This document shows, one piece after another, positions 1 through 64,000 of a DNA stretch of 64,000 nucleotides. A model generated the notes under the pieces. That model saw only the letters and a program-made list of their open reading frames with translations. It was not told where the DNA came from and did not search any database. Source of the stretch: Candidatus Deferrimicrobiaceae bacterium (lineage in GTDB: Bacteria > Desulfobacterota > Deferrimicrobia > Deferrimicrobiales > Deferrimicrobiaceae); the NCBI GenBank assembly GCA_963792415.1, contig CAWBVY010000009.1, forward strand, positions 32,001 through 96,000, read 5' to 3'. A program made the translations under genes and the position numbers. How positions within the stretch are numbered: the first letter of the stretch is position 1; each line of letters begins with the position of its first letter.

Positions 1-1285
1 GCGCGACGTCGACCATGCAGGTGGAATCGTCCATGACCACCATCCCGCCCGAGCCCATGATCGCGCCGGTGCTGGTGATCTGTTCGTAGTCGATGGGCGT
101 GCCTCCCAGGGAGGCGGGGATGCATCCGCCCGATGGCCCCCCCATCTGGACCGCCTTGAAAGGCCTCCCCGAGACGGTGCCGCCGCCGATCCCGTAGACG
201 ATCTCGTCGATGGTGGTGCCCATGGGAACCTCCACGAGCCCCCCCCTCCGGATCTTTCCCGCCAGGGCGAATACCTTGGTCCCCTTGGAGTTGCCGGTCC
301 CGCAGGACCGGAAGGCCCCGGCCCCGTGGGTCAGGATCCAGGGCACGTTGGCGAACGTCTCCACGTTGTTGATGCAGGTGGGAAAGCCCCACAGGCCGGC
401 TTCCGTGGGAAACGGGGGGCGCACGCGCGGCATCCCCCTTCTGCCCTCGATGGAAGCGATCAGCGCGGTCTCCTCCCCGCAGACGAACGCCCCGGCCCCT
501 TCCTTCAGGCGGACGGAAAAGGAAAAACCGCTGCCGAACAGGTTGGGGCCCAGGAGTCCCCTTTCCCGGGCGCTCGCGACGGCCTCGCGCAGCCGGCGGA
601 TCGCGAGGGGGTACTCCGCGCGGACGTAGACGATTCCTTCCCCGGCGCCGATGGCGTACCCGGCGATCGCCATCCCTTCCAGCACGGAGTGGGGATCTCC
701 CTCGAGCACGCTGCGATCCATGAAGGCGCCCGGGTCTCCTTCGTCGGCGTTGCAGACGACGAACTTGCGCCCTGCCTGCGCAGCCCTGGCGAGTCTCCAC
801 TTGGTCCCGGTGGGAAAACCGGCCCCGCCTCTTCCGCGCAGGCCGGAATCGGCGACCGTTTCGATGACTTCCCCGGGGGTCATCGCCGTGACGGCGTGCG
901 AAAGGGCCAGGTACCCTCCCCGGGCGCGATACTCCTCGATGGAGGATGGGGCGATCTCGCCGCAGTTGCGCAGCACGATCCGCTTCTGCCCTGCGAGCAG
1001 CCCCTCCCGGTCCACGACCCAATCCTCGACCGCCCTGCCCCCGCGCAGGTGGTCCGCGACGATGCGCTCCACCCGGTCGGGGGTCACCTCGCCGTAGAGG
1101 GTCCGCCGCCGGCCGTCTTCGACGATCTCCACCAGCACCTCGCGATGACACAGCCCGATGCACCCGGTCTCCTTGAGCGTCACCCCCTCGTCTTCGGGTC
1201 CCAGCAACTCCCGGAACCGCTGTTGTACGGCCAGTCCCCCCGTGGCGATTCCGCACGATCCCAGTCCGACCATCACCGCCTGCAT
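1..1285 (-). CDS. nuoF: NuoF/HydB-like NADH-binding flavoprotein subunit with N-terminal thioredoxin-like 2Fe-2S domain (runs off the window)
   Basis: Manual translation from ATG 1285: MQAVMVGLGSCGIA...TGCIGLC...GLRGRGGAGFPTG.KW...CNADEGDPGA...GAGAFVCGEET; GAGGGGG ribosome-binding site upstream. Confidence 0.9.
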   Translation of the reverse strand, partial: MQAVMVGLGSCGIATGGLAVQQRFRELLGPEDEGVTLKETGCIGLCHREVLVEIVEDGRRRTLYGEVTPDRVERIVADHLRGGRAVEDWVVDREGLLAGQKRIVLRNCGEIAPSSIEEYRARGGYLALSHAVTAMTPGEVIETVADSGLRGRGGAGFPTGTKWRLARAAQAGRKFVVCNADEGDPGAFMDRSVLEGDPHSVLEGMAIAGYAIGAGEGIVYVRAEYPLAIRRLREAVASARERGLLGPNLFGSGFSFSVRLKEGAGAFVCGEETALIASIEGRRGMPRVRPPFPTEAGLWGFPTCINNVETFANVPWILTHGAGAFRSCGTGNSKGTKVFALAGKIRRGGLVEVPMGTTIDEIVYGIGGGTVSGRPFKAVQMGGPSGGCIPASLGGTPIDYEQITSTGAIMGSGGMVVMDDSTCMVDVA

Positions 1286-1313
1286 CGGGTCCCCCTCGAC
1301 GCCGGAAGAAACG

Positions 1314-1817
1314 TCATGCGCTCCGGCCCGGTTTCCGTCGAAACCTGCGGAGAACGGATCGGAGCCCCTGGGGGGTGAGCCGGCCGTATGCCTGTTCGCC
1401 GATCATCACCACGGGAGCGAGACTGCAGCATCCGAGGCATGCCACCTCCAGATAGGTGAACAGGCCGTCCTCGCTGGTCTCCCCCTGGCGGATTCCGAGC
1501 TCCTCCTCCAGGGTCCGGCCGATCATTTCCGCCCCCTGGACGTGGCAGGCGGTCCCCTTGCAGACGCGAATGACGTATCTGCCGAGCGGCCGCAAGCGAA
1601 ACTGCCTGTAGAAGGTGATGACCCCGTAGACTTCGCTGGCCGGAATGCCGGTCGCCATGGCGATCTGCTCGATCGCCAGCGGCGGGATGTAGCCGTAGGA
1701 ATCCTGGGCCGCCTGGAGCAGCGGGATCAGCATGCCCGGCTCGCCGCCGTGGCGCCACAGCATCCGGCCGAACGCCGGCATCACGGCGCCCTTCGCGTGT
1801 TCCGCATTCGTCGACAT
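1314..1817 (-). CDS. nuoE: NuoE/HydC-like 2Fe-2S subunit
   Basis: LIPLLQ..Q..YGYIP, VC.GTACH, ACLGCCSLAPV motifs. Confidence 0.92.
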   Translation of the reverse strand: MSTNAEHAKGAVMPAFGRMLWRHGGEPGMLIPLLQAAQDSYGYIPPLAIEQIAMATGIPASEVYGVITFYRQFRLRPLGRYVIRVCKGTACHVQGAEMIGRTLEEELGIRQGETSEDGLFTYLEVACLGCCSLAPVVMIGEQAYGRLTPQGLRSVLRRFRRKPGRSA

Positions 1818-1832
1818 CTTCCCCCCGCTACG

Positions 1833-2840
1833 TTAAATGCCCTGACACTTCACGATGTTCATGGTCTTGGCCCGGAGCACTCCCGGCCTGGACCGAAGCC
1901 GGGAGACGGCCTGCCGGATCGCGTCGCACGTGCGGCCCTGAACAAGCAGGATGGCCATCGTGCCGTGGTCGGTCACGTCGCAGTAGACTACGTCCTCGTC
2001 GAAGTAGTACGTGGTGTACAGGGAGGGGACGCAGGAGCTGTCGATCTCCAGCAGGAAATAGGCCGAGAGGAGCTGCCGGCTCCGCCGGTCACCCTCCTTC
2101 TCGCCCATGCCCTCGGCCACCTGCATCAACTCGTGATGGTGGAGGAACGACTCGATGTCCTTCCCCAGCCGCGGGCGCTCCGAATGGTGGATCTCGTACT
2201 GCTTGATCTCCCGCAGGGGCTGCACGGTCCGCGCGACCCATTCCCAGATCCCGCGCCGATCCGGCGCCTGGACAAGAAGGACGATGTCCCAGTCGCCCAT
2301 CACGGCGTCGCAGTAACAGACGCCGTCGGCGAAGGAGAGCGCGGAGAAGCACCCGGACAGGTCGGCGCCCGGCTTGCCCCGGAGGAAGACGTACGCGCTC
2401 TGGCTGCGCAGCGCCTCGGTCCGGACCTCCGGCCGGGGAACGTGCTTCTCCTCCTCCTCCGGCGGGCCGATTCTCCGGATCTCGGCTTCCAGCGCCCCGA
2501 TCTCGAACGGCTTGTCCAGGTAGGCGCTGCCGCGGCCCTCCTTCACCCGCTCCCCGGTATGCTCGTCGCCGTAGCCGGACATCACCACCACGGGCAGGTC
2601 CGGATACACGTCCTTGATCATGTGCAGGAGCTGGAGCCCGTCGATATCCGGCAGCCGGATGTCGAGGATCACGACGTTGTGGGGAACCCCGGACCGTCTC
2701 GCCGCCTCGATCTTTTCCAGGGCGGACAGCCCCATTTCGCAGGCGTCGACCTGGTACCCGTACTGGGCCATGCCGACCGCCAGATTGCGACGGATCGAGG
2801 CCTCGTCGTCCACTACCAGCATTCTCGGATTCTCATTCAT
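1833..2840 (-). CDS. Response regulator: receiver domain plus two Lrp/AsnC-like ligand-binding repeats
   Basis: LVVDDE...ILDIRLPDIDG...KPF, followed by two repeats SAYVFL...VCYCDAVMGDWDIVLLVQ and SAYFLL...VVYCDVTDHGTMAILLVQ; GGAGG before ATG 2840. Confidence 0.8.
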   Translation of the reverse strand: MNENPRMLVVDDEASIRRNLAVGMAQYGYQVDACEMGLSALEKIEAARRSGVPHNVVILDIRLPDIDGLQLLHMIKDVYPDLPVVVMSGYGDEHTGERVKEGRGSAYLDKPFEIGALEAEIRRIGPPEEEEKHVPRPEVRTEALRSQSAYVFLRGKPGADLSGCFSALSFADGVCYCDAVMGDWDIVLLVQAPDRRGIWEWVARTVQPLREIKQYEIHHSERPRLGKDIESFLHHHELMQVAEGMGEKEGDRRSRQLLSAYFLLEIDSSCVPSLYTTYYFDEDVVYCDVTDHGTMAILLVQGRTCDAIRQAVSRLRSRPGVLRAKTMNIVKCQGI

Positions 2841-2907
2841 GGCGACCTCCCGCACCCGAAGTTCGGTCGTTGCCGTTGGCCATGTTCGTTACCCATGTCT
2901 TTCCTAC

Positions 2908-2923
2908 CGCATACACCATGCCG
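2908..2923 (-). promoter_or_regulatory. Sigma54-type -24/-12 promoter for the response regulator-nuoEF operon
   Basis: Minus strand reads CGGCATGGTGTATGCG (GG-N10-GC), about 70 bp before ATG 2840. Confidence 0.6.
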
Positions 2924-3000
2924 CCTCCGTTTCCAGTCATAACCACATGTTTAATAAAGAAAAACCGAATTGCCGATGGGATCGTTCCGGAACCCGCAAC

Positions 3001-3075
3001 TGTAAAGAAACCTTACAACTCTTGCCCAACGAGCAAAAGTAAAAGGGGAATCGGCCACTGTAAATAAATCTTGCA
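3001..3075. promoter_or_regulatory. Two putative enhancer-binding-protein sites, TGTAA-N7-TTRCA
   Basis: TGTAAAGAAACCTTACA (3001-3017) and TGTAAATAAATCTTGCA (3059-3075), about 80-150 bp upstream of the sigma54 site with an AT-rich spacer. Confidence 0.6.
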
Positions 3076-3301
3076 CCACTCCGTCCGTCTGACCTTTCTC
3101 CCTTGAACCGATCCGGGAGCCGTCGATGCTTTTCAGGCCGAGTTCGAGGAGGAGGGGGGGTAGCCCATGTCGTCCCGCGGGGTGCTCTTCAACCGTGCAA
3201 AGGAACATCATCGTCACGTGTTGCCACGCCAATACCACGGATTGGGGAGTTTCCACCTCCCCTGCCCGACCCGTCAGGGCCCTTCGGGTTCCTGCCGGTC
3301 G

Positions 3302-4996
3302 TTACTCAATACCCAGCCTCTCCAGCTTGCGATATATCGTCCGGCGGCTCATCCCCAGCAGGCGGGCGGCCTCGGTCCTGTTGCCGCCGGCCTGTTCGAG
3401 CGCCTTGCGAATGGCGCGGGCCTCGTCTTCGGGATTTACGTCGCTGGAAATTGCGCGGGACTCGAAATACCGGAGGAAGTCGGGGGGCAGGTATTCGGCG
3501 GTGATCACGCTCTGTCGGCAGCGCACGAAGGAGTGCTCCAGAAGGTTTTCCAGCTCCCGCACGTTGCCGTGCCACGGATAGTCGAGAAACATCCGTTCGA
3601 CTTCCGAGGAGATCCCCTTGATCTCTTTGCCGAACTTGCGGTTGAAATTGCGCCGGAAGTGCTCTGCCAGAAGCACGATGTCGTCCCGGCGCTCCCGCAA
3701 CGGCGGCACGGGGATCTCCACGACTTTCAGCCGGTAGTACAGATCCTCCCGGAACTCGCCGCTGGCGACCCGTTCCCCCAAATCGCGGTTGGTCGCGGCC
3801 ACGACGCGCACGTCGACCTTGATCGGGGTGGCGTCGCCTACCCGCTCGAATTCCATGGACTCGATCACCCGCAGCAGCCGCAGCTGCATGCGCTGGGATA
3901 TTTCGCCGATCTCGTCCAGAAAGATGGTGCCGCCGTCCGCCCGCTGGAAGCGGCCGACGTTTTCCTTCACCGCGCCGGTGAAGGCTCCGGCAACGTGACC
4001 GAAGAGCTCGCTTTCCAGCAGGTTTTCCGAAAGCGCCGCGCAGTTGACCTTGACCAGCGGGCCCTGTCGCCGGGGACCGGAGTGGTGCAGGGCGTTCACC
4101 ACCAGTTCCTTGCCGGTGCCGCTCTCGCCGGAGATCAGCACCGTGGTCTGTACGTCCGCCAGATCACGGATCATCGCCCGCACCTTCTCGATGGGTTCGC
4201 TGCGGCCCACGATGCTGTCGATCCTCTGGCGTTCCTGCAGGCGGCGCTCCAGGCTCACCAGCCGGGTTTCGTCGCGCACCACCATCACCGCACCGGTGGA
4301 CCGGCCTTTCACCCCCAGGAGCGGCGAGGCGGTCACGCTGACCACCTGCTGCTTCCCCTGGGTGGAGCGGCATTCGACGAAACGCAGCTTCACCGGCTGC
4401 CGGGTCTTCAGGGTCTCGCCCAGCGCACCGACACAGTTGCCGTCGCAACGGTCCGCGAGCTCCCTCAGCGGCTTGCCGATCAACGCATCCCTGTGGAATT
4501 CGCAGATCTGCAGGGCGGCATCGTTGATCTCCACGACCGCCATGTTCCCGTCCACCATGATGATTCCGTCATTGACGCTGCGGAAGATGGCCTCGAAGTT
4601 GAACCGGCACTGTTCCCTCTCGTCCTTCAGGACCTTGTGTTTCAGGGCGATGTTGACCGTCCTCAGCAGGGTGTCCTGACGGATGGGTTTGACGATGTAG
4701 TCGAAGGCGCCGATGCGCAGGCTTTCGGCGGCGCTGTCGACGCTGGGAGCGCCGGTGATCATGACCACCAGCACGTTGGGAAGAATCTCCTTGGCCTCCT
4801 TCAGCAGGTCGATGCCGCTTCGACCGGGCAGGATGATGTCGGCAAAGATCAGATCGACGTCCTTTTCCCGCAGCAGCGCGATCGCCTCGTCGCAGTCGGC
4901 GGCTCCGGAGACCGTGTAGCCTTCGTCGGACAAAAAGTGGTTGAAGGTGTAACGGATGCTTTCCTCATCGTCGACGACCAGAATATGCGGCGGCAT
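3302..4996 (-). CDS. Sigma54-dependent response regulator (REC-PAS-AAA+-HTH, NtrC family)
   Basis: GESGTGKE, GAFTGA, FLDEIGE, WHGNVRELEN motifs and C-terminal Fis-type HTH. Confidence 0.95.
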   Translation of the reverse strand: MPPHILVVDDEESIRYTFNHFLSDEGYTVSGAADCDEAIALLREKDVDLIFADIILPGRSGIDLLKEAKEILPNVLVVMITGAPSVDSAAESLRIGAFDYIVKPIRQDTLLRTVNIALKHKVLKDEREQCRFNFEAIFRSVNDGIIMVDGNMAVVEINDAALQICEFHRDALIGKPLRELADRCDGNCVGALGETLKTRQPVKLRFVECRSTQGKQQVVSVTASPLLGVKGRSTGAVMVVRDETRLVSLERRLQERQRIDSIVGRSEPIEKVRAMIRDLADVQTTVLISGESGTGKELVVNALHHSGPRRQGPLVKVNCAALSENLLESELFGHVAGAFTGAVKENVGRFQRADGGTIFLDEIGEISQRMQLRLLRVIESMEFERVGDATPIKVDVRVVAATNRDLGERVASGEFREDLYYRLKVVEIPVPPLRERRDDIVLLAEHFRRNFNRKFGKEIKGISSEVERMFLDYPWHGNVRELENLLEHSFVRCRQSVITAEYLPPDFLRYFESRAISSDVNPEDEARAIRKALEQAGGNRTEAARLLGMSRRTIYRKLERLGIE

Positions 4997-5006
4997 GTCG
5001 ATACCC

Positions 5007-7081
5007 CTACCGGTTCGATTCGACGGCGGCCGGAAGGTCGATCACGACTTTCGTGTACCGCCCCTCTTCGCTTTCCAGGCGCAGGCGCCCCCCGTGCTCC
5101 TCGACGATGCCGTGGCTGATGCTCAGCCCCAGACCGGTGCTCCTTCGTTCGGTTTTCGTGGAGAAAAAGGGATTCATCACCTTGTGGAGGATCTCCGCCG
5201 GGATTCCGCAGCCGTGATCCTTGAAGCTGATCCGCACCCGACGACCGCTTTCGCCGGCAATCGGTTCCGCGGTGATCTCCAGGATCTTGTCCTCGTGGGG
5301 TTCGCGGTATTTCTGGTTCAGGGCATGGCGGGCGTTGCTGATGACGTTGACGAAGACCTGCGAGATTTCCTGGGGCTGCGCCCAGACGTCCGGCAGTTCG
5401 TCCGAAAGGCACGTTTTCACCGTGATGTTGTCCCTGCGAAGCTGCGCCGCGTTGAGCGTCATGGTGTCCGACAGCACATCCGGAATGGAAACAACGCTCT
5501 TGTCATTCTGGCGGCGGCGGGCGAACGACAGCAGTCCTGCGACGATACGGTCGATGCGGTCCCCTTCCTTGAGCACGCGCCCGGCAAGATCACGCTCCAT
5601 GCTGCCCTCCTCGGACCGGTCGAGCAGGATCTGCGCGTAATTGATGATGCCGTTGACCGGGTTGTTGATCTCATGGGCCACGCCGGCCGCCAGTTCGCCC
5701 AATGCCGACAGCTGCTGGGAGCGCATGATGGCGGCCGCAGCGGCCTCCTTTTCGGTCACATCCCGCCACAGCGCCACCACCTTCTGCTGCCTGTCGACGT
5801 CCGTCACCGGCGTGTAGCTTTTTTCGAAGCTTCTGCCGTCGGGGGCCTTGTACTCTGCCTGCTGGATCCGGCGGGTATCAATCGCCACCTGCATGAGACA
5901 CGGCTCGCAGGGACGCTGCGCCCCGTAAACGACCTCGTGACAGGCCTTGCCGGCGGAATCGCCGAAATACTCCCCGAAGATTTCGTTGTGATATTCCACC
6001 GTTCGCCCGGCGTTGATGATGCTCACCCCTTCGTGGAGGTGGGAAAGAACCTGTTTCAGCTTGTCGCGCTCGGACGCGACGGCATTCCGGGCATTGATCA
6101 GTTCGGTGATATCGCGAAAGGACTCCACCACGCCGATGACATCGCCCTCCGGGCCGACGAACGGCGTGGCGTTGAGAATGCAGGGGATCATCCTTCCGTC
6201 CAGCCGCTCTTTTTCCACGTGACTCTCCACCGCTTCCTCGCCGTTCGCTATTCTGTGGATGGGGCATCGCCCGGTAAAGCAGTCCGGTCCGGAGAAGGTC
6301 TCGTGGCATTTTTTCCCGACGGCATCCGCCTCTCCCACGCCGGTCAGGGATTCGAGGGTCCTGTTGATTTTCAGCACGTTGAAGTCGGTGTCCACCAGGC
6401 GCATGCCCACCGAGGCGGTCTGGAAGATCTGGTCCAGCTCGGCGTGTGCCTTCTGCAGGTCCCGCTCCATTTTCTTGCGGTCCGAGAGGTCGAAAAAGGT
6501 TTCCAGGAGGTGTTCCCTCCCGCTGTAATTCACGCGGGTGACACTCTTCAAGATCGGCAAAGGCTCCCCTGCGGCCGTCAGCAGGACGCGTTCGGACAGG
6601 TCGATCTCTTGCCCTTTGTCCAGAACAGGGCAGTTGCCTGTATCGGCCGGGCAGAGGTGTTTGTGGCAGACCTCGTCCCTCCACGATTTCCTTGGGCGCT
6701 CCGATCAGTTTGAGGGCGATGGAGTTGACCCAGCTGACCTTGCGGCTTTCCGCATCCACCAGCATGATTCCGGCCGGGTTGTTCTCGAGAATGCGGGACA
6801 GCTCCTTTTCCCGGTCCGCCAGCGCGGCTTCCGTGCGCCGCCGGATATTGATGCTTCGCTGGACGTACACGCTGAAAAGAATGATGAGGACGGATACAAG
6901 CATCCGTTTCCAGATTTCGTGCACATCGGGCGTCCACAGGTGCTCCAGAAAACGGCCGCCGCCGAAAACGGTGACGTGCATCAGCAGATTCCAGGAACCA
7001 GTACGAGAAGGCCAGCCCGACGCCGATCCATACGAAATTCTGGGACGATATCGCCGACTTTGCGTGACGCAACATCCTCAT
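5007..7081 (-). CDS. Multi-PAS sensor histidine kinase (frameshifted near 6.55-7.0 kb)
   Basis: H-box AGVAHEINNP, N/G boxes, PFFSTK, GLGLSIS in 5007-6560; membrane and PAS N-terminus in other frames back to ATG 7081 with GGAGGAG. Confidence 0.88.
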
Positions 7082-7320
7082 GGCCGCTCCTCCCTCAAAC
7101 GACGGGTTCGGGTTTGGCGGCGAACCGGCAAAAACCCCTGCGCCACACTCAGAATACAGTCTGTTCGATGGTCATGGGAGTAAAAAAAACCGGACCCTGG
7201 CCAGGTCGAGGAAACCGGACCCGATCCGGGTCTTTGCAGCTGATGGGCGCGCCCCTTATTGCCGTCCGGGATCTCCCCGGCCATAACGCGCTTTGTCCGC
7301 CGGATCCGCTCCCTTGATAC

Positions 7321-7366
7321 TGTGCCGTGGCACACACCGTGCCTTTGTTCCATGTGTCATGACACA
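7321..7366. promoter_or_regulatory. Paired 14-bp palindromes, putative enhancer sites
   Basis: TGTGCCGTGGCACA (7321-7334) and perfect palindrome TGTGTCATGACACA (7353-7366), 32 bp apart. Confidence 0.65.
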
Positions 7367-7476
7367 CATTCCTTCCGCTCCCCGCAGTTTCCCAACAGCA
7401 CCCTACCACACTTTAACTTTCCGAAATAATTCCTTTTTTTCTGACGCCGCCTTCTCGCCGGTGACCGGTCAGGCCA

Positions 7477-7492
7477 TGGCACGATAATTGGT
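7477..7492 (+). promoter_or_regulatory. Sigma54-type promoter
   Basis: TGGCACGATAATTGGT against consensus TGGCAC-N5-TTGC (one change in the -12 element). Confidence 0.6.
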
Positions 7493-7529
7493 ACTGTTTG
7501 TAGATAAACAAGGAGCGTCATTACCGACT

Positions 7530-7719
7530 ATGGCGGCTCAAACCGTATCGACGGCGGACGGGGGGGGCAAGGACGTGTCCGGTCCTGGACGACCCCGAGC
7601 CGGACTGCTACTGCCTGGACCTGACGAGCCTGCAGATTCAGATGGCCATTCAATATTGCCTGGGCAATTTCAGACAGTGCCCCATCTACATGCGGATCAT
7701 GGGGGTTACCGAAAATTGA
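7530..7719 (+). CDS. Small Cys-rich protein (about 62 aa; needs one indel in the G8 run at 7560-7567)
   Basis: Frame from 7576 reads CPVLDDPEPDCYCLDLTSLQIQMAIQYCLGNFRQCPIYMRIMGVTEN-stop; ATG 7530 with AAGGAG upstream. Confidence 0.6.
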
Positions 7720-7856
7720 AATCCGGGTCGGATGGCAGTTGAAGCCGATGAACAGAAAGGGGTCATTAACAGAGGGAAACAGCGGCGCGTGTCCCGGTTC
7801 GCAGGAATCTGCCGGGACCAAGGGATATTCACCGCAGGAGTGAAAGGAGGTGCCAA

Positions 7857-9360
7857 ATGAAAAGGAAGGCGATGATCACACTGCTGGTCAGTGTCGCGAT
7901 GATCTTGGCAACCCCGATGCCAACCATGGGAAAAGGGAAACCGACGACCCGGGTGGCGGCGGTGGTAAACCGGCCCCGGATTACGGGGACCTCTTCGTAC
8001 TCTATCGCGACGCGCGCGGTGTCCCCTACCTCACCCAGGAGGTAAGTGGTACAGGCTCGTGTCAACAGCCCCTCCCGTCCGATACGTGCGTTTCTGTTCC
8101 ACCGGCTGGATGCGTGTTGGTAGCTGGAGAAAAAGATGGAATTTTGGACCCAAACGTACTTGTTATTCCGGTCAACCCGGCCACCTGTGCTGTCTTGGTT
8201 GAATGTGCGACCTGCACGCAGGAGGTCGACTTCGGCCGCATCAGCGATGTGCGCTCGCCGGATTCGGTGTTTGAGGCCCAGCTGGAGGACGCCGTCTTCA
8301 AACTGGCCACTGCCGACTGCATCTCCATGGACCCCGCCGGACGGCTGGTCACCAGCACAGTAGCAGGAGATGTTGTCTCTACGGCCACCATCGACTCGCC
8401 GCTGCAGAACCTGGCGATCTACAGGAACTCATGTTGCATGGCCCCTCGGGGATTTCAACCTGCTGGAACCTCTGGAACCTTATGACCTCAACACCGTGGC
8501 CAGGGCCTTGGGCGCCGCCTCCGACAAGACCGGCAAGGTCACCGTGGACATGGTGGTCTACGTCAACCAGATCATGGGCCTGACCGCGCAGGGAGTGTCT
8601 GCGCTTGGGATCCGATATGCCAGGAAAACCGGGAAGAGGTGAAAGGCCAGGTGAAGTTGGTGGAAAAGTGCGACCTGGACTACGGAATCTATGTCTATGA
8701 CCGCACAACGAACTTCGGGGCGCTGCCCAATCCGTGCGTCATCCCTGAGAAGAATCCCCAGCTTGGCATGTTCGAGTACCTGCGGAAGGGGATCATCTAC
8801 GTTCGAGATCAAGCAGGACTCAATCCTAGACCGTGTTCGGTACTGAGGTCGGTTTCGAGGACGGCAACATCGGGGGCTTCGCCCAGGCGGCCGACGACGC
8901 CCGGCGGTCATCGACTTCATGCACACCTGGCCGGTGCCAGGCGACGCCGCGACCCCGGTGGTCTGCACAGCCTCCTCTCCTATCGTCACCTATGACGTTC
9001 GATCAGCGATGTGTCCGGACTGGAGGTGCCCAGGAAGATTGTGGACGGCTCGGAGGGCAGGGATCATCGTGACCGTCGCGAACGCGGGTCCGGACCCGGC
9101 GACGGGAACGGTCACGGTGACGGCCGACGCCGGCAATGGAGTCCTCATCGCCGGCTCCCCGTGGACCGATGAATTCGCCGATCTCGCTCAGGGCGCGAGC
9201 GAGTCGAACATCGAGTTCTTCAGCATCAACCTTGCCGAACGAAACAATCGTTCGGACGGCGATCGTCGATGCCCTGGATGATGTGAACCTTGGCAACAAC
9301 ATCGTCACCGTGACCAGCACCGTCAAGGTGACAGGAAGTGGAGGTGGCGGCCGCCCATAA
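7857..9360 (+). CDS. Secreted hypothetical protein with Ig/CARDB-like C-terminal beta domain (several frameshifts)
   Basis: AAGGAGG RBS and signal peptide MKRKAMITLLVSVAMILA; coherent pieces in ORFs 7850-8485, 8370-8642, 8919-9281 and 9136-9360. Confidence 0.65.
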
Positions 9361-9376
9361 CCGGCCAGCGCTATCC

Positions 9377-9463
9377 GGCAGCAGCAGGCGCGAAAGCCCC
9401 GGCCGCAAAGGCCCGGGGCCTGCCATAACCATGACCGCTCGGGGGGCGGGCGACCGTCCCCCG
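9377..9463 (+). ncRNA. Candidate degenerate c-di-GMP-I (GEMM)-like leader followed by a GC hairpin
   Basis: GCGAAAGC tetraloop, GGCCGCAAAG, CGGGGCCT and ATGACCGC in GEMM order; hairpin CGGGGGGCGG-GCGA-CCGTCCCCCG at 9440-9463. Confidence 0.3.
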
Positions 9464-9512
9464 CGTTCCATGCAGGCTGATCCTGCGCAATCCCGCGCGG
9501 AGGAGGGAAACG

Positions 9513-11252
9513 ATGATCACCCGATACCTGCAGTCGCTGTTTCTGGCAGTCGCGGCGGCAACGATGGCGGCAACCGTCGCGCCCGCCGCGGGCCCGCCCC
9601 CGCTTGCGCTCGACTGGGCCACGGTGGTGAACAACACCGATGAGATGCCGGGCGCGTGTGTAAAAGGAATACGAACCTTCAACAGCTACAACCAGCCCTC
9701 GGTGAACGCGGCCGGGTTGGTCGTCATCCGGGCTCGCAGCACGGGCGGCCCGCCATGTGGGCCGGCCACCCACGGGATCTACACGCGCGACATGTCCGTG
9801 GACGGCAGCCCCATCGTCAGGATCCTGGACCGGACCACCCCGGTTCCGCATCCCAACAACTTATGCCACCAAATTCGTCGAGACCCCGTCCTTCCCGCGC
9901 ATCGACATCGGGTCGGACACCATCGCCACCCGCGGGAACCATCCGCCGGTGTGGAGATATGCTCCGGTACGAAGACGACTGAGACCCGGGCGGGGACCAC
10001 GGGCATCTACGCCAACCCGTTCGGCGATCTCATCACCGGCGCCTCCAAGCTCGGTGCCGTCCCCGAATTCGGCGACTTCTTCGAGGTCCCCGGCGCCGCC
10101 CCCTGGACCATGTTCGACGTGTTCCCCGGGTCGCCCTCGGTGACCAACGGCACGACCATCGTGTTCAAGGGGAACTACACGGTGGATGGCGTGGGCAAGA
10201 CCGGGGTGTTCTACCGCGACCTCGAAGATGGGGACCATGGCGGGTTCTCCCCCGTGAAGCTGATCGCCAACAACACGGACACCCTCATCCCCGGCACCAA
10301 GCACGCGTCTTCGGCTCCACCTCCCCGCCCAGCGCCGCCGGCGAGAAGGCCGTGTTCGCCGGCTTCGACAACGAGGAAAACCCCACCCTGGGCGGCCTCT
10401 ACCTGGCCGACCTCAAAAATCCGAAGAAACTCAAGACGCTCGTCAAGCATCGGCGAGAGGGTCCCCGGGGAGCCCGGCTACGATACCTTCAACCGCCTCG
10501 GGGAAGGCGTCGCGTTCGACGGTCGCTACGTGGGATTCTGGGGCGCCTGGGGGACGGAGACCAAGACCGTGCGCCTCTACTGCCCGACGGAAGGAAACAA
10601 GGACCGCATCGCTTATTGCAATCAAAAACTGATCTGCGACACGGGAATACGAGGAGACCGGGCCGCGTGGTCGAAAAAGACCCGAACAGAAATCTGCGAT
10701 GGCACGGCTGCTATCAGGAGAAGCAGGTCCCGGTGCGCCAGGGCATCTTCGTCCACGACACCGATAGAAAAGGGAATACGCGGATGGTGGCGAAGACCGG
10801 AGACGCCTTCGATGATTTCGTCTTCTGGAACTACTCCGGGCAAGCCCCCCTGCGTGGGCATACGGGGCCACGGACAGGAAGGCGCCGAGGACGACGGCGA
10901 GCCGGCGCGCTGGCGCTCCTCGTCGTTCGTCGCGGTTTCAACGGTTCTACACCGCCTTCAAGGCTTCTTCTGCAGGCCAGGTCGGGCAATCTACCTCAAA
11001 TCTGCAGCGATCCGGGACAGCATTCCTGGTCACCGTCCTGGACACGACCATGGACGGGACGACATCTCGACCCGGAGTATGCCGTCCGGAGGGATCCATA
11101 TCGAAAGATCACGGGAGGTGGGGCTCGAGCGCGAGGGGCTGCGCGGCGACTGGCTCGTCATCAACGCAAAGATGGGCATCGAAGGAGGCTCCGAGGAAGA
11201 AGGGATGGCCGGGATCTACGTGACCCGCGTGCCGATCACCCCGCCGCGCTAG
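9513..11252 (+). CDS. Secreted hypothetical protein, beta-propeller-like (frameshifted)
   Basis: Signal peptide; FNSYNQPSVN, FDVFPGSPSV, VFKGNY, GLEREGLRG motifs; alternate-frame pieces at 9757-10143 and 10352 onward. Confidence 0.7.
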   Translation: MITRYLQSLFLAVAAATMAATVAPAAGPPPLALDWATVVNNTDEMPGACVKGIRTFNSYNQPSVNAAGLVVIRARSTGGPPCGPATHGIYTRDMSVDGSPIVRILDRTTPVPHPNNLCHQIRRDPVLPAHRHRVGHHRHPREPSAGVEICSGTKTTETRAGTTGIYANPFGDLITGASKLGAVPEFGDFFEVPGAAPWTMFDVFPGSPSVTNGTTIVFKGNYTVDGVGKTGVFYRDLEDGDHGGFSPVKLIANNTDTLIPGTKHASSAPPPRPAPPARRPCSPASTTRKTPPWAASTWPTSKIRRNSRRSSSIGERVPGEPGYDTFNRLGEGVAFDGRYVGFWGAWGTETKTVRLYCPTEGNKDRIAYCNQKLICDTGIRGDRAAWSKKTRTEICDGTAAIRRSRSRCARASSSTTPIEKGIRGWWRRPETPSMISSSGTTPGKPPCVGIRGHGQEGAEDDGEPARWRSSSFVAVSTVLHRLQGFFCRPGRAIYLKSAAIRDSIPGHRPGHDHGRDDISTRSMPSGGIHIERSREVGLEREGLRGDWLVINAKMGIEGGSEEEGMAGIYVTRVPITPPR

Positions 11253-11275
11253 TACTGACGGGTTGCGCCCGGGCG
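11239..11275 (+). repeat. Direct repeat A, left copy
   Basis: CCCCGCCGCGCTAGT-N5-CGGGTTGCGCCCGGGCG; both blocks recur exactly at 12696-12732. Confidence 0.85.
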
Positions 11276-11321
11276 TGCGCGGCGCCACAAGATGACGCGA
11301 ACCTCCAAGCCAGGAGGAACC

Positions 11322-12658
11322 ATGAGAAGGGCCACTTTCTTCCCATTGCTTTCCTTGCTTCTTATATCCCTTCTGTCATCTTGTGGTGGTAGCGGAGGGG
11401 GAGGGGAATCGACCAGCAGCACCGGCGCAGCTCCCATCGCTACATCCGTTGCGGCCACGTCCATAACCGATAATAACGCCACCCTGAATGGCACCGTAAA
11501 TCCGAACGGCCTTGCCACCCAGGCATGGTTTGAATACGGCACGGATCCCGGTCTTCAGACATATTCAAGTTCTCCCAATCAGGATGCAGGAAATGGATTG
11601 ATTGCCCAATCGGTAAGTACGACCTTGAGCGTTTTGGCACCGGGAACGACTTACTACTTTCGGGTCTGTGCGGAAAACAGCGGGGGGTATTCAGAGGGGC
11701 AGGTCATGAGTTTTACAACTGCGTCTCCTGCCAGCCCTCCCGCGGTCACAACGATCGCAGCGACATCGGTCGGGGCGACGGGAGCAACGCTGAATGGGAG
11801 TGTAATCCCCAATGGTCTGGCAACCAATGCATGGTTCGAGTGGGGAACGGACTCGACTCTCGCCGGTTACAGTACAACGGTAACCCAAGCGGTGGGGTCG
11901 GGGACGACTTCTCAAACAATCCATCAGGCGCTGACCGGACTTGCCACCGGAACCATCTACTACTACCGTGTTGCAGCCAGCAACGGATCGGGGACCAGCA
12001 AAGGCGACATCCTGAGTTTTCCTCCCCCCCGGCGCAGCGCCGACGGTTACGACACTTGCGGCAACGTTGGTTGCGTCAACCAGTGCAACGCTTAACGGGA
12101 ATGTGAACCCGAACGGCCTGGCAACCGACGCATGGTTTGAGTGGGGAACCAACCCGAGCCTGGACACCTTCAGCACGACATATCCCAAGGCGCTGGAGGC
12201 CGGGACAAATATTCTGCCAGTGATGGCGACCCTGTCCGGATTGAGTTCCGTGACAACCTACTACTATCGTGTGGCCGCTTCCAACGCAACGGGATCAGCC
12301 GCCGGGTCGATTGCAAGTTTCACCACCGCATCTCTTCTCTCCTTTGGAGTTGTTTCCACAACTCCAACAAACAATGCAACGGAAGTCCCTTTAGGCAGTA
12401 CCATTACAGTTACCTTTAACCAGGATGTGGACGTTGCCACCCTTGTAGGCGCGATAACGGTTAGCAGTTTCCACCGGGGATCTTCCAGGAGTGATTTCGT
12501 ACAACTCCACGACGAAAACGGCGACGTTTACACCCGGCGCACCGTTTGCTCCTCTAACCGACTACACGGTGACGGTTGACGATAAAGTGAAATCCGACGA
12601 CGGTGTACGATTGCCCGCGCCGTATATATTTGGCTTTAAAACCGGTTCTGCTTTCTAG
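11322..12658 (+). CDS. Lipoprotein with three FN3-like repeats and a C-terminal Ig-like (Big_5/SbsA) domain (frameshifted)
   Basis: Lipobox LSSC-GG; three ATLNG.V.PNGLAT.AWFE.GT repeats; TPTNNATEVP..TITVTFN; ends ...FGFKTGSAF-TAG at 12658; visibly AT-richer than flanks. Confidence 0.8.
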
Positions 12659-12695
12659 GGAAAGGATTCCAATTTGGATAATTCCTGGCCGAAGG

Positions 12696-12768
12696 CCCCG
12701 CCGCGCTAGTCGTTTCGGGTTGCGCCCGGGCGCGCTGCGCCGCGAAGGCGGCCTGCCCGGGCGCAACC
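12696..12768 (+). repeat. Direct repeat A, right copy, with complete 14-bp hairpin
   Basis: GGTTGCGCCCGGGC (12718-12731) pairs with GCCCGGGCGCAACC (12755-12768). Confidence 0.85.
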
Positions 12769-12790
12769 TCCGCCCCGTGCGACCGTCGGT

Positions 12791-12973
12791 TCAGGGATCG
12801 GTTTTCGATTCTCCGCTGCCGACCTGCTGCCGGTAGTGATCGACGAGCCGCTCCCACTCCAGGAACTCGATCGCGGATAGAGGAACATATCGCGGCTCGA
12901 AAATGAGGACGGCCCGAAGTCCGTCGGTGTGATACGTCCCGCCGCCCGAAGTCGTCCGCGGGCTCGACGCCAT
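12791..12973 (-). pseudogene. Orphan 3' fragment resembling an LssY-like C-terminal domain
   Basis: YHTDGLRAVLIFEPR..LSAIEFLEWE recalled as LssY_C-type tail; no 5' part present. Confidence 0.35.
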
Positions 12974-12982
12974 GGAATCCTG

Positions 12983-13666
12983 TCAGGTTTTCTCTATCCG
13001 GAAGACCAGAAAAGCCCCCCGGGAAGGGATGGAAGGACTGGCATATCTTTTCTATCAGCCTTCCGGTGAATATGCAGAACGCGTTGTCAAACGGCAAAGC
13101 AAAAACGGCCCCCTTTACAACGGTTTTGTATCCGAACTTTTCCGCCACGCGTTTCAGCTCCTTGAAGGAATAAAACCTTGCACCCCTGAACACGGGAGCC
13201 GGCATCTTTTCGCGCTGCCATGCTCCTCTTGAGTGCCCATAACGAACCCGAACCGAGCGTCCCTACCACGACCCTGCCCCCCTTTCTGCATACCCTCAGC
13301 ATTTCGGATATCGCCTTTTCGTATTCCTCTATGAACTCCAGCGCCGTTATGGATATGACGAGGTCGAAACTCTCATCCGGAAAGTCGAGGGATACGGCAT
13401 CACCGACAGAGACATTGGTCAATCCCTTCGATCTCGCGATATCGAGCATTTTTTCGGACACATCGATCCCGGTAATCTCCCGTCTTGTATTTCATCAGTT
13501 CCAAGGCGAAAATACCGGTCCCGATCCCTATGTCCAGGACCTTGTCTCCGGGCTTTGGCGCTGCAAGCTCCAGGACCAGTTCTTTTTCGTAATGAAGAAC
13601 GTACCTTCCCATCCCGGTGTTGAACCAGTTGTCGTAATGTTCGGCGAACCCGTCAAATGGTTGCAT
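12983..13666 (-). CDS. Class I SAM-dependent methyltransferase (frameshifted)
   Basis: VLDIGIGTG, GDAVSLDFPDESFDLVISITALEF, EMLRVCRKGG across ORFs 13400-13666, 13087-13461 and 12636-13205. Confidence 0.85.
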
Positions 13667-13972
13667 GGTGACCTATCCCCCATCCTTATCACCATCCACT
13701 CGTTCCCGTTCGTGGGTGGCCATGGTCCCCTCCTCAAGGAACGCTGGATATCCGGCCCGCGTATCATGCGGTCGGATGGTGTGGTCTGCGTGGATGGACA
13801 CCCGACTGTCGCAATACGGATCTCTGCGTCCCTGGTACGGAGTACATCGCCATTTTATCAGGTTGAAGAGCGCGACACGACCACCCTCCTGTCACCCCGG
13901 AAGTATTCTCAATTTGATGCCGGGGGCGTAAAAATATCGTTAGCAAGCCGATGATTCCTCATTTATATAAAG

Positions 13973-15851
13973 GTGATGGCGCATGCGCGGATGGAAAGCT
14001 TAACTCCGGGCCTTGGCGAAGAGGGCATAAAGAGGGGTCTCGCGCGTCAGGTCGCCTGCTACGGTTTGCTTTTCCTCTTGTGTTGCATGCATGCGGCCTG
14101 CTCCGCCCGTGTCGCACAGGGGGGGGATTTTGCACCCATCGCCGCCGCCCATCTGTCTGCCGGAAGCACTGTCGATCCAGCGTCTGATCCTGTACCTGTC
14201 TCCCCTCTCCCGCAGGCGGGTCTGGACAACGTTCCCTCCGTTCCCGAACCGCACCTGTTACAGGGTTACGCCTGTCGAACGCACCGGAGGGACGGCTTCC
14301 GTCCGACAAGGAACTGGTGGCCAATGGCATCCGTCATCGGCGATATCGTCATCCGCAACGAGAATATCTTCGACACCACCGATCCCAGGGAAGACAACTG
14401 GCTCTTCCGCCTGGTGAACAAACTCCACATCAAGACTCACCCGTGGCTGATCCGGAATCAGCTCCTGTTCCGGACCGGGGACACGTACGACAGACGACTC
14501 CTCGATGAGTCGGGCCGAATCTTGCGGTCGAACGGGTATTTCTACGATGCCGGGATCCGGCCGATCGCTTTTCATGAAGGCCGGGTCGACGTCGAGGTCC
14601 TCACCCGCTATGTTTGGACCTTCTAGGCCCGGGATGCTTTTCCGGGTGACAGGGAGGGAGAACTCGACCAGCATGAACATCTCCGACTCGAATCTTTTCG
14701 GAACCGGCGCCGCGATCAGCTTCTCGCACGCGTCGACGCCTGACCGGGACATGGACAGCGTGTATCTCGCTTCGACGCACGTCGGTGGCACCTGGCTCCG
14801 GACCGAACTGCTCTATTCCCGCAACAGCGACGGGTGGACGCGGAGCGCTCTCCTCGAGCGGCCCTTTTACGCCCTCGACACCCGCTGGGCTGCCGGTGGA
14901 AATATCGTGGACGACTTGCGGGTAGATCCTCTTCTTCGGGCACGTGGGGGTTGCCAGCGAGTTCCAGACGCATGCGAAAAAAGCGAATGCCTGGGGAGGG
15001 TGGCTCGGGAGGTCTGAAAAGCGGCTGGGTCAAGCGCTTCACGATCGGGTTCACCCAGGACGAATCGCGGTTTGCGCCCACGCCGGGGAAACGTCCCCAG
15101 TGACCCCATCTCCTGCCTGATCGGATCCTGGCGTACCCCTGGGTCGGTTTTGAGCTCGTGGAAGATTTTTTCGAGAAGGAGAAAAACCGGGACCAGATCG
15201 AAGCGGACCGAGGATTTTTTCCTGGGGACACGCTTTCGCGCGTCGCTGGGTTACTCGAGCACCATTTTCGGCGCCGACCGCGAGGCGGCCATCTTCAGCG
15301 GCAAGTTCGGGAGAAGTTTCGAGGCGACGGACTTCTCGACCCTTCTCGTGGATACCTCCGCCAATGGTCGGGTCGAGAGCGGGTCGATGCGCGACACGAC
15401 CCTGACGGCCGACGGACGCCTGTACGTGAGCCTGTCGAAGAGGCTTCTTTTCTATTCCATGCTGTCCGGCAAAATGGGAATAAATCTCGATCCGGACCAC
15501 GAGTACGTGCTCGGCGGGGAAAACGGGTTGCGCGGATATCCGAGCAATTATCAGGTCGGGGACAGAAGCGTTCTATTCACAATGGAAGGGCGATACTTCT
15601 CGCCGCTATATCTCTTCCGGTTGGTCCGCGTCGGAGGGGCCGCCTTCTGCGACATTGGAAGGGCCTGGGGCGCGGACTTCGTGAATGCACAGGACGCCGG
15701 CACCCTGCGGGATGTCGGTTTCGGCCTCCGGTTGTCAATGACCCGGTCGGGGTTGGGAAACGTCATTCACATCGATTTTGCATTTCCCTTGGACGGCGAT
15801 CCGACGATCAGCCATGTGCAGTACCTCGTCACGACGAAAAAGAGCTTCTGA
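13973..15851 (+). CDS. Omp85/BamA-TamA family outer-membrane protein (frameshifted; start uncertain)
   Basis: POTRA-like LLFRTGD.YD...ESGRILR; LGGENGLRGYP; HIDFAFPLD; C-terminal Phe. Confidence 0.8.
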
Positions 15852-16030
15852 CAGAGGGTCCCACCCTGGTGGCCTGCCCCCGTGCCCCCCCCGCACCGCG
15901 CGAGGGGCTTCCCCGCGTCGGCCGCGACTGGGACAAACCCCTATCTCACCCCGAACTCGTAGATCTTCTTGCCCCTCGATCGAGGCCCTCCTGTGCTGCC
16001 CAGGTTGGCCGCCATCGCTTGCGTTTCGGT

Positions 16031-16110
16031 CCGTCTCTCCAGGCAATCGCCTCGAGTTCGACGCGGGCGGCGTCCTCGACCGGAATCACGGGTCGCACCT
16101 GGAACTCGAA
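16031..16110 (-). pseudogene. Orphan gene fragment, DUF3303-like C-terminus
   Basis: FEFQVRPVIPVEDAARVELEAIAWRD with no credible 5' end; family assignment from memory only. Confidence 0.3.
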
Positions 16111-16176
16111 TGCAGGAGAGGAGTTTCCGCTCCTTGCAAGGGGCACGGACGATCACTTTCGATCGAAAACTCGAGG

Positions 16177-17172
16177 CTATGGCGCAACGGGGTGTGGCAC
16201 GTACGGCGCCTCCAGTGCCGTGACTTCGTCGCCGGAGAGTGGAACGCCGAGCGCCCCCACCGCCGCCTCGAGGTGCTCCATCTTCGTCGCGCCGATTATG
16301 GGGGCTGTCACGGCGTCATTCCGGAGCAGCCAGGCCAGGGCGATCTGGGCGTGAGGCAGGTTGCGTGCCTTCGCCAGCTTGTCGACCCCGGCGAGCACCC
16401 GCTGGTCCGCCTCGGGCATCGACGAATACAGGATCTTGATAATGCGGTCCGTCCCCGACCGGCTCGTTCCCTTCGCCACCGGCGCGCGTGCCAGGGCACC
16501 TCGCGCGAGAGGGCTCCACGGGAGCAACCCGACTCCCTGGTCGCGGCAGAGGGGTATCATCTCGCGCTCCTCCTCGCGGTAGAGGAGGTTGTAGTGGTTC
16601 TGCATCGACACGAAGCGTGTCCATCCGTGTTTCTCGGCCACGTGCTGCGCCTTGGCGAATTGCCAGGCGCGCATGGACGACGCGCCCAGGTACCGCACCT
16701 TGCCCATGCGGACGACGTCGTGAAGCGCCTCCATCGTCTCCTCGATCGGCGTCGCGTCATCCCAGCGATGAATCTGGTAGAGGTCGACGTAGTCCGTCCC
16801 GAGCCGCTTCAGGCTCGCGTCGATTTCGTGGAGGATCACCTTGCGCGAGAGACCTCCGCCGTTTGGACCGGGGCGCATCACCCCCCAGACCTTGGTGGCG
16901 ATGACGACCTCTTCGCGGCGAGCGAACTCGCGCAGCGCGCGGCCGGTGATCTCCTCGCTTGCCCCGAAGCAGTAAATGTTGGCCGTGTCGAAGAAGTTGA
17001 CGCCGAGCTCGATGGCGCGCTTGAAGAACGGCCGCGATTCGTCCTCCCTCAGCGCCCACTCCCAGCGCAGATTCGATCCCGCCACTGTCGCGGCGGGATC
17101 TCCGTAGCTCATGCAACCGAGGCAGATTCGAGAGACGGTGAGACCGGTGTTGCCGAGTCGTCGGTATTCCAT
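16177..17172 (-). CDS. Aldo/keto reductase
   Basis: MEYRRLGNTGLTVSRICLGCMSYG, FFDTANIY, SLKRLGTDYVDLYQIHRWD, PWSPLARG. Confidence 0.95.
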   Translation of the reverse strand: MEYRRLGNTGLTVSRICLGCMSYGDPAATVAGSNLRWEWALREDESRPFFKRAIELGVNFFDTANIYCFGASEEITGRALREFARREEVVIATKVWGVMRPGPNGGGLSRKVILHEIDASLKRLGTDYVDLYQIHRWDDATPIEETMEALHDVVRMGKVRYLGASSMRAWQFAKAQHVAEKHGWTRFVSMQNHYNLLYREEEREMIPLCRDQGVGLLPWSPLARGALARAPVAKGTSRSGTDRIIKILYSSMPEADQRVLAGVDKLAKARNLPHAQIALAWLLRNDAVTAPIIGATKMEHLEAAVGALGVPLSGDEVTALEAPYVPHPVAP

Positions 17173-17431
17173 GGTGGCCTCCACGAGAAGCGTACGGGCC
17201 GCATGGCCCGAGTCCCCGATCCCCGCGGTCGCAAGGATTCCGGGACACAAGGCATTATACGCCCACTCCGCCACCCGGGAACTCCCCGCGGCCGACGGAC
17301 CTGCTCCCCGTTTTCAGACCGACCGGACAAGGGGATTTTCGCTTCCATGGAGTCTGCGGTGAGGATTTCTTCGGGTCCCGCTGGAGGCGGGCAGGCCCCC
17401 CATTTGCGGGAATACCCGGCTTCTTGCTCCG

Positions 17432-18790
17432 TTATGACCGTCCGCTGCCGAACGTGCGTTCCATTTCCTTGCGGAAGACGACGGCAGGATCGGCGGCATT
17501 GTATACGACGTCGTCCCATCTCAGCTGCGCATGCTCGGCGACCTCGCGTTTGAGTGTGACGCCGTGGGCAAGACCAAGCGGCAGTCCGCCCATGCGCATC
17601 GACTGCTCGGCCGGCAGCAGCTTGCCGTAGACCGTGTACCCTCCTTCGCCGTCGAGCGTTTCTCCGGCAACGAGCTTCCGTTTCGCGGTCGCGACGACAT
17701 CGCCGCGCCAGGCGACGGCAGCGCCGGTGGCTTCGTTCCGCAGGCCGACCGAGGCAACGCTGATGCCGAGTTCGAGGCCGATCGCATGGTAGGGCTTGTA
17801 CATTGCGGAGTAGCGGCCCGATGGGTCGGTGCTGAAGCCGTATTCACGGAAACAACGACGGACGTACTCCTCCCCCTGCGGGCTCCCCGGGCGGAACGTG
17901 ACATAGACGCCCCAGCGCAGGTCGCGGAACACCGGCCTGCCGTCCCTTTCCAGGCTCGAGATCACTTCCACCTGGCCGGCGTGATGCAGCCGGCCGCCAT
18001 CCTCCCGCCGGCACAGCAGTCGCGGAAGATCATCCACGCCGCACGGGGGAAAATGCAGACCGTCCGGGTCCGGAGCGAGCCCGGTGGCATTCGCGACCGC
18101 GGCCATTTCGATCGCGCTCTTCGTACCGTCGAGAAATGAATTGAACATCTGCGCGTTGAAATCGCCGGCGGCGACCGTTTCCGGCGAAAATCCGTAATAC
18201 GGCCAGACCGTATCCGGCGTAGACGCATGGTATTCCGGAAGGTACTTCGTGCCCTTGCCCGCGGCGACGACTTCGAAGCCGGCCGCAGGCACCAGTCGAC
18301 CATTTCGCAGATCAGGGCCGGCTGATCCCCGTAGGCGAGCGAGTAGACGGCACCGGCCTCCGCCGCTTTTCTCGACAGCAGCGGGCCGGCCACCGCATCG
18401 GCCTCGACATTGACCATCACCACGTGCTTGCGGTGCGCAAAAGCGCCGAGTGCGTGCCGGATGCCGGCGGCCGGGTCGCCGGTGGCCTCAATGACGATGT
18501 CGATCCCGGGAGCTGCGAGCAGGGCCTGCGCATCTTCGGTAACGAACGTCGTGCCGCTCCGAACGGCTGCCGGGAAGGACGTCGCGGATACCGATCCGCC
18601 GGCCACCCCGTCCGGGCGAGCGAGCTCCGGGCGCGGTCCGGCGACAGATCGGCAATGCCGGCGATATGAATGCCCGCCGTGTGTTTTCCTGGGCCAGGTA
18701 CATCGAACCGAACTTCCCTGCGCCGATCAAGCCGACGCGCAACGGCCGGTTTGCTGCGGCACGTTCGAGCAACATCCGATGCAGATTCAT
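17432..18790 (-). CDS. Homoserine-dehydrogenase-like NAD(P) oxidoreductase with C-terminal SAF domain (frameshifted)
   Basis: GLIGAGKFG, VMVNVEAD, GDQPALICE, DGTKSAIEM, AKR.L.AGETLDGEGGYTVYG. Confidence 0.88.
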
Positions 18791-18922
18791 TGGATTCCCC
18801 CCGGGGAGCGTTCCCCCCGTATCTTAGCGTAAGAATCCTTATCCGCCCCCCTGAAATGCAGGTAGTTGCCGATGCGCAGACCTTTGCGCGATATAATTCA
18901 GCCAGGATCGGGGTCAAGAGAG

Positions 18923-19954
18923 ATGCGTGTGAGTCACAGCCCTGTGGACAGCCCGCAACCCGATGCGCGCGTGGTTGCCGCGCTGCGCGGCGCCGGCCTG
19001 ATCGCCTCCGCCGAAGAAACGCGCTTCGAGGCCCTCGCCGGCGGCGTGTCGTCGGACATCTGGAAAGTCGAAACCGACGGGCGGATCTTCTGCGTGAAGC
19101 GGGCGCGGGCCAGGCTCAAGGTCTCAGCCGACTGGCAGGCGCCCGTCGAACGCAACCGCTACGAGGTGGCCTGGTACCGCATCGCGCATGGCATTGTTCC
19201 CGGCGCGGTGCCCGAAATCCTGCATCACGACGAATCCGAGATGCTGTTTGCGATGAGTTTTCTGGATCCCGGGCAGTACCTTCTGTGGAAGACCGAGTTG
19301 CGCGAAGGACGCGCCGAGCCGGCCGACGCCGCCGAGGTGGGCCGCCGGCTGGTCCGCATCCACGCCGCGACGGCGGGCAACCCGGCCGTGACGGCGCAGT
19401 TCCCGCCCAACGGCATCTTCCACGCGATCCGCCTTGAGCCTTACCTTGAGGCTACCGCTGCGGCCCACCCCGATCTGAACGACACGCTGTTGGCGCTCAG
19501 CCGGCGCACGGGATCGCTCCGCATTGCCATGGTGCACGGCGACGTCAGCCCGAAGAACATCCTGCTCGGTCCGCAGGGGCCGGTATTCCTGGATGCCGAG
19601 TGCGCCTGCATGGGCGACCCGGCCTTCGACCTGGCCTTCTGCCTCAACCACCTGCTGCTCAAGTGCCTGTGGAAGCCGGCGGCGCGCGACGGCTTCGTGG
19701 CCTGCTTCGAGGCCCTCGCCGAAACCTACCTGGCCGCCGTCGGCTGGGAGCCGGTGGCCGCGCTCGAAGCGCGCGCGGCGAGCCTTTTGCCGGCGCTCCT
19801 TTTGGCGCGCGTGGACGGGAAGTCGCCCGCCGAATATATCAAGACCGAGGGGGAGCGCACAAAGATCCGCGGATGCGCCCGTCCTCTCGTCAAATCGCCG
19901 CCCGCACGCCTCGCCGACGTGCTGACCGCGTGGAAAAGGGAACTCGGGAAATGA
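18923..19954 (+). CDS. APH/methylthioribose-kinase-like phosphotransferase
   Basis: LAGGVSSDI, HGDVSPKNIL, LDAECA..GDPAFD, ARVDGKSPAEY. Confidence 0.88.
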   Translation: MRVSHSPVDSPQPDARVVAALRGAGLIASAEETRFEALAGGVSSDIWKVETDGRIFCVKRARARLKVSADWQAPVERNRYEVAWYRIAHGIVPGAVPEILHHDESEMLFAMSFLDPGQYLLWKTELREGRAEPADAAEVGRRLVRIHAATAGNPAVTAQFPPNGIFHAIRLEPYLEATAAAHPDLNDTLLALSRRTGSLRIAMVHGDVSPKNILLGPQGPVFLDAECACMGDPAFDLAFCLNHLLLKCLWKPAARDGFVACFEALAETYLAAVGWEPVAALEARAASLLPALLLARVDGKSPAEYIKTEGERTKIRGCARPLVKSPPARLADVLTAWKRELGK

Positions 19955-21243
19955 CCACCCGCATCGCCTCGGTCACCGGGCGTCGCGTCTGGGATTCCCG
20001 CGGCCGGCCGACGGTCGAGGTCGAGGTCGGGCTCTCCGGCGGCACGTTGGGCCGTTCCATCGCACCGGCCGGGGCTTCCACCGGGAGCGGCGAGGCGGTG
20101 GACCTGCGCGACGGCGGCACCGCCTTCGGCGGCTACGACGTTCAGGCCGCCGTGGCCGCGGTCAACGGCGAGATTGCCGGCCTGCTCGCGGGGCGTGAGG
20201 CGATGGACCAGGCGGGTCTCGACGCGGCATTGATCGCACTCGATGGCACCGTCAACAAGGGACGCCTGGGCGGCAACGCCGTCGTTGCCACCTCGATGGC
20301 GATCGCGCACGCGGCCGCCGCAGCCCGCGGTCTGCCGCTGTGGCGGCACCTCGCGGAGGGGCGGGGCGAGTTTTTTCTGCCGCTGCCCGAGATCCAGATT
20401 TTCGGCGGGGGCGCGCATGCGGGACGCCGTGTGGACGTGCAGGACTTCATGGTCATCGCGGTAGGCGCTGCCGACTACGCCCAGTCGCTCGAATGGACCG
20501 CGGAGGTCTATCGCGCCGCCGGCGCGCTGATGAGCGAGGCCGGCCTCCTCGGAGGGGTCGCCGACGAAGGTGGCTACTGGCCGGCCTTCGACGGCAACGA
20601 GAAGGCGCTCGAATTCCTGTTGCGCGCGATAGAGCGGGCCGGGTACACCCCCGGCCAGGATGTGGCGATCTCGCTCGACATCGCGGCCTCGAACTTCGGC
20701 CGCGACGGGCAGTACACGCTCGCCCGCGATGCCCGTCGAATCGACTCCGATGGCCTCTCGGAGATCCTGCTCGGCTGGCTTGCGCGGTACCCCATCGTCT
20801 CGATCGAGGATCCGCTCGGCGAGGACGACCCCGAAGGGATGCGGCGGTTTACCCGCGCGGCCGGCGACCGCATCGAAGTGGTGGCGGACGATTTCATCTG
20901 TACCAACGCGGCACGCATCGCGCGCGCGCAGGAATTCGGGGCGTGCAACACGGCGCTGATCAAGCCGAATCAGGCCGGCACGCTGACCGAGACCCGCGCG
21001 GCGCTGGATGCCGCCCGCGCTGCCGGCTGGGAAAGCATCGTGTCGGCCCGTTCGGGCGAAACCGAGGACGTCACCATCGTTCATCTCGCCGTGGGCTGGG
21101 GGGCGAAGCAACTCAAGGTAGGTTCCTTCTCGCGCTCGGAGCGCATGGCCAAATGGAACGAGGGGTTGCGCATCGCCGAGGCCCTCCGGCAAACCGGTGG
21201 ACGACTCCCGCCGAGATCATCGTTCCCATGGGGGCGGGCGTAG
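19951..21243 (+). CDS. eno: Enolase-family protein, atypical paralog
   Basis: DSRGRPTVE, GASTG, DEGG, SIEDP, IKPNQ.GT; has QDF and SARSGE in place of canonical QEF and SHRSGE; start overlaps the kinase stop. Confidence 0.9.
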   Translation: MTTRIASVTGRRVWDSRGRPTVEVEVGLSGGTLGRSIAPAGASTGSGEAVDLRDGGTAFGGYDVQAAVAAVNGEIAGLLAGREAMDQAGLDAALIALDGTVNKGRLGGNAVVATSMAIAHAAAAARGLPLWRHLAEGRGEFFLPLPEIQIFGGGAHAGRRVDVQDFMVIAVGAADYAQSLEWTAEVYRAAGALMSEAGLLGGVADEGGYWPAFDGNEKALEFLLRAIERAGYTPGQDVAISLDIAASNFGRDGQYTLARDARRIDSDGLSEILLGWLARYPIVSIEDPLGEDDPEGMRRFTRAAGDRIEVVADDFICTNAARIARAQEFGACNTALIKPNQAGTLTETRAALDAARAAGWESIVSARSGETEDVTIVHLAVGWGAKQLKVGSFSRSERMAKWNEGLRIAEALRQTGGRLPPRSSFPWGRA

Positions 21244-21372
21244 CAGACCTGCCCCGCGCAAGCGTCTCCGACGGAATATGAATTCCGTTTTGCATACCGT
21301 CACACGGCCCCTATACTGGCAAGGGAATGCCGCCGGATGCGGCGGCAGGATCCTCCCGGAAGAGGGGGCACA

Positions 21373-22313
21373 ATGCGGCAGAGCTTGGCGCAACGGGGCG
21401 TGGTCGCACGCGCAGGTGCGATGCTGTGCGCGGTCGCACTTCTCTTTGCCGCCACACGAGCATGTGCGGCAGAACTCGAGCCGAGGGCTTATGCCAACAC
21501 GCCGGTCGGGCTCAATTTCCTGATCGCGGGCTACGCGTATTCGGAAGGGGGGTTGTCGACCAATGCATCGTCGCCGTTGAAGGACGCCCACCTCCGGATC
21601 CACACCGAAGTCCTCGCCTACGCCCGGGCTCTGGACGTGTGGGGCAAGTCCGGGAAGTTCGACGTCATCCTGCCGTATTCCCAGTTGTCGGGAACCGCGA
21701 TGGTCGACGGTCAACCGGCAGAACGCCAGATCTCCGGGCTGAACGACCCGCGCTTCCGGTTCTCGGTCAACTTCTACGGCGCTCCCGCGCTGTCGATGCG
21801 GGAGTTCGCCGGCTACCGGCAGGACATAATTATCGGCGCGAGCATTCAGGTGTCCGCCCCCGTCGGCCAGTACAACCCCGACAAATTGGTGAACCTCGGC
21901 ACCAACCGCTGGTTCATCAAGCCCGACATCGGAATCTCCAAAACGATCGGTCTGTTGACGCTGGAACTTACTGCCTGCGTTACTTTTTTTACCAGAAACG
22001 ACAATTACTTCGGCGGCAATACCCTCGAGCAGGACCCCGTGTACTCCGCACAGGCACACGTCGTCTACGACTTCGGCCGCGGCGTGTGGGGTGCACTGGA
22101 CGGGACCTACGATCACGGCGGGCGCACGACCGTCGGCGGCGTGCGAAACGATGATGTGCAGGGGAATTCGCGCGTGGGGGCGACCCTGGCGCTGCCGGTG
22201 AACCGGAACAACTCGATCAAGCTCTACGCCAGCACCGGCGTGTCCACCCGCACCGGCAGCGACTACAACCTCGGGGGGATCGCCTGGCAATATCGCTGGG
22301 GCGGTGGGCTTAA
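21373..22313 (+). CDS. Outer-membrane beta-barrel transporter (Phenol_MetA_deg/SphA-like); stop likely lost by an indel
   Basis: ELEPRAYANTPVG, P.GQY.PDKLVNLGTNRW, AWQYRWG. Confidence 0.8.
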
Positions 22314-22351
22314 CCCCCCGCGATTCCGGACACGTAAAGGAGGTTCATCCC

Positions 22352-23583
22352 ATGAATGGATTGTCCATCTCCCTGCTTGCGATCCTGACCGCCATTTCTC
22401 TTTCCGGACCGTTGCATGCCTCCGAAAAGACTTCCTTGAGCCCGAAGGAGCAGTTGGGCAAGCACCTCTTTTTCGACGCAAGACTATCGGTCCCCGAAGG
22501 CCAGTCCTGCGCCACCTGTCACGCGCCCGACGGCCGGTTTCACCGGCCCCCACGCAGAGACCAACATGGCAGGCACGGTCTACGAGGGGGCGGTAAAAGG
22601 CCGCTTCGGCAACCGGAAGCCGCCCACGTCGTCGTACGGCGGCGACAGCCCCGTCCTCCACTTCGACAACAAGGAGAAGGTCTGGGTAGGAGGCATGTTC
22701 TGGGACGGCAGGGCGACGGGAAAACCGCTGAAGGATCCCCTTGCCGAGCAGGCGCAGGGACCTTTTCTCAATCCGCTCGAGCAGAACATCCCCGACGCCA
22801 GAACCCTCTGCGGGAAGGTCAAGGACGCGACCTACGCTTCCCTCTTCGAACAGGTATGGGGAAAAGGATCGCTTGACTGCGACAAGAAGGTTTCCGCCAC
22901 GTATGACCGGATCGGAAAGAGCATCGCCGCTTACGAGCGCTCGAAGGAGGCGAACCCCTTCAGCTCAAAGTTCGATTTCTGGCTCGGGAAGAAGGTGAAG
23001 CTCTCGGACCAGGAAATGAAGGGGCTCGCGCTCTTCGAGGGGAAGGGGAAGTGCGGCGGAGTGCCACCCGAGCAAACGGGATCGGAAAGGGACGCCCCCG
23101 CTCTTCACCGATTTCACGAGACGATACCCGGCGTTCCGAAAAACCCGAGGAACCCCTTCTACGGCATGCCCGCGCAATGGAACCCGGACGGGGCTGCCTT
23201 CGTGGATACCGGCCTGGGCGGCTACCTGAAGGGGGCCGGATACAAGCCATCCCGGTACGAACCCGAGATGGGGGAAATTCAAGGTGCCCACGCTCAGAAA
23301 CGTCGACAGGTGGCCCTCCCCGGGTTTCGTCAAGGCGTATGGACACAACGGATACTTCAAGAGCCTGAAGGAGATCGTCCATTTCTACAATACCCGGGAC
23401 GTGCTCGGCGGATGCGGGAAGTCGAGCGATCCCAGGCCCGGCGAGAACTGCTGGCCGGAGCCCGAGGTCTCCTCCAACCTCAACAGGGAGGAGCTTGGCA
23501 ACCTCGGCCTCACCGGGGAGGAGGAAGAGGCCATCGTGGCCTTCATGAGAACCCTTTCCGACGGGTACTCCATGGAGAAATGA
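22352..23583 (+). CDS. Di-heme cytochrome c peroxidase/MauG family protein (frameshifted)
   Basis: LGKHLFFD.RLS...SCATCH, FWDGRA, QAQGPFLNPLE, second CxxCH recoverable near 23052, KVPTLRNV...YGHNG. Confidence 0.88.
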
Positions 23584-23637
23584 CGCGGGGGGCCGGTTTG
23601 CTGAACGGAGGACGGAAAGGGACGGCACGCCGTATTT

Positions 23638-24528
23638 TCAAGGCTCCGTGCGCGCGAACGTGTCGCAGTCGGACAGCTGCCTGCTTTCCATGCCGGCCCG
23701 GAACCAGCGCAGCCGCTGCGCGGAGGTGCCGTGGGTGAAGGCGTCGGGCACGATATGTCCCTGCTCGCGCTTCATGATGCGGTCGTCGCCCACGGCGGCG
23801 GCGGCGTTCATCGCTTCCTCAATATCGCCCGTTTCCAGGATATTTTTCAGGCGCTGGGCGTGGTGAGCCCAGATCCCGGCCAGGAAGTCGGCCTGCAGTT
23901 CCAGCCGCACCAGGTAGCGGTTGTAATCCTGGCGGCTCAGGCTGCGCTGCTTTTCCTGCATCTGGTCCATGATGCCGAGCAGGTTCTGCACGTGGTGGCC
24001 GACCTCGTGGGCAATGACGTAGGCCCAGGCGAAATCGCCGCGCGCGCCCAGGCGCCGCTGCATATCCTGGAAAAAATTCAGGTCGATGTAGACTTTTTCA
24101 TCGCCGGGGCAGTAAAAAGGACCGCTGGCCGACTGGGCGAAACCGCAGGCCGAATCGGTGGCGCCGCTGAACAGGACCAGCTTGGGCGGCCGGTACCTGG
24201 AGCCCCCCTGGCGGAAGACCTCGGTCCAGGCGTCCTCGGTGCTGGCGAGCACGGTCGACACCGAAGCGCCCGCCCGGATCGGCGGGCGGTACACCCCGCT
24301 GGCCGGGAGCCGACTGCGCGGGGGCCTGCACCGCCGGCCCTCGTCCATGCCGCCGATCAGGCCGAGGATCTCCAGCGGGTTGACGCCGAGCAGCCAGCCG
24401 CCCACCAGCGCCACCAGGATCGCCCCGATTCCGATGCCGCCCCGGCGCGCCGACATGCCGCCGAACCCCCCGCCCTGCCCACGACGGTCCTCGACGTTGT
24501 CGCTCTGCCGTTCGTCCTCCCAGCGCAT
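23638..24528 (-). CDS. ypfJ: Neutral zinc metallopeptidase (YpfJ family)
   Basis: MRW...SDNVEDRR, GPFYCP.D, AHEVGHHVQ, ELQAD, FTHGTS.QR. Confidence 0.93.
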   Translation of the reverse strand: MRWEDERQSDNVEDRRGQGGGFGGMSARRGGIGIGAILVALVGGWLLGVNPLEILGLIGGMDEGRRCRPPRSRLPASGVYRPPIRAGASVSTVLASTEDAWTEVFRQGGSRYRPPKLVLFSGATDSACGFAQSASGPFYCPGDEKVYIDLNFFQDMQRRLGARGDFAWAYVIAHEVGHHVQNLLGIMDQMQEKQRSLSRQDYNRYLVRLELQADFLAGIWAHHAQRLKNILETGDIEEAMNAAAAVGDDRIMKREQGHIVPDAFTHGTSAQRLRWFRAGMESRQLSDCDTFARTEP

Positions 24529-24670
24529 CCCCCCGCTCCTTGTCGATCAGGGAAATGCTTTATTATATTCGGTATCGGGAATCGCATCCAACGGCAGAAA
24601 AGTTTCCCATACCCAAGGACTCCATCCAACGGAGCCAAGGGCGTACCTGTCAGGAAAGTCATCCTGCGGC

Positions 24671-24698
24671 AAGGGGGCAGTTTTTCGGCTGCCCCCTT
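24671..24698 (-). terminator. Hairpin downstream of the lipoprotein gene
   Basis: AAGGGGGCAG-N8-CTGCCCCCTT. Confidence 0.5.
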
Positions 24699-24735
24699 TG
24701 TCTACGGGAAGAAACCGGTTTCCAGTGACGACCCA

Positions 24736-25745
24736 TCATCTACGCGTCAGTTCTAAACCTCCGTAGTAGATGTAGAGATCACCTGTGGGGGTGTGATTCG
24801 GGAAAGCCTACCTTGAGGATCGTGTAGGACGTGGCGGTGCTCTGGGTGGTTGCCCGCGCATAATGCAGGGCGTGTATCCTGTTGACTGTGGGGCATCCTC
24901 AACAACACCGGAATCGACCGACCAGGTAAAGGTGGTTCCTCCGAAGCCGGAAATAGACCCGGTTCCGTCGGCGTTGAATACCCACGTATAGTCATCCACC
25001 GATTGCACATAGGTCCCAGGGATTTTTGCAGGGTCAATCGGAACGATTTTCTCCACAGTCAAGGCGGATGGAGTTCCGGTCCCATCGTCTAATAGCACCT
25101 GCATCTCCGTGGAAGAATCGGAAATGAGCATCATCGTAGCCGTCCCCACGCCGGTGACAGTTACTATCGCGTTCCCGGAGGCATCGATGCTCCAGGATCC
25201 GGTTCCGGTATGGTACGAATCACGGTTGTTGTTAGCGTACTGCTCGAACGAGGAATCAGCATTAAAGAATGGAAAGGTGGGAATCGTAAACCCCTCCCGG
25301 GTACCAGTTTCCTCGAAGAATACTTGCCCTGACAGCATCTGGGCGGTGAAGGGAATGGTCACGATGTTGGTGAGGGCCACGACCCATAATGTCCCGTTTC
25401 GGTGACCCCTCCGGACGGATAGGTCGCCGTAACCGTCGCCGTCTGGTCGGTGTCGATCTCCCGACAGGAAAGCACCCCGCCGGCGGTTATAGATGCGATC
25501 TGGGGATGACGTTCCAGGTCGGGGTCACCGTAGTCGTTGAATTGTCGCTCCAGCTCGCCGTCGCCGTGTACGTGCCGGTGCCGTACTCGCTAACGGATGA
25601 CGGGCCGTCAACGGAAAGGCCGGTCAAGGTGGCCGCCGGAGTTGAACTTCCACCACCACCTCCCTCCTCCACACGTGGAAAGCCCCATCGCCAGAAACGC
25701 CAGGAGCAAAGAAGCGGGGAGAAATGTGACAAATAATTTTCTCAT
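24736..25745 (-). CDS. Putative lipoprotein with Ig-like N-terminal domain (several frameshifts)
   Basis: MRKLFVTFLPASLLLAFLAMGLSTCGG; GPSSVSE..T.TYTATASWSD; ends ...YYGGLELTRR-stop. Confidence 0.6.
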
Positions 25746-25860
25746 CTTTTTCCCTCCCGGTTGCCTGTTTTTATGGATGAGAACAGGGCATCCCTATTGG
25801 TTATCCCGGTAGATCCCCTTGGTCATGCCCCCCCCCGAACCGGAAATCGATCGCCATCGG

Positions 25861-26340
25861 TCACATGGCATGGTGAAACAGCACCGGGATCTTCGACTTC
25901 CCGAGTTTCTTTGCATCCATGGCGTCGCTCAGGAGGTCTTTCAGCCCGCGCGGATGGGTCGAGGTGACGATCATGTCGCAACGTTTCTCCTCCGCGAACT
26001 TCAGCACCCCGTGCAGCGGGGATCCACACGACAAGAGAACCGCCTCACACGGGATCCCCCTGTCGGCGCACATCCTCCCCGTCGATTCCAGCGCCTCCTT
26101 CGCCAGACCGGCTTTCCTCCCCTCGGCGATCGCCATGGCATCCTTACCGACCCTGGCCACCCCGGCCCACTTCAACTCGTCCAGGCCGTAGAACCTCCGG
26201 AGTTCCCGCCAGGTGAAGTCTCCCGTGACGTAGGCCGCCGTCACCTTGGCGTGGAGGGATTCGGCAAGCAGCACCCCGAGGCAGGTCTTCATCGGGCACC
26301 CCTCGCACCCGTTCCTCATCAACAGGATGTTCTTGTACAT
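25861..26340 (-). CDS. Universal stress protein-like, copy 1
   Basis: MYKNILL...A.VTAAYV...SP..GVLKFAEEKRCDMIV...KIPVL. Confidence 0.8.
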   Translation of the reverse strand: MYKNILLMRNGCEGCPMKTCLGVLLAESLHAKVTAAYVTGDFTWRELRRFYGLDELKWAGVARVGKDAMAIAEGRKAGLAKEALESTGRMCADRGIPCEAVLLSCGSPLHGVLKFAEEKRCDMIVTSTHPRGLKDLLSDAMDAKKLGKSKIPVLFHHAM

Positions 26341-26393
26341 TTTCTACGCCTCCTTCCTGCAATCCCGTCGGTATTGGGGATTGCTCCCCGGGA

Positions 26394-26606
26394 TTATTTA
26401 CTTTCCCCTGAGCAGGTGCCCGTCGAGTCGGCATGAGCAGGCCCCGACCCGGATCCTGATTCCTGCGGGTCCCCGCGGAGGAGCCGCAAGAGTTCCCCCA
26501 TGCTCCGGAATGCCTTCTTTTCCTCGACGCCGACCTGCTCCACCACGCCGAAGAGTCCCCCGTTTTCTTCCTTCCGTCTGTAGATCCGTACGATGTAGTC
26601 CTCCAT
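26394..26606 (-). CDS. Small hypothetical protein downstream of the BTAD regulator
   Basis: GGAGG RBS; MEDYIVRIYRR...GVVEQVG..EKKAF.SM.EL. Confidence 0.65.
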   Translation of the reverse strand: MEDYIVRIYRRKEENGGLFGVVEQVGVEEKKAFRSMGELLRLLRGDPQESGSGSGPAHADSTGTCSGESK

Positions 26607-26719
26607 GCCCGCCTCCCGGACGGATGAGGGTACGGCCACTTTGGGAACAGGTTACCGGGAGACGATTACGGATCAGGGACGGATTCGAACCCTTGTCGCG
26701 GGATGGAACGGGGAGTTTT

Positions 26720-29700
26720 CTATGAGGAGCGGAGCGAGTTCAGGAGATTCCGGGTCTTCGGGGACGGTTCCACCCCCAGGGAAGATAAGATTTTACGAAG
26801 GCGATCGTACGCCGCAAGCGCCTCCGCCTTTCGGTCCTCGGCCAGATAGCAGCGCATCAGGGACTGGTAGAACTCCTCCGCCAGGTCGTCCACGTCGATC
26901 CCTCCCCGGTAGCACACGCGGGCCTTTTCCCACTCCCCCGCCCGCATCCAGTGGGCTCCCAGCCGGCCCACGGTCGACAGGTACCTGCTCCGCAGACGCT
27001 CGCGCATGGAAACCGGCCAGGATCGCCCCGCCTCTTCCGTCAGAAAGGGTCCACGGTACAGCGGCAGCGCCTTTTCCTCCAGTTTCGCGGCGCCCTCCTT
27101 CCCCCCGGTTTCTCCCAGGGATGCCGCCTTTCCCAGGAGGCGCTCGAAGGCGAAGGCGTCCACCCAGCAATACCGCGGATCCAGGCTGATAACCCCTTCC
27201 TGGCGCCGCACGGCCTCCTCGTGACCGAGCAGCTGGCGCAGGCGACGCAGCGCGACGGACATCGACTGGATCGCCATGTCCCCTTCCGCCTCGGGCCAGA
27301 CCGCATCGGTGATCTGCTCTTCCCGGACGGCTCTGCCGCCGAAGGCGATCAGCGCCTTAAGCAGGTCCAACGGCCGCTTCTGCGCCTTCCGGGAATAGGT
27401 GAGCGGCCTGCCGTCCTTGAGGATCCCGAACCGCCCGAGGGTGTAGACCGCGACCGGCCAGGGCCAGGTTTCGACTTCGAGGGGCGGGGAGGCCGGGACC
27501 AGGTTCCTCTTCCGGATGAGCTCCTGGACGTACGATGCCTCGATTCCCTCCTCCAGGGCTTTCATGCATTGGCGGGTCATGAACGAGGGGATCCAGCTGT
27601 CGTAGTGGAAATACCTGTTCTCCCTCCCGATGGAAAGCGCCTTTCCGAGGGAGGCGAGACCCGATCCCTTATCGCCCCGGAGAACGCGATGTCGGCTTTC
27701 ACCAGGAGGCACTGGAACTCGAGGATGGGGCTTCTCATCCCCAGGGCGATCCGTTCGGCTTTCTCCAGATGGTTCGCCGCATCCTCCGTCTTTCCGATTT
27801 CGTTATCGAGTCTTGCCATGTACACGTTCCCCAGCGCAATTCCGCAAGGTGCGCCGCAGTCGGTTACCAGCGCATCGGCCGTCTCCTCGAGGGACAACGC
27901 AAGAGGGATGTCCCCTTTGAGCGCGGCGTGCCACGAGGAGAGATGGTGAAAAAAGGCCTGGTGTATGTCTGACCTGTCCCGAGGAACGGCGCCATCCGTC
28001 GGAGGCATTCCGATGCGGAATCGAGATCCCCCTTCCCAAGGAATGCAGAGGTTTCTTCGCCCAGCAAGAGGAAATCCCAGAGGTGGATCCCGCTCGTCGC
28101 CGCGATTTCCATCCCCCTGTCGGCGGACCGGATCGAATCGTCGAACTGCGCGACCCCGCAGTACAGTCTTGCCTCGAACAGATGGAATAGAATCCTTCGT
28201 TGAGGCTGGGAGGTCGAAGAGGATATCCATTCACGAGTCGACTCGACGATACCGCGCGCCCTTGCGAAATCCCCGATCCAGATGAAATACAGGAACAGGT
28301 ACAAGGTTGCCTGAAGCCGTACCAGGTCGTCCTTGCATACCCGGATCATGGATGACGCCTTCTTCACCCATGCCTCGATATCCGGGTGATCCACCCGCCT
28401 CATATACAACCCGCCCAGCAGGCTCGCCACCACACGGGCTTCGATCTCCGGGGAGGGGAAGGATGGGAACCTTTTCGTAATCTCGTCGAATCTGTCGATC
28501 CACGCATCCAGCGCCTTGAAATCGTTCAGATACATGCACAGGTTGTCGATGATCAGCGACCAGGTGAGAAACGTTCCAACCGGGTCCTTCCGGTCCCAGA
28601 ACCGTTCGAAGGACCGCTCCGCATGGCTCCTGCTCTCGACGGGGTCGAATGGCATCCGGCATGCTCCGAGCCAGTACAAATGCCAGGGGGATTCCTGAAC
28701 GGTGTTCTCCGGCAGACGTCCCAGCCACCCTTGCAGAATCCGGGTCCTCCCCTGCGCGACAAGGGACGCGGCGTGGGCTAGGACCAATCTTGAAATGGAT
28801 GCATGGTCCCCGATGTCGGAAAACAGGGCTACAGCGTCTTCGACCTGGCCCATCCCCTCGAGAAGCTCGGCAGCCCTCCGCTTGACGGCACGCATATCCT
28901 GTTCCCCCAGGATATCCGGGGCTCGGGAGAGCAGAAATTCCCGGAACAGGGGATGGTATCGGTACAGGGGCTCCAGGTGCCTATGTTCCATCAGGAAGAG
29001 GTTGTTCCCGCAGAGGTACGAGAGCAGTTCCGGCGCCCTCCTCTCGCCTGTCAGCGCTTCCGCCGCGGTTGCCGTCATGTCGGGCAGAAAAGCGGTCTTC
29101 AGGAGAAACGCCCTGACGGATTTCCCCAACCTCCCGAAGATCTCGCTCCCGAAATAGTCGAACAACCCCCGGGGGGTGCGGTGCGTGAGGGGCGGGGGTT
29201 CAACACTTCGTGACCGGCTGCCTTCCAGCATGAGGACCAAACCCGCCACCCAGCCGTCCGTCGTGTCGTGGAGATCGCGAATCCCCTTGTCGGAATGCCT
29301 CTTCTCTCCGCGGCGCCGGGCGATTTTCCCGCACTCGCCAAGCGTCAGTCGAAGGTCCTCCCAGCCGATGGTCTCCAACCGGTTGTTGACACGGAACCGG
29401 GCAAAGGCGGGGGGAGGGTCGCCGCGGCTGACAAGAAAAACGGTCGTTCCTTCGGGGACCCGGGAGAGGCCGGTTACGATCACATCGTGAAGGGAGGATT
29501 TTGCGGGGATCTCCTGGTAATCGTCGAAGACCAGCGCCCGGGCGGGAGAAAGCCGGGCAAAGAGGTTTTCAAAAAAAAGCCGGTTAAACTCCTGAATCCC
29601 CGTCAGGTATTCCGGGGTCAGCAGGGGAAGGGGCTTGCGCATCCGGGGGGCCGCCCGTTTTGCCGCGACCCCGAGGTAGTAGAAGAAGCTGGCAAGATCG

Positions 29701-29921
29701 TCGTCCCCTGCGTCGACCCGATACCAGAGGGCGGGAATGTTCCGGGCCTCGAGGTAGGAACTGACCAGGGTTGTTTTCCCGCACCCCGGAGGACCGCATA
29801 CCCACACCAGCGAACCCTTCCTGCAACTCCGGTCGACGAGGCGGAAGAGCCTCGTTCTGGGCAGGCACCCGCTTGGGACGGGCCGGGTGATCTTGGCAAG
29901 CGGGGGCGGCAGGATGGCCAT
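26720..29921 (-). CDS. MalT-like STAND NTPase regulator with C-terminal wHTH/BTAD (frameshifted near 27.7-27.9 kb)
   Basis: GPPGCGKTT, LVFDDYQ, TDGWVAGL, YRYHPLFREFL; YTLGRF, WVDAFAFE, LYRGPFL, EEFYQSLMRCY. Confidence 0.88.
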
Positions 29922-30142
29922 GGCTCCCCTCGGAGGGTACGATACAATAACCAGCTCACGGCAACCTTATACAAGTCATTGTACTGCGAATAGTGTCAAG
30001 AAAAGAGTCTTGACCCCGGACGGGCGGCACGGGGGGTCGCCGGCCAACCCGCAAGAAAGATACGTGGTGCCCTTCCTGGGAACCGCAAGTTTCCCGGGAA
30101 TGATACCTTTCGCATGTCCGGGAATCGGGGGTGGGTCACCCG

Positions 30143-30763
30143 TCAGCGCCGCTGAAACCAGTACCACGCGGAAGGGTTGCCGTTCTCTTCCCCGGTCGCC
30201 ATCCGGACGTTGTAGAACTCCGCCCGCAGCAAGGAGTCGACCTCTTCGGCGGCGATGCCGACAACCTCGCCTTCCCGTGTTCTCGGCAGCCAGGCGTAGA
30301 GCATGTACCAGGCTTGCGGCCGCAGCAATCGGGACAGGCTCGTGACGTATCGCGCCCGATCTTCCGCCTTCAGGGAATGCAGGCAGCCGATGTCCAGAAC
30401 GTAGTCGAAAGGACCGGACAGGGCGGAAAGGTCGGTGACGCTCGCAACAAGAAATTCGATCGCCACTCCGCTCCGGGCCGCCTTGGCGCGGGCGGCGAGG
30501 ATGGCTTTCGGTATGAAATCGACGCCCGTGACCCGCCATCCGTACCGGGCCAGGGTGACGGCATTGGTTCCCGTGCCGCAGCCCAGATCCAGCGCTTTTC
30601 CGGGCGGGGTCCGGGCGAGGAATTCCATCACCTCGGGCGGGGTGACTTGCGTGTCCCAGGGGGTCTTCCTGCGCCAGTAGCGCCATTGGAATTTCCAGCG
30701 GTTGGGCAGGATGGACCCGATCCGTTCGTGCCACAAGCCCGGAAACCCCCTTCCCTTCTCCAT
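30143..30763 (-). CDS. Class I SAM methyltransferase (TPMT/TehB-like)
   Basis: TPWD, ALDLGCGTG, FDYVLDIGCLH. Confidence 0.88.
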   Translation of the reverse strand: MEKGRGFPGLWHERIGSILPNRWKFQWRYWRRKTPWDTQVTPPEVMEFLARTPPGKALDLGCGTGTNAVTLARYGWRVTGVDFIPKAILAARAKAARSGVAIEFLVASVTDLSALSGPFDYVLDIGCLHSLKAEDRARYVTSLSRLLRPQAWYMLYAWLPRTREGEVVGIAAEEVDSLLRAEFYNVRMATGEENGNPSAWYWFQRR

Positions 30764-30765
30764 CG
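30708..30765 (+). repeat. Direct repeat B, left copy (5' end of methyltransferase)
   Basis: About 50 of 58 positions match 36270-36328 by manual alignment. Confidence 0.85.
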
Positions 30766-30849
30766 GTCGGACAGCGGCCTGCCCCCCGGTTTCAGACCCG
30801 TTCCACGCGGGGAGCTGCGAGGGATTTCCCCTTGCCCGTTTCCACCGGA

Positions 30850-31656
30850 TTACGCTTGATACAGGTGGACGTCCCGCTGCGGGAACGGGATGGAAATCCC
30901 CTCTGCGTCGAACCGCTTCTTGATCTTCTCGGTCGTTTCGAAGTAGACATCCCAGTAATCTTCCGTTTTGACCCAGGGACGAACGGCGAAGTTGACGCTG
31001 CTGTCCCCCAGCTCCAGAACGGCGATCGTCGGGGCCGGGTCCTTCAGGACGCGTTCATCACCGTTCAGAACGTCCGCGACAACGCCCTTCACTTTCCCGA
31101 TCTCGTCCCGATAGCTCACTCCGATGACGAGATCCACGCGACGTTTGTCTTTCCTCGTGTAATTGGTGACGTTGTCGCCGGTGATCTTCGCATTCGGAAT
31201 GATGATGGTCTTGTTGTCGGGCGTGCGCAGTTGCGTCGTGAAGATCTGCATCTCCTCCACGATGCCCGAGACGCCTGCGCCCTCGATGAAATCGCCGACC
31301 TGGAACGGACGGAATATGACCATCAGGACGCCGGCGGCGAAGTTCGCCAGCGACCCTTGCAGCGCCAATCCAATGGCCAGACCGGCCGCGCCGATCACGG
31401 CGATGAACGATGTCGTTTGAATCCCCAGTTGCGCGAGTGCCGCCAGAATCACGAACGTGAGGAGGGAAAAGTAGATCAGATGCCCGACGAAGGTCACGAG
31501 TGTCGCGTCGACCTTGCTGCTGGCCATCAATTTCCCGGTGGTGTTCCGGAGGAACCTCGCCACCCAACGTCCGACGACAACGATCAGGATCGCGGTGAGC
31601 ATATTGATGCCGAATGCCGCCACCCATGCCTGCATCTTCGCGACGATTTCTTCCAT
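30850..31656 (-). CDS. mscS: Small-conductance mechanosensitive channel
   Basis: GAAGLAIGLALQGSLANFAAG, RPFQVGD, IIPN, GISIPFPQ. Confidence 0.95.
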   Translation of the reverse strand: MEEIVAKMQAWVAAFGINMLTAILIVVVGRWVARFLRNTTGKLMASSKVDATLVTFVGHLIYFSLLTFVILAALAQLGIQTTSFIAVIGAAGLAIGLALQGSLANFAAGVLMVIFRPFQVGDFIEGAGVSGIVEEMQIFTTQLRTPDNKTIIIPNAKITGDNVTNYTRKDKRRVDLVIGVSYRDEIGKVKGVVADVLNGDERVLKDPAPTIAVLELGDSSVNFAVRPWVKTEDYWDVYFETTEKIKKRFDAEGISIPFPQRDVHLYQA

Positions 31657-31792
31657 TCCTCGACTCCTTTCTTTGGGGGAAAAGCCGAAAACGAGCACTT
31701 CTTCAACCGGCACCAGGGTCAGGGGGATCGCTGCATATTTCCCACTCCCTGCAACCACCCCCTGCACGGAACAGACCGTCGCCTGCTCCGTC

Positions 31793-32155
31793 TTATTCGC
31801 TCAACCATTCCTGCGCCGCTGCCAGTTCGCTGTTGCTGAAAATCCTGACATGTCCGGGCATGACGAAACCGAACGTCTTCATTGCCGTGCGGATCCACCC
31901 CACATCGGTGACCACGGCAACCCGTTCCCAGGCAGCGAGATGCTGCAAACCCACCTTGGCATCGTCCCACATGGCTTTCGCGTCGAACCCCGCGAACTCG
32001 CTTCCGAGGTGATAAAGGAAGCGGATCCGCTTTCGCCGTGCAAGCATCTCATCGACGGCAGGAATGAGCACCGACTCGTAGTCGGCCCCGGTCACCTCTC
32101 CTTTTGCTTCAAAGCCGAGGACGTTGTCCGGCAATCCCTTCATCCGTTCCAGCAT
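31793..32155 (-). CDS. SpoIIAA-like STAS/SEC14 protein
   Basis: A.GEVTGADY...AMWDDAK.G...WERVAVVTD.GW. Confidence 0.88.
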   Translation of the reverse strand: MLERMKGLPDNVLGFEAKGEVTGADYESVLIPAVDEMLARRKRIRFLYHLGSEFAGFDAKAMWDDAKVGLQHLAAWERVAVVTDVGWIRTAMKTFGFVMPGHVRIFSNSELAAAQEWLSE

Positions 32156-32371
32156 GGTGCCCCCCTCTCGGCATCCGCACCGCCTCCGGCGCCAATCTGT
32201 CTGCCAACGTCATTATACAAAAGAGACCGCGAATGACGAATCGGCCAAGGTCGTGACCTGTACGACGCGAATGCCGGAGAGGTCTCCAGGAGGCGCGTCG
32301 GGCGGCAACGGATCAGGAAAGGGATCACCGCGCTGAAAGAGGACGCCTGTGGCTGCGTCCCCATGGTGGAT

Positions 32372-32400
32372 TTTACTTGCGTGAACCGGCGCAGTATAAT
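32372..32400 (+). promoter_or_regulatory. Sigma70-like promoter
   Basis: TTTACT-N17-TATAAT in otherwise GC-rich DNA. Confidence 0.45.
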
Positions 32401-32854
32401 TTTCATTAGGCACCCGATCCCACACGGACTCAGGCAGGCCCATGCCAGCCCGGGGGGGGGTGAGGAGGGGCGGTTGGGAGGGGCATTCTTACCTTTCCAA
32501 TCCGGGGATTCTTCTTTTCCTCAATCCACCCTTATCCGCAGGTCACCCACCCACGTTTTCCTGGTTCCTCCTTCGTTCCGCATTCCAAAGGAGTTCCATC
32601 CCGGCCTGACGGAACTGCACCAAAACGCATAATCCCCACCCTTCATTTCCGACGGCATGGGGGGGGGCCGGGCCAGGGGGGCGTATGGGGTGCTTCCCGT
32701 TTTGGCGGATGGATGGGCGTCAATGGAACGATCGGCATCTCTTGGAGGCCGATCCGGGAGCCCGACCATCGAGGTTCGTCAGACGTTGGGGCAGGCGGAA
32801 TACGGTAACCCCGCGGGGCAATCCCAAAGGGATTGCAGGAAGGAGGAGCGGGAA

Positions 32855-33334
32855 ATGTACCAGCACATCCTTTTGATGACGAACGGGTGCGCGGACTGCG
32901 ATATCAATCCATGCGTCGGCATCCTCCTCGCCAAATCCCTCGAGGCCAGGGTGACGGGGGTTTACGTGACGGAAAACCTCTCCGCGAAGGAAATCCTGGA
33001 TATCTACAATCCCGCCCCTTTGAAGTGGGCCGGGGAGGGCAATAGAAAGAAAGAAGCCATGGCGGACGCGGAGAAGCGGCGAAAGGTCATTGCGAGCAAA
33101 TCCCTTGAAAAGACAGAGAAATCGTGTGCCGACCTGGGGGTCCCGTTTGAAGGCGTGTGCCTGACGGAGGAATCTCCCGTGGACGGCGTCCTGAAAGTGG
33201 TGGCCGACAAGCGGTGCGACCTCATCGTCACATCGACCCATCCGCACGGGCTGAAGGACCTCCTGTTCGACGCCATCGATGCAAAGAAACTCGGGAAGTC
33301 GAAGATCCCGGTCCTGTGCCACCATTGCGGGTGA
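32855..33334 (+). CDS. Universal stress protein-like, copy 2
   Basis: Paralog of 25861-26340, same length, near-identical C-terminus DAKKLGKSKIPVL. Confidence 0.8.
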   Translation: MYQHILLMTNGCADCDINPCVGILLAKSLEARVTGVYVTENLSAKEILDIYNPAPLKWAGEGNRKKEAMADAEKRRKVIASKSLEKTEKSCADLGVPFEGVCLTEESPVDGVLKVVADKRCDLIVTSTHPHGLKDLLFDAIDAKKLGKSKIPVLCHHCG

Positions 33335-33468
33335 CCGAATTGCCTGGAACCGTGCGCGCGGAGGAGCGGGAGGCGCCGCAGACCGCTCCTCCCGGAAAAT
33401 CCGCGCAAGCTGCAGCTTCCCTCGTCCCGGGCTTGACAGTTTGAAAGGCGGTTGAAAGAATCGCCGTC

Positions 33469-34663
33469 ATGATCCCGCAGCGTGCCCGTGCCACGCTCGC
33501 CGCAAGCTGCTTCATCCACTTCCTGCACGACGGATGCTCCGATCTCCTGTACGTTCTCTTCCCCGTGTGGGCGCGCGAGTTCTCCCTCTCCTTCGCGCAG
33601 GTAGGCCTGCTGCGCACCGGATACTCGGGCGCCCTCGCCCTTTTCCAGATCCCGGCGGGGTACCTGGCGGACCGCTGGGGCGAGCCGCGCATCCTGGGCG
33701 CCGGAACGTTCCTGACGGCCGTCGGTTTTTTCTGCGTTGGGACCGCGGGGGGTTTCGTCCCGCTCCTCGTGTTTCTGATGATCGGCGGCCTGGGCTCCGC
33801 CACCCAGCATCCGCTATCGTCCTCGCTGGTCTCCCGCGCCTATGAGGCGGGGCGCCGCCGCGTGGCCATCGGGACGTACAACTTCTCGGGGGATCTGGGC
33901 AAGGTGACCTGGCCGGCCTGCGTGGCCTTTGTCACCGCGTGGGCGGGTTGGCGCTGGGCTGCACAGGGCATCGGGCTGGTCGTCCTGGCCAGCGCGGTCG
34001 GCATCTTCTTCCTCCTGGCGTCGCTGGTGGGCACTCCCGCGGGTCCTCGGGCAACTTCGACCGCCGGCCGCGCAGGCAACGGGTGGGGAATCCGGAACGC
34101 GCGGGGCTTCTCGCTGCTCTCCACGATCCACGCCATCGACAACGGGTCACGAACCGTCTTTCTCACCTTGCTGCCGTTCCTCCTGCTCGGCAAGGGCATG
34201 AGGATGGATCTGATGTGGCTGGCGTTGGGGGTGACCTTTGCAGGCGGGGCCACGGGGAAGTTCGTCTGCGGGCACCTGGCCGAGCGGTGGGGCATCATCC
34301 GGACGGTCCTCGTCACCGAGACCGCCACGGGACTCGGCATTCTGCTGCTCCTGCGCCCTCCCCGTGACACCTGCGCTGTTCCTCCTGCCCATCCTGGGCA
34401 TCGCACTCAACGGAACCTCGTCCGTGCTGTACGGCTCGGTCGCCGAGCTGGTGGCGGCGGAGCGCCGCTCGCGCGCCTACGGCCTGTTCTACACCATCGG
34501 CATCGGCACGGGCGCGCTGGCGCCGCCGCTCTTCGGTCTCCTCTCCGACGCGGCCGGCGTCCCGGCGACGTTGGCGGTCCTGGCGGCGGTGATCCTCGCC
34601 ACGCTCCCCCTCGCCCACCTCCTCCGACCGGCCGTCGAGGGAAAATCCGCCCGCGTTTCGTAG
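33469..34663 (+). CDS. MFS transporter, Fsr-like (one frameshift near 34355)
   Basis: HFLHD, GYLADRWG, QHPL, YNFSGDLGK; tail in ORF 34238-34663. Confidence 0.88.
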
Positions 34664-34735
34664 CGCTCGCACATTCTCGCCGGTTTCATCTCCCTGATTG
34701 CTGCGATTGTTGGCGGCGCATGGGATCCAAGGCGT

Positions 34736-35089
34736 CTACCATTGCAGACACGCGCAGGCCTGGAGTTCGGGCGGAAACCCCACGGAACAGGAAATCATCG
34801 GCTTCCACCCGGTGAAGGTCCGGTAGATCAGCAAGAGGATGAGAAGGATGAGGAGGAGGAGGACGATTCCCCGCATCCAGTACCGGGAGGATACGTCCCG
34901 TTGCGAATGCGTTTCAACGTCTGCCGCGGGCCCCATCCTCGCGGGGCCTTCCCCCTCGACGATGGAAGCGCCCGAGGATTGCGACAGGACGACGATTCCC
35001 GCCATGGCGTCGTGCGATACGGACCCCGTCATCATCAGGATGGAAGAGAGAAGGAGGGCGGTCGGCAGAAACCAGAATTTCCGTGTCAT
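34736..35089 (-). CDS. Hypothetical membrane protein
   Basis: Signal-like N-terminus and poly-Leu transmembrane segment. Confidence 0.5.
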   Translation of the reverse strand: MTRKFWFLPTALLLSSILMMTGSVSHDAMAGIVVLSQSSGASIVEGEGPARMGPAADVETHSQRDVSSRYWMRGIVLLLLILLILLLIYRTFTGWKPMISCSVGFPPELQACACLQW

Positions 35090-35192
35090 CCGCCCTCCCG
35101 CGGACGGGAAACAACCGGGGGGCACATCGCCGAATCAACGCATCGGCGATTCCATGCCCCCCGGCGTGCCCGATTCCCCCGTACTTGAGGCG

Positions 35193-35390
35193 TTACGCAG
35201 GCGGGCTTCCCGCCTTCATCCCCTTCCGGACCATGTCCTTGAACTCCGGAGTGATCTGGTACTTGTGCACCGTTTTCGCGTGCTGGATCACGGCCTCCAT
35301 CAGTTCCTCTTCGGTATCCGCCGAAACCGCCACGCTGCACTTCACCTCGCCGGGGTAGTCCCGGCAATCCAGGTATTTCCGTGCCATCAT
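35193..35390 (-). CDS. DUF1059 small metal-binding protein
   Basis: LDCRDYP...C...A.TEEEL......HA..VH; AGGAGG RBS. Confidence 0.85.
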   Translation of the reverse strand: MMARKYLDCRDYPGEVKCSVAVSADTEEELMEAVIQHAKTVHKYQITPEFKDMVRKGMKAGSPPA

Positions 35391-35494
35391 CGCACCTCCT
35401 TTTGGCAAGGGGGTTGTCTTACGAGGTTGCCGTCCGTATCGTATTCATGCGATGGCCTGCGCCCCGCGAACGATTCCCGATGGAAGGATTTCGT

Positions 35495-36271
35495 ATGGAC
35501 GACCTGATCCGCTCCCATCGCCGATGGCTCAAGGACTCGATCCGCAAGACCGTCGACTGGAGCGCCACGGGCCAATCGCGCGGCCTCCCGCCGCCACCGG
35601 TTCAGAAACCGATCCCCCCGGACGCGCGGACGGTCGCTCTCCCGGGGCCGGACCGGTTCGACTCGGTCTGCACCTCCGGCCTCCTCAGGGTCCTCCAAAA
35701 ACGCCGAAGCGTCCGCCGATTCGCCCAGGATCCTCTCTCCCTCAAAGAACTCGCATTTCTCCTCTGGGCCACCCAGGGGATCACGGGGCGCAGCGGCGAC
35801 GAGGCGACCTTCCGCCCGGTTCCATCCGCCGGCGCGCGGCACGCGTTCGAGACCTACCTCTACTGCCGGAGGGTCGATACGCTCGAGGAGGGGATCTACC
35901 GCTACCTGCCGGTGGAGCACCGCCTCCTCTTCGAGTTTACGGAACCCGGGCTGGCCGCCCGCATCTCCGAGGCCTGTCTCGGGCAACGGTTCGTCGGGCA
36001 GGGGGCCGTCACGTTCTTCTGGAGCGTCCTCCCGTACCGGATGGAGTGGCGGTACGGACCGGCCGCACACCGCGTCCTCCCGATGGACGCCGGCCACGTC
36101 TGCCAGAACCTGTACCTTTCCGCGGAAGCGATCGGGGCGGGGACGTGCGCGGTCGCGGCGTACGATCAGGAGGCCCTCGATGCCCTTCTCCACCTCGACG
36201 GGGAGGAGGAGTTCGTCCTCTACCTGGCGCCGGTCGGAAAGCACGCGACCTCCGGGAAAGGGGCCGGGTAG
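35495..36271 (+). CDS. SagB/ThcOx-family nitroreductase
   Basis: RRSVRRF, LLWATQG, RPVPSAGARH.FETY, DAGHVCQNLYL. Confidence 0.9.
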   Translation: MDDLIRSHRRWLKDSIRKTVDWSATGQSRGLPPPPVQKPIPPDARTVALPGPDRFDSVCTSGLLRVLQKRRSVRRFAQDPLSLKELAFLLWATQGITGRSGDEATFRPVPSAGARHAFETYLYCRRVDTLEEGIYRYLPVEHRLLFEFTEPGLAARISEACLGQRFVGQGAVTFFWSVLPYRMEWRYGPAAHRVLPMDAGHVCQNLYLSAEAIGAGTCAVAAYDQEALDALLHLDGEEEFVLYLAPVGKHATSGKGAG

Positions 36272-36328
36272 GATCGACCCGGCCCGTTCGTACCGCAAGC
36301 CCGGGAACCCCCTCCCCTTTTTCCATCG
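36270..36328 (+). repeat. Direct repeat B, right copy
   Basis: Diverged copy of 30708-30765 starting at the nitroreductase stop codon. Confidence 0.85.
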
Positions 36329-36458
36329 TCGAACACCCATCCCGGCGCAGCCACCGGGCGCGCCTTCTCCCGCAGGGTATCGGATTCCCTGCGGGATGGG
36401 AATGTGACACTTTTCCCGAATCCCGGGGGAATCCTCCGAATCTAATCGTCACACCCTG

Positions 36459-36498
36459 ACATGGATGGCGGCGACGCAACATGGATGGCCGCGACGCA
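36459..36498 (+). repeat. 20-bp tandem duplication
   Basis: ACATGGATGGCGGCGACGCA then ACATGGATGGCCGCGACGCA. Confidence 0.9.
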
Positions 36499-36523
36499 AT
36501 CTGGGACGGGAGGTTGGAACCCC

Positions 36524-36988
36524 ATGAAAAAAATCATCTTTCTCATCTTTGTGACAGGCGTGGCTTTATTGTGGATGGGATCCGGATTCGACGTGCCGGC
36601 TGCGAACCCTCCGCGGGCCGGTTCGGAGATGATGACCATCGACAGCCTGGCCGGAGTCGCCGAAAACCCGATCCCCGGGAGCATCCGGGAAGTGACCGCC
36701 TACAACGTGGGGGTGCGGGGGCAGACCAGCGACGACCCGTGCATCGGGGCCACGGGGAAAAACCTCTGCCGCCTCGTCGCGCGGGGGCTCAAGGTCTGCG
36801 CCGCGAACTTCGTCGACCCGGAGACCATCCTGCACATCGAAGGGTACGGCGAGTGCATCGTCCTCGACCGCATGAACCGGCGGTTCGCCCATCGGGTCGA
36901 TATCGCGATGGGAAGGGCCGAGATCGACAGGGCCCTCGAGTTCGGTATCCAGCGGCGGCACGTAAAAGTGAAACCCGTGCGTCCCTGA
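36524..36988 (+). CDS. 3D-domain protein
   Basis: VTAYN...QT.DDPCIGA, V.DRM, RVDIAM, A.EFG. Confidence 0.85.
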   Translation: MKKIIFLIFVTGVALLWMGSGFDVPAANPPRAGSEMMTIDSLAGVAENPIPGSIREVTAYNVGVRGQTSDDPCIGATGKNLCRLVARGLKVCAANFVDPETILHIEGYGECIVLDRMNRRFAHRVDIAMGRAEIDRALEFGIQRRHVKVKPVRP

Positions 36989-37026
36989 AAACCGGACGGG
37001 CCCGCAGTTCCTCCTTTCCTCGAATC

Positions 37027-37374
37027 TCAGTCTTGGTCTTGACCTCCTGCCGTGCGGAAAGACGGGTCGGAGATCGCTTCTCCCTTGCAGACCGGACATC
37101 GGGACGGCGCCTTGAGCCGGTCCCGTTTCCTGAACACGAACCCGCACCCCCGGCACTCGGCAGGGACCTGTTCCAGACGCCGCCCCTCGGAGTGAAGACT
37201 TTTCCGAAGGTGCTCCAGGTGAATCTCGACCTCCTTTTCCGGCCTGTGGACGGCGGAGGAGATCTCCCTGGCCGTGTGCGGCCCCTTCTCCAGGAGGGTG
37301 CGGATTTGACGCCTCGTGGTTTCCGTTTCCTCCAGCTTTCGGACTACCGAAGCGGCATTCATCCGCTTTTTCAC
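37027..37374 (-). CDS. HTH plus Zn-ribbon putative regulator
   Basis: TRRQI..LL, HLEHLRKS, ECRGCGFVF, PSRCPVCK. Confidence 0.85.
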   Translation of the reverse strand: MKKRMNAASVVRKLEETETTRRQIRTLLEKGPHTAREISSAVHRPEKEVEIHLEHLRKSLHSEGRRLEQVPAECRGCGFVFRKRDRLKAPSRCPVCKGEAISDPSFRTAGGQDQD

Positions 37375-37392
37375 CCTCCGTCCGAAATCGCC

Positions 37393-38496
37393 TTACTTCC
37401 CGGGGGAATCTCGGAACGTCCAGTAGGTATTGAAAAAATAGTTCACGAACGTCGCCGGGACGATGCCGATCGCCTGATGATATTGCGGGGCGACCTTCGG
37501 GAAAAGGATGCTCAGAAGGACGAAGACGAGGTAACTGATCCCCAACGCGACAAACGAAACGACGTTGAACTTCAATCCCTTGATATGGAGCTTGTCCGCG
37601 ACGTTCCTTTCGGAAAACGTCCATACGTTGTTGAACAGGAAATTGGTGATGATGGAGATCTCTATGGCGATCGGGGAGGCAATATACTTGTTCATCCCGT
37701 AATGCATCAATAGCGAAAATACCCCCAGATTGACGAATACCCCCGTGAGGCCCACAACGCAGAATCTGATGAAAATCCTGCTGTTCTCAAGCCGTATCCA
37801 CCACGCGTCGACATGAACTCCAGGATGTCGGATACGCCGATTTTGGACTCCCCCCGTTTCCTGTCGACGAACTCGACGGGGATCTCCCGGACAAGGGCCT
37901 TCCGCAGTACGGCCTGGTTCAGAAGGGCGATCTGGAAGGCGTATCCACGGACATGCAGCCCCGCCAGGTCGATTTTTTCCAGCAGCGAAGCCCGGATGGT
38001 CCTGAACCCGGCCGTGCAGTCCCGGATCCGATACATCCCCGCGACGTACCGCGCGAATATGTTTCCGCCCCTGGAGATGGCCTTCCTCATCAACCCCCAG
38101 TCTTTCGGGATGGATCCGCCTTCGACGTATCGGCTCCCGATGACGAAATCGGCGCCCCCGGACAGCGCGGATACCATGCGGGGGACATCCTCGGGTTTGT
38201 GGGAAAAGTCCGCGTCCATCTCCATCACGCCGTCGGCGCCCATCACCTCCATGGCGTGTTTCATCCCCCGCATGTAGGCGGAACCCAGCCCCTCCTTGTT
38301 TCCCGTGATGAGAAAAACGTTCCGGCAAGCCCCCATCTTTTCCTTCACGACGGACGCCGTGCCGTCCGGGAGTGTCGTCCACCACGAGAATCGCCATCTC
38401 GTGATGGATCCGCCGGAATTCCTCCTGCAGGCGATCGATCAGCAATCCGATGTTGGGCTTCTCGTTGTACGTCGGGATGATCATCACGATCCGCAT
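37393..38496 (-). CDS. Polyprenol-phosphate mannosyltransferase (GT2) fused to GtrA (frameshifted)
   Basis: IIPTYNE, MDADFSH, FVIGSRY, DCTAGFR, GYAFQ, GESK; GtrA part RFCVVG...NFLFNNVWTF. Confidence 0.88.
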   Translation of the reverse strand: MRIVMIIPTYNEKPNIGLLIDRLQEEFRRIHHEMAILVVDDTPGRHGVRREGKDGGLPERFSHHGKQGGAGFRLHAGDETRHGGDGRRRRDGDGRGLFPQTRGCPPHGIRAVRGRRFRHREPIRRRRIHPERLGVDEEGHLQGRKHIRAVRRGDVSDPGLHGRVQDHPGFAAGKNRPGGAACPWIRLPDRPSEPGRTAEGPCPGDPRRVRRQETGGVQNRRIRHPGVHVDAWWIRLENSRIFIRFCVVGLTGVFVNLGVFSLLMHYGMNKYIASPIAIEISIITNFLFNNVWTFSERNVADKLHIKGLKFNVVSFVALGISYLVFVLLSILFPKVAPQYHQAIGIVPATFVNYFFNTYWTFRDSPGK

Positions 38497-38601
38497 CTGC
38501 CCGATCCCCTGAATATTTATCCGCAACGGCCACTTGTGGCGGATGGTACTGTGCCATTATGCAGGAAGGATAACAAGGAAAGCGGGGAATCCTTCGGACC
38601 G

Positions 38602-40188
38602 ATGAACCGACCCCTTCCGGACGCTCCGGCACCCTCCCCCGCCGTTTCGGTTTGGGAAAGCATCACGGGCTGCCTGTCGTTCGATCGTCTGCCGGACCGG
38701 CCGGAGCCGGATCCGCCTTCCACGAAAGCGTTCTGGTGGCTTCTCGCCGTCTTCTTCCTGATCCGGCTGTTCTATATCCGCCTGCTTCCGATCGTCCCGC
38801 AGGAAGCGTACTACTGGAGCTACGCCAAGCACCTGGCGCTCTCGTATTTCGATCACCCCCCGATGACGGCCTGGACGATCGCGCTGTTCACCGCGATCGG
38901 CGGCGACACGCCGTTCTTCGTCCGGATCGGCACGGTGATCTACACGACGGCAACCCTGGCCGTCCTGTTCGCCGCGACGCGGGTGCTGTTCGGGTCCGCC
39001 CGGCTCGCGCTGGCCGTCGGGGTATTGAGCATGTGCACGGTGTTCATCCCGCTGAGCGCCACGGTGGCCACGCCCGATCCCCCGCTCCAGTTCTTCTGGA
39101 GCCTCCTCCTGCTGGCCATGGCCAAACTCCTCCGCACGGGACAGGCGAGGTGGTGGTATCTCGCGGGCGCGGCCTTCGGGCTGGGGATGCTGAGCAAGTA
39201 TTCGGCGGTGCTGGCCGTCCCGGGGATCTTCGTCTGGATCGCGTGGGACCGCGACCGCCGGCGCTGGCTTCTCACGCCGCATCCATACGTCGCGTTGGCG
39301 ATCGGGCTGGTCCTTTTCCTCCCGGTGATCCTCTGGAACGCCCGGCACGAATGGGCATCGTTCGCCTTTCAGTCTTCCCGGCGCTTCGGCGAGATGGGCG
39401 CGTTCCGCCCGCGGTATTTCTTCGAGCTTCTCGGATCGCAGGCCGGACTCCTGACGCCTTACATCCTGCTGGTCGTGCTGGCCGGGTGGGGGTGGGCGGG
39501 TGCCCATTGGTGGCGCACGCGGGACGCACGGTTCGGGCTGCTGTTCTGGCTGGCGGCCCCGGTGTATGCGGTCTTCACGGCGACCAGTTTCCGGAGCCTG
39601 GTGAAAATGAACTGGATGGCGCCGGCGTACCTGTCCTCCCTGATCGCGGCGGGGGCGTGGCTGACGCACTCGACGGGCCCCGTCTCCGCGCGGTTCCGCA
39701 AATGGGCACGGCCCGGGCTGGCGCTGGCCCTGGTTCTCCTGCTGACGGTGCACATCCTCCCGCTGGCGCGGGCCGTCCCGCTGGGCCGCGCCGATACGTG
39801 GAGCGGCTGGCCCGAACTGACCCGGAAAGTCCTCGAGACGAAGGCGGAGATGGGACCCGGGGCGTTCGTCTTCAGCGATGAATACAAGATCTCGAGCGAG
39901 ATCTCCTTCCATTCCCCGCGCCACGGGGACACCTGCATGTCGGAGATCCTCGGCGGAAGCGGATTGCAGTACCGCTTCTGGACGAAGCCCGACGCGCTGG
40001 TCGGCCGGAACGCGGTGTTTGCGACCGACAACAGGAACGTCACCGGGACGACGGTACGCCTCAAATCGTATTTCTCCGACGTGCGGCCCGAGCCCCCGCT
40101 CGAGATCGTATACGGCGGGAGGACCTTCCGGACATTTTACCTGTACCGCTGTTACGGGTACCTCGGGGCGGGAAAACCTTCCCGCTAG
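38602..40188 (+). CDS. ArnT/PMT-like GT-C glycosyltransferase
   Basis: EAYYW....LALSYFDHPPM, TPDPP, LSKY, multiple transmembrane segments. Confidence 0.9.
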   Translation: MNRPLPDAPAPSPAVSVWESITGCLSFDRLPDRPEPDPPSTKAFWWLLAVFFLIRLFYIRLLPIVPQEAYYWSYAKHLALSYFDHPPMTAWTIALFTAIGGDTPFFVRIGTVIYTTATLAVLFAATRVLFGSARLALAVGVLSMCTVFIPLSATVATPDPPLQFFWSLLLLAMAKLLRTGQARWWYLAGAAFGLGMLSKYSAVLAVPGIFVWIAWDRDRRRWLLTPHPYVALAIGLVLFLPVILWNARHEWASFAFQSSRRFGEMGAFRPRYFFELLGSQAGLLTPYILLVVLAGWGWAGAHWWRTRDARFGLLFWLAAPVYAVFTATSFRSLVKMNWMAPAYLSSLIAAGAWLTHSTGPVSARFRKWARPGLALALVLLLTVHILPLARAVPLGRADTWSGWPELTRKVLETKAEMGPGAFVFSDEYKISSEISFHSPRHGDTCMSEILGGSGLQYRFWTKPDALVGRNAVFATDNRNVTGTTVRLKSYFSDVRPEPPLEIVYGGRTFRTFYLYRCYGYLGAGKPSR

Positions 40189-40279
40189 GGGAAATTCGCG
40201 GTCGACCCGCACCCGGGCCCTCCCCGCCTTCTGATGCCATTCGGCGGCGGGTATAATGGAGACACAGTGGGGGTGGGAT

Positions 40280-40708
40280 ATGGTCCAACTGCTCAAGCCG
40301 CTCCGTCAGTCCGCTCGCGTGTCCGCAGGCCTGCTCCTGCTCAGGCTCGTGGCGGGGGCGGCGTTCCTGCACCACGGCTACGGGAAGATCCAGGACCCGT
40401 TCGGCTGGATGGGTCCGGACGCCGCCATTCCCGGCATCTTCCAGGCGCTGGCGGCCGTCTCCGAGTTCGGGGGCGGGCTCGCCTGGATGCTGGGCCTGCT
40501 GACGCCTTTGGCTTCGTGCGGCCTGGCCTGCACGATGACGGTGGCGGTCTGGATGCACGCCGGCGTGCTCCACGACCCGTTTGTGGCCCTGCAAGGCGGC
40601 CGCTCCTACGAATTGGCCAGCGTCTACCTCTGCGTCGCCGTCCTGCTCCTGCTCGCCGGGCCGGGGCGCTTCTCCGCGGACCGCGTCGCATTCGGCGAGA
40701 AGGCCTGA
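40280..40708 (+). CDS. DoxX family protein
   Basis: LLLRL..G..F.HHG..K, EFGGGL, GPGRFS.D. Confidence 0.9.
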   Translation: MVQLLKPLRQSARVSAGLLLLRLVAGAAFLHHGYGKIQDPFGWMGPDAAIPGIFQALAAVSEFGGGLAWMLGLLTPLASCGLACTMTVAVWMHAGVLHDPFVALQGGRSYELASVYLCVAVLLLLAGPGRFSADRVAFGEKA

Positions 40709-40781
40709 CCGGTGATTTTCCTCAGGAGACGCTACCGGCTTTTGTTGACACCTTTTTTGGTCCGATGGTAGCATCCACCGC

Positions 40782-41315
40782 ATGAAAAAATGGGCTTTCC
40801 GGCTTCCCCTGGCCGCCGCTCTCCTGCTGCTGGCGGTTTCCCTTCCGCAACGGGGGTTCGCCGACGCAGGGGTGGCGGCGGGGGCATCCTTCGGGCAGGG
40901 GCGCGCGTCCCTATCAGTTTTCGGCGGGAGCGGATCCTCCTTCAGCCAGTCCTATTTCGTCCTGGGGGTGGGCGCGAATTATTACGTCATCCGGGGCCTG
41001 GGGCTCGGCTTGAATTTCGAGTCCTGGCTCGGCAACACCCCCGGCATCTACAAGCTCACGCCGAATGTCCAGTACGTCTTCACCCTGATTCCCTCGGTGC
41101 AGCCGTACGTGGGGGTGTTCTACCGGCGCGTGTTCATCGATGACCTTTCCGACCTCAATTCGGTGGGTACGCGCGCGGGGGCATACCTGCCGATCGGATC
41201 CAACACGCACGTCGGGCTGGGGGGGGTCTACGAGAAGTACCTCGACTGCAATGAGAGCTCCTACCATTCCTGCGACGATATCTACCCGGAGATCAGCTTC
41301 ACCGTCAGCTTCTGA
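40782..41315 (+). CDS. Small outer-membrane beta-barrel protein
   Basis: Signal peptide, alternating aromatic strands, C-terminal SF. Confidence 0.7.
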   Translation: MKKWAFRLPLAAALLLLAVSLPQRGFADAGVAAGASFGQGRASLSVFGGSGSSFSQSYFVLGVGANYYVIRGLGLGLNFESWLGNTPGIYKLTPNVQYVFTLIPSVQPYVGVFYRRVFIDDLSDLNSVGTRAGAYLPIGSNTHVGLGGVYEKYLDCNESSYHSCDDIYPEISFTVSF

Positions 41316-41430
41316 CCCCGAATTCCTCTTGTCCTGCCCCCCTCGAACCGGTCCGGGGTGTGTCAATGATGCTTTTCATACCGATTCGAGGGGACCAGGA
41401 GAGGTTCGCCGGAAATGCAGGGAGGGCCGC

Positions 41431-42366
41431 ATGACCAGGTCGCGATCCGTTTTCAATGTCGTTCTGTCCGGACTGGTGGCGCTGCTCGTCGCGGCCGTCG
41501 TCCCTTCGGCCGTTTCCGCCGCTTCCTGCCGCTGGAAAGACCCGACCGTGCTTCGGAACATCGAATACAGAGAAATCTACGGGAACGCGATACCCCTGGG
41601 GGACGGCGTCTACGAGGGGAAGCCGTTCGTCCCCGGAGGTGCGTCCCGGCCTCGGGTGGAACTGCTCGCCATGCCTCCCGTGCTCCAGGACCTGGACGGG
41701 GACGGGATCGATGACGCCGCCGCACTGCTGGCGGAAAGCTCCGGCGGGAGCGGGGTGTTTACCTACCTGGCCGTCGTTTCCTGCCGGGACGGCAGGGCGG
41801 TCAACATCGGAACCATCGGTCTCGGGGACCGCGTCATGATCCGCTCCATGGCCGGCCGGGAGGGCGCCATCGTCGTGGAATTGGTCACGGCGGGTCCCGG
41901 CGAGGCCCTCTGCTGTCCGACCCGGAAAGTGCGGAACCGATACCGCCTGCGGGACGGGAACCTTCTCCTCGCCTCCTCGGAAGAGCAGGGAACCCTCTCC
42001 CTCGCCGACGTGAGGGGGGTCACATGGCGGCTCTCCCGCCTGGGACGGAACGAGCGCGTTCCGGAAGGCGTGAGGGTCACGGCGGTGTTCGGGGAAGGTA
42101 GGGTCTCGGGGTCGGGCGGCTGCAACCGGTATTCGGCCGGGGTTGTCGAAACCGGCCCCCTGGAGTTCTCGATCGGCCCCGCCGCTTCCACCAAAATGGC
42201 GTGCCCCGATCCGGCCGGGGGGTTCGAGGACAGATATTTCTCCGCCCTCCAGGCGTCGAACCGGTTCGGCTTCCTCCTCGGGGATCTCGTCATTCACCAT
42301 GGGAAGGGGGATGCACGGGAAACGATGGTCTTCGAACGCGAGGTCCCCCGCGACAACCCGGAATGA
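41431..42366 (+). CDS. META-domain secreted protein
   Basis: Signal peptide; SGGSG.F.YL; W.L, GSGGCNRY, ASTKMACP. Confidence 0.85.
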   Translation: MTRSRSVFNVVLSGLVALLVAAVVPSAVSAASCRWKDPTVLRNIEYREIYGNAIPLGDGVYEGKPFVPGGASRPRVELLAMPPVLQDLDGDGIDDAAALLAESSGGSGVFTYLAVVSCRDGRAVNIGTIGLGDRVMIRSMAGREGAIVVELVTAGPGEALCCPTRKVRNRYRLRDGNLLLASSEEQGTLSLADVRGVTWRLSRLGRNERVPEGVRVTAVFGEGRVSGSGGCNRYSAGVVETGPLEFSIGPAASTKMACPDPAGGFEDRYFSALQASNRFGFLLGDLVIHHGKGDARETMVFEREVPRDNPE

Positions 42367-42424
42367 CTGAAGTATTCCCGTTTCCTGCCGATACGAATCG
42401 GAAGATCCCCGTGGGGGCAGGGAA

Positions 42425-43714
42425 ATGGATTTCTCCAGGCTGAAATATATTTCCACCGATGCCCCAACCACCGATGAGCTGGAACTGCTGAACGAATCCA
42501 GGATCCGGATCTCCCAGGTCATCCGGGCCCGCTGGATCATCCTTGGGATCCTGGCGGTGTACGGGGTCGTTCCCTACGCCATTTTCCAGTACTATTCCAT
42601 CGACATCGGTTCGATCACCACCCTGCAGTTCCTCTTCCCGGTACTCGCCTGGTGCGCCATGGCGATCTATAACGCCTTCTTCCTGTTTTCCTACCAGTGG
42701 TTCGCGAACATCCGTCCCCTCAACCAGGCGCAGCTGCTTCTCGACCTGCTGTTCGTCACGGTCGTGATCCATTACAGCGGAGGAGCGGTGTCGTGGTTCT
42801 GGCCGATGTACCTGGTCGTGACCCTCGAATCGGTCCTGCTGATGGAGAAGTCCTCGGACACCTTCGCCTTCGCCCTGGGGGCATCCCTGGCGTACGGCGG
42901 GCTGCTTCAGTTCGAATACTACGGGATCCTCCCGCCCATGAGCATGCCGTTCGAAAACCTCTCCCTCCAGCAGACCCTCCCGTACGGCGTGACGAAGTGG
43001 GCATGGGTGACGATGACCAACATGAGCATGGCCGCCATCGGCGTCTATCTGATGAAGACGATCCGCCACCGGGAGGAGGAGCTCAAGAAGCTCGTCATCA
43101 AGGACAACCTCACCAACCTGTACAATCGCGCGTACTTCTATTATCGGGTCCATTCGGAGATCCAGCGCGCGAAACGGTACAAACGCTCTCTCTCCCTCCT
43201 CATCATGGACATGGACAATTTCAAGCGGTTCAACGACCGGTACGGACACCTCGTCGGGGACCATCTGCTCCGGGTGCTCTCCGGCATCCTTCGGTCGAAC
43301 ATCCGGCACAGCGCCGGGAAGCCGAGCTACGAACTGGACATCCCCTGCCGGTACGGAGGGGACGAGTTCGCCATCATCCTTCCCGAGACGACCTCCCCCC
43401 AGGCGACGATCGTGGCGGAGCGGCTCCGCAAAGAAATCGCCTTGAAATGCGGGCACGAGATGATGGCGCAGATCCAGGCCGCCACCGGCTCCCTCCCGAT
43501 GGAAGTGCCGGAGGTCACGATGAGCGTCGGCGTGGCCTCCTTCCCCGAACACGCGTCGATGACGGAAGCGCTGGTGAAGGCGGCCGACGACGCCATGTAC
43601 GTGTCAAAACGGTCGGAAAAGAACAAGGTGGTCGTATCGGAAACGGTGGCATCTCCCCCCGGCGCTTCTCCACTTGCGGGGGGAGTTCTCCGCACCGCGG
43701 CAATCCGAGAATAA
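42425..43714 (+). CDS. Membrane-bound diguanylate cyclase
   Basis: Multiple TM segments; DNLTNLYNR, DMDNFKRFNDRYGH..GD, RYGGDEF, AD.AMY.SK. Confidence 0.93.
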   Translation: MDFSRLKYISTDAPTTDELELLNESRIRISQVIRARWIILGILAVYGVVPYAIFQYYSIDIGSITTLQFLFPVLAWCAMAIYNAFFLFSYQWFANIRPLNQAQLLLDLLFVTVVIHYSGGAVSWFWPMYLVVTLESVLLMEKSSDTFAFALGASLAYGGLLQFEYYGILPPMSMPFENLSLQQTLPYGVTKWAWVTMTNMSMAAIGVYLMKTIRHREEELKKLVIKDNLTNLYNRAYFYYRVHSEIQRAKRYKRSLSLLIMDMDNFKRFNDRYGHLVGDHLLRVLSGILRSNIRHSAGKPSYELDIPCRYGGDEFAIILPETTSPQATIVAERLRKEIALKCGHEMMAQIQAATGSLPMEVPEVTMSVGVASFPEHASMTEALVKAADDAMYVSKRSEKNKVVVSETVASPPGASPLAGGVLRTAAIRE

Positions 43715-44051
43715 CCCGGATTCACCCGAAACAGCCGGAGTATCGGACGGGAAGGTGTCGCAGGGGCGCGGGAATAGAAAGGCGCCGAGTCGGTGGCCGG
43801 TTTGTCGGATTCGGCCTGACGCAGCGCCCGTTCCAGCGCCTTGGCGGTGGTCAGGAATCCATTCCTGGTCGCCACAGCGTTGGGGAGGGCGGTCATTCCG
43901 CCCTCGATTCAATTATCATCCCTCCGGGGCCGGACATCAACCTGAAAATCAATCCTCCCGAGCGGCCCGCGAGACGGGGAGTGCGGGTTTCCGCCTGCGG
44001 CCCCGTTGACCGTTTACCGTCCCATGCGGGAGCGGAGCGCGGGGAAACGCA

Positions 44052-45734
<1,683 letters not shown>

Positions 45735-45841
45735 TCACTCCGTCACGGCGGGTTGGTTGCTCGGGAATATCCGTCCGACCGGATCCCCCGTCTACCATGA
45801 TAAACTTAATTTGCATCCATGGATCCAATAAGGAGGGGGCA

Positions 45842-46393
45842 ATGAAACAATATCGAATTGCCGTTGTCGTAGGCAGTCTTCGCAAGGAGTCGTTCAACCG
45901 CAAGCTTGCCGACGCCGTCGCGAAGCTGGCGCCGCCCGATTTCTCGTTCCACCAGGTGCCGATCGGCGACCTGCCGCTCTACAACCAGGACGACGACGCG
46001 GGCCCGGCCGACGCCGTCAAGCGGCTGAAGAGCGAAATCACCGCTTCCCAGGGCCTCCTGTTCGTCACCGCCGAATACAACCGCTCGATCCCCGGGGTGC
46101 TCAAGAACGCGATCGACCACGCCTCGCGCCCGTACGGCCAGAGCGCCTGGGCTGGCAAGCCCGCCGGAGTGTTGGGGGTTTCGATCGGCCCCATCGGCAC
46201 ATCCCTGGCGCAGCAGCACCTGCGCAATGTCCTCTCGTACCTGGACGTACCGACGCTCGGCCAGCCCGAAGTGTTCCTGCAGGCCAAGGACGAACTGTTC
46301 GACGAGGCCGGCGACATCGGGCCGGCCAGCAGAAAATTCCTTCAGAACTGGATGGATCGGTATGTCGCCTGGGTGAAGAAGCACGCTGCCTGA
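45842..46393 (+). CDS. NADPH-dependent FMN/quinone reductase (ChrR/YieF family)
   Basis: VGSLRKESFN, EYNRSIPGVLKNAID, AQQHLR. Confidence 0.92.
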   Translation: MKQYRIAVVVGSLRKESFNRKLADAVAKLAPPDFSFHQVPIGDLPLYNQDDDAGPADAVKRLKSEITASQGLLFVTAEYNRSIPGVLKNAIDHASRPYGQSAWAGKPAGVLGVSIGPIGTSLAQQHLRNVLSYLDVPTLGQPEVFLQAKDELFDEAGDIGPASRKFLQNWMDRYVAWVKKHAA

Positions 46394-46452
46394 GGCGGCC
46401 CGGGGAAACGCTCCGAAGAACTCCGGTCCCCCGGGGGCGACCCGCACCCGGA

Positions 46453-46545
46453 ACGCATGGAGTTCCTCCCCCGGATCAGGAAGAAGATGGCGAAGGCGAC
46501 GATCAGGAAATTGACGACGGTGCCCACGAACATTCCTTCGTTGAA
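46453..46545 (-). pseudogene. mscL: Orphan mscL fragment (TM2 only)
   Basis: FNEGMFVGTVVNFLIVAFAIFFLIR..N matches MscL TM2 pattern YG.F...INFLI.AF.IF. Confidence 0.65.
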
Positions 46546-46590
46546 GGCTCCTCCCCCCCCCTCACGCGGAGGAAGGAGCCGGCCTGAGGG

Positions 46591-46872
46591 TTATTTCTTC
46601 TTCGTTTCCTTCGCCTTCGCGTCCTTGACCTCGATCGTGGCCGCGGTCATCCGGTATTCGATGGTGACCTTGGAGCCGACCTTGAGGTCCCCCGTGACCT
46701 TCGTGTCCTTGCCGCGGGCGATCTCCCACTTGTCCTTCCCCTTCTGCACGACGATCACGTCGTCCTTGAGCTCCAGGACGGGCCCGGTCACCTGATACGT
46801 GTTCGGCGGGCCGGCAACGGCGAGCGAGGCGACGAGCAGCAGTGCGCAAACGAACAGCAGCGTGCGCTTCAT
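46591..46872 (-). CDS. Small secreted OB-fold-like hypothetical protein
   Basis: Signal peptide; YQVTGPVLE...KWEIAR...LKVG.KVTIEY. Confidence 0.8.
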   Translation of the reverse strand: MKRTLLFVCALLLVASLAVAGPPNTYQVTGPVLELKDDVIVVQKGKDKWEIARGKDTKVTGDLKVGSKVTIEYRMTAATIEVKDAKAKETKKK

Positions 46873-47032
46873 CGGAATCCCTCCTTCGGGCATGCGGGGT
46901 GTGATCGATATAAGTAATTATAGTTTGGTTTTTCAACGCGTTGAAACGCATATTTCCGGTCGTCGCGGGTCGGCCGGTTCCCCGGCCGGATTCCCATCGG
47001 GCATTGCGGCGGTGCCGAAGGGGGGGCTCCTC

Positions 47033-47091
47033 CCGCCATGCGCCCCGTGACGAATCGTTCGCCGATTCCGATGCCGGCCTCCCCCGCGCCG
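47033..47091 (+). repeat. Direct repeat C, right copy (intergenic maeA fragment)
   Basis: Encodes [19 protein letters not shown] on the minus strand. Confidence 0.9.
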
Positions 47092-47113
47092 GGGAGCGTC
47101 GGGGCCTCGATCG

Positions 47114-48217
47114 TCACTCCCCGTCTTCCGGGCGGAAAACGGACGCGGTCTCGACGGGAAGCGCCAGGCCGACGACGTCCCCTTCGTTCGGCGCCTCCCC
47201 GTCCGTGAGGACCGTGAGGATCCCCCCTGCGGTTTGCACGGAGACGAGCCTCTCCCGGCCGAGATTCTCCGCGGAGACGACGACCCCGCGGAGGGCGGGA
47301 GGTCCGGGATCCCCGGAAATCCTCACGTGCTCGGGGCGCAGGCCGAGAAGGACCCGACGGGTCCCGAGCCCCCGGACTTCCCCGGCCTTTCCGGGAGACA
47401 GGGCGATGGTTTCCTCTCCCATGCGAAGGTGCAGGCGGCCCTTCTCCTCGAAGACCCCCGCATCCAGGAGGTTCATCGGGGCGGGCCCGATGAACGACCC
47501 TGCGAAAGGCGTCCGCGGCGACTCGTAGAGTTCCCGCGGCGTCCCGACCTGGAGAACGCGCCCATCGCGCATGAGGGCCACCCGGTCGCCGAGGGTCATC
47601 GCCTCCGTCTGGTCGTGCGTGACATACAGCGTGGTGACGGCCAGTTCGCGCTGGAGGCGCTTCAACTCCGCCCGGGTCGCGGCACGCAGGGCGGCGTCGA
47701 GGTTCGACAGCGGCTCGTCGAGCAGGAAGAGACGGGGCTTCCGGACGATCGCGCGCGCGATCGCGACCCGCTGGCGCTGCCCCCCGGAGAGCTCTCCCGG
47801 CCGCGCGCGAAGCAGGTCGCCGATCCCGAGCATGGACGCGGCGCGGGCCACCTCCGCCGCGATCGATTCCTCCTTCCCCCCGGCCACGCGCAAGGGGAAG
47901 GCGATGTTCCCGAACACGTCCAGGTGCGGGTAGAGCGCGTAGCTCTGGAAGACCATCGCCACGTTTCGCTCCCGGGGGGAGACGAAGACCTTCTTCCGGG
48001 GCGCCGCCACCAGCTCGCCGTCGAACCGGATCTCCCCCGAGGAGGGCTTCAGCAAACCCGCCGCGAGGGAAAGGAGCGTCGACTTTCCGCAGCCGCTGGG
48101 TCCGAGAAGGACGAACAGTTCCCCTTCGCGGACCGTCAGGTCGACCCCCCGTACCGCCGGGACCTCCCCGCGCTCCGAGACGAAGGTCTTGCCGATCCCG
48201 TGGAACGTCAGCATCAT
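47114..48217 (-). CDS. Sugar ABC transporter ATPase (MalK family)
   Basis: GPSGCGKS, LSGGQRQR, LDEPLSNLDA, VTHDQ.EA. Confidence 0.95.
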   Translation of the reverse strand: MMLTFHGIGKTFVSERGEVPAVRGVDLTVREGELFVLLGPSGCGKSTLLSLAAGLLKPSSGEIRFDGELVAAPRKKVFVSPRERNVAMVFQSYALYPHLDVFGNIAFPLRVAGGKEESIAAEVARAASMLGIGDLLRARPGELSGGQRQRVAIARAIVRKPRLFLLDEPLSNLDAALRAATRAELKRLQRELAVTTLYVTHDQTEAMTLGDRVALMRDGRVLQVGTPRELYESPRTPFAGSFIGPAPMNLLDAGVFEEKGRLHLRMGEETIALSPGKAGEVRGLGTRRVLLGLRPEHVRISGDPGPPALRGVVVSAENLGRERLVSVQTAGGILTVLTDGEAPNEGDVVGLALPVETASVFRPEDGE

Positions 48218-49044
48218 TCCTTGACCGCCCCTCTCGTGAGTCCCGTCACGATCCCCCGCTGGAACGCCAGCACCAGGAGGACGACCGGCACGACCGCGAG
48301 CGTCGCCGCCGCCATGATCATGCCCCAGGGGATCTCCCCGTGCAGCCCCTCGAAGAGCGCGATCCCCACGGGGATCGTGCGCGCGTTCCTGCCCGTGGTC
48401 AAGAGAAGCGCGAACAGGAACTCGTTGAAGGCGAAGATGAACGCCAGGATCGCGGTGGAGAGGATCCCGGGGGCGGCGACGGGAACCATCACCTTCCGCA
48501 GCGCGGCAAGCCGGCCGCAGCCGTCGAGGAGCGCCGCGCGGTCGAGGTCCCGGGGGATCCGGGAGAAGTGGCTCGCGAGGATCCACAGGGACAGGGGGAG
48601 GACCCAAGCCGTGTAGGGGAGCACCAGGGCGGCGTAGGTGTTGATCCAGCCCAGGGCGCTCATCATCCGGAAAAGATAGCTCACCAGGCTCACGGGCGGA
48701 AACATGGAGACCGCCAGGACGAGGAAGAGGAAGGACATCCGGCCCGGCAGTTCCAGCCGGGTGACCGCGTAGGCGGCAGGGGCCGCGAGGGCCACGGCGA
48801 GGATGGCGGAAAGCCCCGATACCACGATGCTGTTCACGACATACTCCGGAAAATGGAGCGACCCCGTTCCGAGCACCTCGAGGAAATGCCCGGCGGTCAG
48901 GCGCACCTCCGCTCCCGCGGAGAGAACGTCGGGGCGGCTCGACGCCGCGACGAGGACCATGTAGGCGACCGGCAGGAGGCAGAACGCCGTCATCGCCGCG
49001 GCGCCCACGGTGTAGAGGATCCGGATCCTGCGCTCCTCGCTCAT
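48214..49044 (-). CDS. Carbohydrate ABC permease
   Basis: IPRDLDRAALLDG, FNEFLFAL, GLTRGAVK. Confidence 0.93.
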   Translation of the reverse strand: MSEERRIRILYTVGAAAMTAFCLLPVAYMVLVAASSRPDVLSAGAEVRLTAGHFLEVLGTGSLHFPEYVVNSIVVSGLSAILAVALAAPAAYAVTRLELPGRMSFLFLVLAVSMFPPVSLVSYLFRMMSALGWINTYAALVLPYTAWVLPLSLWILASHFSRIPRDLDRAALLDGCGRLAALRKVMVPVAAPGILSTAILAFIFAFNEFLFALLLTTGRNARTIPVGIALFEGLHGEIPWGMIMAAATLAVVPVVLLVLAFQRGIVTGLTRGAVKE

Positions 49045-49931
49045 GCGACCTCCCTCCCGAACCGGCTTGCCCGCAGGTACAGAAGGGAGAGGATGAAGGC
49101 GAGGAGGAACAGGACGACGGAGACCGCCGACCCGTATCCGAAATCCCCCCCGACGAAGAAGCGGTACCCGTACAGGGAAAGGGAGGTCGTGCTCCCTCCC
49201 GGCCCTCCTCCCGTCAGGACGAATATGAGGTCGAAGACGCGCAGGGAGTCGATCGTGCGGAAAAGGAGGGCCACGACGAAGACGGGCCGCAGCAGCGGGA
49301 GCGTGACCCGGAAAAACCGCTGCAAGGGGCCTGCCCGGTCCACCTCGGCCTGCCGGTAGAGGTCCTCCGGGATCGCGGAGAGGCCGGCGAGGAGCAGGAT
49401 CGCGACGAACGGGGTCGTCTTCCATGCGTCCGCCGCGACGAGCGCCAGGAAGGCGCCGGCGGACGTCCCGAGCCAATGGACGGGTCCCTCGGAAAGCCCG
49501 ATTCCGGTCACGAGCGCATTCGCCAGCCCGTACTGGACGTTGTAGATCAGTTCGAAGACCCTCCCGGAGACGGCGGCCGGGATCGCCCAGGGGAGGAGGA
49601 CCCCGGCGCGCAGAAACCCGCGGGCGGAGGTGGGGTGTTCGAGGAGGAGCGCGAAGGCGAGCCCCAGCGCCAGCTCCAGGGGGACGGAGACGAGCGTGAA
49701 GAGCCCCGTGAAGCGGAGGGACTGCCAGAAGCCCGGGTCCGATGCAAGGGACCGGTAATTCCCGAGGCCGATGAAACGCCGCGGAAGGAAGGTCACGTCG
49801 CGGTGCAGGCTGTCCAGGACGGTCCCCATCACGGGGAGGAAGACGAACGCCAGCAGGAGGGCGCACACCGGGGCGAGAAAGGCGTACCCTTTCAGGAGTT
49901 CGCGAAGATCGTGGTCTTTCCTCATGTTCAC
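49041..49931 (-). CDS. Carbohydrate ABC permease
   Basis: FIGLGNY, WKTTPF, VTLPLLRP, LTGGGP. Confidence 0.93.
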   Translation of the reverse strand: MNMRKDHDLRELLKGYAFLAPVCALLLAFVFLPVMGTVLDSLHRDVTFLPRRFIGLGNYRSLASDPGFWQSLRFTGLFTLVSVPLELALGLAFALLLEHPTSARGFLRAGVLLPWAIPAAVSGRVFELIYNVQYGLANALVTGIGLSEGPVHWLGTSAGAFLALVAADAWKTTPFVAILLLAGLSAIPEDLYRQAEVDRAGPLQRFFRVTLPLLRPVFVVALLFRTIDSLRVFDLIFVLTGGGPGGSTTSLSLYGYRFFVGGDFGYGSAVSVVLFLLAFILSLLYLRASRFGREVA

Positions 49932-49934
49932 GCC

Positions 49935-51230
49935 TCAATCGTACCGCGACAGGACGTCGCGGATTTCCCTCTGGGCGGCGGCGAGCGCCTCCCCGGGGGA
50001 CAACCTGCCGGCCAGGGCGGCGTTCAGGCGGCGCTGGAGGATTTCCGATACCTGGCTGTAGTACGGCACCACCGGGCGGGGCCGGGCGCGTTCGATCACG
50101 GCCCGCAGTTCCCTGTAGTACGGGAGCCGCTCCGCCACTTCCGGATCGTCGTAGACGTCCATCCGCCCGGGGTTCCAGCCGAGGCGGAGGGCGAGCTTCT
50201 TCTGGATCTCGCGGGAGGTGAGAAAACCGATGAGCTTTGCGCCTTCCGCCGCGGCGTCGCCGTACCGGGAAAGGCCGATATGCCATCCCCCCAGGCACGA
50301 CGTGCCGCGGCCCGGCTCGAACCCCGGGAGCGGGGCGGCGCCCGTCACCCCCTTGACCCTGGAGCCCGGCGCCTGGTGAAGGGACCAGGCGTAAGGCCAG
50401 TTCCGCTCGAAGAGCGCGTTCCCCTCCTGGAAAAAGGCGCGCGCCTCCTCCTCCGTCATTTCCGTGTAGGTGTTCGGCGGCGAGATCCCGTATTCGTGGA
50501 TCAGGTCGCGCATGAACCGGAGCGCCTTGCGGTTCCGGGGGGTGTCCACGATCACCTTGCCGCCGACCGTCTCCACCCCGCCGTCCGCTCCCGCGAACTC
50601 CAGGAAGTCACAGACGAGTCCCTCGTACTGCGCTCCCTGCCAGACGAACCCGTAAAACCCGGGACGATCGCGGCGCTCCCCCGCCTGGACCTTGAGAGCG
50701 GCCTCCTTGAGCTGTTCCCAGGTGGCCGGGGGACCGGGGATGCCGTATTTCCGCAGGAGATCGGTCCGGTAATAGAGAATCCCGCCATCCACGTACAGCG
50801 GCAGGGCGACGGTTCGCCCCTGCCATGTGTCGACAAGTTCGAGGATACGGGGGAAGAAGGCATCCCTCGCGCTGCATCCGTCGCGGCCCAGGTGGGTGTC
50901 GAGGGGGGCCAGCCACCCGGAAGCGGCGAATTGCGCCAGCCATGCCACGTCCATGAGAAACACGTCGGGGTCCCTTTCCCGCGCAAGGAGCGCGACGGAA
51001 AGGGTCTGGCGACGAAGGGTCGTGTCGGTGGGTTGGCGCAGAAGGTCGACGCGGATCCCCGTCCGGGCGGTGAACTCCCGGAGGAGCTCCTCCCAGTAAT
51101 CCAGCTCGGAGGGCGCGCCCCCCACGGCGAACGTAAGGGTCTTTACGGGTGGGCGCAGACCGGCAGGGTGCGCATCCCTGGAAGTCCCCAGCAGAAGCAC
51201 GGCGGCGAGAAGGAGGATCCGGGTCCGCAC
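49935..51230 (-). CDS. Carbohydrate ABC substrate-binding protein (trehalose/maltose-like)
   Basis: DVFLMDVAW, LYYRTDLL, QYEGL, RNWPYAW, LGGW. Confidence 0.92.
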   Translation of the reverse strand: MRTRILLLAAVLLLGTSRDAHPAGLRPPVKTLTFAVGGAPSELDYWEELLREFTARTGIRVDLLRQPTDTTLRRQTLSVALLARERDPDVFLMDVAWLAQFAASGWLAPLDTHLGRDGCSARDAFFPRILELVDTWQGRTVALPLYVDGGILYYRTDLLRKYGIPGPPATWEQLKEAALKVQAGERRDRPGFYGFVWQGAQYEGLVCDFLEFAGADGGVETVGGKVIVDTPRNRKALRFMRDLIHEYGISPPNTYTEMTEEEARAFFQEGNALFERNWPYAWSLHQAPGSRVKGVTGAAPLPGFEPGRGTSCLGGWHIGLSRYGDAAAEGAKLIGFLTSREIQKKLALRLGWNPGRMDVYDDPEVAERLPYYRELRAVIERARPRPVVPYYSQVSEILQRRLNAALAGRLSPGEALAAAQREIRDVLSRYD

Positions 51231-51331
51231 GCGACCTCCGGTACGGTTGCGGGCCCATTCGGCCCGATCGTGATGCCTCGAATCGTATCTTCACCCTGAT
51301 CCGGGCATAATATCAACCGGAGGAGCGTCGG

Positions 51332-51973
51332 ATGCGTGAAGTGATCGAGCCTTTCATCGAACACCAGGGCGAGAAACGCGGCTTCTGGCTCAGGAAGCCG
51401 CGGACCATCGGCGAAAAGCTGCTGCTCGCGAAGAAAGGCAGCCCCCTGCGGATTCCCGGTAAAACCGTGATCCTTCTCGATCCCCGGAGCGCGTTCGGCA
51501 CCGGCGGACACGGCACCACGGAAGGGTGCCTCGCCGCGCTCGAAAAGCGCATCAAGGGGGGCGAGACCGTTCTGGATGTCGGAACCGGTACGGGGATCCT
51601 CGCGATCGCGGCGAGTAAACTCGGGGCCGGTCGTGTCACCGCGATCGACATCGACCCGGTCGCCTGCGCGGAAGCCGTGAGGAACATCGCCTTGAACGGA
51701 ATCGGCGACGGGATCGACGTCATCGAGGGCGGGATCGAATCCGCGAAGGATCGATACGACGTCATCGTCGCGAACCTGAGGACTCCCCTCCTCGTCGACC
51801 TCATGGACAGGCTGACGGAACGCCTCGCCGGGCGCGAAGTGGCGATTTTCTCGGGAATCATGGAGATGGAGCTTCATCCCTTCCTGGCGTTCCTCGATGG
51901 GCGTTGCATGGAAACAGTCGAACTGGAGAGGATCGGCGGCTGGATGACGGTGGTCTCGAGAAAGAGACCGTAG
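51332..51973 (+). CDS. prmA: PrmA-like methyltransferase, short form
   Basis: DP..AFGTGGHGTT, LDVGTGTGILAIA, DIDP.A, YDVIVAN. Confidence 0.8.
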   Translation: MREVIEPFIEHQGEKRGFWLRKPRTIGEKLLLAKKGSPLRIPGKTVILLDPRSAFGTGGHGTTEGCLAALEKRIKGGETVLDVGTGTGILAIAASKLGAGRVTAIDIDPVACAEAVRNIALNGIGDGIDVIEGGIESAKDRYDVIVANLRTPLLVDLMDRLTERLAGREVAIFSGIMEMELHPFLAFLDGRCMETVELERIGGWMTVVSRKRP

Positions 51974-51975
51974 GA
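51929..51975 (+). repeat. Direct repeat D, left copy (3' end of prmA)
   Basis: 41 of 47 match to 55597-55643. Confidence 0.88.
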
Positions 51976-52016
51976 ATACCCTCTTCCGGGTTTTTTCCTC
52001 TCCGGCATTCCGAATT

Positions 52017-53270
52017 TCACAAAAGGCCGGCCGCGTGGGCGATGTTCCGGAGGATCTTCCACTCCTCGCCGATCCGCGTGCGGGCGGAGGCCCACGGGCT
52101 CGGGTCGATCTTCCGGGGCGACCGCCGGGCGCCCACGAGGGCCTCGTAGATCGCGAGCTGTTTCGAGGCGCTCCGCGGCATCGAGAATTCGCGGGCCGTC
52201 GCCTCCACCCCTTCGGCCAAGCGGCGCCGTTCCCCGGGATGCAGCTCCGCTACCCACCGGAGGGCCTCCCGGAAGGCTTCCGCATCGGGACGCGGGACGA
52301 GACGGCCGTTTACCCCGTCCCGCACCACCTCGCGCGCTCCCGGGGCATCGAGCGCCACCACCGGCACCCCGGCCGCCATCGCCTCCGTCAGCACCATCCC
52401 CTGCGTCTCCGTCAACGACGCGAAGGCGAAGACGTCCATCGCCTTGTAAGCGGAGGCGAGTTCGCTGCCTTGCAGCACCCCGCCGGCGTTGATCCGCCCT
52501 GACAGCCCGTGCCGATCGAAGGTTGCGAGAACCTCCCCCTTGGACGCCCCCTCCCCGATCAGGAGGAAACGCCCACTCGGGTACCTCACGAGGAAGCCCG
52601 CCACGGCCTCGGCGAGAAAGCCCATGTTCTTCTCCGGGGCCAGCCGTCCCACGTGGCCCACGACGAACGGGCGGTCCGGGATCCCCGCCGCCCTCCGGTA
52701 GGCGGAACCGTCCGCCCGGTCGAAGAGATCGAGGTCCACACCCGTCGGGATCACGGCGATGGGGGCCGTGACCCCCCTGCGGAGGAGGAGATCCTCGACC
52801 GTCTCGCTCGGCGCGATCACCGCGTCGCAAAGGTTGCAGTACCCGGTCGTGAGATCGATCACGAAACGTTTGAGCTGCGGGGAATCGCCGGGGACGTAAT
52901 GCGTGTATTGCTCGTACATCGTGTGGTGCGTGAACACCACCGGAAGATCCCGGGAGGCCGCGACCCGCAGGGCGGTGTCGCCCAGGAGAAACGGATGATG
53001 GGAGTGGACCACCTGGGGCAGAAACGCCTTCAGGGCCGCGGACACCCCCCGGGTGATCGGGACGGGCACGGCGAAGTCGCTCCCGTTGAAATGCTGCACC
53101 GCGGGCACGCGAACGACGTCCTGCTCCGTCCGGGGCGGCCCCTCGAACTCCGGGGCCACGACGAGGACACGGTGCCCGCTCTCGCGGAACGCTTCCGTGA
53201 ACCTCCGCACGCTGCCGGCCACCCCGCCCACGTGGGGAGTGAACGTGTTCGTAACCATCAGGATGTTCAC
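52017..53270 (-). CDS. GT4 glycosyltransferase (glucosyl-diacylglycerol synthase-like)
   Basis: TNTFTPHVGGV, HSHHPF, GRLAPEKN, ETQGMVL.EAMA; GTG start overlaps the upstream stop. Confidence 0.92.
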   Translation of the reverse strand: MNILMVTNTFTPHVGGVAGSVRRFTEAFRESGHRVLVVAPEFEGPPRTEQDVVRVPAVQHFNGSDFAVPVPITRGVSAALKAFLPQVVHSHHPFLLGDTALRVAASRDLPVVFTHHTMYEQYTHYVPGDSPQLKRFVIDLTTGYCNLCDAVIAPSETVEDLLLRRGVTAPIAVIPTGVDLDLFDRADGSAYRRAAGIPDRPFVVGHVGRLAPEKNMGFLAEAVAGFLVRYPSGRFLLIGEGASKGEVLATFDRHGLSGRINAGGVLQGSELASAYKAMDVFAFASLTETQGMVLTEAMAAGVPVVALDAPGAREVVRDGVNGRLVPRPDAEAFREALRWVAELHPGERRRLAEGVEATAREFSMPRSASKQLAIYEALVGARRSPRKIDPSPWASARTRIGEEWKILRNIAHAAGLL

Positions 53271-55525
53271 GGAGCGGCCTCGGGCTCGAGGAGCATCGAC
53301 CCCTGCCCGGCCGGCGCCTCGACCGCCGCGAAGCCCGGGAGTCTCGCCTCGACGCGAGGGGGGACTCCCCTCCAGGAGCCGCCCCAACGCACCTCCGCCC
53401 GGCGGCCCCTGCGCACGATTTCCACGCGAACCTCGCCGAACGAGGTGGGCGCGGGACCGAGCGAGATCGGGCCTTCCATCTCCAGCCACTCAGGGAGAAT
53501 TCCCGACGCAAGGACCAGCCGCTCCTCCTCCTCCCGGACGAACATGTTCCGGATCATGAGGACCCATTCGGCGGACGCCCACGCGTGCTGTCCATCTCCC
53601 ATGCACCCCCCCCCTGTTCGGGGGTGCACCGCCTCCGGCCATTGCCCCGTTGGAGACGCCAGGTTCGCCACGGTGCGGACCAGTTCCCGAAAACGCCCGT
53701 CCCCGGCGCGGAGCAGGACCTGCGCCATGTGCAGGGTCAGGTACGGGTTGATCCCGGAGTGGATGATGTCCTGGTAGAACCCACCGTTCACCATGCAGTG
53801 GGAGAGGAGAAACTCCGTCGTGTCGAGGAGACGCGCGTCGTGCGGAGCGAAGATCCGCAGCGGATACCCGGCGGCCAGGGAGCCCACGGCTCCGGAGTCC
53901 AGCCGCCTGTGCGGCGACGCGGGCATCCCGGGCCTCCCCAGGCGCAGGGCGACGCGGGAGAGGCTTTTCTCCACGGCTTCGCGGAACTGCCCCGCCTCCT
54001 CCCGGAACGAGGAGGGGTCCGCATCCCCATCCGCCGGAGGAAGCAGCCGGGACGCCGCGTGAAGACCCGCGATCCCCCAGAAATCGTCCCAGTAGTAGTA
54101 GTCGTTAGGGCCAAGATGCTCAGCGCTGAAGCCTGCCGGGAGGAGCCCCGCCTGCAGCTTTTCGTCGTCGGCCGGCAAACGGTTTCTTCGGATCCAGCGC
54201 GCCCCCCTCTCGATCGAGCGCCTCCATTCCGGTTTCGCCGGACGGCCGGTGAGTTCACAGTAGCGCATCAGGGTCCAAAGCGCTTCCCCGTTGGAGTCCC
54301 ACTCGCCATCCTGCGAGTAGTACAGACCGGTGCGGGTCTGCCGCCGCGGGAACGTATCCAGGACCCTTTCCGCCCGATCCGCGAGGCCGAGACAGAGGAG
54401 GGCGTGGAGAATGAAGGACGCGTCCCGGAACCAGAAGCGCTTGTACGTGTAGGGCCCGGGGTAGACCTCCCCCGCCTGCGTGTGAAGGACGAGGTTGCGG
54501 ACGGCCGCATCGAACAGCGACTGCATCCGCTGCCCCGGCAGCCGGAGGGCGGCGACTCCCGACAGGGCACGGTCCCAGCCCGGTGATCCCCGGGAAGAGG
54601 TGCGCGCGCGCTCCTTCCTCTCCGCGGGGACCCGCACCACCGCCTGCCGTTCCCCGCCCCCGCCGATCTCGTACAGCGCCGCCGCCGTGGCCATCCCCAC
54701 GGCGCAGCGTACGCCGTCCCGCGCGTCGCGATCGAGAAGACGGGTATAGACGTCTCCGTTGTGGTAATCCGAGAAGGCGCACCGGTCCGGCGCGGGGTCG
54801 AAGAGCACGGCGTGGCGGTGGCCCACCCTCCAGCCGGCGCCCTGTCCGTCCGCATGGACCTCCTCCACGATGCTCACCCCTTCAGGATTGTACGGGCGAA
54901 GGGCTACCACGAGGTACGCGTCCGACGCGCTCCCCGCCCGGAGGGAGAGGACGCACTCCGGCGAGCCCCCCCGTTCCTCCACGCTCGTGCGCGACAGAAG
55001 CTCCATACCGTCGCATGCGCTGCGGGTCACTACCGAGATGCTGTCTCCCAACTCGAGGTGCTGGTCGACGGCCTGCAGCTTGGAGGGGATGAGGCGGCGC
55101 CCGTCCCTGGCCACAACCCACACGTCGAGCGACCAGCCGTCCCAGAACGGCGTCACCAGGCCTCTCGGATCCACTATGGGAAGCCAGTCGCGGTCCGGCA
55201 CCCCGATCGCGGTCCAGTTGCGATGCGTCAGATTGACGTGGGTGATCGAGAAGGCCCGCGGAATGAAGGCGTCGTCCGCCGGGTCGTACTGGCGCTCCAC
55301 CCAGAAAGGCCAGATCCAGTCCAGGTTGTGCTGGATGGCGCCGGTGTTGAGAAGGCCCCTGGCGTGGAAAACCAGGCCCGCCCGGATCAGTTCAAGCGGC
55401 ACCTTCCCCTCGAGCGGCTGCGCGAAGCTCTCCAGGCGGGAGAGCACCTTCACCGGGTCGATGAGCCCCCGGGCCCGAGCGGCGCGGCTTACGAGAAGCT
55501 TCCAGGGAAACCATCGCAACCACAT
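53267..55525 (-). CDS. Six-hairpin (alpha/alpha)6 glycoside-hydrolase-like protein
   Basis: YKRFWFRDA, GEWDSNG, YYWDDFW, WPEAVHP, GDGQHAWA. Confidence 0.75.
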   Translation of the reverse strand: MWLRWFPWKLLVSRAARARGLIDPVKVLSRLESFAQPLEGKVPLELIRAGLVFHARGLLNTGAIQHNLDWIWPFWVERQYDPADDAFIPRAFSITHVNLTHRNWTAIGVPDRDWLPIVDPRGLVTPFWDGWSLDVWVVARDGRRLIPSKLQAVDQHLELGDSISVVTRSACDGMELLSRTSVEERGGSPECVLSLRAGSASDAYLVVALRPYNPEGVSIVEEVHADGQGAGWRVGHRHAVLFDPAPDRCAFSDYHNGDVYTRLLDRDARDGVRCAVGMATAAALYEIGGGGERQAVVRVPAERKERARTSSRGSPGWDRALSGVAALRLPGQRMQSLFDAAVRNLVLHTQAGEVYPGPYTYKRFWFRDASFILHALLCLGLADRAERVLDTFPRRQTRTGLYYSQDGEWDSNGEALWTLMRYCELTGRPAKPEWRRSIERGARWIRRNRLPADDEKLQAGLLPAGFSAEHLGPNDYYYWDDFWGIAGLHAASRLLPPADGDADPSSFREEAGQFREAVEKSLSRVALRLGRPGMPASPHRRLDSGAVGSLAAGYPLRIFAPHDARLLDTTEFLLSHCMVNGGFYQDIIHSGINPYLTLHMAQVLLRAGDGRFRELVRTVANLASPTGQWPEAVHPRTGGGCMGDGQHAWASAEWVLMIRNMFVREEEERLVLASGILPEWLEMEGPISLGPAPTSFGEVRVEIVRRGRRAEVRWGGSWRGVPPRVEARLPGFAAVEAPAGQGSMLLEPEAAP

Positions 55526-55596
55526 GGCGCACCCCCCGAACCTTCATTATATCGCGGGGGCCCGCAAGGGTCGGAGCATTCCCGGAGCGTATCGAA

Positions 55597-55643
55597 AGGA
55601 TCGGCGGCGGGATGACGGTGGTCTCGAGGAGGAGACTACAGGA
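55597..55643 (+). repeat. Direct repeat D, right copy
   Basis: Copy of the prmA tail; contains the stop codon of the convergent gene at 55636. Confidence 0.88.
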
Positions 55644-56013
55644 TGTACATTATCCTGATTTTTTCCTCGATCGAGACCCGGAGACCATGGTCCAGCCGGA
55701 GCACCTTTCGAACCGGCGGCAGATCGGGAATCACCCGGATCGAGAGAACGAGGATCCCCACCACCGAGAGGAACCCGAGAAGATTGAACGAGGCGTCGGC
55801 GTTCTCCCTCATCGGTTCGGATCGGACATAGTTCGGAGACGGTTTCGGAAGCTGCAAGGTCCCCATCACGTACGCACCCTGCCACATCAACCGCTCGGCA
55901 GGCACCGAGAATAGCACGCACCCATAGATCACCAGGAGGGCGGCGGCCACCACGGCTCTCCTGATAAAACTCTTCCTCTCGGCTTCGGCGTCGGGATCCA
56001 CGGTTTTCTCCAT
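55636..56013 (-). CDS. Hypothetical membrane protein
   Basis: GGAGG before ATG 56013; two hydrophobic segments. Confidence 0.55.
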   Translation of the reverse strand: MEKTVDPDAEAERKSFIRRAVVAAALLVIYGCVLFSVPAERLMWQGAYVMGTLQLPKPSPNYVRSEPMRENADASFNLLGFLSVVGILVLSIRVIPDLPPVRKVLRLDHGLRVSIEEKIRIMYIL

Positions 56014-56070
56014 TTCCTCCCGGATATGCGACGGTTCTCCCATATTAGAGCGCTGTCCGACGAAAAAAGT

Positions 56071-56802
56071 TCAACCGCCAGGAAGAATCCGGCCCCCCGA
56101 AGCGAGGCAACCGCGCACCTTCTCCGCCAGGTCGGGGATATCCGCTTCCGTCTTTTCGCGAACATCGAGCGGCGGAAATACTTCGATGGAAATCACCCCT
56201 TTATGAAAGTGCCCCGATCCGCCGGGGGGGCAGACCTGCCGGGCGCCCTCGATCCGGACGGGGACGATCGGGAGACCCGCCTGGATCGCAAGGTGAAAAC
56301 CCCCCTTCTTCAGCGGGAGGAGTCTTCCGTCGTGGCTGACCCACCCTTCCGGGAAGATCATGATGGAGTTGTTCCCGGAGAGCCCCGAGATCGATCCGCC
56401 AATGGACGCCCTGGCCTGCTCCGTGTTCTCGCGGTCCACCATGATCTGGCCGAGGGACAGCAGCGCCCAACCGAATACGGGGATCCGGGCAAGTTCCTTC
56501 TTGAATACGCAGTGGAACGGCTGGGGGATGGCGATCGCCAATGCGAGAGGATCCGCGATGGAAGTGTGGTTCGCCATGAAGACGTATGGGCGTTGCGGAT
56601 CGATCTGTTCGAGCCCTCGCGGGACGACGCGCACCCGGAAGCCGGTAAACAGGACCCTGGAGTAGGTTTTCGCCAGCGGGCGGAAAAGACGCCCTTTACC
56701 GGTCAACCCCTTCCGGAAGAAACCGAGAAGGGTGAAGGGAGGCAGGAGGATGAGCGTGACCAGGCCGACGAATATCCACTGGAATATCGTCGTCGCTCTC
56801 AA
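56071..56802 (-). CDS. plsC: 1-acyl-sn-glycerol-3-phosphate acyltransferase
   Basis: NHTSIAD, KKEL..IP.FGW, FPEG, KKGGF. Confidence 0.9.
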   Translation of the reverse strand: MRATTIFQWIFVGLVTLILLPPFTLLGFFRKGLTGKGRLFRPLAKTYSRVLFTGFRVRVVPRGLEQIDPQRPYVFMANHTSIADPLALAIAIPQPFHCVFKKELARIPVFGWALLSLGQIMVDRENTEQARASIGGSISGLSGNNSIMIFPEGWVSHDGRLLPLKKGGFHLAIQAGLPIVPVRIEGARQVCPPGGSGHFHKGVISIEVFPPLDVREKTEADIPDLAEKVRGCLASGGRILPGG

Positions 56803-56841
56803 CGGGCGGGAATCCCCGGATCCACGGTTATCTCTCCCACC

Positions 56842-57600
56842 TCACTGCATCGGCCGGATCCGCACTTCGGTCTCCTTCTGACTCCGGAGGAGTTCGACGA
56901 TCCTGCCGGTGTCGGTCTCGCCGAAATGGTACGGATAAAGGATCTTCGGGCGGAGCATGCGGGCGGCGTCGGCCGCCATCTCCGGGGTCATGGTATACGG
57001 GAGATTCATCGGAAGGAACGCGATGTCGACCCCGGCGAGTGCTTTCATCTCGGGGATGTTCTCCGTGTCGCCGGCCACGTAGACCCTCTTGTCCCCAAAG
57101 GTGAGCACGTAGCCGTTGCCGCGCCCCTTCGGGTGAAAGGGGACCCCGGGGCTGCGCTCGTGGACGAGATTATAGGCCGGGACGGCGAGCACCGGGATGC
57201 CGGGAGAATTCTTCCGGGCGCCGGGGAACACCTTCCGATCACCGTTCTTCAGGACCACGGCGCCGGGAATCTTTTCGGCGGCGGCCGGGTTCGCCGCCAC
57301 CACGGTCCGGTCGCCCCGGATGGACTGGATCGCCCCCAGGTCGAGATGATCGCCGTGTTCGTGGGTAACGATAAGGATGTCGGCCTTGGGGAGGGAACCG
57401 TAGTCAGCGACCTTGCCGTAGGGGTCGATGGCGATGGTCGTGCCGTCGAAGGAGAAGAGGAGGCTCCCGTGGCCCAGGAAGGTCACGGTGAGGTCGCCGG
57501 CCCCCGTCGGGATGATGTCGGTTTCGTGCGGTTCTTTCCCGAAAGCCGTTCCCGCCAGCAGGGTCGCGAGGAACAGAATTGCGAAATGCGATCCCTTCAT
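56842..57600 (-). CDS. MBL-fold metallo-hydrolase
   Basis: GHGS, IDP, THEHGDH, YVAGDT, PYH. Confidence 0.9.
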   Translation of the reverse strand: MKGSHFAILFLATLLAGTAFGKEPHETDIIPTGAGDLTVTFLGHGSLLFSFDGTTIAIDPYGKVADYGSLPKADILIVTHEHGDHLDLGAIQSIRGDRTVVAANPAAAEKIPGAVVLKNGDRKVFPGARKNSPGIPVLAVPAYNLVHERSPGVPFHPKGRGNGYVLTFGDKRVYVAGDTENIPEMKALAGVDIAFLPMNLPYTMTPEMAADAARMLRPKILYPYHFGETDTGRIVELLRSQKETEVRIRPMQ

Positions 57601-57709
57601 CTTCGCCTCCACGCGGTGGTTGCGACTCCTTTGATAATATACATTAGGATCCGGATGATCCGGTCCGGAAGTCGCAGGGCCCCATCTCCCTTTTCGAGGA
57701 AGGAATCCG

Positions 57710-58882
57710 ATGAAGATCGTCGACATCCAGGAACGTACCGCGTCCATCGCCTCCCCGATCCGGAACGCGTACATCGACTTCAGCAGGATGACGGTATCGG
57801 TCGCGGCCGTCGTCACGGATGTGGTCCGGGACGGCAAGCCGGTCGTGGGATACGGTTTCAATTCGAACGGCAGGTACGCGCAGGGATCCCTGCTGCGGGA
57901 GAGGTTCATCCCCCGCGTTCGCGAGGTCGATCCCTCGGCGTACGTGTCCGGGACCGGGGACAACCTCGACCCCTTCCGGCTTTGGGACATCATGATGGCC
58001 AACGAAAAGCCGGGCGGCCACGGTGAGCGGTCGGTGGCCGTGGGGGTCATCGACATGGCCGTCTGGGACGCCGTGGCGAAAATCGAGCGGAAGCCGCTGT
58101 ACCGCCTGCTCGCCGACCGGTACAACGGGGGCGTCGCGGCGAGCCGGGTGTTCGTCTACGCCGCCGGAGGCTACTACTACCCCGGGAAAGGGAAACGGGA
58201 GTTGCTGGACGAAATGAGCCGCTACCTGGACGCCGGGTACCGGACGGTGAAGATGAAGATCGGAGGGGCCCCTCTTTCCGAGGATCTCGAAAGGATCGAG
58301 TCGGTCCTTTCCCTGGTGTCCGATGGAGACCGCCTCGCGGTCGACGCCAACGGCCGGTTCGACCTGGACACCGCGGTGCGTTACGGAGATGCGCTCGCGC
58401 CATACGGCCTGCGGTGGTACGAGGAACCCGGTGACCCCCTCGACTACCAACTTCACGCGGACCTCGCGGCCCGGTACAAAGGCCCCATCGCCACCGGTGA
58501 AAATCTTTTCTCCATGCAGGATGCGAGAAACCTGCTGCGACACGGGGGGCTCCGGAAGGACCGCGACATCCTCCAGATGGACCCGGTCCTCTCCTACGGC
58601 CTGGTGGAGTATCTCCGGATGCTCGAAATGCTGGTCGGGATGGGTTGGTCCCGCAACCGCTGCATCCCCCACGGCGGACACCAGTTCGCCCTCAACATCG
58701 CCGCCGGACTCGGACTGGGCGGCAACGAATCCTACCCGGAAATGTTCGCCCCGTTCGGTGGGTTCGGCGATAGCACCCCCGTGGAGAACGGGATGGTCGG
58801 CCTTCCGGAAATCCCGGGGGTCGGCTTCGAGGCCAAGTCGGCCCTGATCGACCGGATCCGCTCTCTCTTCGATCCGGTCTGA
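57710..58882 (+). CDS. tarD: Mandelate racemase family, D-tartrate dehydratase-like
   Basis: IRNAYIDFS.MT, NSNGRY, NEKPGGHGERS, KMKIG, DAN, YEEP, TGEN, PHGG. Confidence 0.85.
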   Translation: MKIVDIQERTASIASPIRNAYIDFSRMTVSVAAVVTDVVRDGKPVVGYGFNSNGRYAQGSLLRERFIPRVREVDPSAYVSGTGDNLDPFRLWDIMMANEKPGGHGERSVAVGVIDMAVWDAVAKIERKPLYRLLADRYNGGVAASRVFVYAAGGYYYPGKGKRELLDEMSRYLDAGYRTVKMKIGGAPLSEDLERIESVLSLVSDGDRLAVDANGRFDLDTAVRYGDALAPYGLRWYEEPGDPLDYQLHADLAARYKGPIATGENLFSMQDARNLLRHGGLRKDRDILQMDPVLSYGLVEYLRMLEMLVGMGWSRNRCIPHGGHQFALNIAAGLGLGGNESYPEMFAPFGGFGDSTPVENGMVGLPEIPGVGFEAKSALIDRIRSLFDPV

Positions 58883-58919
58883 CGTTCAGGAAACCGGGGA
58901 GGACGGATCCCGGCCCGGT

Positions 58920-59105
58920 TCAGGCGGCTTTCTCTCGAGCCACCGAGCAGGCGGCCTGATAGATCTCCTCCACCTCGAACCAGTCGTCGGTATGCTCCTC
59001 TTTCACATGGCGCATCAGCGACTCGACGACGTTCTCGCCTGTCTTCCCCTCGATAACGAAATCACACGAAATCCCCAACTCCCTGCAACCGATCGAGGTA
59101 TTCAT
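58920..59105 (-). CDS. DUF1059 small metal-binding protein
   Basis: IGCRELG.SCDF...G.T.......HV..EH. Confidence 0.8.
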   Translation of the reverse strand: MNTSIGCRELGISCDFVIEGKTGENVVESLMRHVKEEHTDDWFEVEEIYQAACSVAREKAA

Positions 59106-59376
59106 TTCCAACCTCCCATCCTTGAGCCGGCTCGTCCCAAAACCACATTTTGTTCCTGCTTATAGGATATGCTCCGAACTCTTCGGAGTTTCGTCCGGCG
59201 GACAAGTCACCCGGATCTTCGTCGTCACGGATAGATCAAGGTGGTCCCGTGCCGCATTGGATCCGCGTCGACACGTCAAGCTGCCGCGGAAGGAATGAAG
59301 GGGGTAGAATCAAGAGGATTGGACGGGAACGGCCGGGGCTTGGCCGGCGGGTGTACCCTGTGGAGAGGACAGCGGC

Positions 59377-60723
59377 ATGACGGAACTCGACCTTGCACGC
59401 GCTCAGATGGCGATGCTGTTCGCCTTCCACATTCTCTTTGCCGTGGCCGGAATGGGGATGCCCGTCCTCATGGTGATCGCCGAGAGGGCGCACCTCCGGA
59501 CCCGGCACCCCGTCTACGCGGAACTCGCGCGGCGCTGGGCGAAGGGGACAGCGGTCCTCTTCGCGGTGGGCGCGGTCTCCGGAACCGTCCTGTCCTTCGA
59601 GCTGGGGCTGTTGTGGCCCAGGTTCATGGCGTTCGCCGGCGGGGTCATCGGGCTCCCCTTCGCACTGGAGGGATTCGCATTCTTCACCGAGGCGATCTTC
59701 CTCGGGATCTACCTGTACGGCTGGGACCGCGTCTCCCCGCGCCTCCACCTCGCATCCGGCGTTCTCGTGGCCATCGGGGGGATCCTCTCCGGGATCTTCG
59801 TCGTGACCGCCAACGCCTGGATGAACAGTCCGGCGGGCTTCACCCTTGCGGACGGGAGGCCGGTCGACGTTTCCCCCCTCGCGGCGATGCTGAACCCGGC
59901 CTCGGCGACGGAGACGATCCACATGACCCTCGCCGCCTTCGCCGCGTCCGGATTCGCGGTCGCGGGGATCCACGCGTTCCTCCTTCTGAGGGACCGGGAG
60001 AACCTGTTCCATCGGAAAGCCCTGGAGATCGCCCTCGCGGTCGGGTGCGCCGCCGCCGTGCTCCAGCCGCTCAGCGGCGACATGAGTGCGCGCTTCGTCG
60101 CGCGGAATCAGCCGGTGAAGCTCGCCGCGATGGAGGGGCAGTTCGAGACCGAGGACGGGGCGCCGCTTCGGATCGGGGGAATTCCCGACGTCGCATCGCG
60201 GACCACGCGGTACGCGATCGAGGTCCCGAAAGGCTTGAGCCTGCTGGCCTACCACGATCCCGACGCCCGGGTGCAGGGGCTCGCCGCATTCCCCCGGGAC
60301 GAATGGCCCGATCCCGTCCCGGTGCACCTCGCCTTCCAGGTGATGGTGGCCGGCGGCACGGCCATGGCTCTCCTCTCCGTCGCGGCGGCCTGGCTTTTCT
60401 GGAAGAAGCGGGAGGGTCTCTTCGGCCGCCGGTTCCTGATGGCCGTCGCCCTCTGCGGACCGGTCGGGCTCCTCTGCGTGGAGGCCGGGTGGGTCGTCAC
60501 CGAAATGGGCCGGCAGCCCTGGGCGATCCGGGGCGTCATGAGGACGGCGGAGGCGGTGACCCCCGTCGGGGGCCTTCTCCTCCCCTTCGCGTTCTTCTCG
60601 CTTCTCTACCTGGGCCTCGGGGCGGCCTCGGTCTGGCTGCTGCGGCGCGAAGTCGCCGCGAGCCCCTTCTTTCCCGCCGGCAGTCGTGCGGCGGACCCCC
60701 ACGGTACGGAAGGGAAGGAGTAG
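59377..60723 (+). CDS. cydA: Cytochrome bd oxidase subunit I
   Basis: FHILF, GAVSGT..SFE, ANAWM, QPVKLAAMEG, GWVVTEMGRQPW. Confidence 0.95.
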   Translation: MTELDLARAQMAMLFAFHILFAVAGMGMPVLMVIAERAHLRTRHPVYAELARRWAKGTAVLFAVGAVSGTVLSFELGLLWPRFMAFAGGVIGLPFALEGFAFFTEAIFLGIYLYGWDRVSPRLHLASGVLVAIGGILSGIFVVTANAWMNSPAGFTLADGRPVDVSPLAAMLNPASATETIHMTLAAFAASGFAVAGIHAFLLLRDRENLFHRKALEIALAVGCAAAVLQPLSGDMSARFVARNQPVKLAAMEGQFETEDGAPLRIGGIPDVASRTTRYAIEVPKGLSLLAYHDPDARVQGLAAFPRDEWPDPVPVHLAFQVMVAGGTAMALLSVAAAWLFWKKREGLFGRRFLMAVALCGPVGLLCVEAGWVVTEMGRQPWAIRGVMRTAEAVTPVGGLLLPFAFFSLLYLGLGAASVWLLRREVAASPFFPAGSRAADPHGTEGKE

Positions 60724-60726
60724 GAC

Positions 60727-61749
60727 ATGCCGGATCCCGCAACGCTGTCGGCCGGATGCATCCTGGCATCCCTCGTTCTCTACGCGCTCTTCGGCGGCGC
60801 CGATTTCGGGGGAGGCGTCTGGGACCTGCTGGCGCGAAATCCGGGCGCGGCAGACCGGCGGCGACTCATCGCCAGCGCCATCGGGCCCGTGTGGGAGACC
60901 AACCACATCTGGCTCATCGTGGCCATCGTGATCCTCTTCACCGCGTTCCCCGCGGCGTTCGCCGTCGTCTGCACGGCCCTTTTCGTTCCGCTGACGATCG
61001 TTCTCGCCGGGATCGTCCTCCGCGGGGCGGCGTTCGCCTTCCACGCATACCGCCTCCACGAGGAGCGGGGGGCGGGACGGTGGGGGGCCGTCTTCGCCTC
61101 GGCCAGCCTCGTCACCCCGGTCTTCCTCGGGATCGTGTTCGGGGCAATCTCCTCCGGACGGATCCGGGCGACGGAACCGCTGGCGTTCACTGGGGACGTG
61201 ACGTTGTGGCTCTCCCCGTTCCCGGTCGTCATCGGGTTCCTCACGCTGGCCTCCTTCGCCTTCCTCGCCGCCGTCTACCTCATCCACGAAACGGATGACC
61301 CGGGATTGCGGGAGAAATTCCGCCGGGACTCCTTCCGGTCCGCCGCCGCGCTCGTCTTCCTCTCCGGGCTGACCCTGGCGCTGGCCGCCGTCGATGCGCC
61401 TGAATTCTTCCGTGCCCTCACGGGCGGGACCTGGTCGATACCGCTTCTCGCGGCGGAGATCGCGGCCGCCGCAGGGGCAATCACCTCTCTCGCGCTGCGC
61501 CGCTATCCGCTCGCGCGCGCCTGCGCCGCCGCGCAGGTATCCCTCCTTTTGATCGGATGGGGGATTGCCCAGTACCCGTATCTCGTCCGCCCGGACATCA
61601 CCGTATTCTCCGCGGCCGCATCCCCCGGGACGCTGCGGTTCCTGCTCGGGGCGCTCGCCGCGGGAGCCGTCCTCCTCTTCCCGGCGGTCTTCCTTCTCCT
61701 CCGGGTGTTCAAGTGGGAAGCGATCTCCGGAACTCCCCGCCGCCCATGA
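60727..61749 (+). CDS. cydB: Cytochrome bd oxidase subunit II
   Basis: GADFGGG, IGPVWETNHIWL, LRGAAF. Confidence 0.93.
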   Translation: MPDPATLSAGCILASLVLYALFGGADFGGGVWDLLARNPGAADRRRLIASAIGPVWETNHIWLIVAIVILFTAFPAAFAVVCTALFVPLTIVLAGIVLRGAAFAFHAYRLHEERGAGRWGAVFASASLVTPVFLGIVFGAISSGRIRATEPLAFTGDVTLWLSPFPVVIGFLTLASFAFLAAVYLIHETDDPGLREKFRRDSFRSAAALVFLSGLTLALAAVDAPEFFRALTGGTWSIPLLAAEIAAAAGAITSLALRRYPLARACAAAQVSLLLIGWGIAQYPYLVRPDITVFSAAASPGTLRFLLGALAAGAVLLFPAVFLLLRVFKWEAISGTPRRP

Positions 61750-62597
61750 TCCCGTATTTCCCGCAGCCCAAGCTCCACCTGTTCGGCCCGCTCACCGTCC
61801 ACGCCTTCGGGGCAATCGTCGCCGCGGCCGTCATCGTCGGCTGGCAAAGGGTCGTCGCCCGGACCCGCGCGAAGCGCCTGGACCCCGAACGCGTCCAGGA
61901 CCTCCTGTCGTATGTCGTCCTCTGCGGCTTCGTCGTCGCCCACCTCTACTCCGTCCTCGCCTATTTTCCTCGGGAGGCGATGCAAAACCCGCTCCTTCTC
62001 CTGAAGTTCTGGGAGGACATCAGCTCCTTCGGGGGATTCGTCGGGGGACTCCTCGGGCTCTGGCTCTTTTTCCGTTTCAGGGCGCGGGATGCCGACGCGA
62101 CGACCCGGTTGCGCTACCTGGACGTCATCGCGTACGTCTTCCCGTTCGCGTGGGCGATCGGGCGCATCGCCTGCACGGTCGCGCACGACCACCCCGGCAC
62201 GGTCACGACGTTCCCGTTGGGGATCAGCCTGGCATCCCCGGAGGCGCAGGCCTACATCGCTTTCTTCTACCGGGAGGCCGGCCGGCTGGCGGAACTGCCC
62301 CCTCCCGAGATCCTGTCGAAGATGGCGTTCCATGATCTTGGGTGGTACGAATTCCTCTACATGGCGTGCCTGATGGTCCCCGCCTTCCTTGCGCTTGACC
62401 GGAAACCGCGCCCGCCGGGGTTCTTCCTGGCCGCCTTCCTGCTCCTCTACATCCCGGCCCGCTTCTTCCTCGATTTCCTGCGGATCGGCGATGTCCGGTA
62501 CTTCGGGCTGACCCCCGGGCAGTACGCCGGGGTCGCGGTTTTCCTCGCCGCGCTCCTCTTCACGGTTCGCATTTCCCGCTGGAAAGAGAAGGAGTAG
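61746..62597 (+). CDS. lgt: Prolipoprotein diacylglyceryl transferase family
   Basis: SSFGG, IGRIAC...HDH.G, H.LG.YE, RFFLDFLR. Confidence 0.85.
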   Translation: MIPYFPQPKLHLFGPLTVHAFGAIVAAAVIVGWQRVVARTRAKRLDPERVQDLLSYVVLCGFVVAHLYSVLAYFPREAMQNPLLLLKFWEDISSFGGFVGGLLGLWLFFRFRARDADATTRLRYLDVIAYVFPFAWAIGRIACTVAHDHPGTVTTFPLGISLASPEAQAYIAFFYREAGRLAELPPPEILSKMAFHDLGWYEFLYMACLMVPAFLALDRKPRPPGFFLAAFLLLYIPARFFLDFLRIGDVRYFGLTPGQYAGVAVFLAALLFTVRISRWKEKE

Positions 62598-62599
62598 CC

Positions 62600-63295
62600 A
62601 TGCCTGGAACGATCCACGCCGAGAAGCACTTCACCGCGTCGGAGTCCGTTCGCGACGTGGTCATCGGGATGGCGGACGGACTGACCGTCCCGTTCGCGCT
62701 GGCCGCAGGGTTGTCGGGCGCCGTGAGTTCCACCGGAGTGATCGTGGTCGCGGGGCTGGCCGAGATCGCCGCGGGTTCGATCGCGATGGGCCTGGGGGGA
62801 TACCTCGCGGCCCGGACCGACCGGGAGCACTACGCCTCGGAGCGCGCGCGGGAGTTCCGCGAAATCCGGGAGATGCCGGCGGCCGAGCGGCAGGAGGTCG
62901 CCGCCATCTTCCACGGGTACGGCCTGGACGACGAGCAGGCCGCCCCGGTGGTCACGGCCATCTGCTCCGATTCGGACCGGTGGGTGGATTTCATGATGCG
63001 GTACGAACTGGGGCTCGAAGCGCCCGACCCGGGAAGGGCCATGAAGAGCGCCGTGACGATCGGCCTGTCCTACGTCGTCGGGGGAATGGTCCCTCTCATC
63101 CCCTACATGACGACCGGGAACGTCCTCAAGGGCCTCGCGGTCTCCGCGGCGGTCACGCTGCTCGCCCTCTTCGCGTTCGGGGTCGTGAAGGGACGGCTCA
63201 CGGGGATCAGGCCGCTGCTCGGCGGTCTCCAGACGGTCGGCATCGGGGGGATCGCCGCGGCGGCGGCGTTCGGCATCGCGCGATGGATCTCGTAA
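62600..63295 (+). CDS. VIT1/CCC1 iron/manganese transporter
   Basis: DVVIGMADGL, MGLGGYLA, FMMRYELG. Confidence 0.93.
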   Translation: MPGTIHAEKHFTASESVRDVVIGMADGLTVPFALAAGLSGAVSSTGVIVVAGLAEIAAGSIAMGLGGYLAARTDREHYASERAREFREIREMPAAERQEVAAIFHGYGLDDEQAAPVVTAICSDSDRWVDFMMRYELGLEAPDPGRAMKSAVTIGLSYVVGGMVPLIPYMTTGNVLKGLAVSAAVTLLALFAFGVVKGRLTGIRPLLGGLQTVGIGGIAAAAAFGIARWIS

Positions 63296-63801
63296 CCGAA
63301 GAGCCCCGGCGACGTGGCCTCCGGGTGGTCGCCGTATTCGAGGGCGCGAAGGGAGGGTTGGTCCTCGTTACGGGCTTCGGACTCCTCGCCTTCCTCCATC
63401 GCGGCCTCCACAACGCGGCGGAAGAAGTCGTCAGGCACCTCCATTTGAACCCCGCCCGGCATTATCCCCGCATCTTTCTCGACGCGGCCGCCCACGTCAC
63501 CGATACCCAGCTCCGGCTCCTCGCCCTTTCGGCGTTTCTTTATGCCGTCGTCCGATTCATCGAAGCATTCGGCTTATGGCATCGGAAACGCTGGGCGGCA
63601 TGGTTCGGGGTCCTGAGCGGAGGCGTCTATGTCCCGGTGGAACTCTTCGAGGTGGCCCACCGCCTTTCCTGGGCCAGGCTGACCGCACTGGCGGTCAATC
63701 TGGCGATCGTCGCGTATCTGGTCCATGAGCTCACGACCCGCGGACGGCCACCTCGAAATCCCTCCCCTCCCAGGTCCCCGCGTCGATCCAGAAAAACGTG
63801 A
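63283..63801 (+). CDS. DUF2127 membrane protein
   Basis: VA.FE.AKG, EAFGLW..RWA, YVPVE.FE, NL.IV.Y. Confidence 0.85.
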   Translation: MDLVTEEPRRRGLRVVAVFEGAKGGLVLVTGFGLLAFLHRGLHNAAEEVVRHLHLNPARHYPRIFLDAAAHVTDTQLRLLALSAFLYAVVRFIEAFGLWHRKRWAAWFGVLSGGVYVPVELFEVAHRLSWARLTALAVNLAIVAYLVHELTTRGRPPRNPSPPRSPRRSRKT

Positions 63802-64000
63802 AGCGGATCCGCCCGCCCTGCGGCGGCAGGGAGGCGACATCGACGTATTCGATCCCCAACGCGGTCGGGGTGGAGTGCGAATCCTCCACGGTGCCCCAGT
63901 CGTTCCGCGTCCAGCGGAGGAGAAACGGCGCCCCCGCCTGGATGCGAAGGATGCCCCCCTCCCGGACCTCGCGAACCTCGCGGTTATGCTTCCAGATCTC
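63731..64000 (-). CDS. 3' end of a glucoamylase (GH15)-like gene
   Basis: Manual translation EIWKHNR...LRIQAGAPFLLRWT.NDW...IRFTFFW...WEGRDFEV-stop. Confidence 0.75.
   Translation of the reverse strand, partial: EIWKHNREVREVREGGILRIQAGAPFLLRWTRNDWGTVEDSHSTPTALGIEYVDVASLPPQGGRIRFTFFWIDAGTWEGRDFEVAVRGS

Follow-up and report, generated by a model that had tools for sequence, protein, structure and literature searches.

Four pairs of short, diverged direct repeats (A to D) on a chromosomal stretch of a Candidatus Deferrimicrobium MAG, from an uncultured sediment bacterium, are scars of gene-block insertion or rearrangement beside the end of a resident gene, a recognisable type of footprint in which no enzyme is visible. 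The pairs lie within a 64,000-nt stretch of DNA, hereafter the window, from a 2.84-Mb genome of 11 contigs with GC contents of 0.596-0.672, which we compared with 27 other genomes of the genus and, when searching for a donor of the insert at D, with 70 genomes of the family. On present evidence, the region is a clear example of known scar types rather than a new system.

Results

Direct-repeat pairs in the window

Each of the pairs A to D is a local direct repeat with exactly two copies in a BLAST search of the whole 2.84-Mb genome, the next-best matches being no longer than 20 nt. The genome-wide self-comparison suggested in the preliminary description thus shows that these are not many-copy sequences, and its statement that the pairs are unrelated to one another in sequence is consistent with both the repeat listing and BLAST. 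The real 48-kb region contains 5 direct pairs of at least 40 bits within 10 kb, namely C (85.7), D (56.0), B (44.1), A (42.1) and an internal fn3 domain repeat (42.1), whereas none of 40 Markov-2 shuffles of this region reaches 40 bits (maximum 38.2). Throughout the genome, short repeats 1-10 kb apart on the same contig are direct in 76 cases and inverted in 25, compared with 60 and 57, respectively, for those more than 200 kb apart; this direct excess at short range, absent at long range, was counted in favour of reading the pairs as recombination scars. Five bracketing pairs had originally been proposed, but the match in the fifth, E, is only 17 nt long (26.3 bits, E = 0.49 by BLAST), below the usual shuffle maximum, and in a relative without the gene between E1 and E2 the break is not at E; given this chance-level score and the breakpoint elsewhere, we rejected E as a junction repeat. 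The further proposal that one copy of each pair is part of a working gene and the other intergenic applies to B, C and D but not to A, both copies of which are intergenic.

Table 1. Coordinates of the repeats, resident genes and intervening DNA in the window
Feature	Position	Strand	Description and basis
A1	11231..11278		14 nt 5' of lipoprotein gene ATG (11292); left palindrome arm only
A cargo	11292..12657	+	single fn3/Big_5 lipoprotein gene (Pfam, three-frame translation)
A2	12688..12735		~31 nt past lipoprotein stop; palindrome complete here
Resident gene of B	30146..30763	-	TPMT-like SAM methyltransferase (Pfam Methyltransf_25 4.7e-21, TPMT 7.4e-15)
B1	30700..30775		methyltransferase start codon, first ~19 codons and ~12 nt upstream
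DNA between B1 and B2	30776..36261		the six genes below (Pfam and synteny)
MscS channel	30853-31767	-	between B1 and B2
SpoIIAA-like	31796-32155	-	between B1 and B2
Usp	32657-33331	+	between B1 and B2
MFS	33469-34812	+	between B1 and B2
DUF1059	35196-35408	-	between B1 and B2
Nitroreductase	35381-36271	+	between B1 and B2
B2 and ~30 nt	36262..36370		ancestral methyltransferase 5' end with upstream region, displaced and decayed
Resident gene of C	44055..45716	-	malic enzyme, intact (Pfam)
C1	44759..44821		inside NAD-binding domain of malic enzyme
Gene fragments	46345..46889		MscL-like 3' piece and a block ~270-280 nt longer in relatives
C2	47033..47095		63-nt malic-enzyme copy at gene-loss junction
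Resident gene of D	51332..51973	+	PrmA-like methyltransferase (Pfam PrmA 8.5e-46)
D1	51926..52000		final 45 nt of PrmA-like gene, stop codon, diverged copy of gene X 3' end
D cargo	52001..55593	-	GT4 glycosyltransferase and glycosidase-like protein
GT4 glycosyltransferase	52020-53489	-	D cargo
752-aa glycosidase-like protein	53270-55525	-	D cargo
D2	55594..55668		ancestral PrmA-like 3' end (relic without stop codon) joined to true gene X 3' end
Gene X, 135 aa	55639..56043	-	no Pfam family; coding-like GC3
E1	55994..56020		chance match to E2 (56818-56844)

An insertion at the 3' end of a PrmA-like gene

Pair D marks a true 3.7-kb insertion at the 3' end of the PrmA-like methyltransferase gene. 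The two copies are 79% identical over 75 nt and 97% identical within a 32-nt core, with 15 of the 16 mismatches falling in the 43 positions outside it. Gene X is convergent with the PrmA-like gene, and in relatives the stop codons of the two abut. In G018 and G017 only one repeat copy is present, and the PrmA-like gene continues through it directly into the D2 flank: the PrmA match (77-720) and the D2 flank (678-1163) overlap by 43 nt at the empty site of G018 (L027/L046), and the PrmA match (2452-3114) overlaps the D2 flank (3060-3149) at that of G017 (L045). G014 and L028 are also devoid of the D cargo. The D2-type tail is common to G018, G017, G011 and G010; the D1 tail, in which the copy of the gene X end has its own hairpin and T-run, occurs only in the source genome. 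The cargo block (52027-55556/55571) has no flanking repeats in other genomes, being an ordinary chromosomal operon in all five checked; in the source genome it is single-copy, with no second copy elsewhere, and the C-terminus of the GT4 protein is cut at the left D junction. The donor order for D, with the PrmA-like gene adjoining the GT4 block, was not found in any of the 70 family genomes searched. The identity profile of the PrmA-like gene against G018 is flat (84-96%, no step), a comparison of little power over only 650 nt.

The junctions were checked in Logan contigs from metagenome runs, 20 of which, from 14 studies, hold the D region. The transition from the PrmA-like gene through D1 into the cargo is bridged with zero other letters by X5 record 22 (51876-52765) and X1 record 4, as is that from the cargo into D2 by X1 record 7 (54597-55669), and X9 records 29 (51931-53785) and 31 (54651-55629) differ at 7 and 9 letters, respectively. 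The sole joint seen in the contigs, 51959 to 55745 in run X1, comes from the allele of a relative that co-occurs there, not from a repeat-to-repeat excision. An assembly artefact or chimeric MAG, a concern raised in the preliminary description, is a highly improbable source of the repeats: the 11 contigs do differ in GC and several genes are frameshifted, but contigs from runs of different studies, one of which may be the source of the MAG itself, independently bridge both D junctions, and no artefact is apparent.

Pairs B, A and C

Pair B follows the logic of D at a 5' end, B2 being what is left of the ancestral start of the methyltransferase gene and the DNA upstream of it, now displaced. 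The copies (30708-30757 and 36270-36319) are 86% identical over 50 nt by pairwise alignment and BLAST. The outer flank of B1 is non-ancestral; B2 and its flank match the methyltransferase upstream region in four relatives (G013, G018, G010 and G014) for ~30 nt past the point at which B1 diverges, which marks B2 as the ancestral end. It is located in a 150-nt spacer, with the nitroreductase block on one side and the next block on the other, and all six genes between B1 and B2 occur in different contexts in relatives, as judged by synteny. The neighbours of the methyltransferase gene vary among relatives, its start being followed by the GT4/glycosidase block in G011, and the exact donor order for B was not seen.

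The copies of A, 83% identical over 48 nt, enclose one lipoprotein gene with two frameshifts, read in three frames, and with ~300-nt domain repeats. The second arm of a perfect 14-nt inverted repeat follows A2 and is missing at A1. Pair A sits in a strain-specific region, and no DNA homologous to the 8.5-13 kb segment was detected in the other 27 genomes of the genus.

Pair C (92% identity over 63 nt) is set apart from D and B: its cargo is ancestral, and C2 is a junction patch rather than an insertion bracket. In relatives, too, an FMN reductase gene separates the malic enzyme gene from the ABC operon, so that nothing was inserted between C1 and C2 and C was rejected as a cargo insertion. Of a 197-aa membrane gene that G011, G014 and G005 possess, only the first ~25 nt survive at the C2 junction; Logan contig X5 record 18 spans 46493-47086 with no other letters and one gap. 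C2 would be a by-product of block turnover, a piece of the nearby malic enzyme gene left in, or patched into, a deletion junction. Single-copy empty sites in relatives, the check proposed for all pairs, were thus obtained for D and not for C, where nothing is inserted, for E, a chance match, or for A and B, for which the 27 other genus genomes contain none.

The same signature elsewhere in the genome

Three further protein-gene-end pairs in the source genome (L052, L053 and L054) each have clean single-copy empty sites in relatives, and at these loci, as at D, the cargo is missing from the neighbourhood in the empty-site genomes. The duplication at L052 spans the abutting ends of two convergent genes, as at D, so that both genes stay intact. 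The L053 repeat ends in the loop of a palindrome with 10-nt arms, of which copy 1 has the left arm only and copy 2 is complete; both copies share derived states relative to all 7 single-copy genomes, and the 7-nt string CTGAAGG is found at the repeat start and again at the first bases of the cargo. No integrase was detected in the L052-L054 cargo (Pfam; ORFs of at least 90 aa with GC3 of at least 0.70). The phosphoketolase/phosphoglucomutase site is a hot spot at which cargo and relic boundaries differ across species: five species have relic copies that start 62, 57, 47, 46 and 30 nt ahead of the stop, the cargo-side flanks have nothing in common, and the 46 ORFs of 7 other cargo variants in relatives include no recombinase. 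The varying relic starts may reflect erosion of one old relic.

Eight tRNA loci of the same genome carry the classical duplication of part of a tRNA, namely Leu-gag (at least 4 relic copies), Thr-cgt (two loci), Ala-ggc, Arg-cct (43 nt, 100%), Arg-acg, Arg-tct and Arg-tcg. Tyrosine-recombinase remains lie between the repeats at two of these (a fragment at C1:188111, and C6:568239), and no integrase remains were found between the repeats at the other six. One tRNA islet contains plain metabolic genes (phosphoribosyltransferase, adenine deaminase and Thi4), another an HTH_17 excisionase-like ORF.

Searches for recombinases and recombination sites

Pfam searches of 131 ORFs of at least 150 aa and 107 ORFs of 55-149 aa at 8.5-59.5 kb revealed no integrase, transposase or resolvase, and a six-frame search with PF00589 yielded 7 matches in the genome and none in the window, which confirms the reported lack of a recombinase there. 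The genome contains no resolvase (PF00239), no DDE_Tnp_1 match, 2 rve matches and no Ku. The protein-gene-end cargoes examined, both in this genome and in relatives, likewise yielded no recombinase. No inverted pair joins the cargo ends of A, B or D, and an Rfam search gave no family at gathering score. An IS or transposon was rejected, given that there are no transposase and no terminal inverted repeats at the A, B and D cargo, as was an integron cassette array, given the absence of an Rfam match and of an integrase, the unrelated repeats and the presence of genes on both strands. Nevertheless, to conclude from the missing integrase that no integrase made these structures would be a weak argument, because 6 of the 8 classical tRNA loci are also devoid of integrase remains.

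Discussion

We tentatively favour, at somewhat less than even confidence, recombination, homology-facilitated or illegitimate, with selection preserving intact genes. A stretch of the Deferrimicrobium chromosome would thereby be rebuilt gene block by gene block between species, and the pairs would be scars of this process, not parts of a machine. At B and D, and probably at A, a block of ordinary genes would have entered a resident gene a few dozen bases short of its end, such that this gene keeps a complete end beside its body, whereas its original end, together with the old flank, now lies beyond the new block and decays. The incoming DNA would derive from a relative with a different gene order, through homologous recombination in the shared gene on one side and an illegitimate join just inside the gene end on the other or, alternatively, through an equivalent illegitimate insertion with target duplication. 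Selection would keep only those events that leave both flanking genes intact, which would force a duplication where convergent genes abut, and, with long repeats being removed by homologous recombination, only short, diverged repeats of ~40-110 nt would persist.

In both B and D, the gene body is collinear with relatives, and the copy that remains on the gene has a non-ancestral outer flank; these borders, one collinear and one a non-homologous join, match homology-facilitated illegitimate recombination. The same blocks occur in other orders in relatives (G014:C234, G005:C106, G011:C15 and G010:C8), and given that gene order differs so strongly between species, donors with another neighbour beside the shared gene exist. 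Illegitimate junctions and relics are common in the genus, as illustrated by a Zn-peptidase relic with a 580-nt internal deletion in G011, a PrmA-like relic fused to a lactamase-fold gene in G009, a 47-nt malic relic in G002 and a 73-nt nitroreductase relic in G010. Furthermore, the varied relic starts and unrelated flanks at the hot spot are what independent illegitimate joins predict and a misfit with one integrase site. Also in favour are the absence of recombinase genes, the lack of terminal inverted repeats at the A, B and D cargo ends, and, at D and L052, duplications that leave both convergent genes intact. Several observations count against the recombination reading, however: no donor order for D was found among the 70 family genomes; the shared derived states of the L053 copies are more readily explained by in-place duplication than by a donor and a recipient, except in the case of a very close donor; the absence of Ku lends no support to an end-joining route; and the D pattern of a 97% core with mismatches outside is also typical of att sites. 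The clustering of relic lengths at 30-110 nt would, in this model, be explained by the repeat-stability argument alone. The original proposal of a gene-acquisition route that duplicates ~25-60 bp of arbitrary target is retained with respect to recurrent gain accompanied by duplication, here of ~40-110 nt, whereas the idea of an arbitrary target is not: duplication affects a gene end, in many cases where two convergent genes abut or at a hairpin.

The modules might instead be degenerate integrative islets, a possible though doubtful origin in which a tyrosine recombinase acted on an attP carrying a replacement gene end, yielding attL and attR, and the integrase was later deleted or worked in trans. 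The tRNA loci, only 2 of 8 with recombinase remains, suggest that integrase loss is usual here, and the islets with metabolic genes and with the excisionase-like ORF fit such a history, as do the location of repeats at gene ends with the gene kept intact, the repeated use of one site and the D core, which is followed by a diverged but apparently functional replacement end with a stop codon and a predicted terminator hairpin. Yet no integrase was detected in the cargo of A, B or D, in the scanned ORFs of L052-L054 or in the 7 other hot-spot variants; the hot-spot repeat boundaries differ between species, with no conserved arm-like sequence; and, since the sites share no motif, each would need its own integrase, with only 7 PF00589 matches available. 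The GT4/glycosidase block, moreover, is an operon without flanking repeats in 5/5 genomes, and L053 copy 1 lacks the second palindrome arm, unlike a recombinase core site. A route that works without a recombinase, or with one in trans, and that inserts DNA of operon size where gene ends bear hairpins while duplicating 40-110 nt of resident target in place, is in our view unlikely; template switching at stalled forks, capturing foreign or ectopic DNA, may be a candidate for such a route.

In FoSTeS/MMBIR-like events, a fork stalls at a hairpin and the nascent strand copies other DNA, returning tens of bases behind its exit. That replicative template switching of this kind produced the pairs, each as a templated insertion flanked by an in-place duplication, is quite unlikely. 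The L053 repeat ending in a palindrome loop, with derived states common to both copies and CTGAAGG at the repeat and cargo starts, points in this direction, and so do the L053-like architecture of pair A and the resemblance of C2 to a short templated patch with junction microhomology TCCTCGG; against this, the cargo is single-copy in the source genome, which would require a foreign or subsequently lost template, microhomologies of 3-7 nt are weak evidence at 64% GC, and there is no hairpin at the B junction. We regard as improbable the alternative, already mentioned in the preliminary description, that a segment was duplicated in tandem and one copy was then mostly deleted or replaced. The order [46456-46889 block]-[MFS]-[34788-35100]-[malic enzyme] in G005:C106, in the same orientation as in the source genome, where the arrangement is [block]-[143 nt]-[C2], would allow C2 to be the last remnant of a second such segment, and deletional relics are common in the genus. 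However, the cargo of D and L052-L054 is absent nearby in the empty-site genomes, hence there was no local neighbour to duplicate, and several steps would be needed per locus.

In this region, single- or few-gene modules are reshuffled with short direct repeats at the borders, as in integron cassettes and IS; unlike integron cassettes, there is no shared attC-like element and no IntI, and genes lie on both strands, and unlike IS and transposons, which produce target-site duplications of 2-14 nt, there are no transposase and no terminal inverted repeats, and the repeats measure 37-110 nt. Integrase att duplications overlap gene ends, as in tRNA-targeting islands and in e14 and phage 21, which integrate in icd and leave a displaced icd end, and cis-mobilizable elements lack an integrase of their own. 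As in att duplications, direct repeats flank the insert, a replacement end keeps the target intact, the displaced end decays on the far side, relatives have single-copy empty sites and the integrase can be missing. What sets the present loci apart is that the protein-gene-end cargoes examined yielded neither an integrase nor a remnant of one, that the repeats at the single hot spot studied have different limits in different species, and that the cargo consists of one to six ordinary chromosomal genes. In the parts of the literature available to us, T6SS effector-immunity arrays of Vibrio cholerae and orphan 3' regions of Rhs/CDI loci are attributed to homology-facilitated illegitimate recombination with displaced orphan ends (PMC5361080, PMC3240628). 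There too, within the accounts given, incoming modules gain their foothold in the conserved portion of a gene and move the old end downstream, where it persists as a remnant; integrases play no part, and arrays grow through successive events at one locus (PMC5361080, PMC3240628). Whereas these accounts concern one family of polymorphic toxins, the genes that serve as anchors here are spread over many loci, are unrelated to each other and have housekeeping or accessory roles; the relics, moreover, span just 30-110 nt. Chromosomal hot spots of horizontal transfer without mobile-element genes (PMC5635113) and the tycheposons of Prochlorococcus (10.1101/2020.12.28.424599), as far as these sources were available, likewise combine variable accessory genes between conserved flanks, turnover among close relatives and many sites without a recombinase. 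In the hot-spot model as available there, genes are exchanged by homologous recombination on both flanks, which does not duplicate a gene end, so that the duplicated ends are an extra feature here.

Most horizontally gained bacterial genes sit in hot spots without mobile-element genes, and their route of arrival is largely inferred. The footprints are unusually legible in this lineage of a widespread sediment bacterium, as indicated by the 20 runs and 14 studies with the D region: the duplicated end displays the join site, the ancestral copy and relatives with the empty site. Whether the repeats were identical at birth would distinguish among three ways of gaining genes, by an integrase, by illegitimate recombination or by replicative switching. 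If true, a recombinase-independent or in-trans route would account for many integrase-less, repeat-flanked islets and for the block-wise reshuffling of genes between species.

Repeat pairs A to D are real

Genes in the window were placed by combining open reading frames, Pfam matches and third-position GC content; a codon-score gene caller was dropped, having chosen antisense shadows in this 64% GC DNA. A repeat search of the window returned pairs A, C and D at the positions originally described, and both pairwise alignment and BLAST returned B. Each of the four occurs twice, and no more, across the genome (2.84 Mb in 11 contigs, covered except for 72,000 bases of contig C6). In the actual 48-kb sequence, five direct pairs of at least 40 bits occur within 10 kb, namely C, D, B, A and an internal fn3 domain repeat, whereas none of 40 Markov-2 shuffles of the region gave a pair of at least 40 bits (maximum 38.2). 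Thus, A to D stand as genuine pairs. By contrast, pair E, presented as a weaker fifth example, is a chance match (17 nt, 26.3 bits, E = 0.49). It was rejected as a junction repeat because its score is that of noise and the breakpoints in relatives do not fall at E: homology to relative G011, in which the acyltransferase between E1 and E2 is missing, reaches 56095 and restarts at 56840, and G010 has a different gene in its place. Neither a tRNA nor an Rfam family was found within the window.

Positions and context of the features discussed (bare coordinates refer to the window, which is C9:32001-96000; others are prefixed by contig or genome)
Feature	Position	Description
A1		14 nt upstream of the ATG of the fn3/Big_5 lipoprotein gene
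A2		about 31 nt past the stop of the same gene
Lipoprotein gene	11292-12657	fn3/Big_5; split over three frames
Methyltransferase	13090-13461	truncated, without N-terminal half
Di-haem cytochrome c peroxidase	22304-23735	split, two ORFs
Inverted repeat	25857-25980 / 33215-33338	124 nt, 88% identity, between two universal-stress-protein paralogues
B1		(-) strand; from the TPMT-like methyltransferase gene: start codon, about 19 codons, about 12 nt of upstream DNA
B2		within the 150-nt spacer past the nitroreductase gene
GT2/GtrA gene	37396-38526	split, two overlapping ORFs
Stretch preceding C2	46345-46889	gene fragments between FMN reductase and C2: an MscL-like 3' piece and a further block
MscL-like 3' piece, second copy	C10:36164-36252	89 nt
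PrmA-like gene	51332-51973	methyltransferase
D1		last 45 nt of the PrmA-like gene and about 30 nt past its stop
D cargo	52027-55556/55571	GT4 glycosyltransferase and 752-aa protein
D2		3668 nt to the right of D1
Gene X	55639-56043	(-) strand; 135-aa ORF
Empty D site, G018 (contig also L027)	77-720; 678-1163	PrmA-like gene; D2 flank
Empty D site, G017	2452-3114; 3060-3149	PrmA-like gene; D2 flank
L052	C4:88500-97200	repeat: last 62 nt of phosphoketolase and end of convergent phosphoglucomutase
L053		repeat: last 25 nt of sigma-54 response regulator and 45 nt; cargo: TRAP transporter and malonyl-CoA decarboxylase
L054		repeat: Na/H-exchanger end; cargo: DUF2254 gene
L056	C9:111379-111450 and 121225-121296	72-nt stretch, 96% identity, 9.8 kb apart
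tRNA-Leu(gag) array	C1:300400-305000	at least 4 partial copies in 4.6 kb
tRNA-Arg(tcg) array	C9:130600-140030	several copies of about 45 nt across 9 kb
Tyrosine-recombinase fragment and 145-nt repeats	C9:3272-12368	fragment of 28 bits; 29 kb upstream of the window

An insertion at the 3' end of a PrmA-like gene

The duplication in pair D covers the ends of both the PrmA-like gene and gene X, and neither gene is broken. In alignment A12, the two genes converge with abutting stop codons (CTATAG in G017), which makes the D2 tail the genuine 3' end of gene X. This tail is almost identical among the studied genome, G011, G010 and G018, and D1 holds a diverged copy; D2 is the ancestral end and D1 the new end. 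Within the repeat, a 32-nt core is 97% identical, and 15 of the 16 mismatches fall in the other 43 positions.

The relatives compared are metagenome-assembled genomes, many of them fragmented. The search for empty sites with a single repeat copy was successful for D: in G018, the PrmA-like gene and the D2 flank overlap by 43 nt, which amounts to one repeat copy and no cargo, and the two likewise overlap in G017. G014 and locus L028 also are without the D cargo. A block related to this cargo (65-85% identity) was detected in 24 further genomes among 70 family genomes searched, representing 6 of 14 genera and always at other locations, and none of the five other genomes checked has repeats flanking it. 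The left join truncates the C-terminus of the GT4 protein relative to G010 and G011. The 752-aa protein has no Pfam match and, by eye, looks like an (alpha/alpha)6 glycosidase. The identity profile along the PrmA-like gene, used as a donor-tract test, is flat, with no step.

The arrangement recurs in Logan contigs from different studies. The path from the PrmA-like gene through D1 into the cargo is bridged with zero differing letters in metagenome runs X5 (record 22) and X1 (record 4), as is the cargo-D2 junction in X1 (record 7); the X9 contig records over D have 7 and 9 differing letters. Run X1 additionally carries an empty allele of the G014 type, from a relative present in the same run. 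Between 44000 and 58000, X1 depth is about 6 on the D cargo versus 30-45 on the flanks, which are rich in differing letters, so that empty-site relatives appear more abundant than this strain in that sediment. Among the contig joints listed, none runs repeat to repeat, which has no bearing on excision given that contigs drop rare variants.

Pairs B, A and C

Pair B follows the same logic as D, mirrored onto a 5' end. In alignment A9, the match to the DNA upstream of the methyltransferase in G013, G018, G010 and G014 covers B2 plus 30 nt on its right and extends past the point where B1 diverges; hence B2, which carries about 9 private substitutions, is the displaced ancestral 5' end, and the methyltransferase now has a new upstream flank. 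A search of the 27 other genus genomes turned up no clean empty site for B. Given that B2 comes after the nitroreductase stop codon and that its sequence is the complement of the methyltransferase start, encoded on the other strand, intergenic copies were also considered as antisense or 3'-UTR regulators, an idea set aside because the hairpins differ between copies and B2 is accounted for as the ancestral end. The L056 repeat, outside the window, comprises a ribosome-binding site, ATG and two codons before two unrelated genes, a MacB-type ABC transporter gene and a 4HBT thioesterase gene; it is a duplicated 5' end resembling pair B.

Pair A surrounds a single lipoprotein gene, readable only across three reading frames. 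At A2, a perfect 14-nt inverted repeat is completed by a second arm beyond the copy; A1 has the first arm alone. Between 8.5 and 13 kb, third-position GC is lowered, and DNA homologues in the genus are limited to distant fn3 repeats. The split and truncated genes of the window are either pseudogenes or products of assembly indel errors.

Pair C had been counted among the cargo brackets. In G011, G014 and G005, however, the gene order is malic enzyme, FMN reductase, small membrane gene and ABC operon, so that the supposed cargo between C1 and C2 is ancestral. The small membrane gene, in G011 a 197-aa ORF beginning at the ATPase stop, is reduced in the studied genome to its first ~25 nt, after which the sequence switches at a short shared string into a 63-nt malic-enzyme match (C2; 92% identical to the resident malic-enzyme gene and 82-89% to those of relatives) and then into unrelated DNA and gene fragments. 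In G005 (contig C106), the block corresponding to 46456-46889, an MFS gene and the malic enzyme gene are in the same order and orientation, and C2 may thus be all that is left of a second such segment, or else a templated patch; under either origin, C does not bracket an insertion. Among the gene fragments preceding C2, one block has ~270-280 additional nt in G002, G005 and G018.

Gene-end repeats elsewhere in the genome

Self-comparison of the genome, proposed as a check, uncovered many local short repeats, with 76 direct versus 25 inverted at 1-10 kb, and 60 versus 57 beyond 200 kb. An approximate by-eye tally of short low-copy local pairs gave about 15 direct versus about 4 inverted. All 3 further protein-gene-end pairs examined in relatives (L053, L052 and L054) display the D pattern, so that the footprint is recurrent. 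At L053, the flanks overlap on one contig in 17 genus genomes and the cargo is common only to G005 and G014; the two copies share derived states relative to 7 single-copy genomes, and the repeat terminates within a palindrome loop. L054 has a clean empty site in G018.

A hot spot lies where the phosphoketolase and phosphoglucomutase genes converge (L052). The site is empty in G004, G034 and G036 and holds other cargo, each with its own relic copies of the gene end, in G038, G016 and G002; G006 has a relic there without a closely related phosphoketolase (best match 74%), and relic start positions vary by species. The cargo consists of HerA-like ATPase/DUF4398/OmpA genes in the studied genome, TauE/DUF1634/ankyrin/formamidase in G038, DUF4143 ATPase/ECF sigma in G016, a PIN-Phd toxin-antitoxin in G002 and G007, DUF6600 in G017 and a Vgb-lyase-like gene in G033 (relatives' loci L062-L070). 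No recombinase was found among 46 cargo ORFs from 7 species.

Classical partial-tRNA duplication occurs at 8 tRNA loci, with tyrosine-recombinase remains between the repeats at only 2. The second copy of the C7 pair 214139/217640 was initially taken for a Thi4 3' end, an assignment rejected when ARAGORN identified tRNA-Arg(tct). The tRNA-Leu(gag) and tRNA-Arg(tcg) arrays, with no PF00589 match inside either, look like tandem small att-flanked islets. The tyrosine-recombinase fragment on C9 adjoins a 145-nt repeat present in three direct copies (3553, 7273 and 12223; 88-90%). A single tyrosine recombinase of the genome, in the region C6:365801-366322 (172 bits), looks clearly unlike Xer. The genome contains two rve matches and no resolvase, DDE_Tnp_1 or Ku, and no terminal inverted repeats were found at cargo ends.

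Block reshuffling and the origin of the footprint

From ~30 to 58 kb, the window is built of the same gene-sized blocks as G014:C234, G005:C106, G011:C15 and G010:C8, in different orders (MFS, methyltransferase, nitroreductase, PF0610-like, aldo-keto reductase, malic enzyme, FMN reductase and GT4/glycosidase), often separated by spacers of <100 nt. Deleted genes have often left short relics in these genomes, including those of a Zn-peptidase (G011), PrmA-like (G009), malic-enzyme (G002) and nitroreductase (G010) gene. No source for the spacers beside C2, B2, D2 and D1, or for the DNA flanking A, turned up in other parts of the genome or among the relatives' loci compared.

The preliminary description treated the five pairs as one phenomenon. 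The recurrent footprint is real but the pairs are not equivalent: D and B are insertions beside a gene end with that end duplicated, A is probably another, C is a junction remnant and E is noise. Systems for comparison include e14/icd, cis-mobilizable elements and MMBIR. A displaced-end model is described for Vibrio cholerae T6SS arrays (PMC5361080), and hot spots without mobile elements are described in another report (PMC5635113).

A D-type footprint is obtainable by two known processes. The repeated use of one site, the structure of D as a core with a replacement end, and the tRNA loci that this genome also carries all speak for islets of integrase origin that have since lost the integrase, an origin we consider rather unlikely. 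Template switching at hairpins, suggested by L053 and A, is distinctly improbable. Instead, we tentatively favor recombination, given that relic boundaries vary, conserved arms are lacking, no cargo examined encodes a recombinase, the cargo consists of ordinary chromosomal genes, and illegitimate junctions are abundant. Under this scenario, the D-type footprint may have arisen when relatives differing in gene order recombined, by an illegitimate or a homology-facilitated route.
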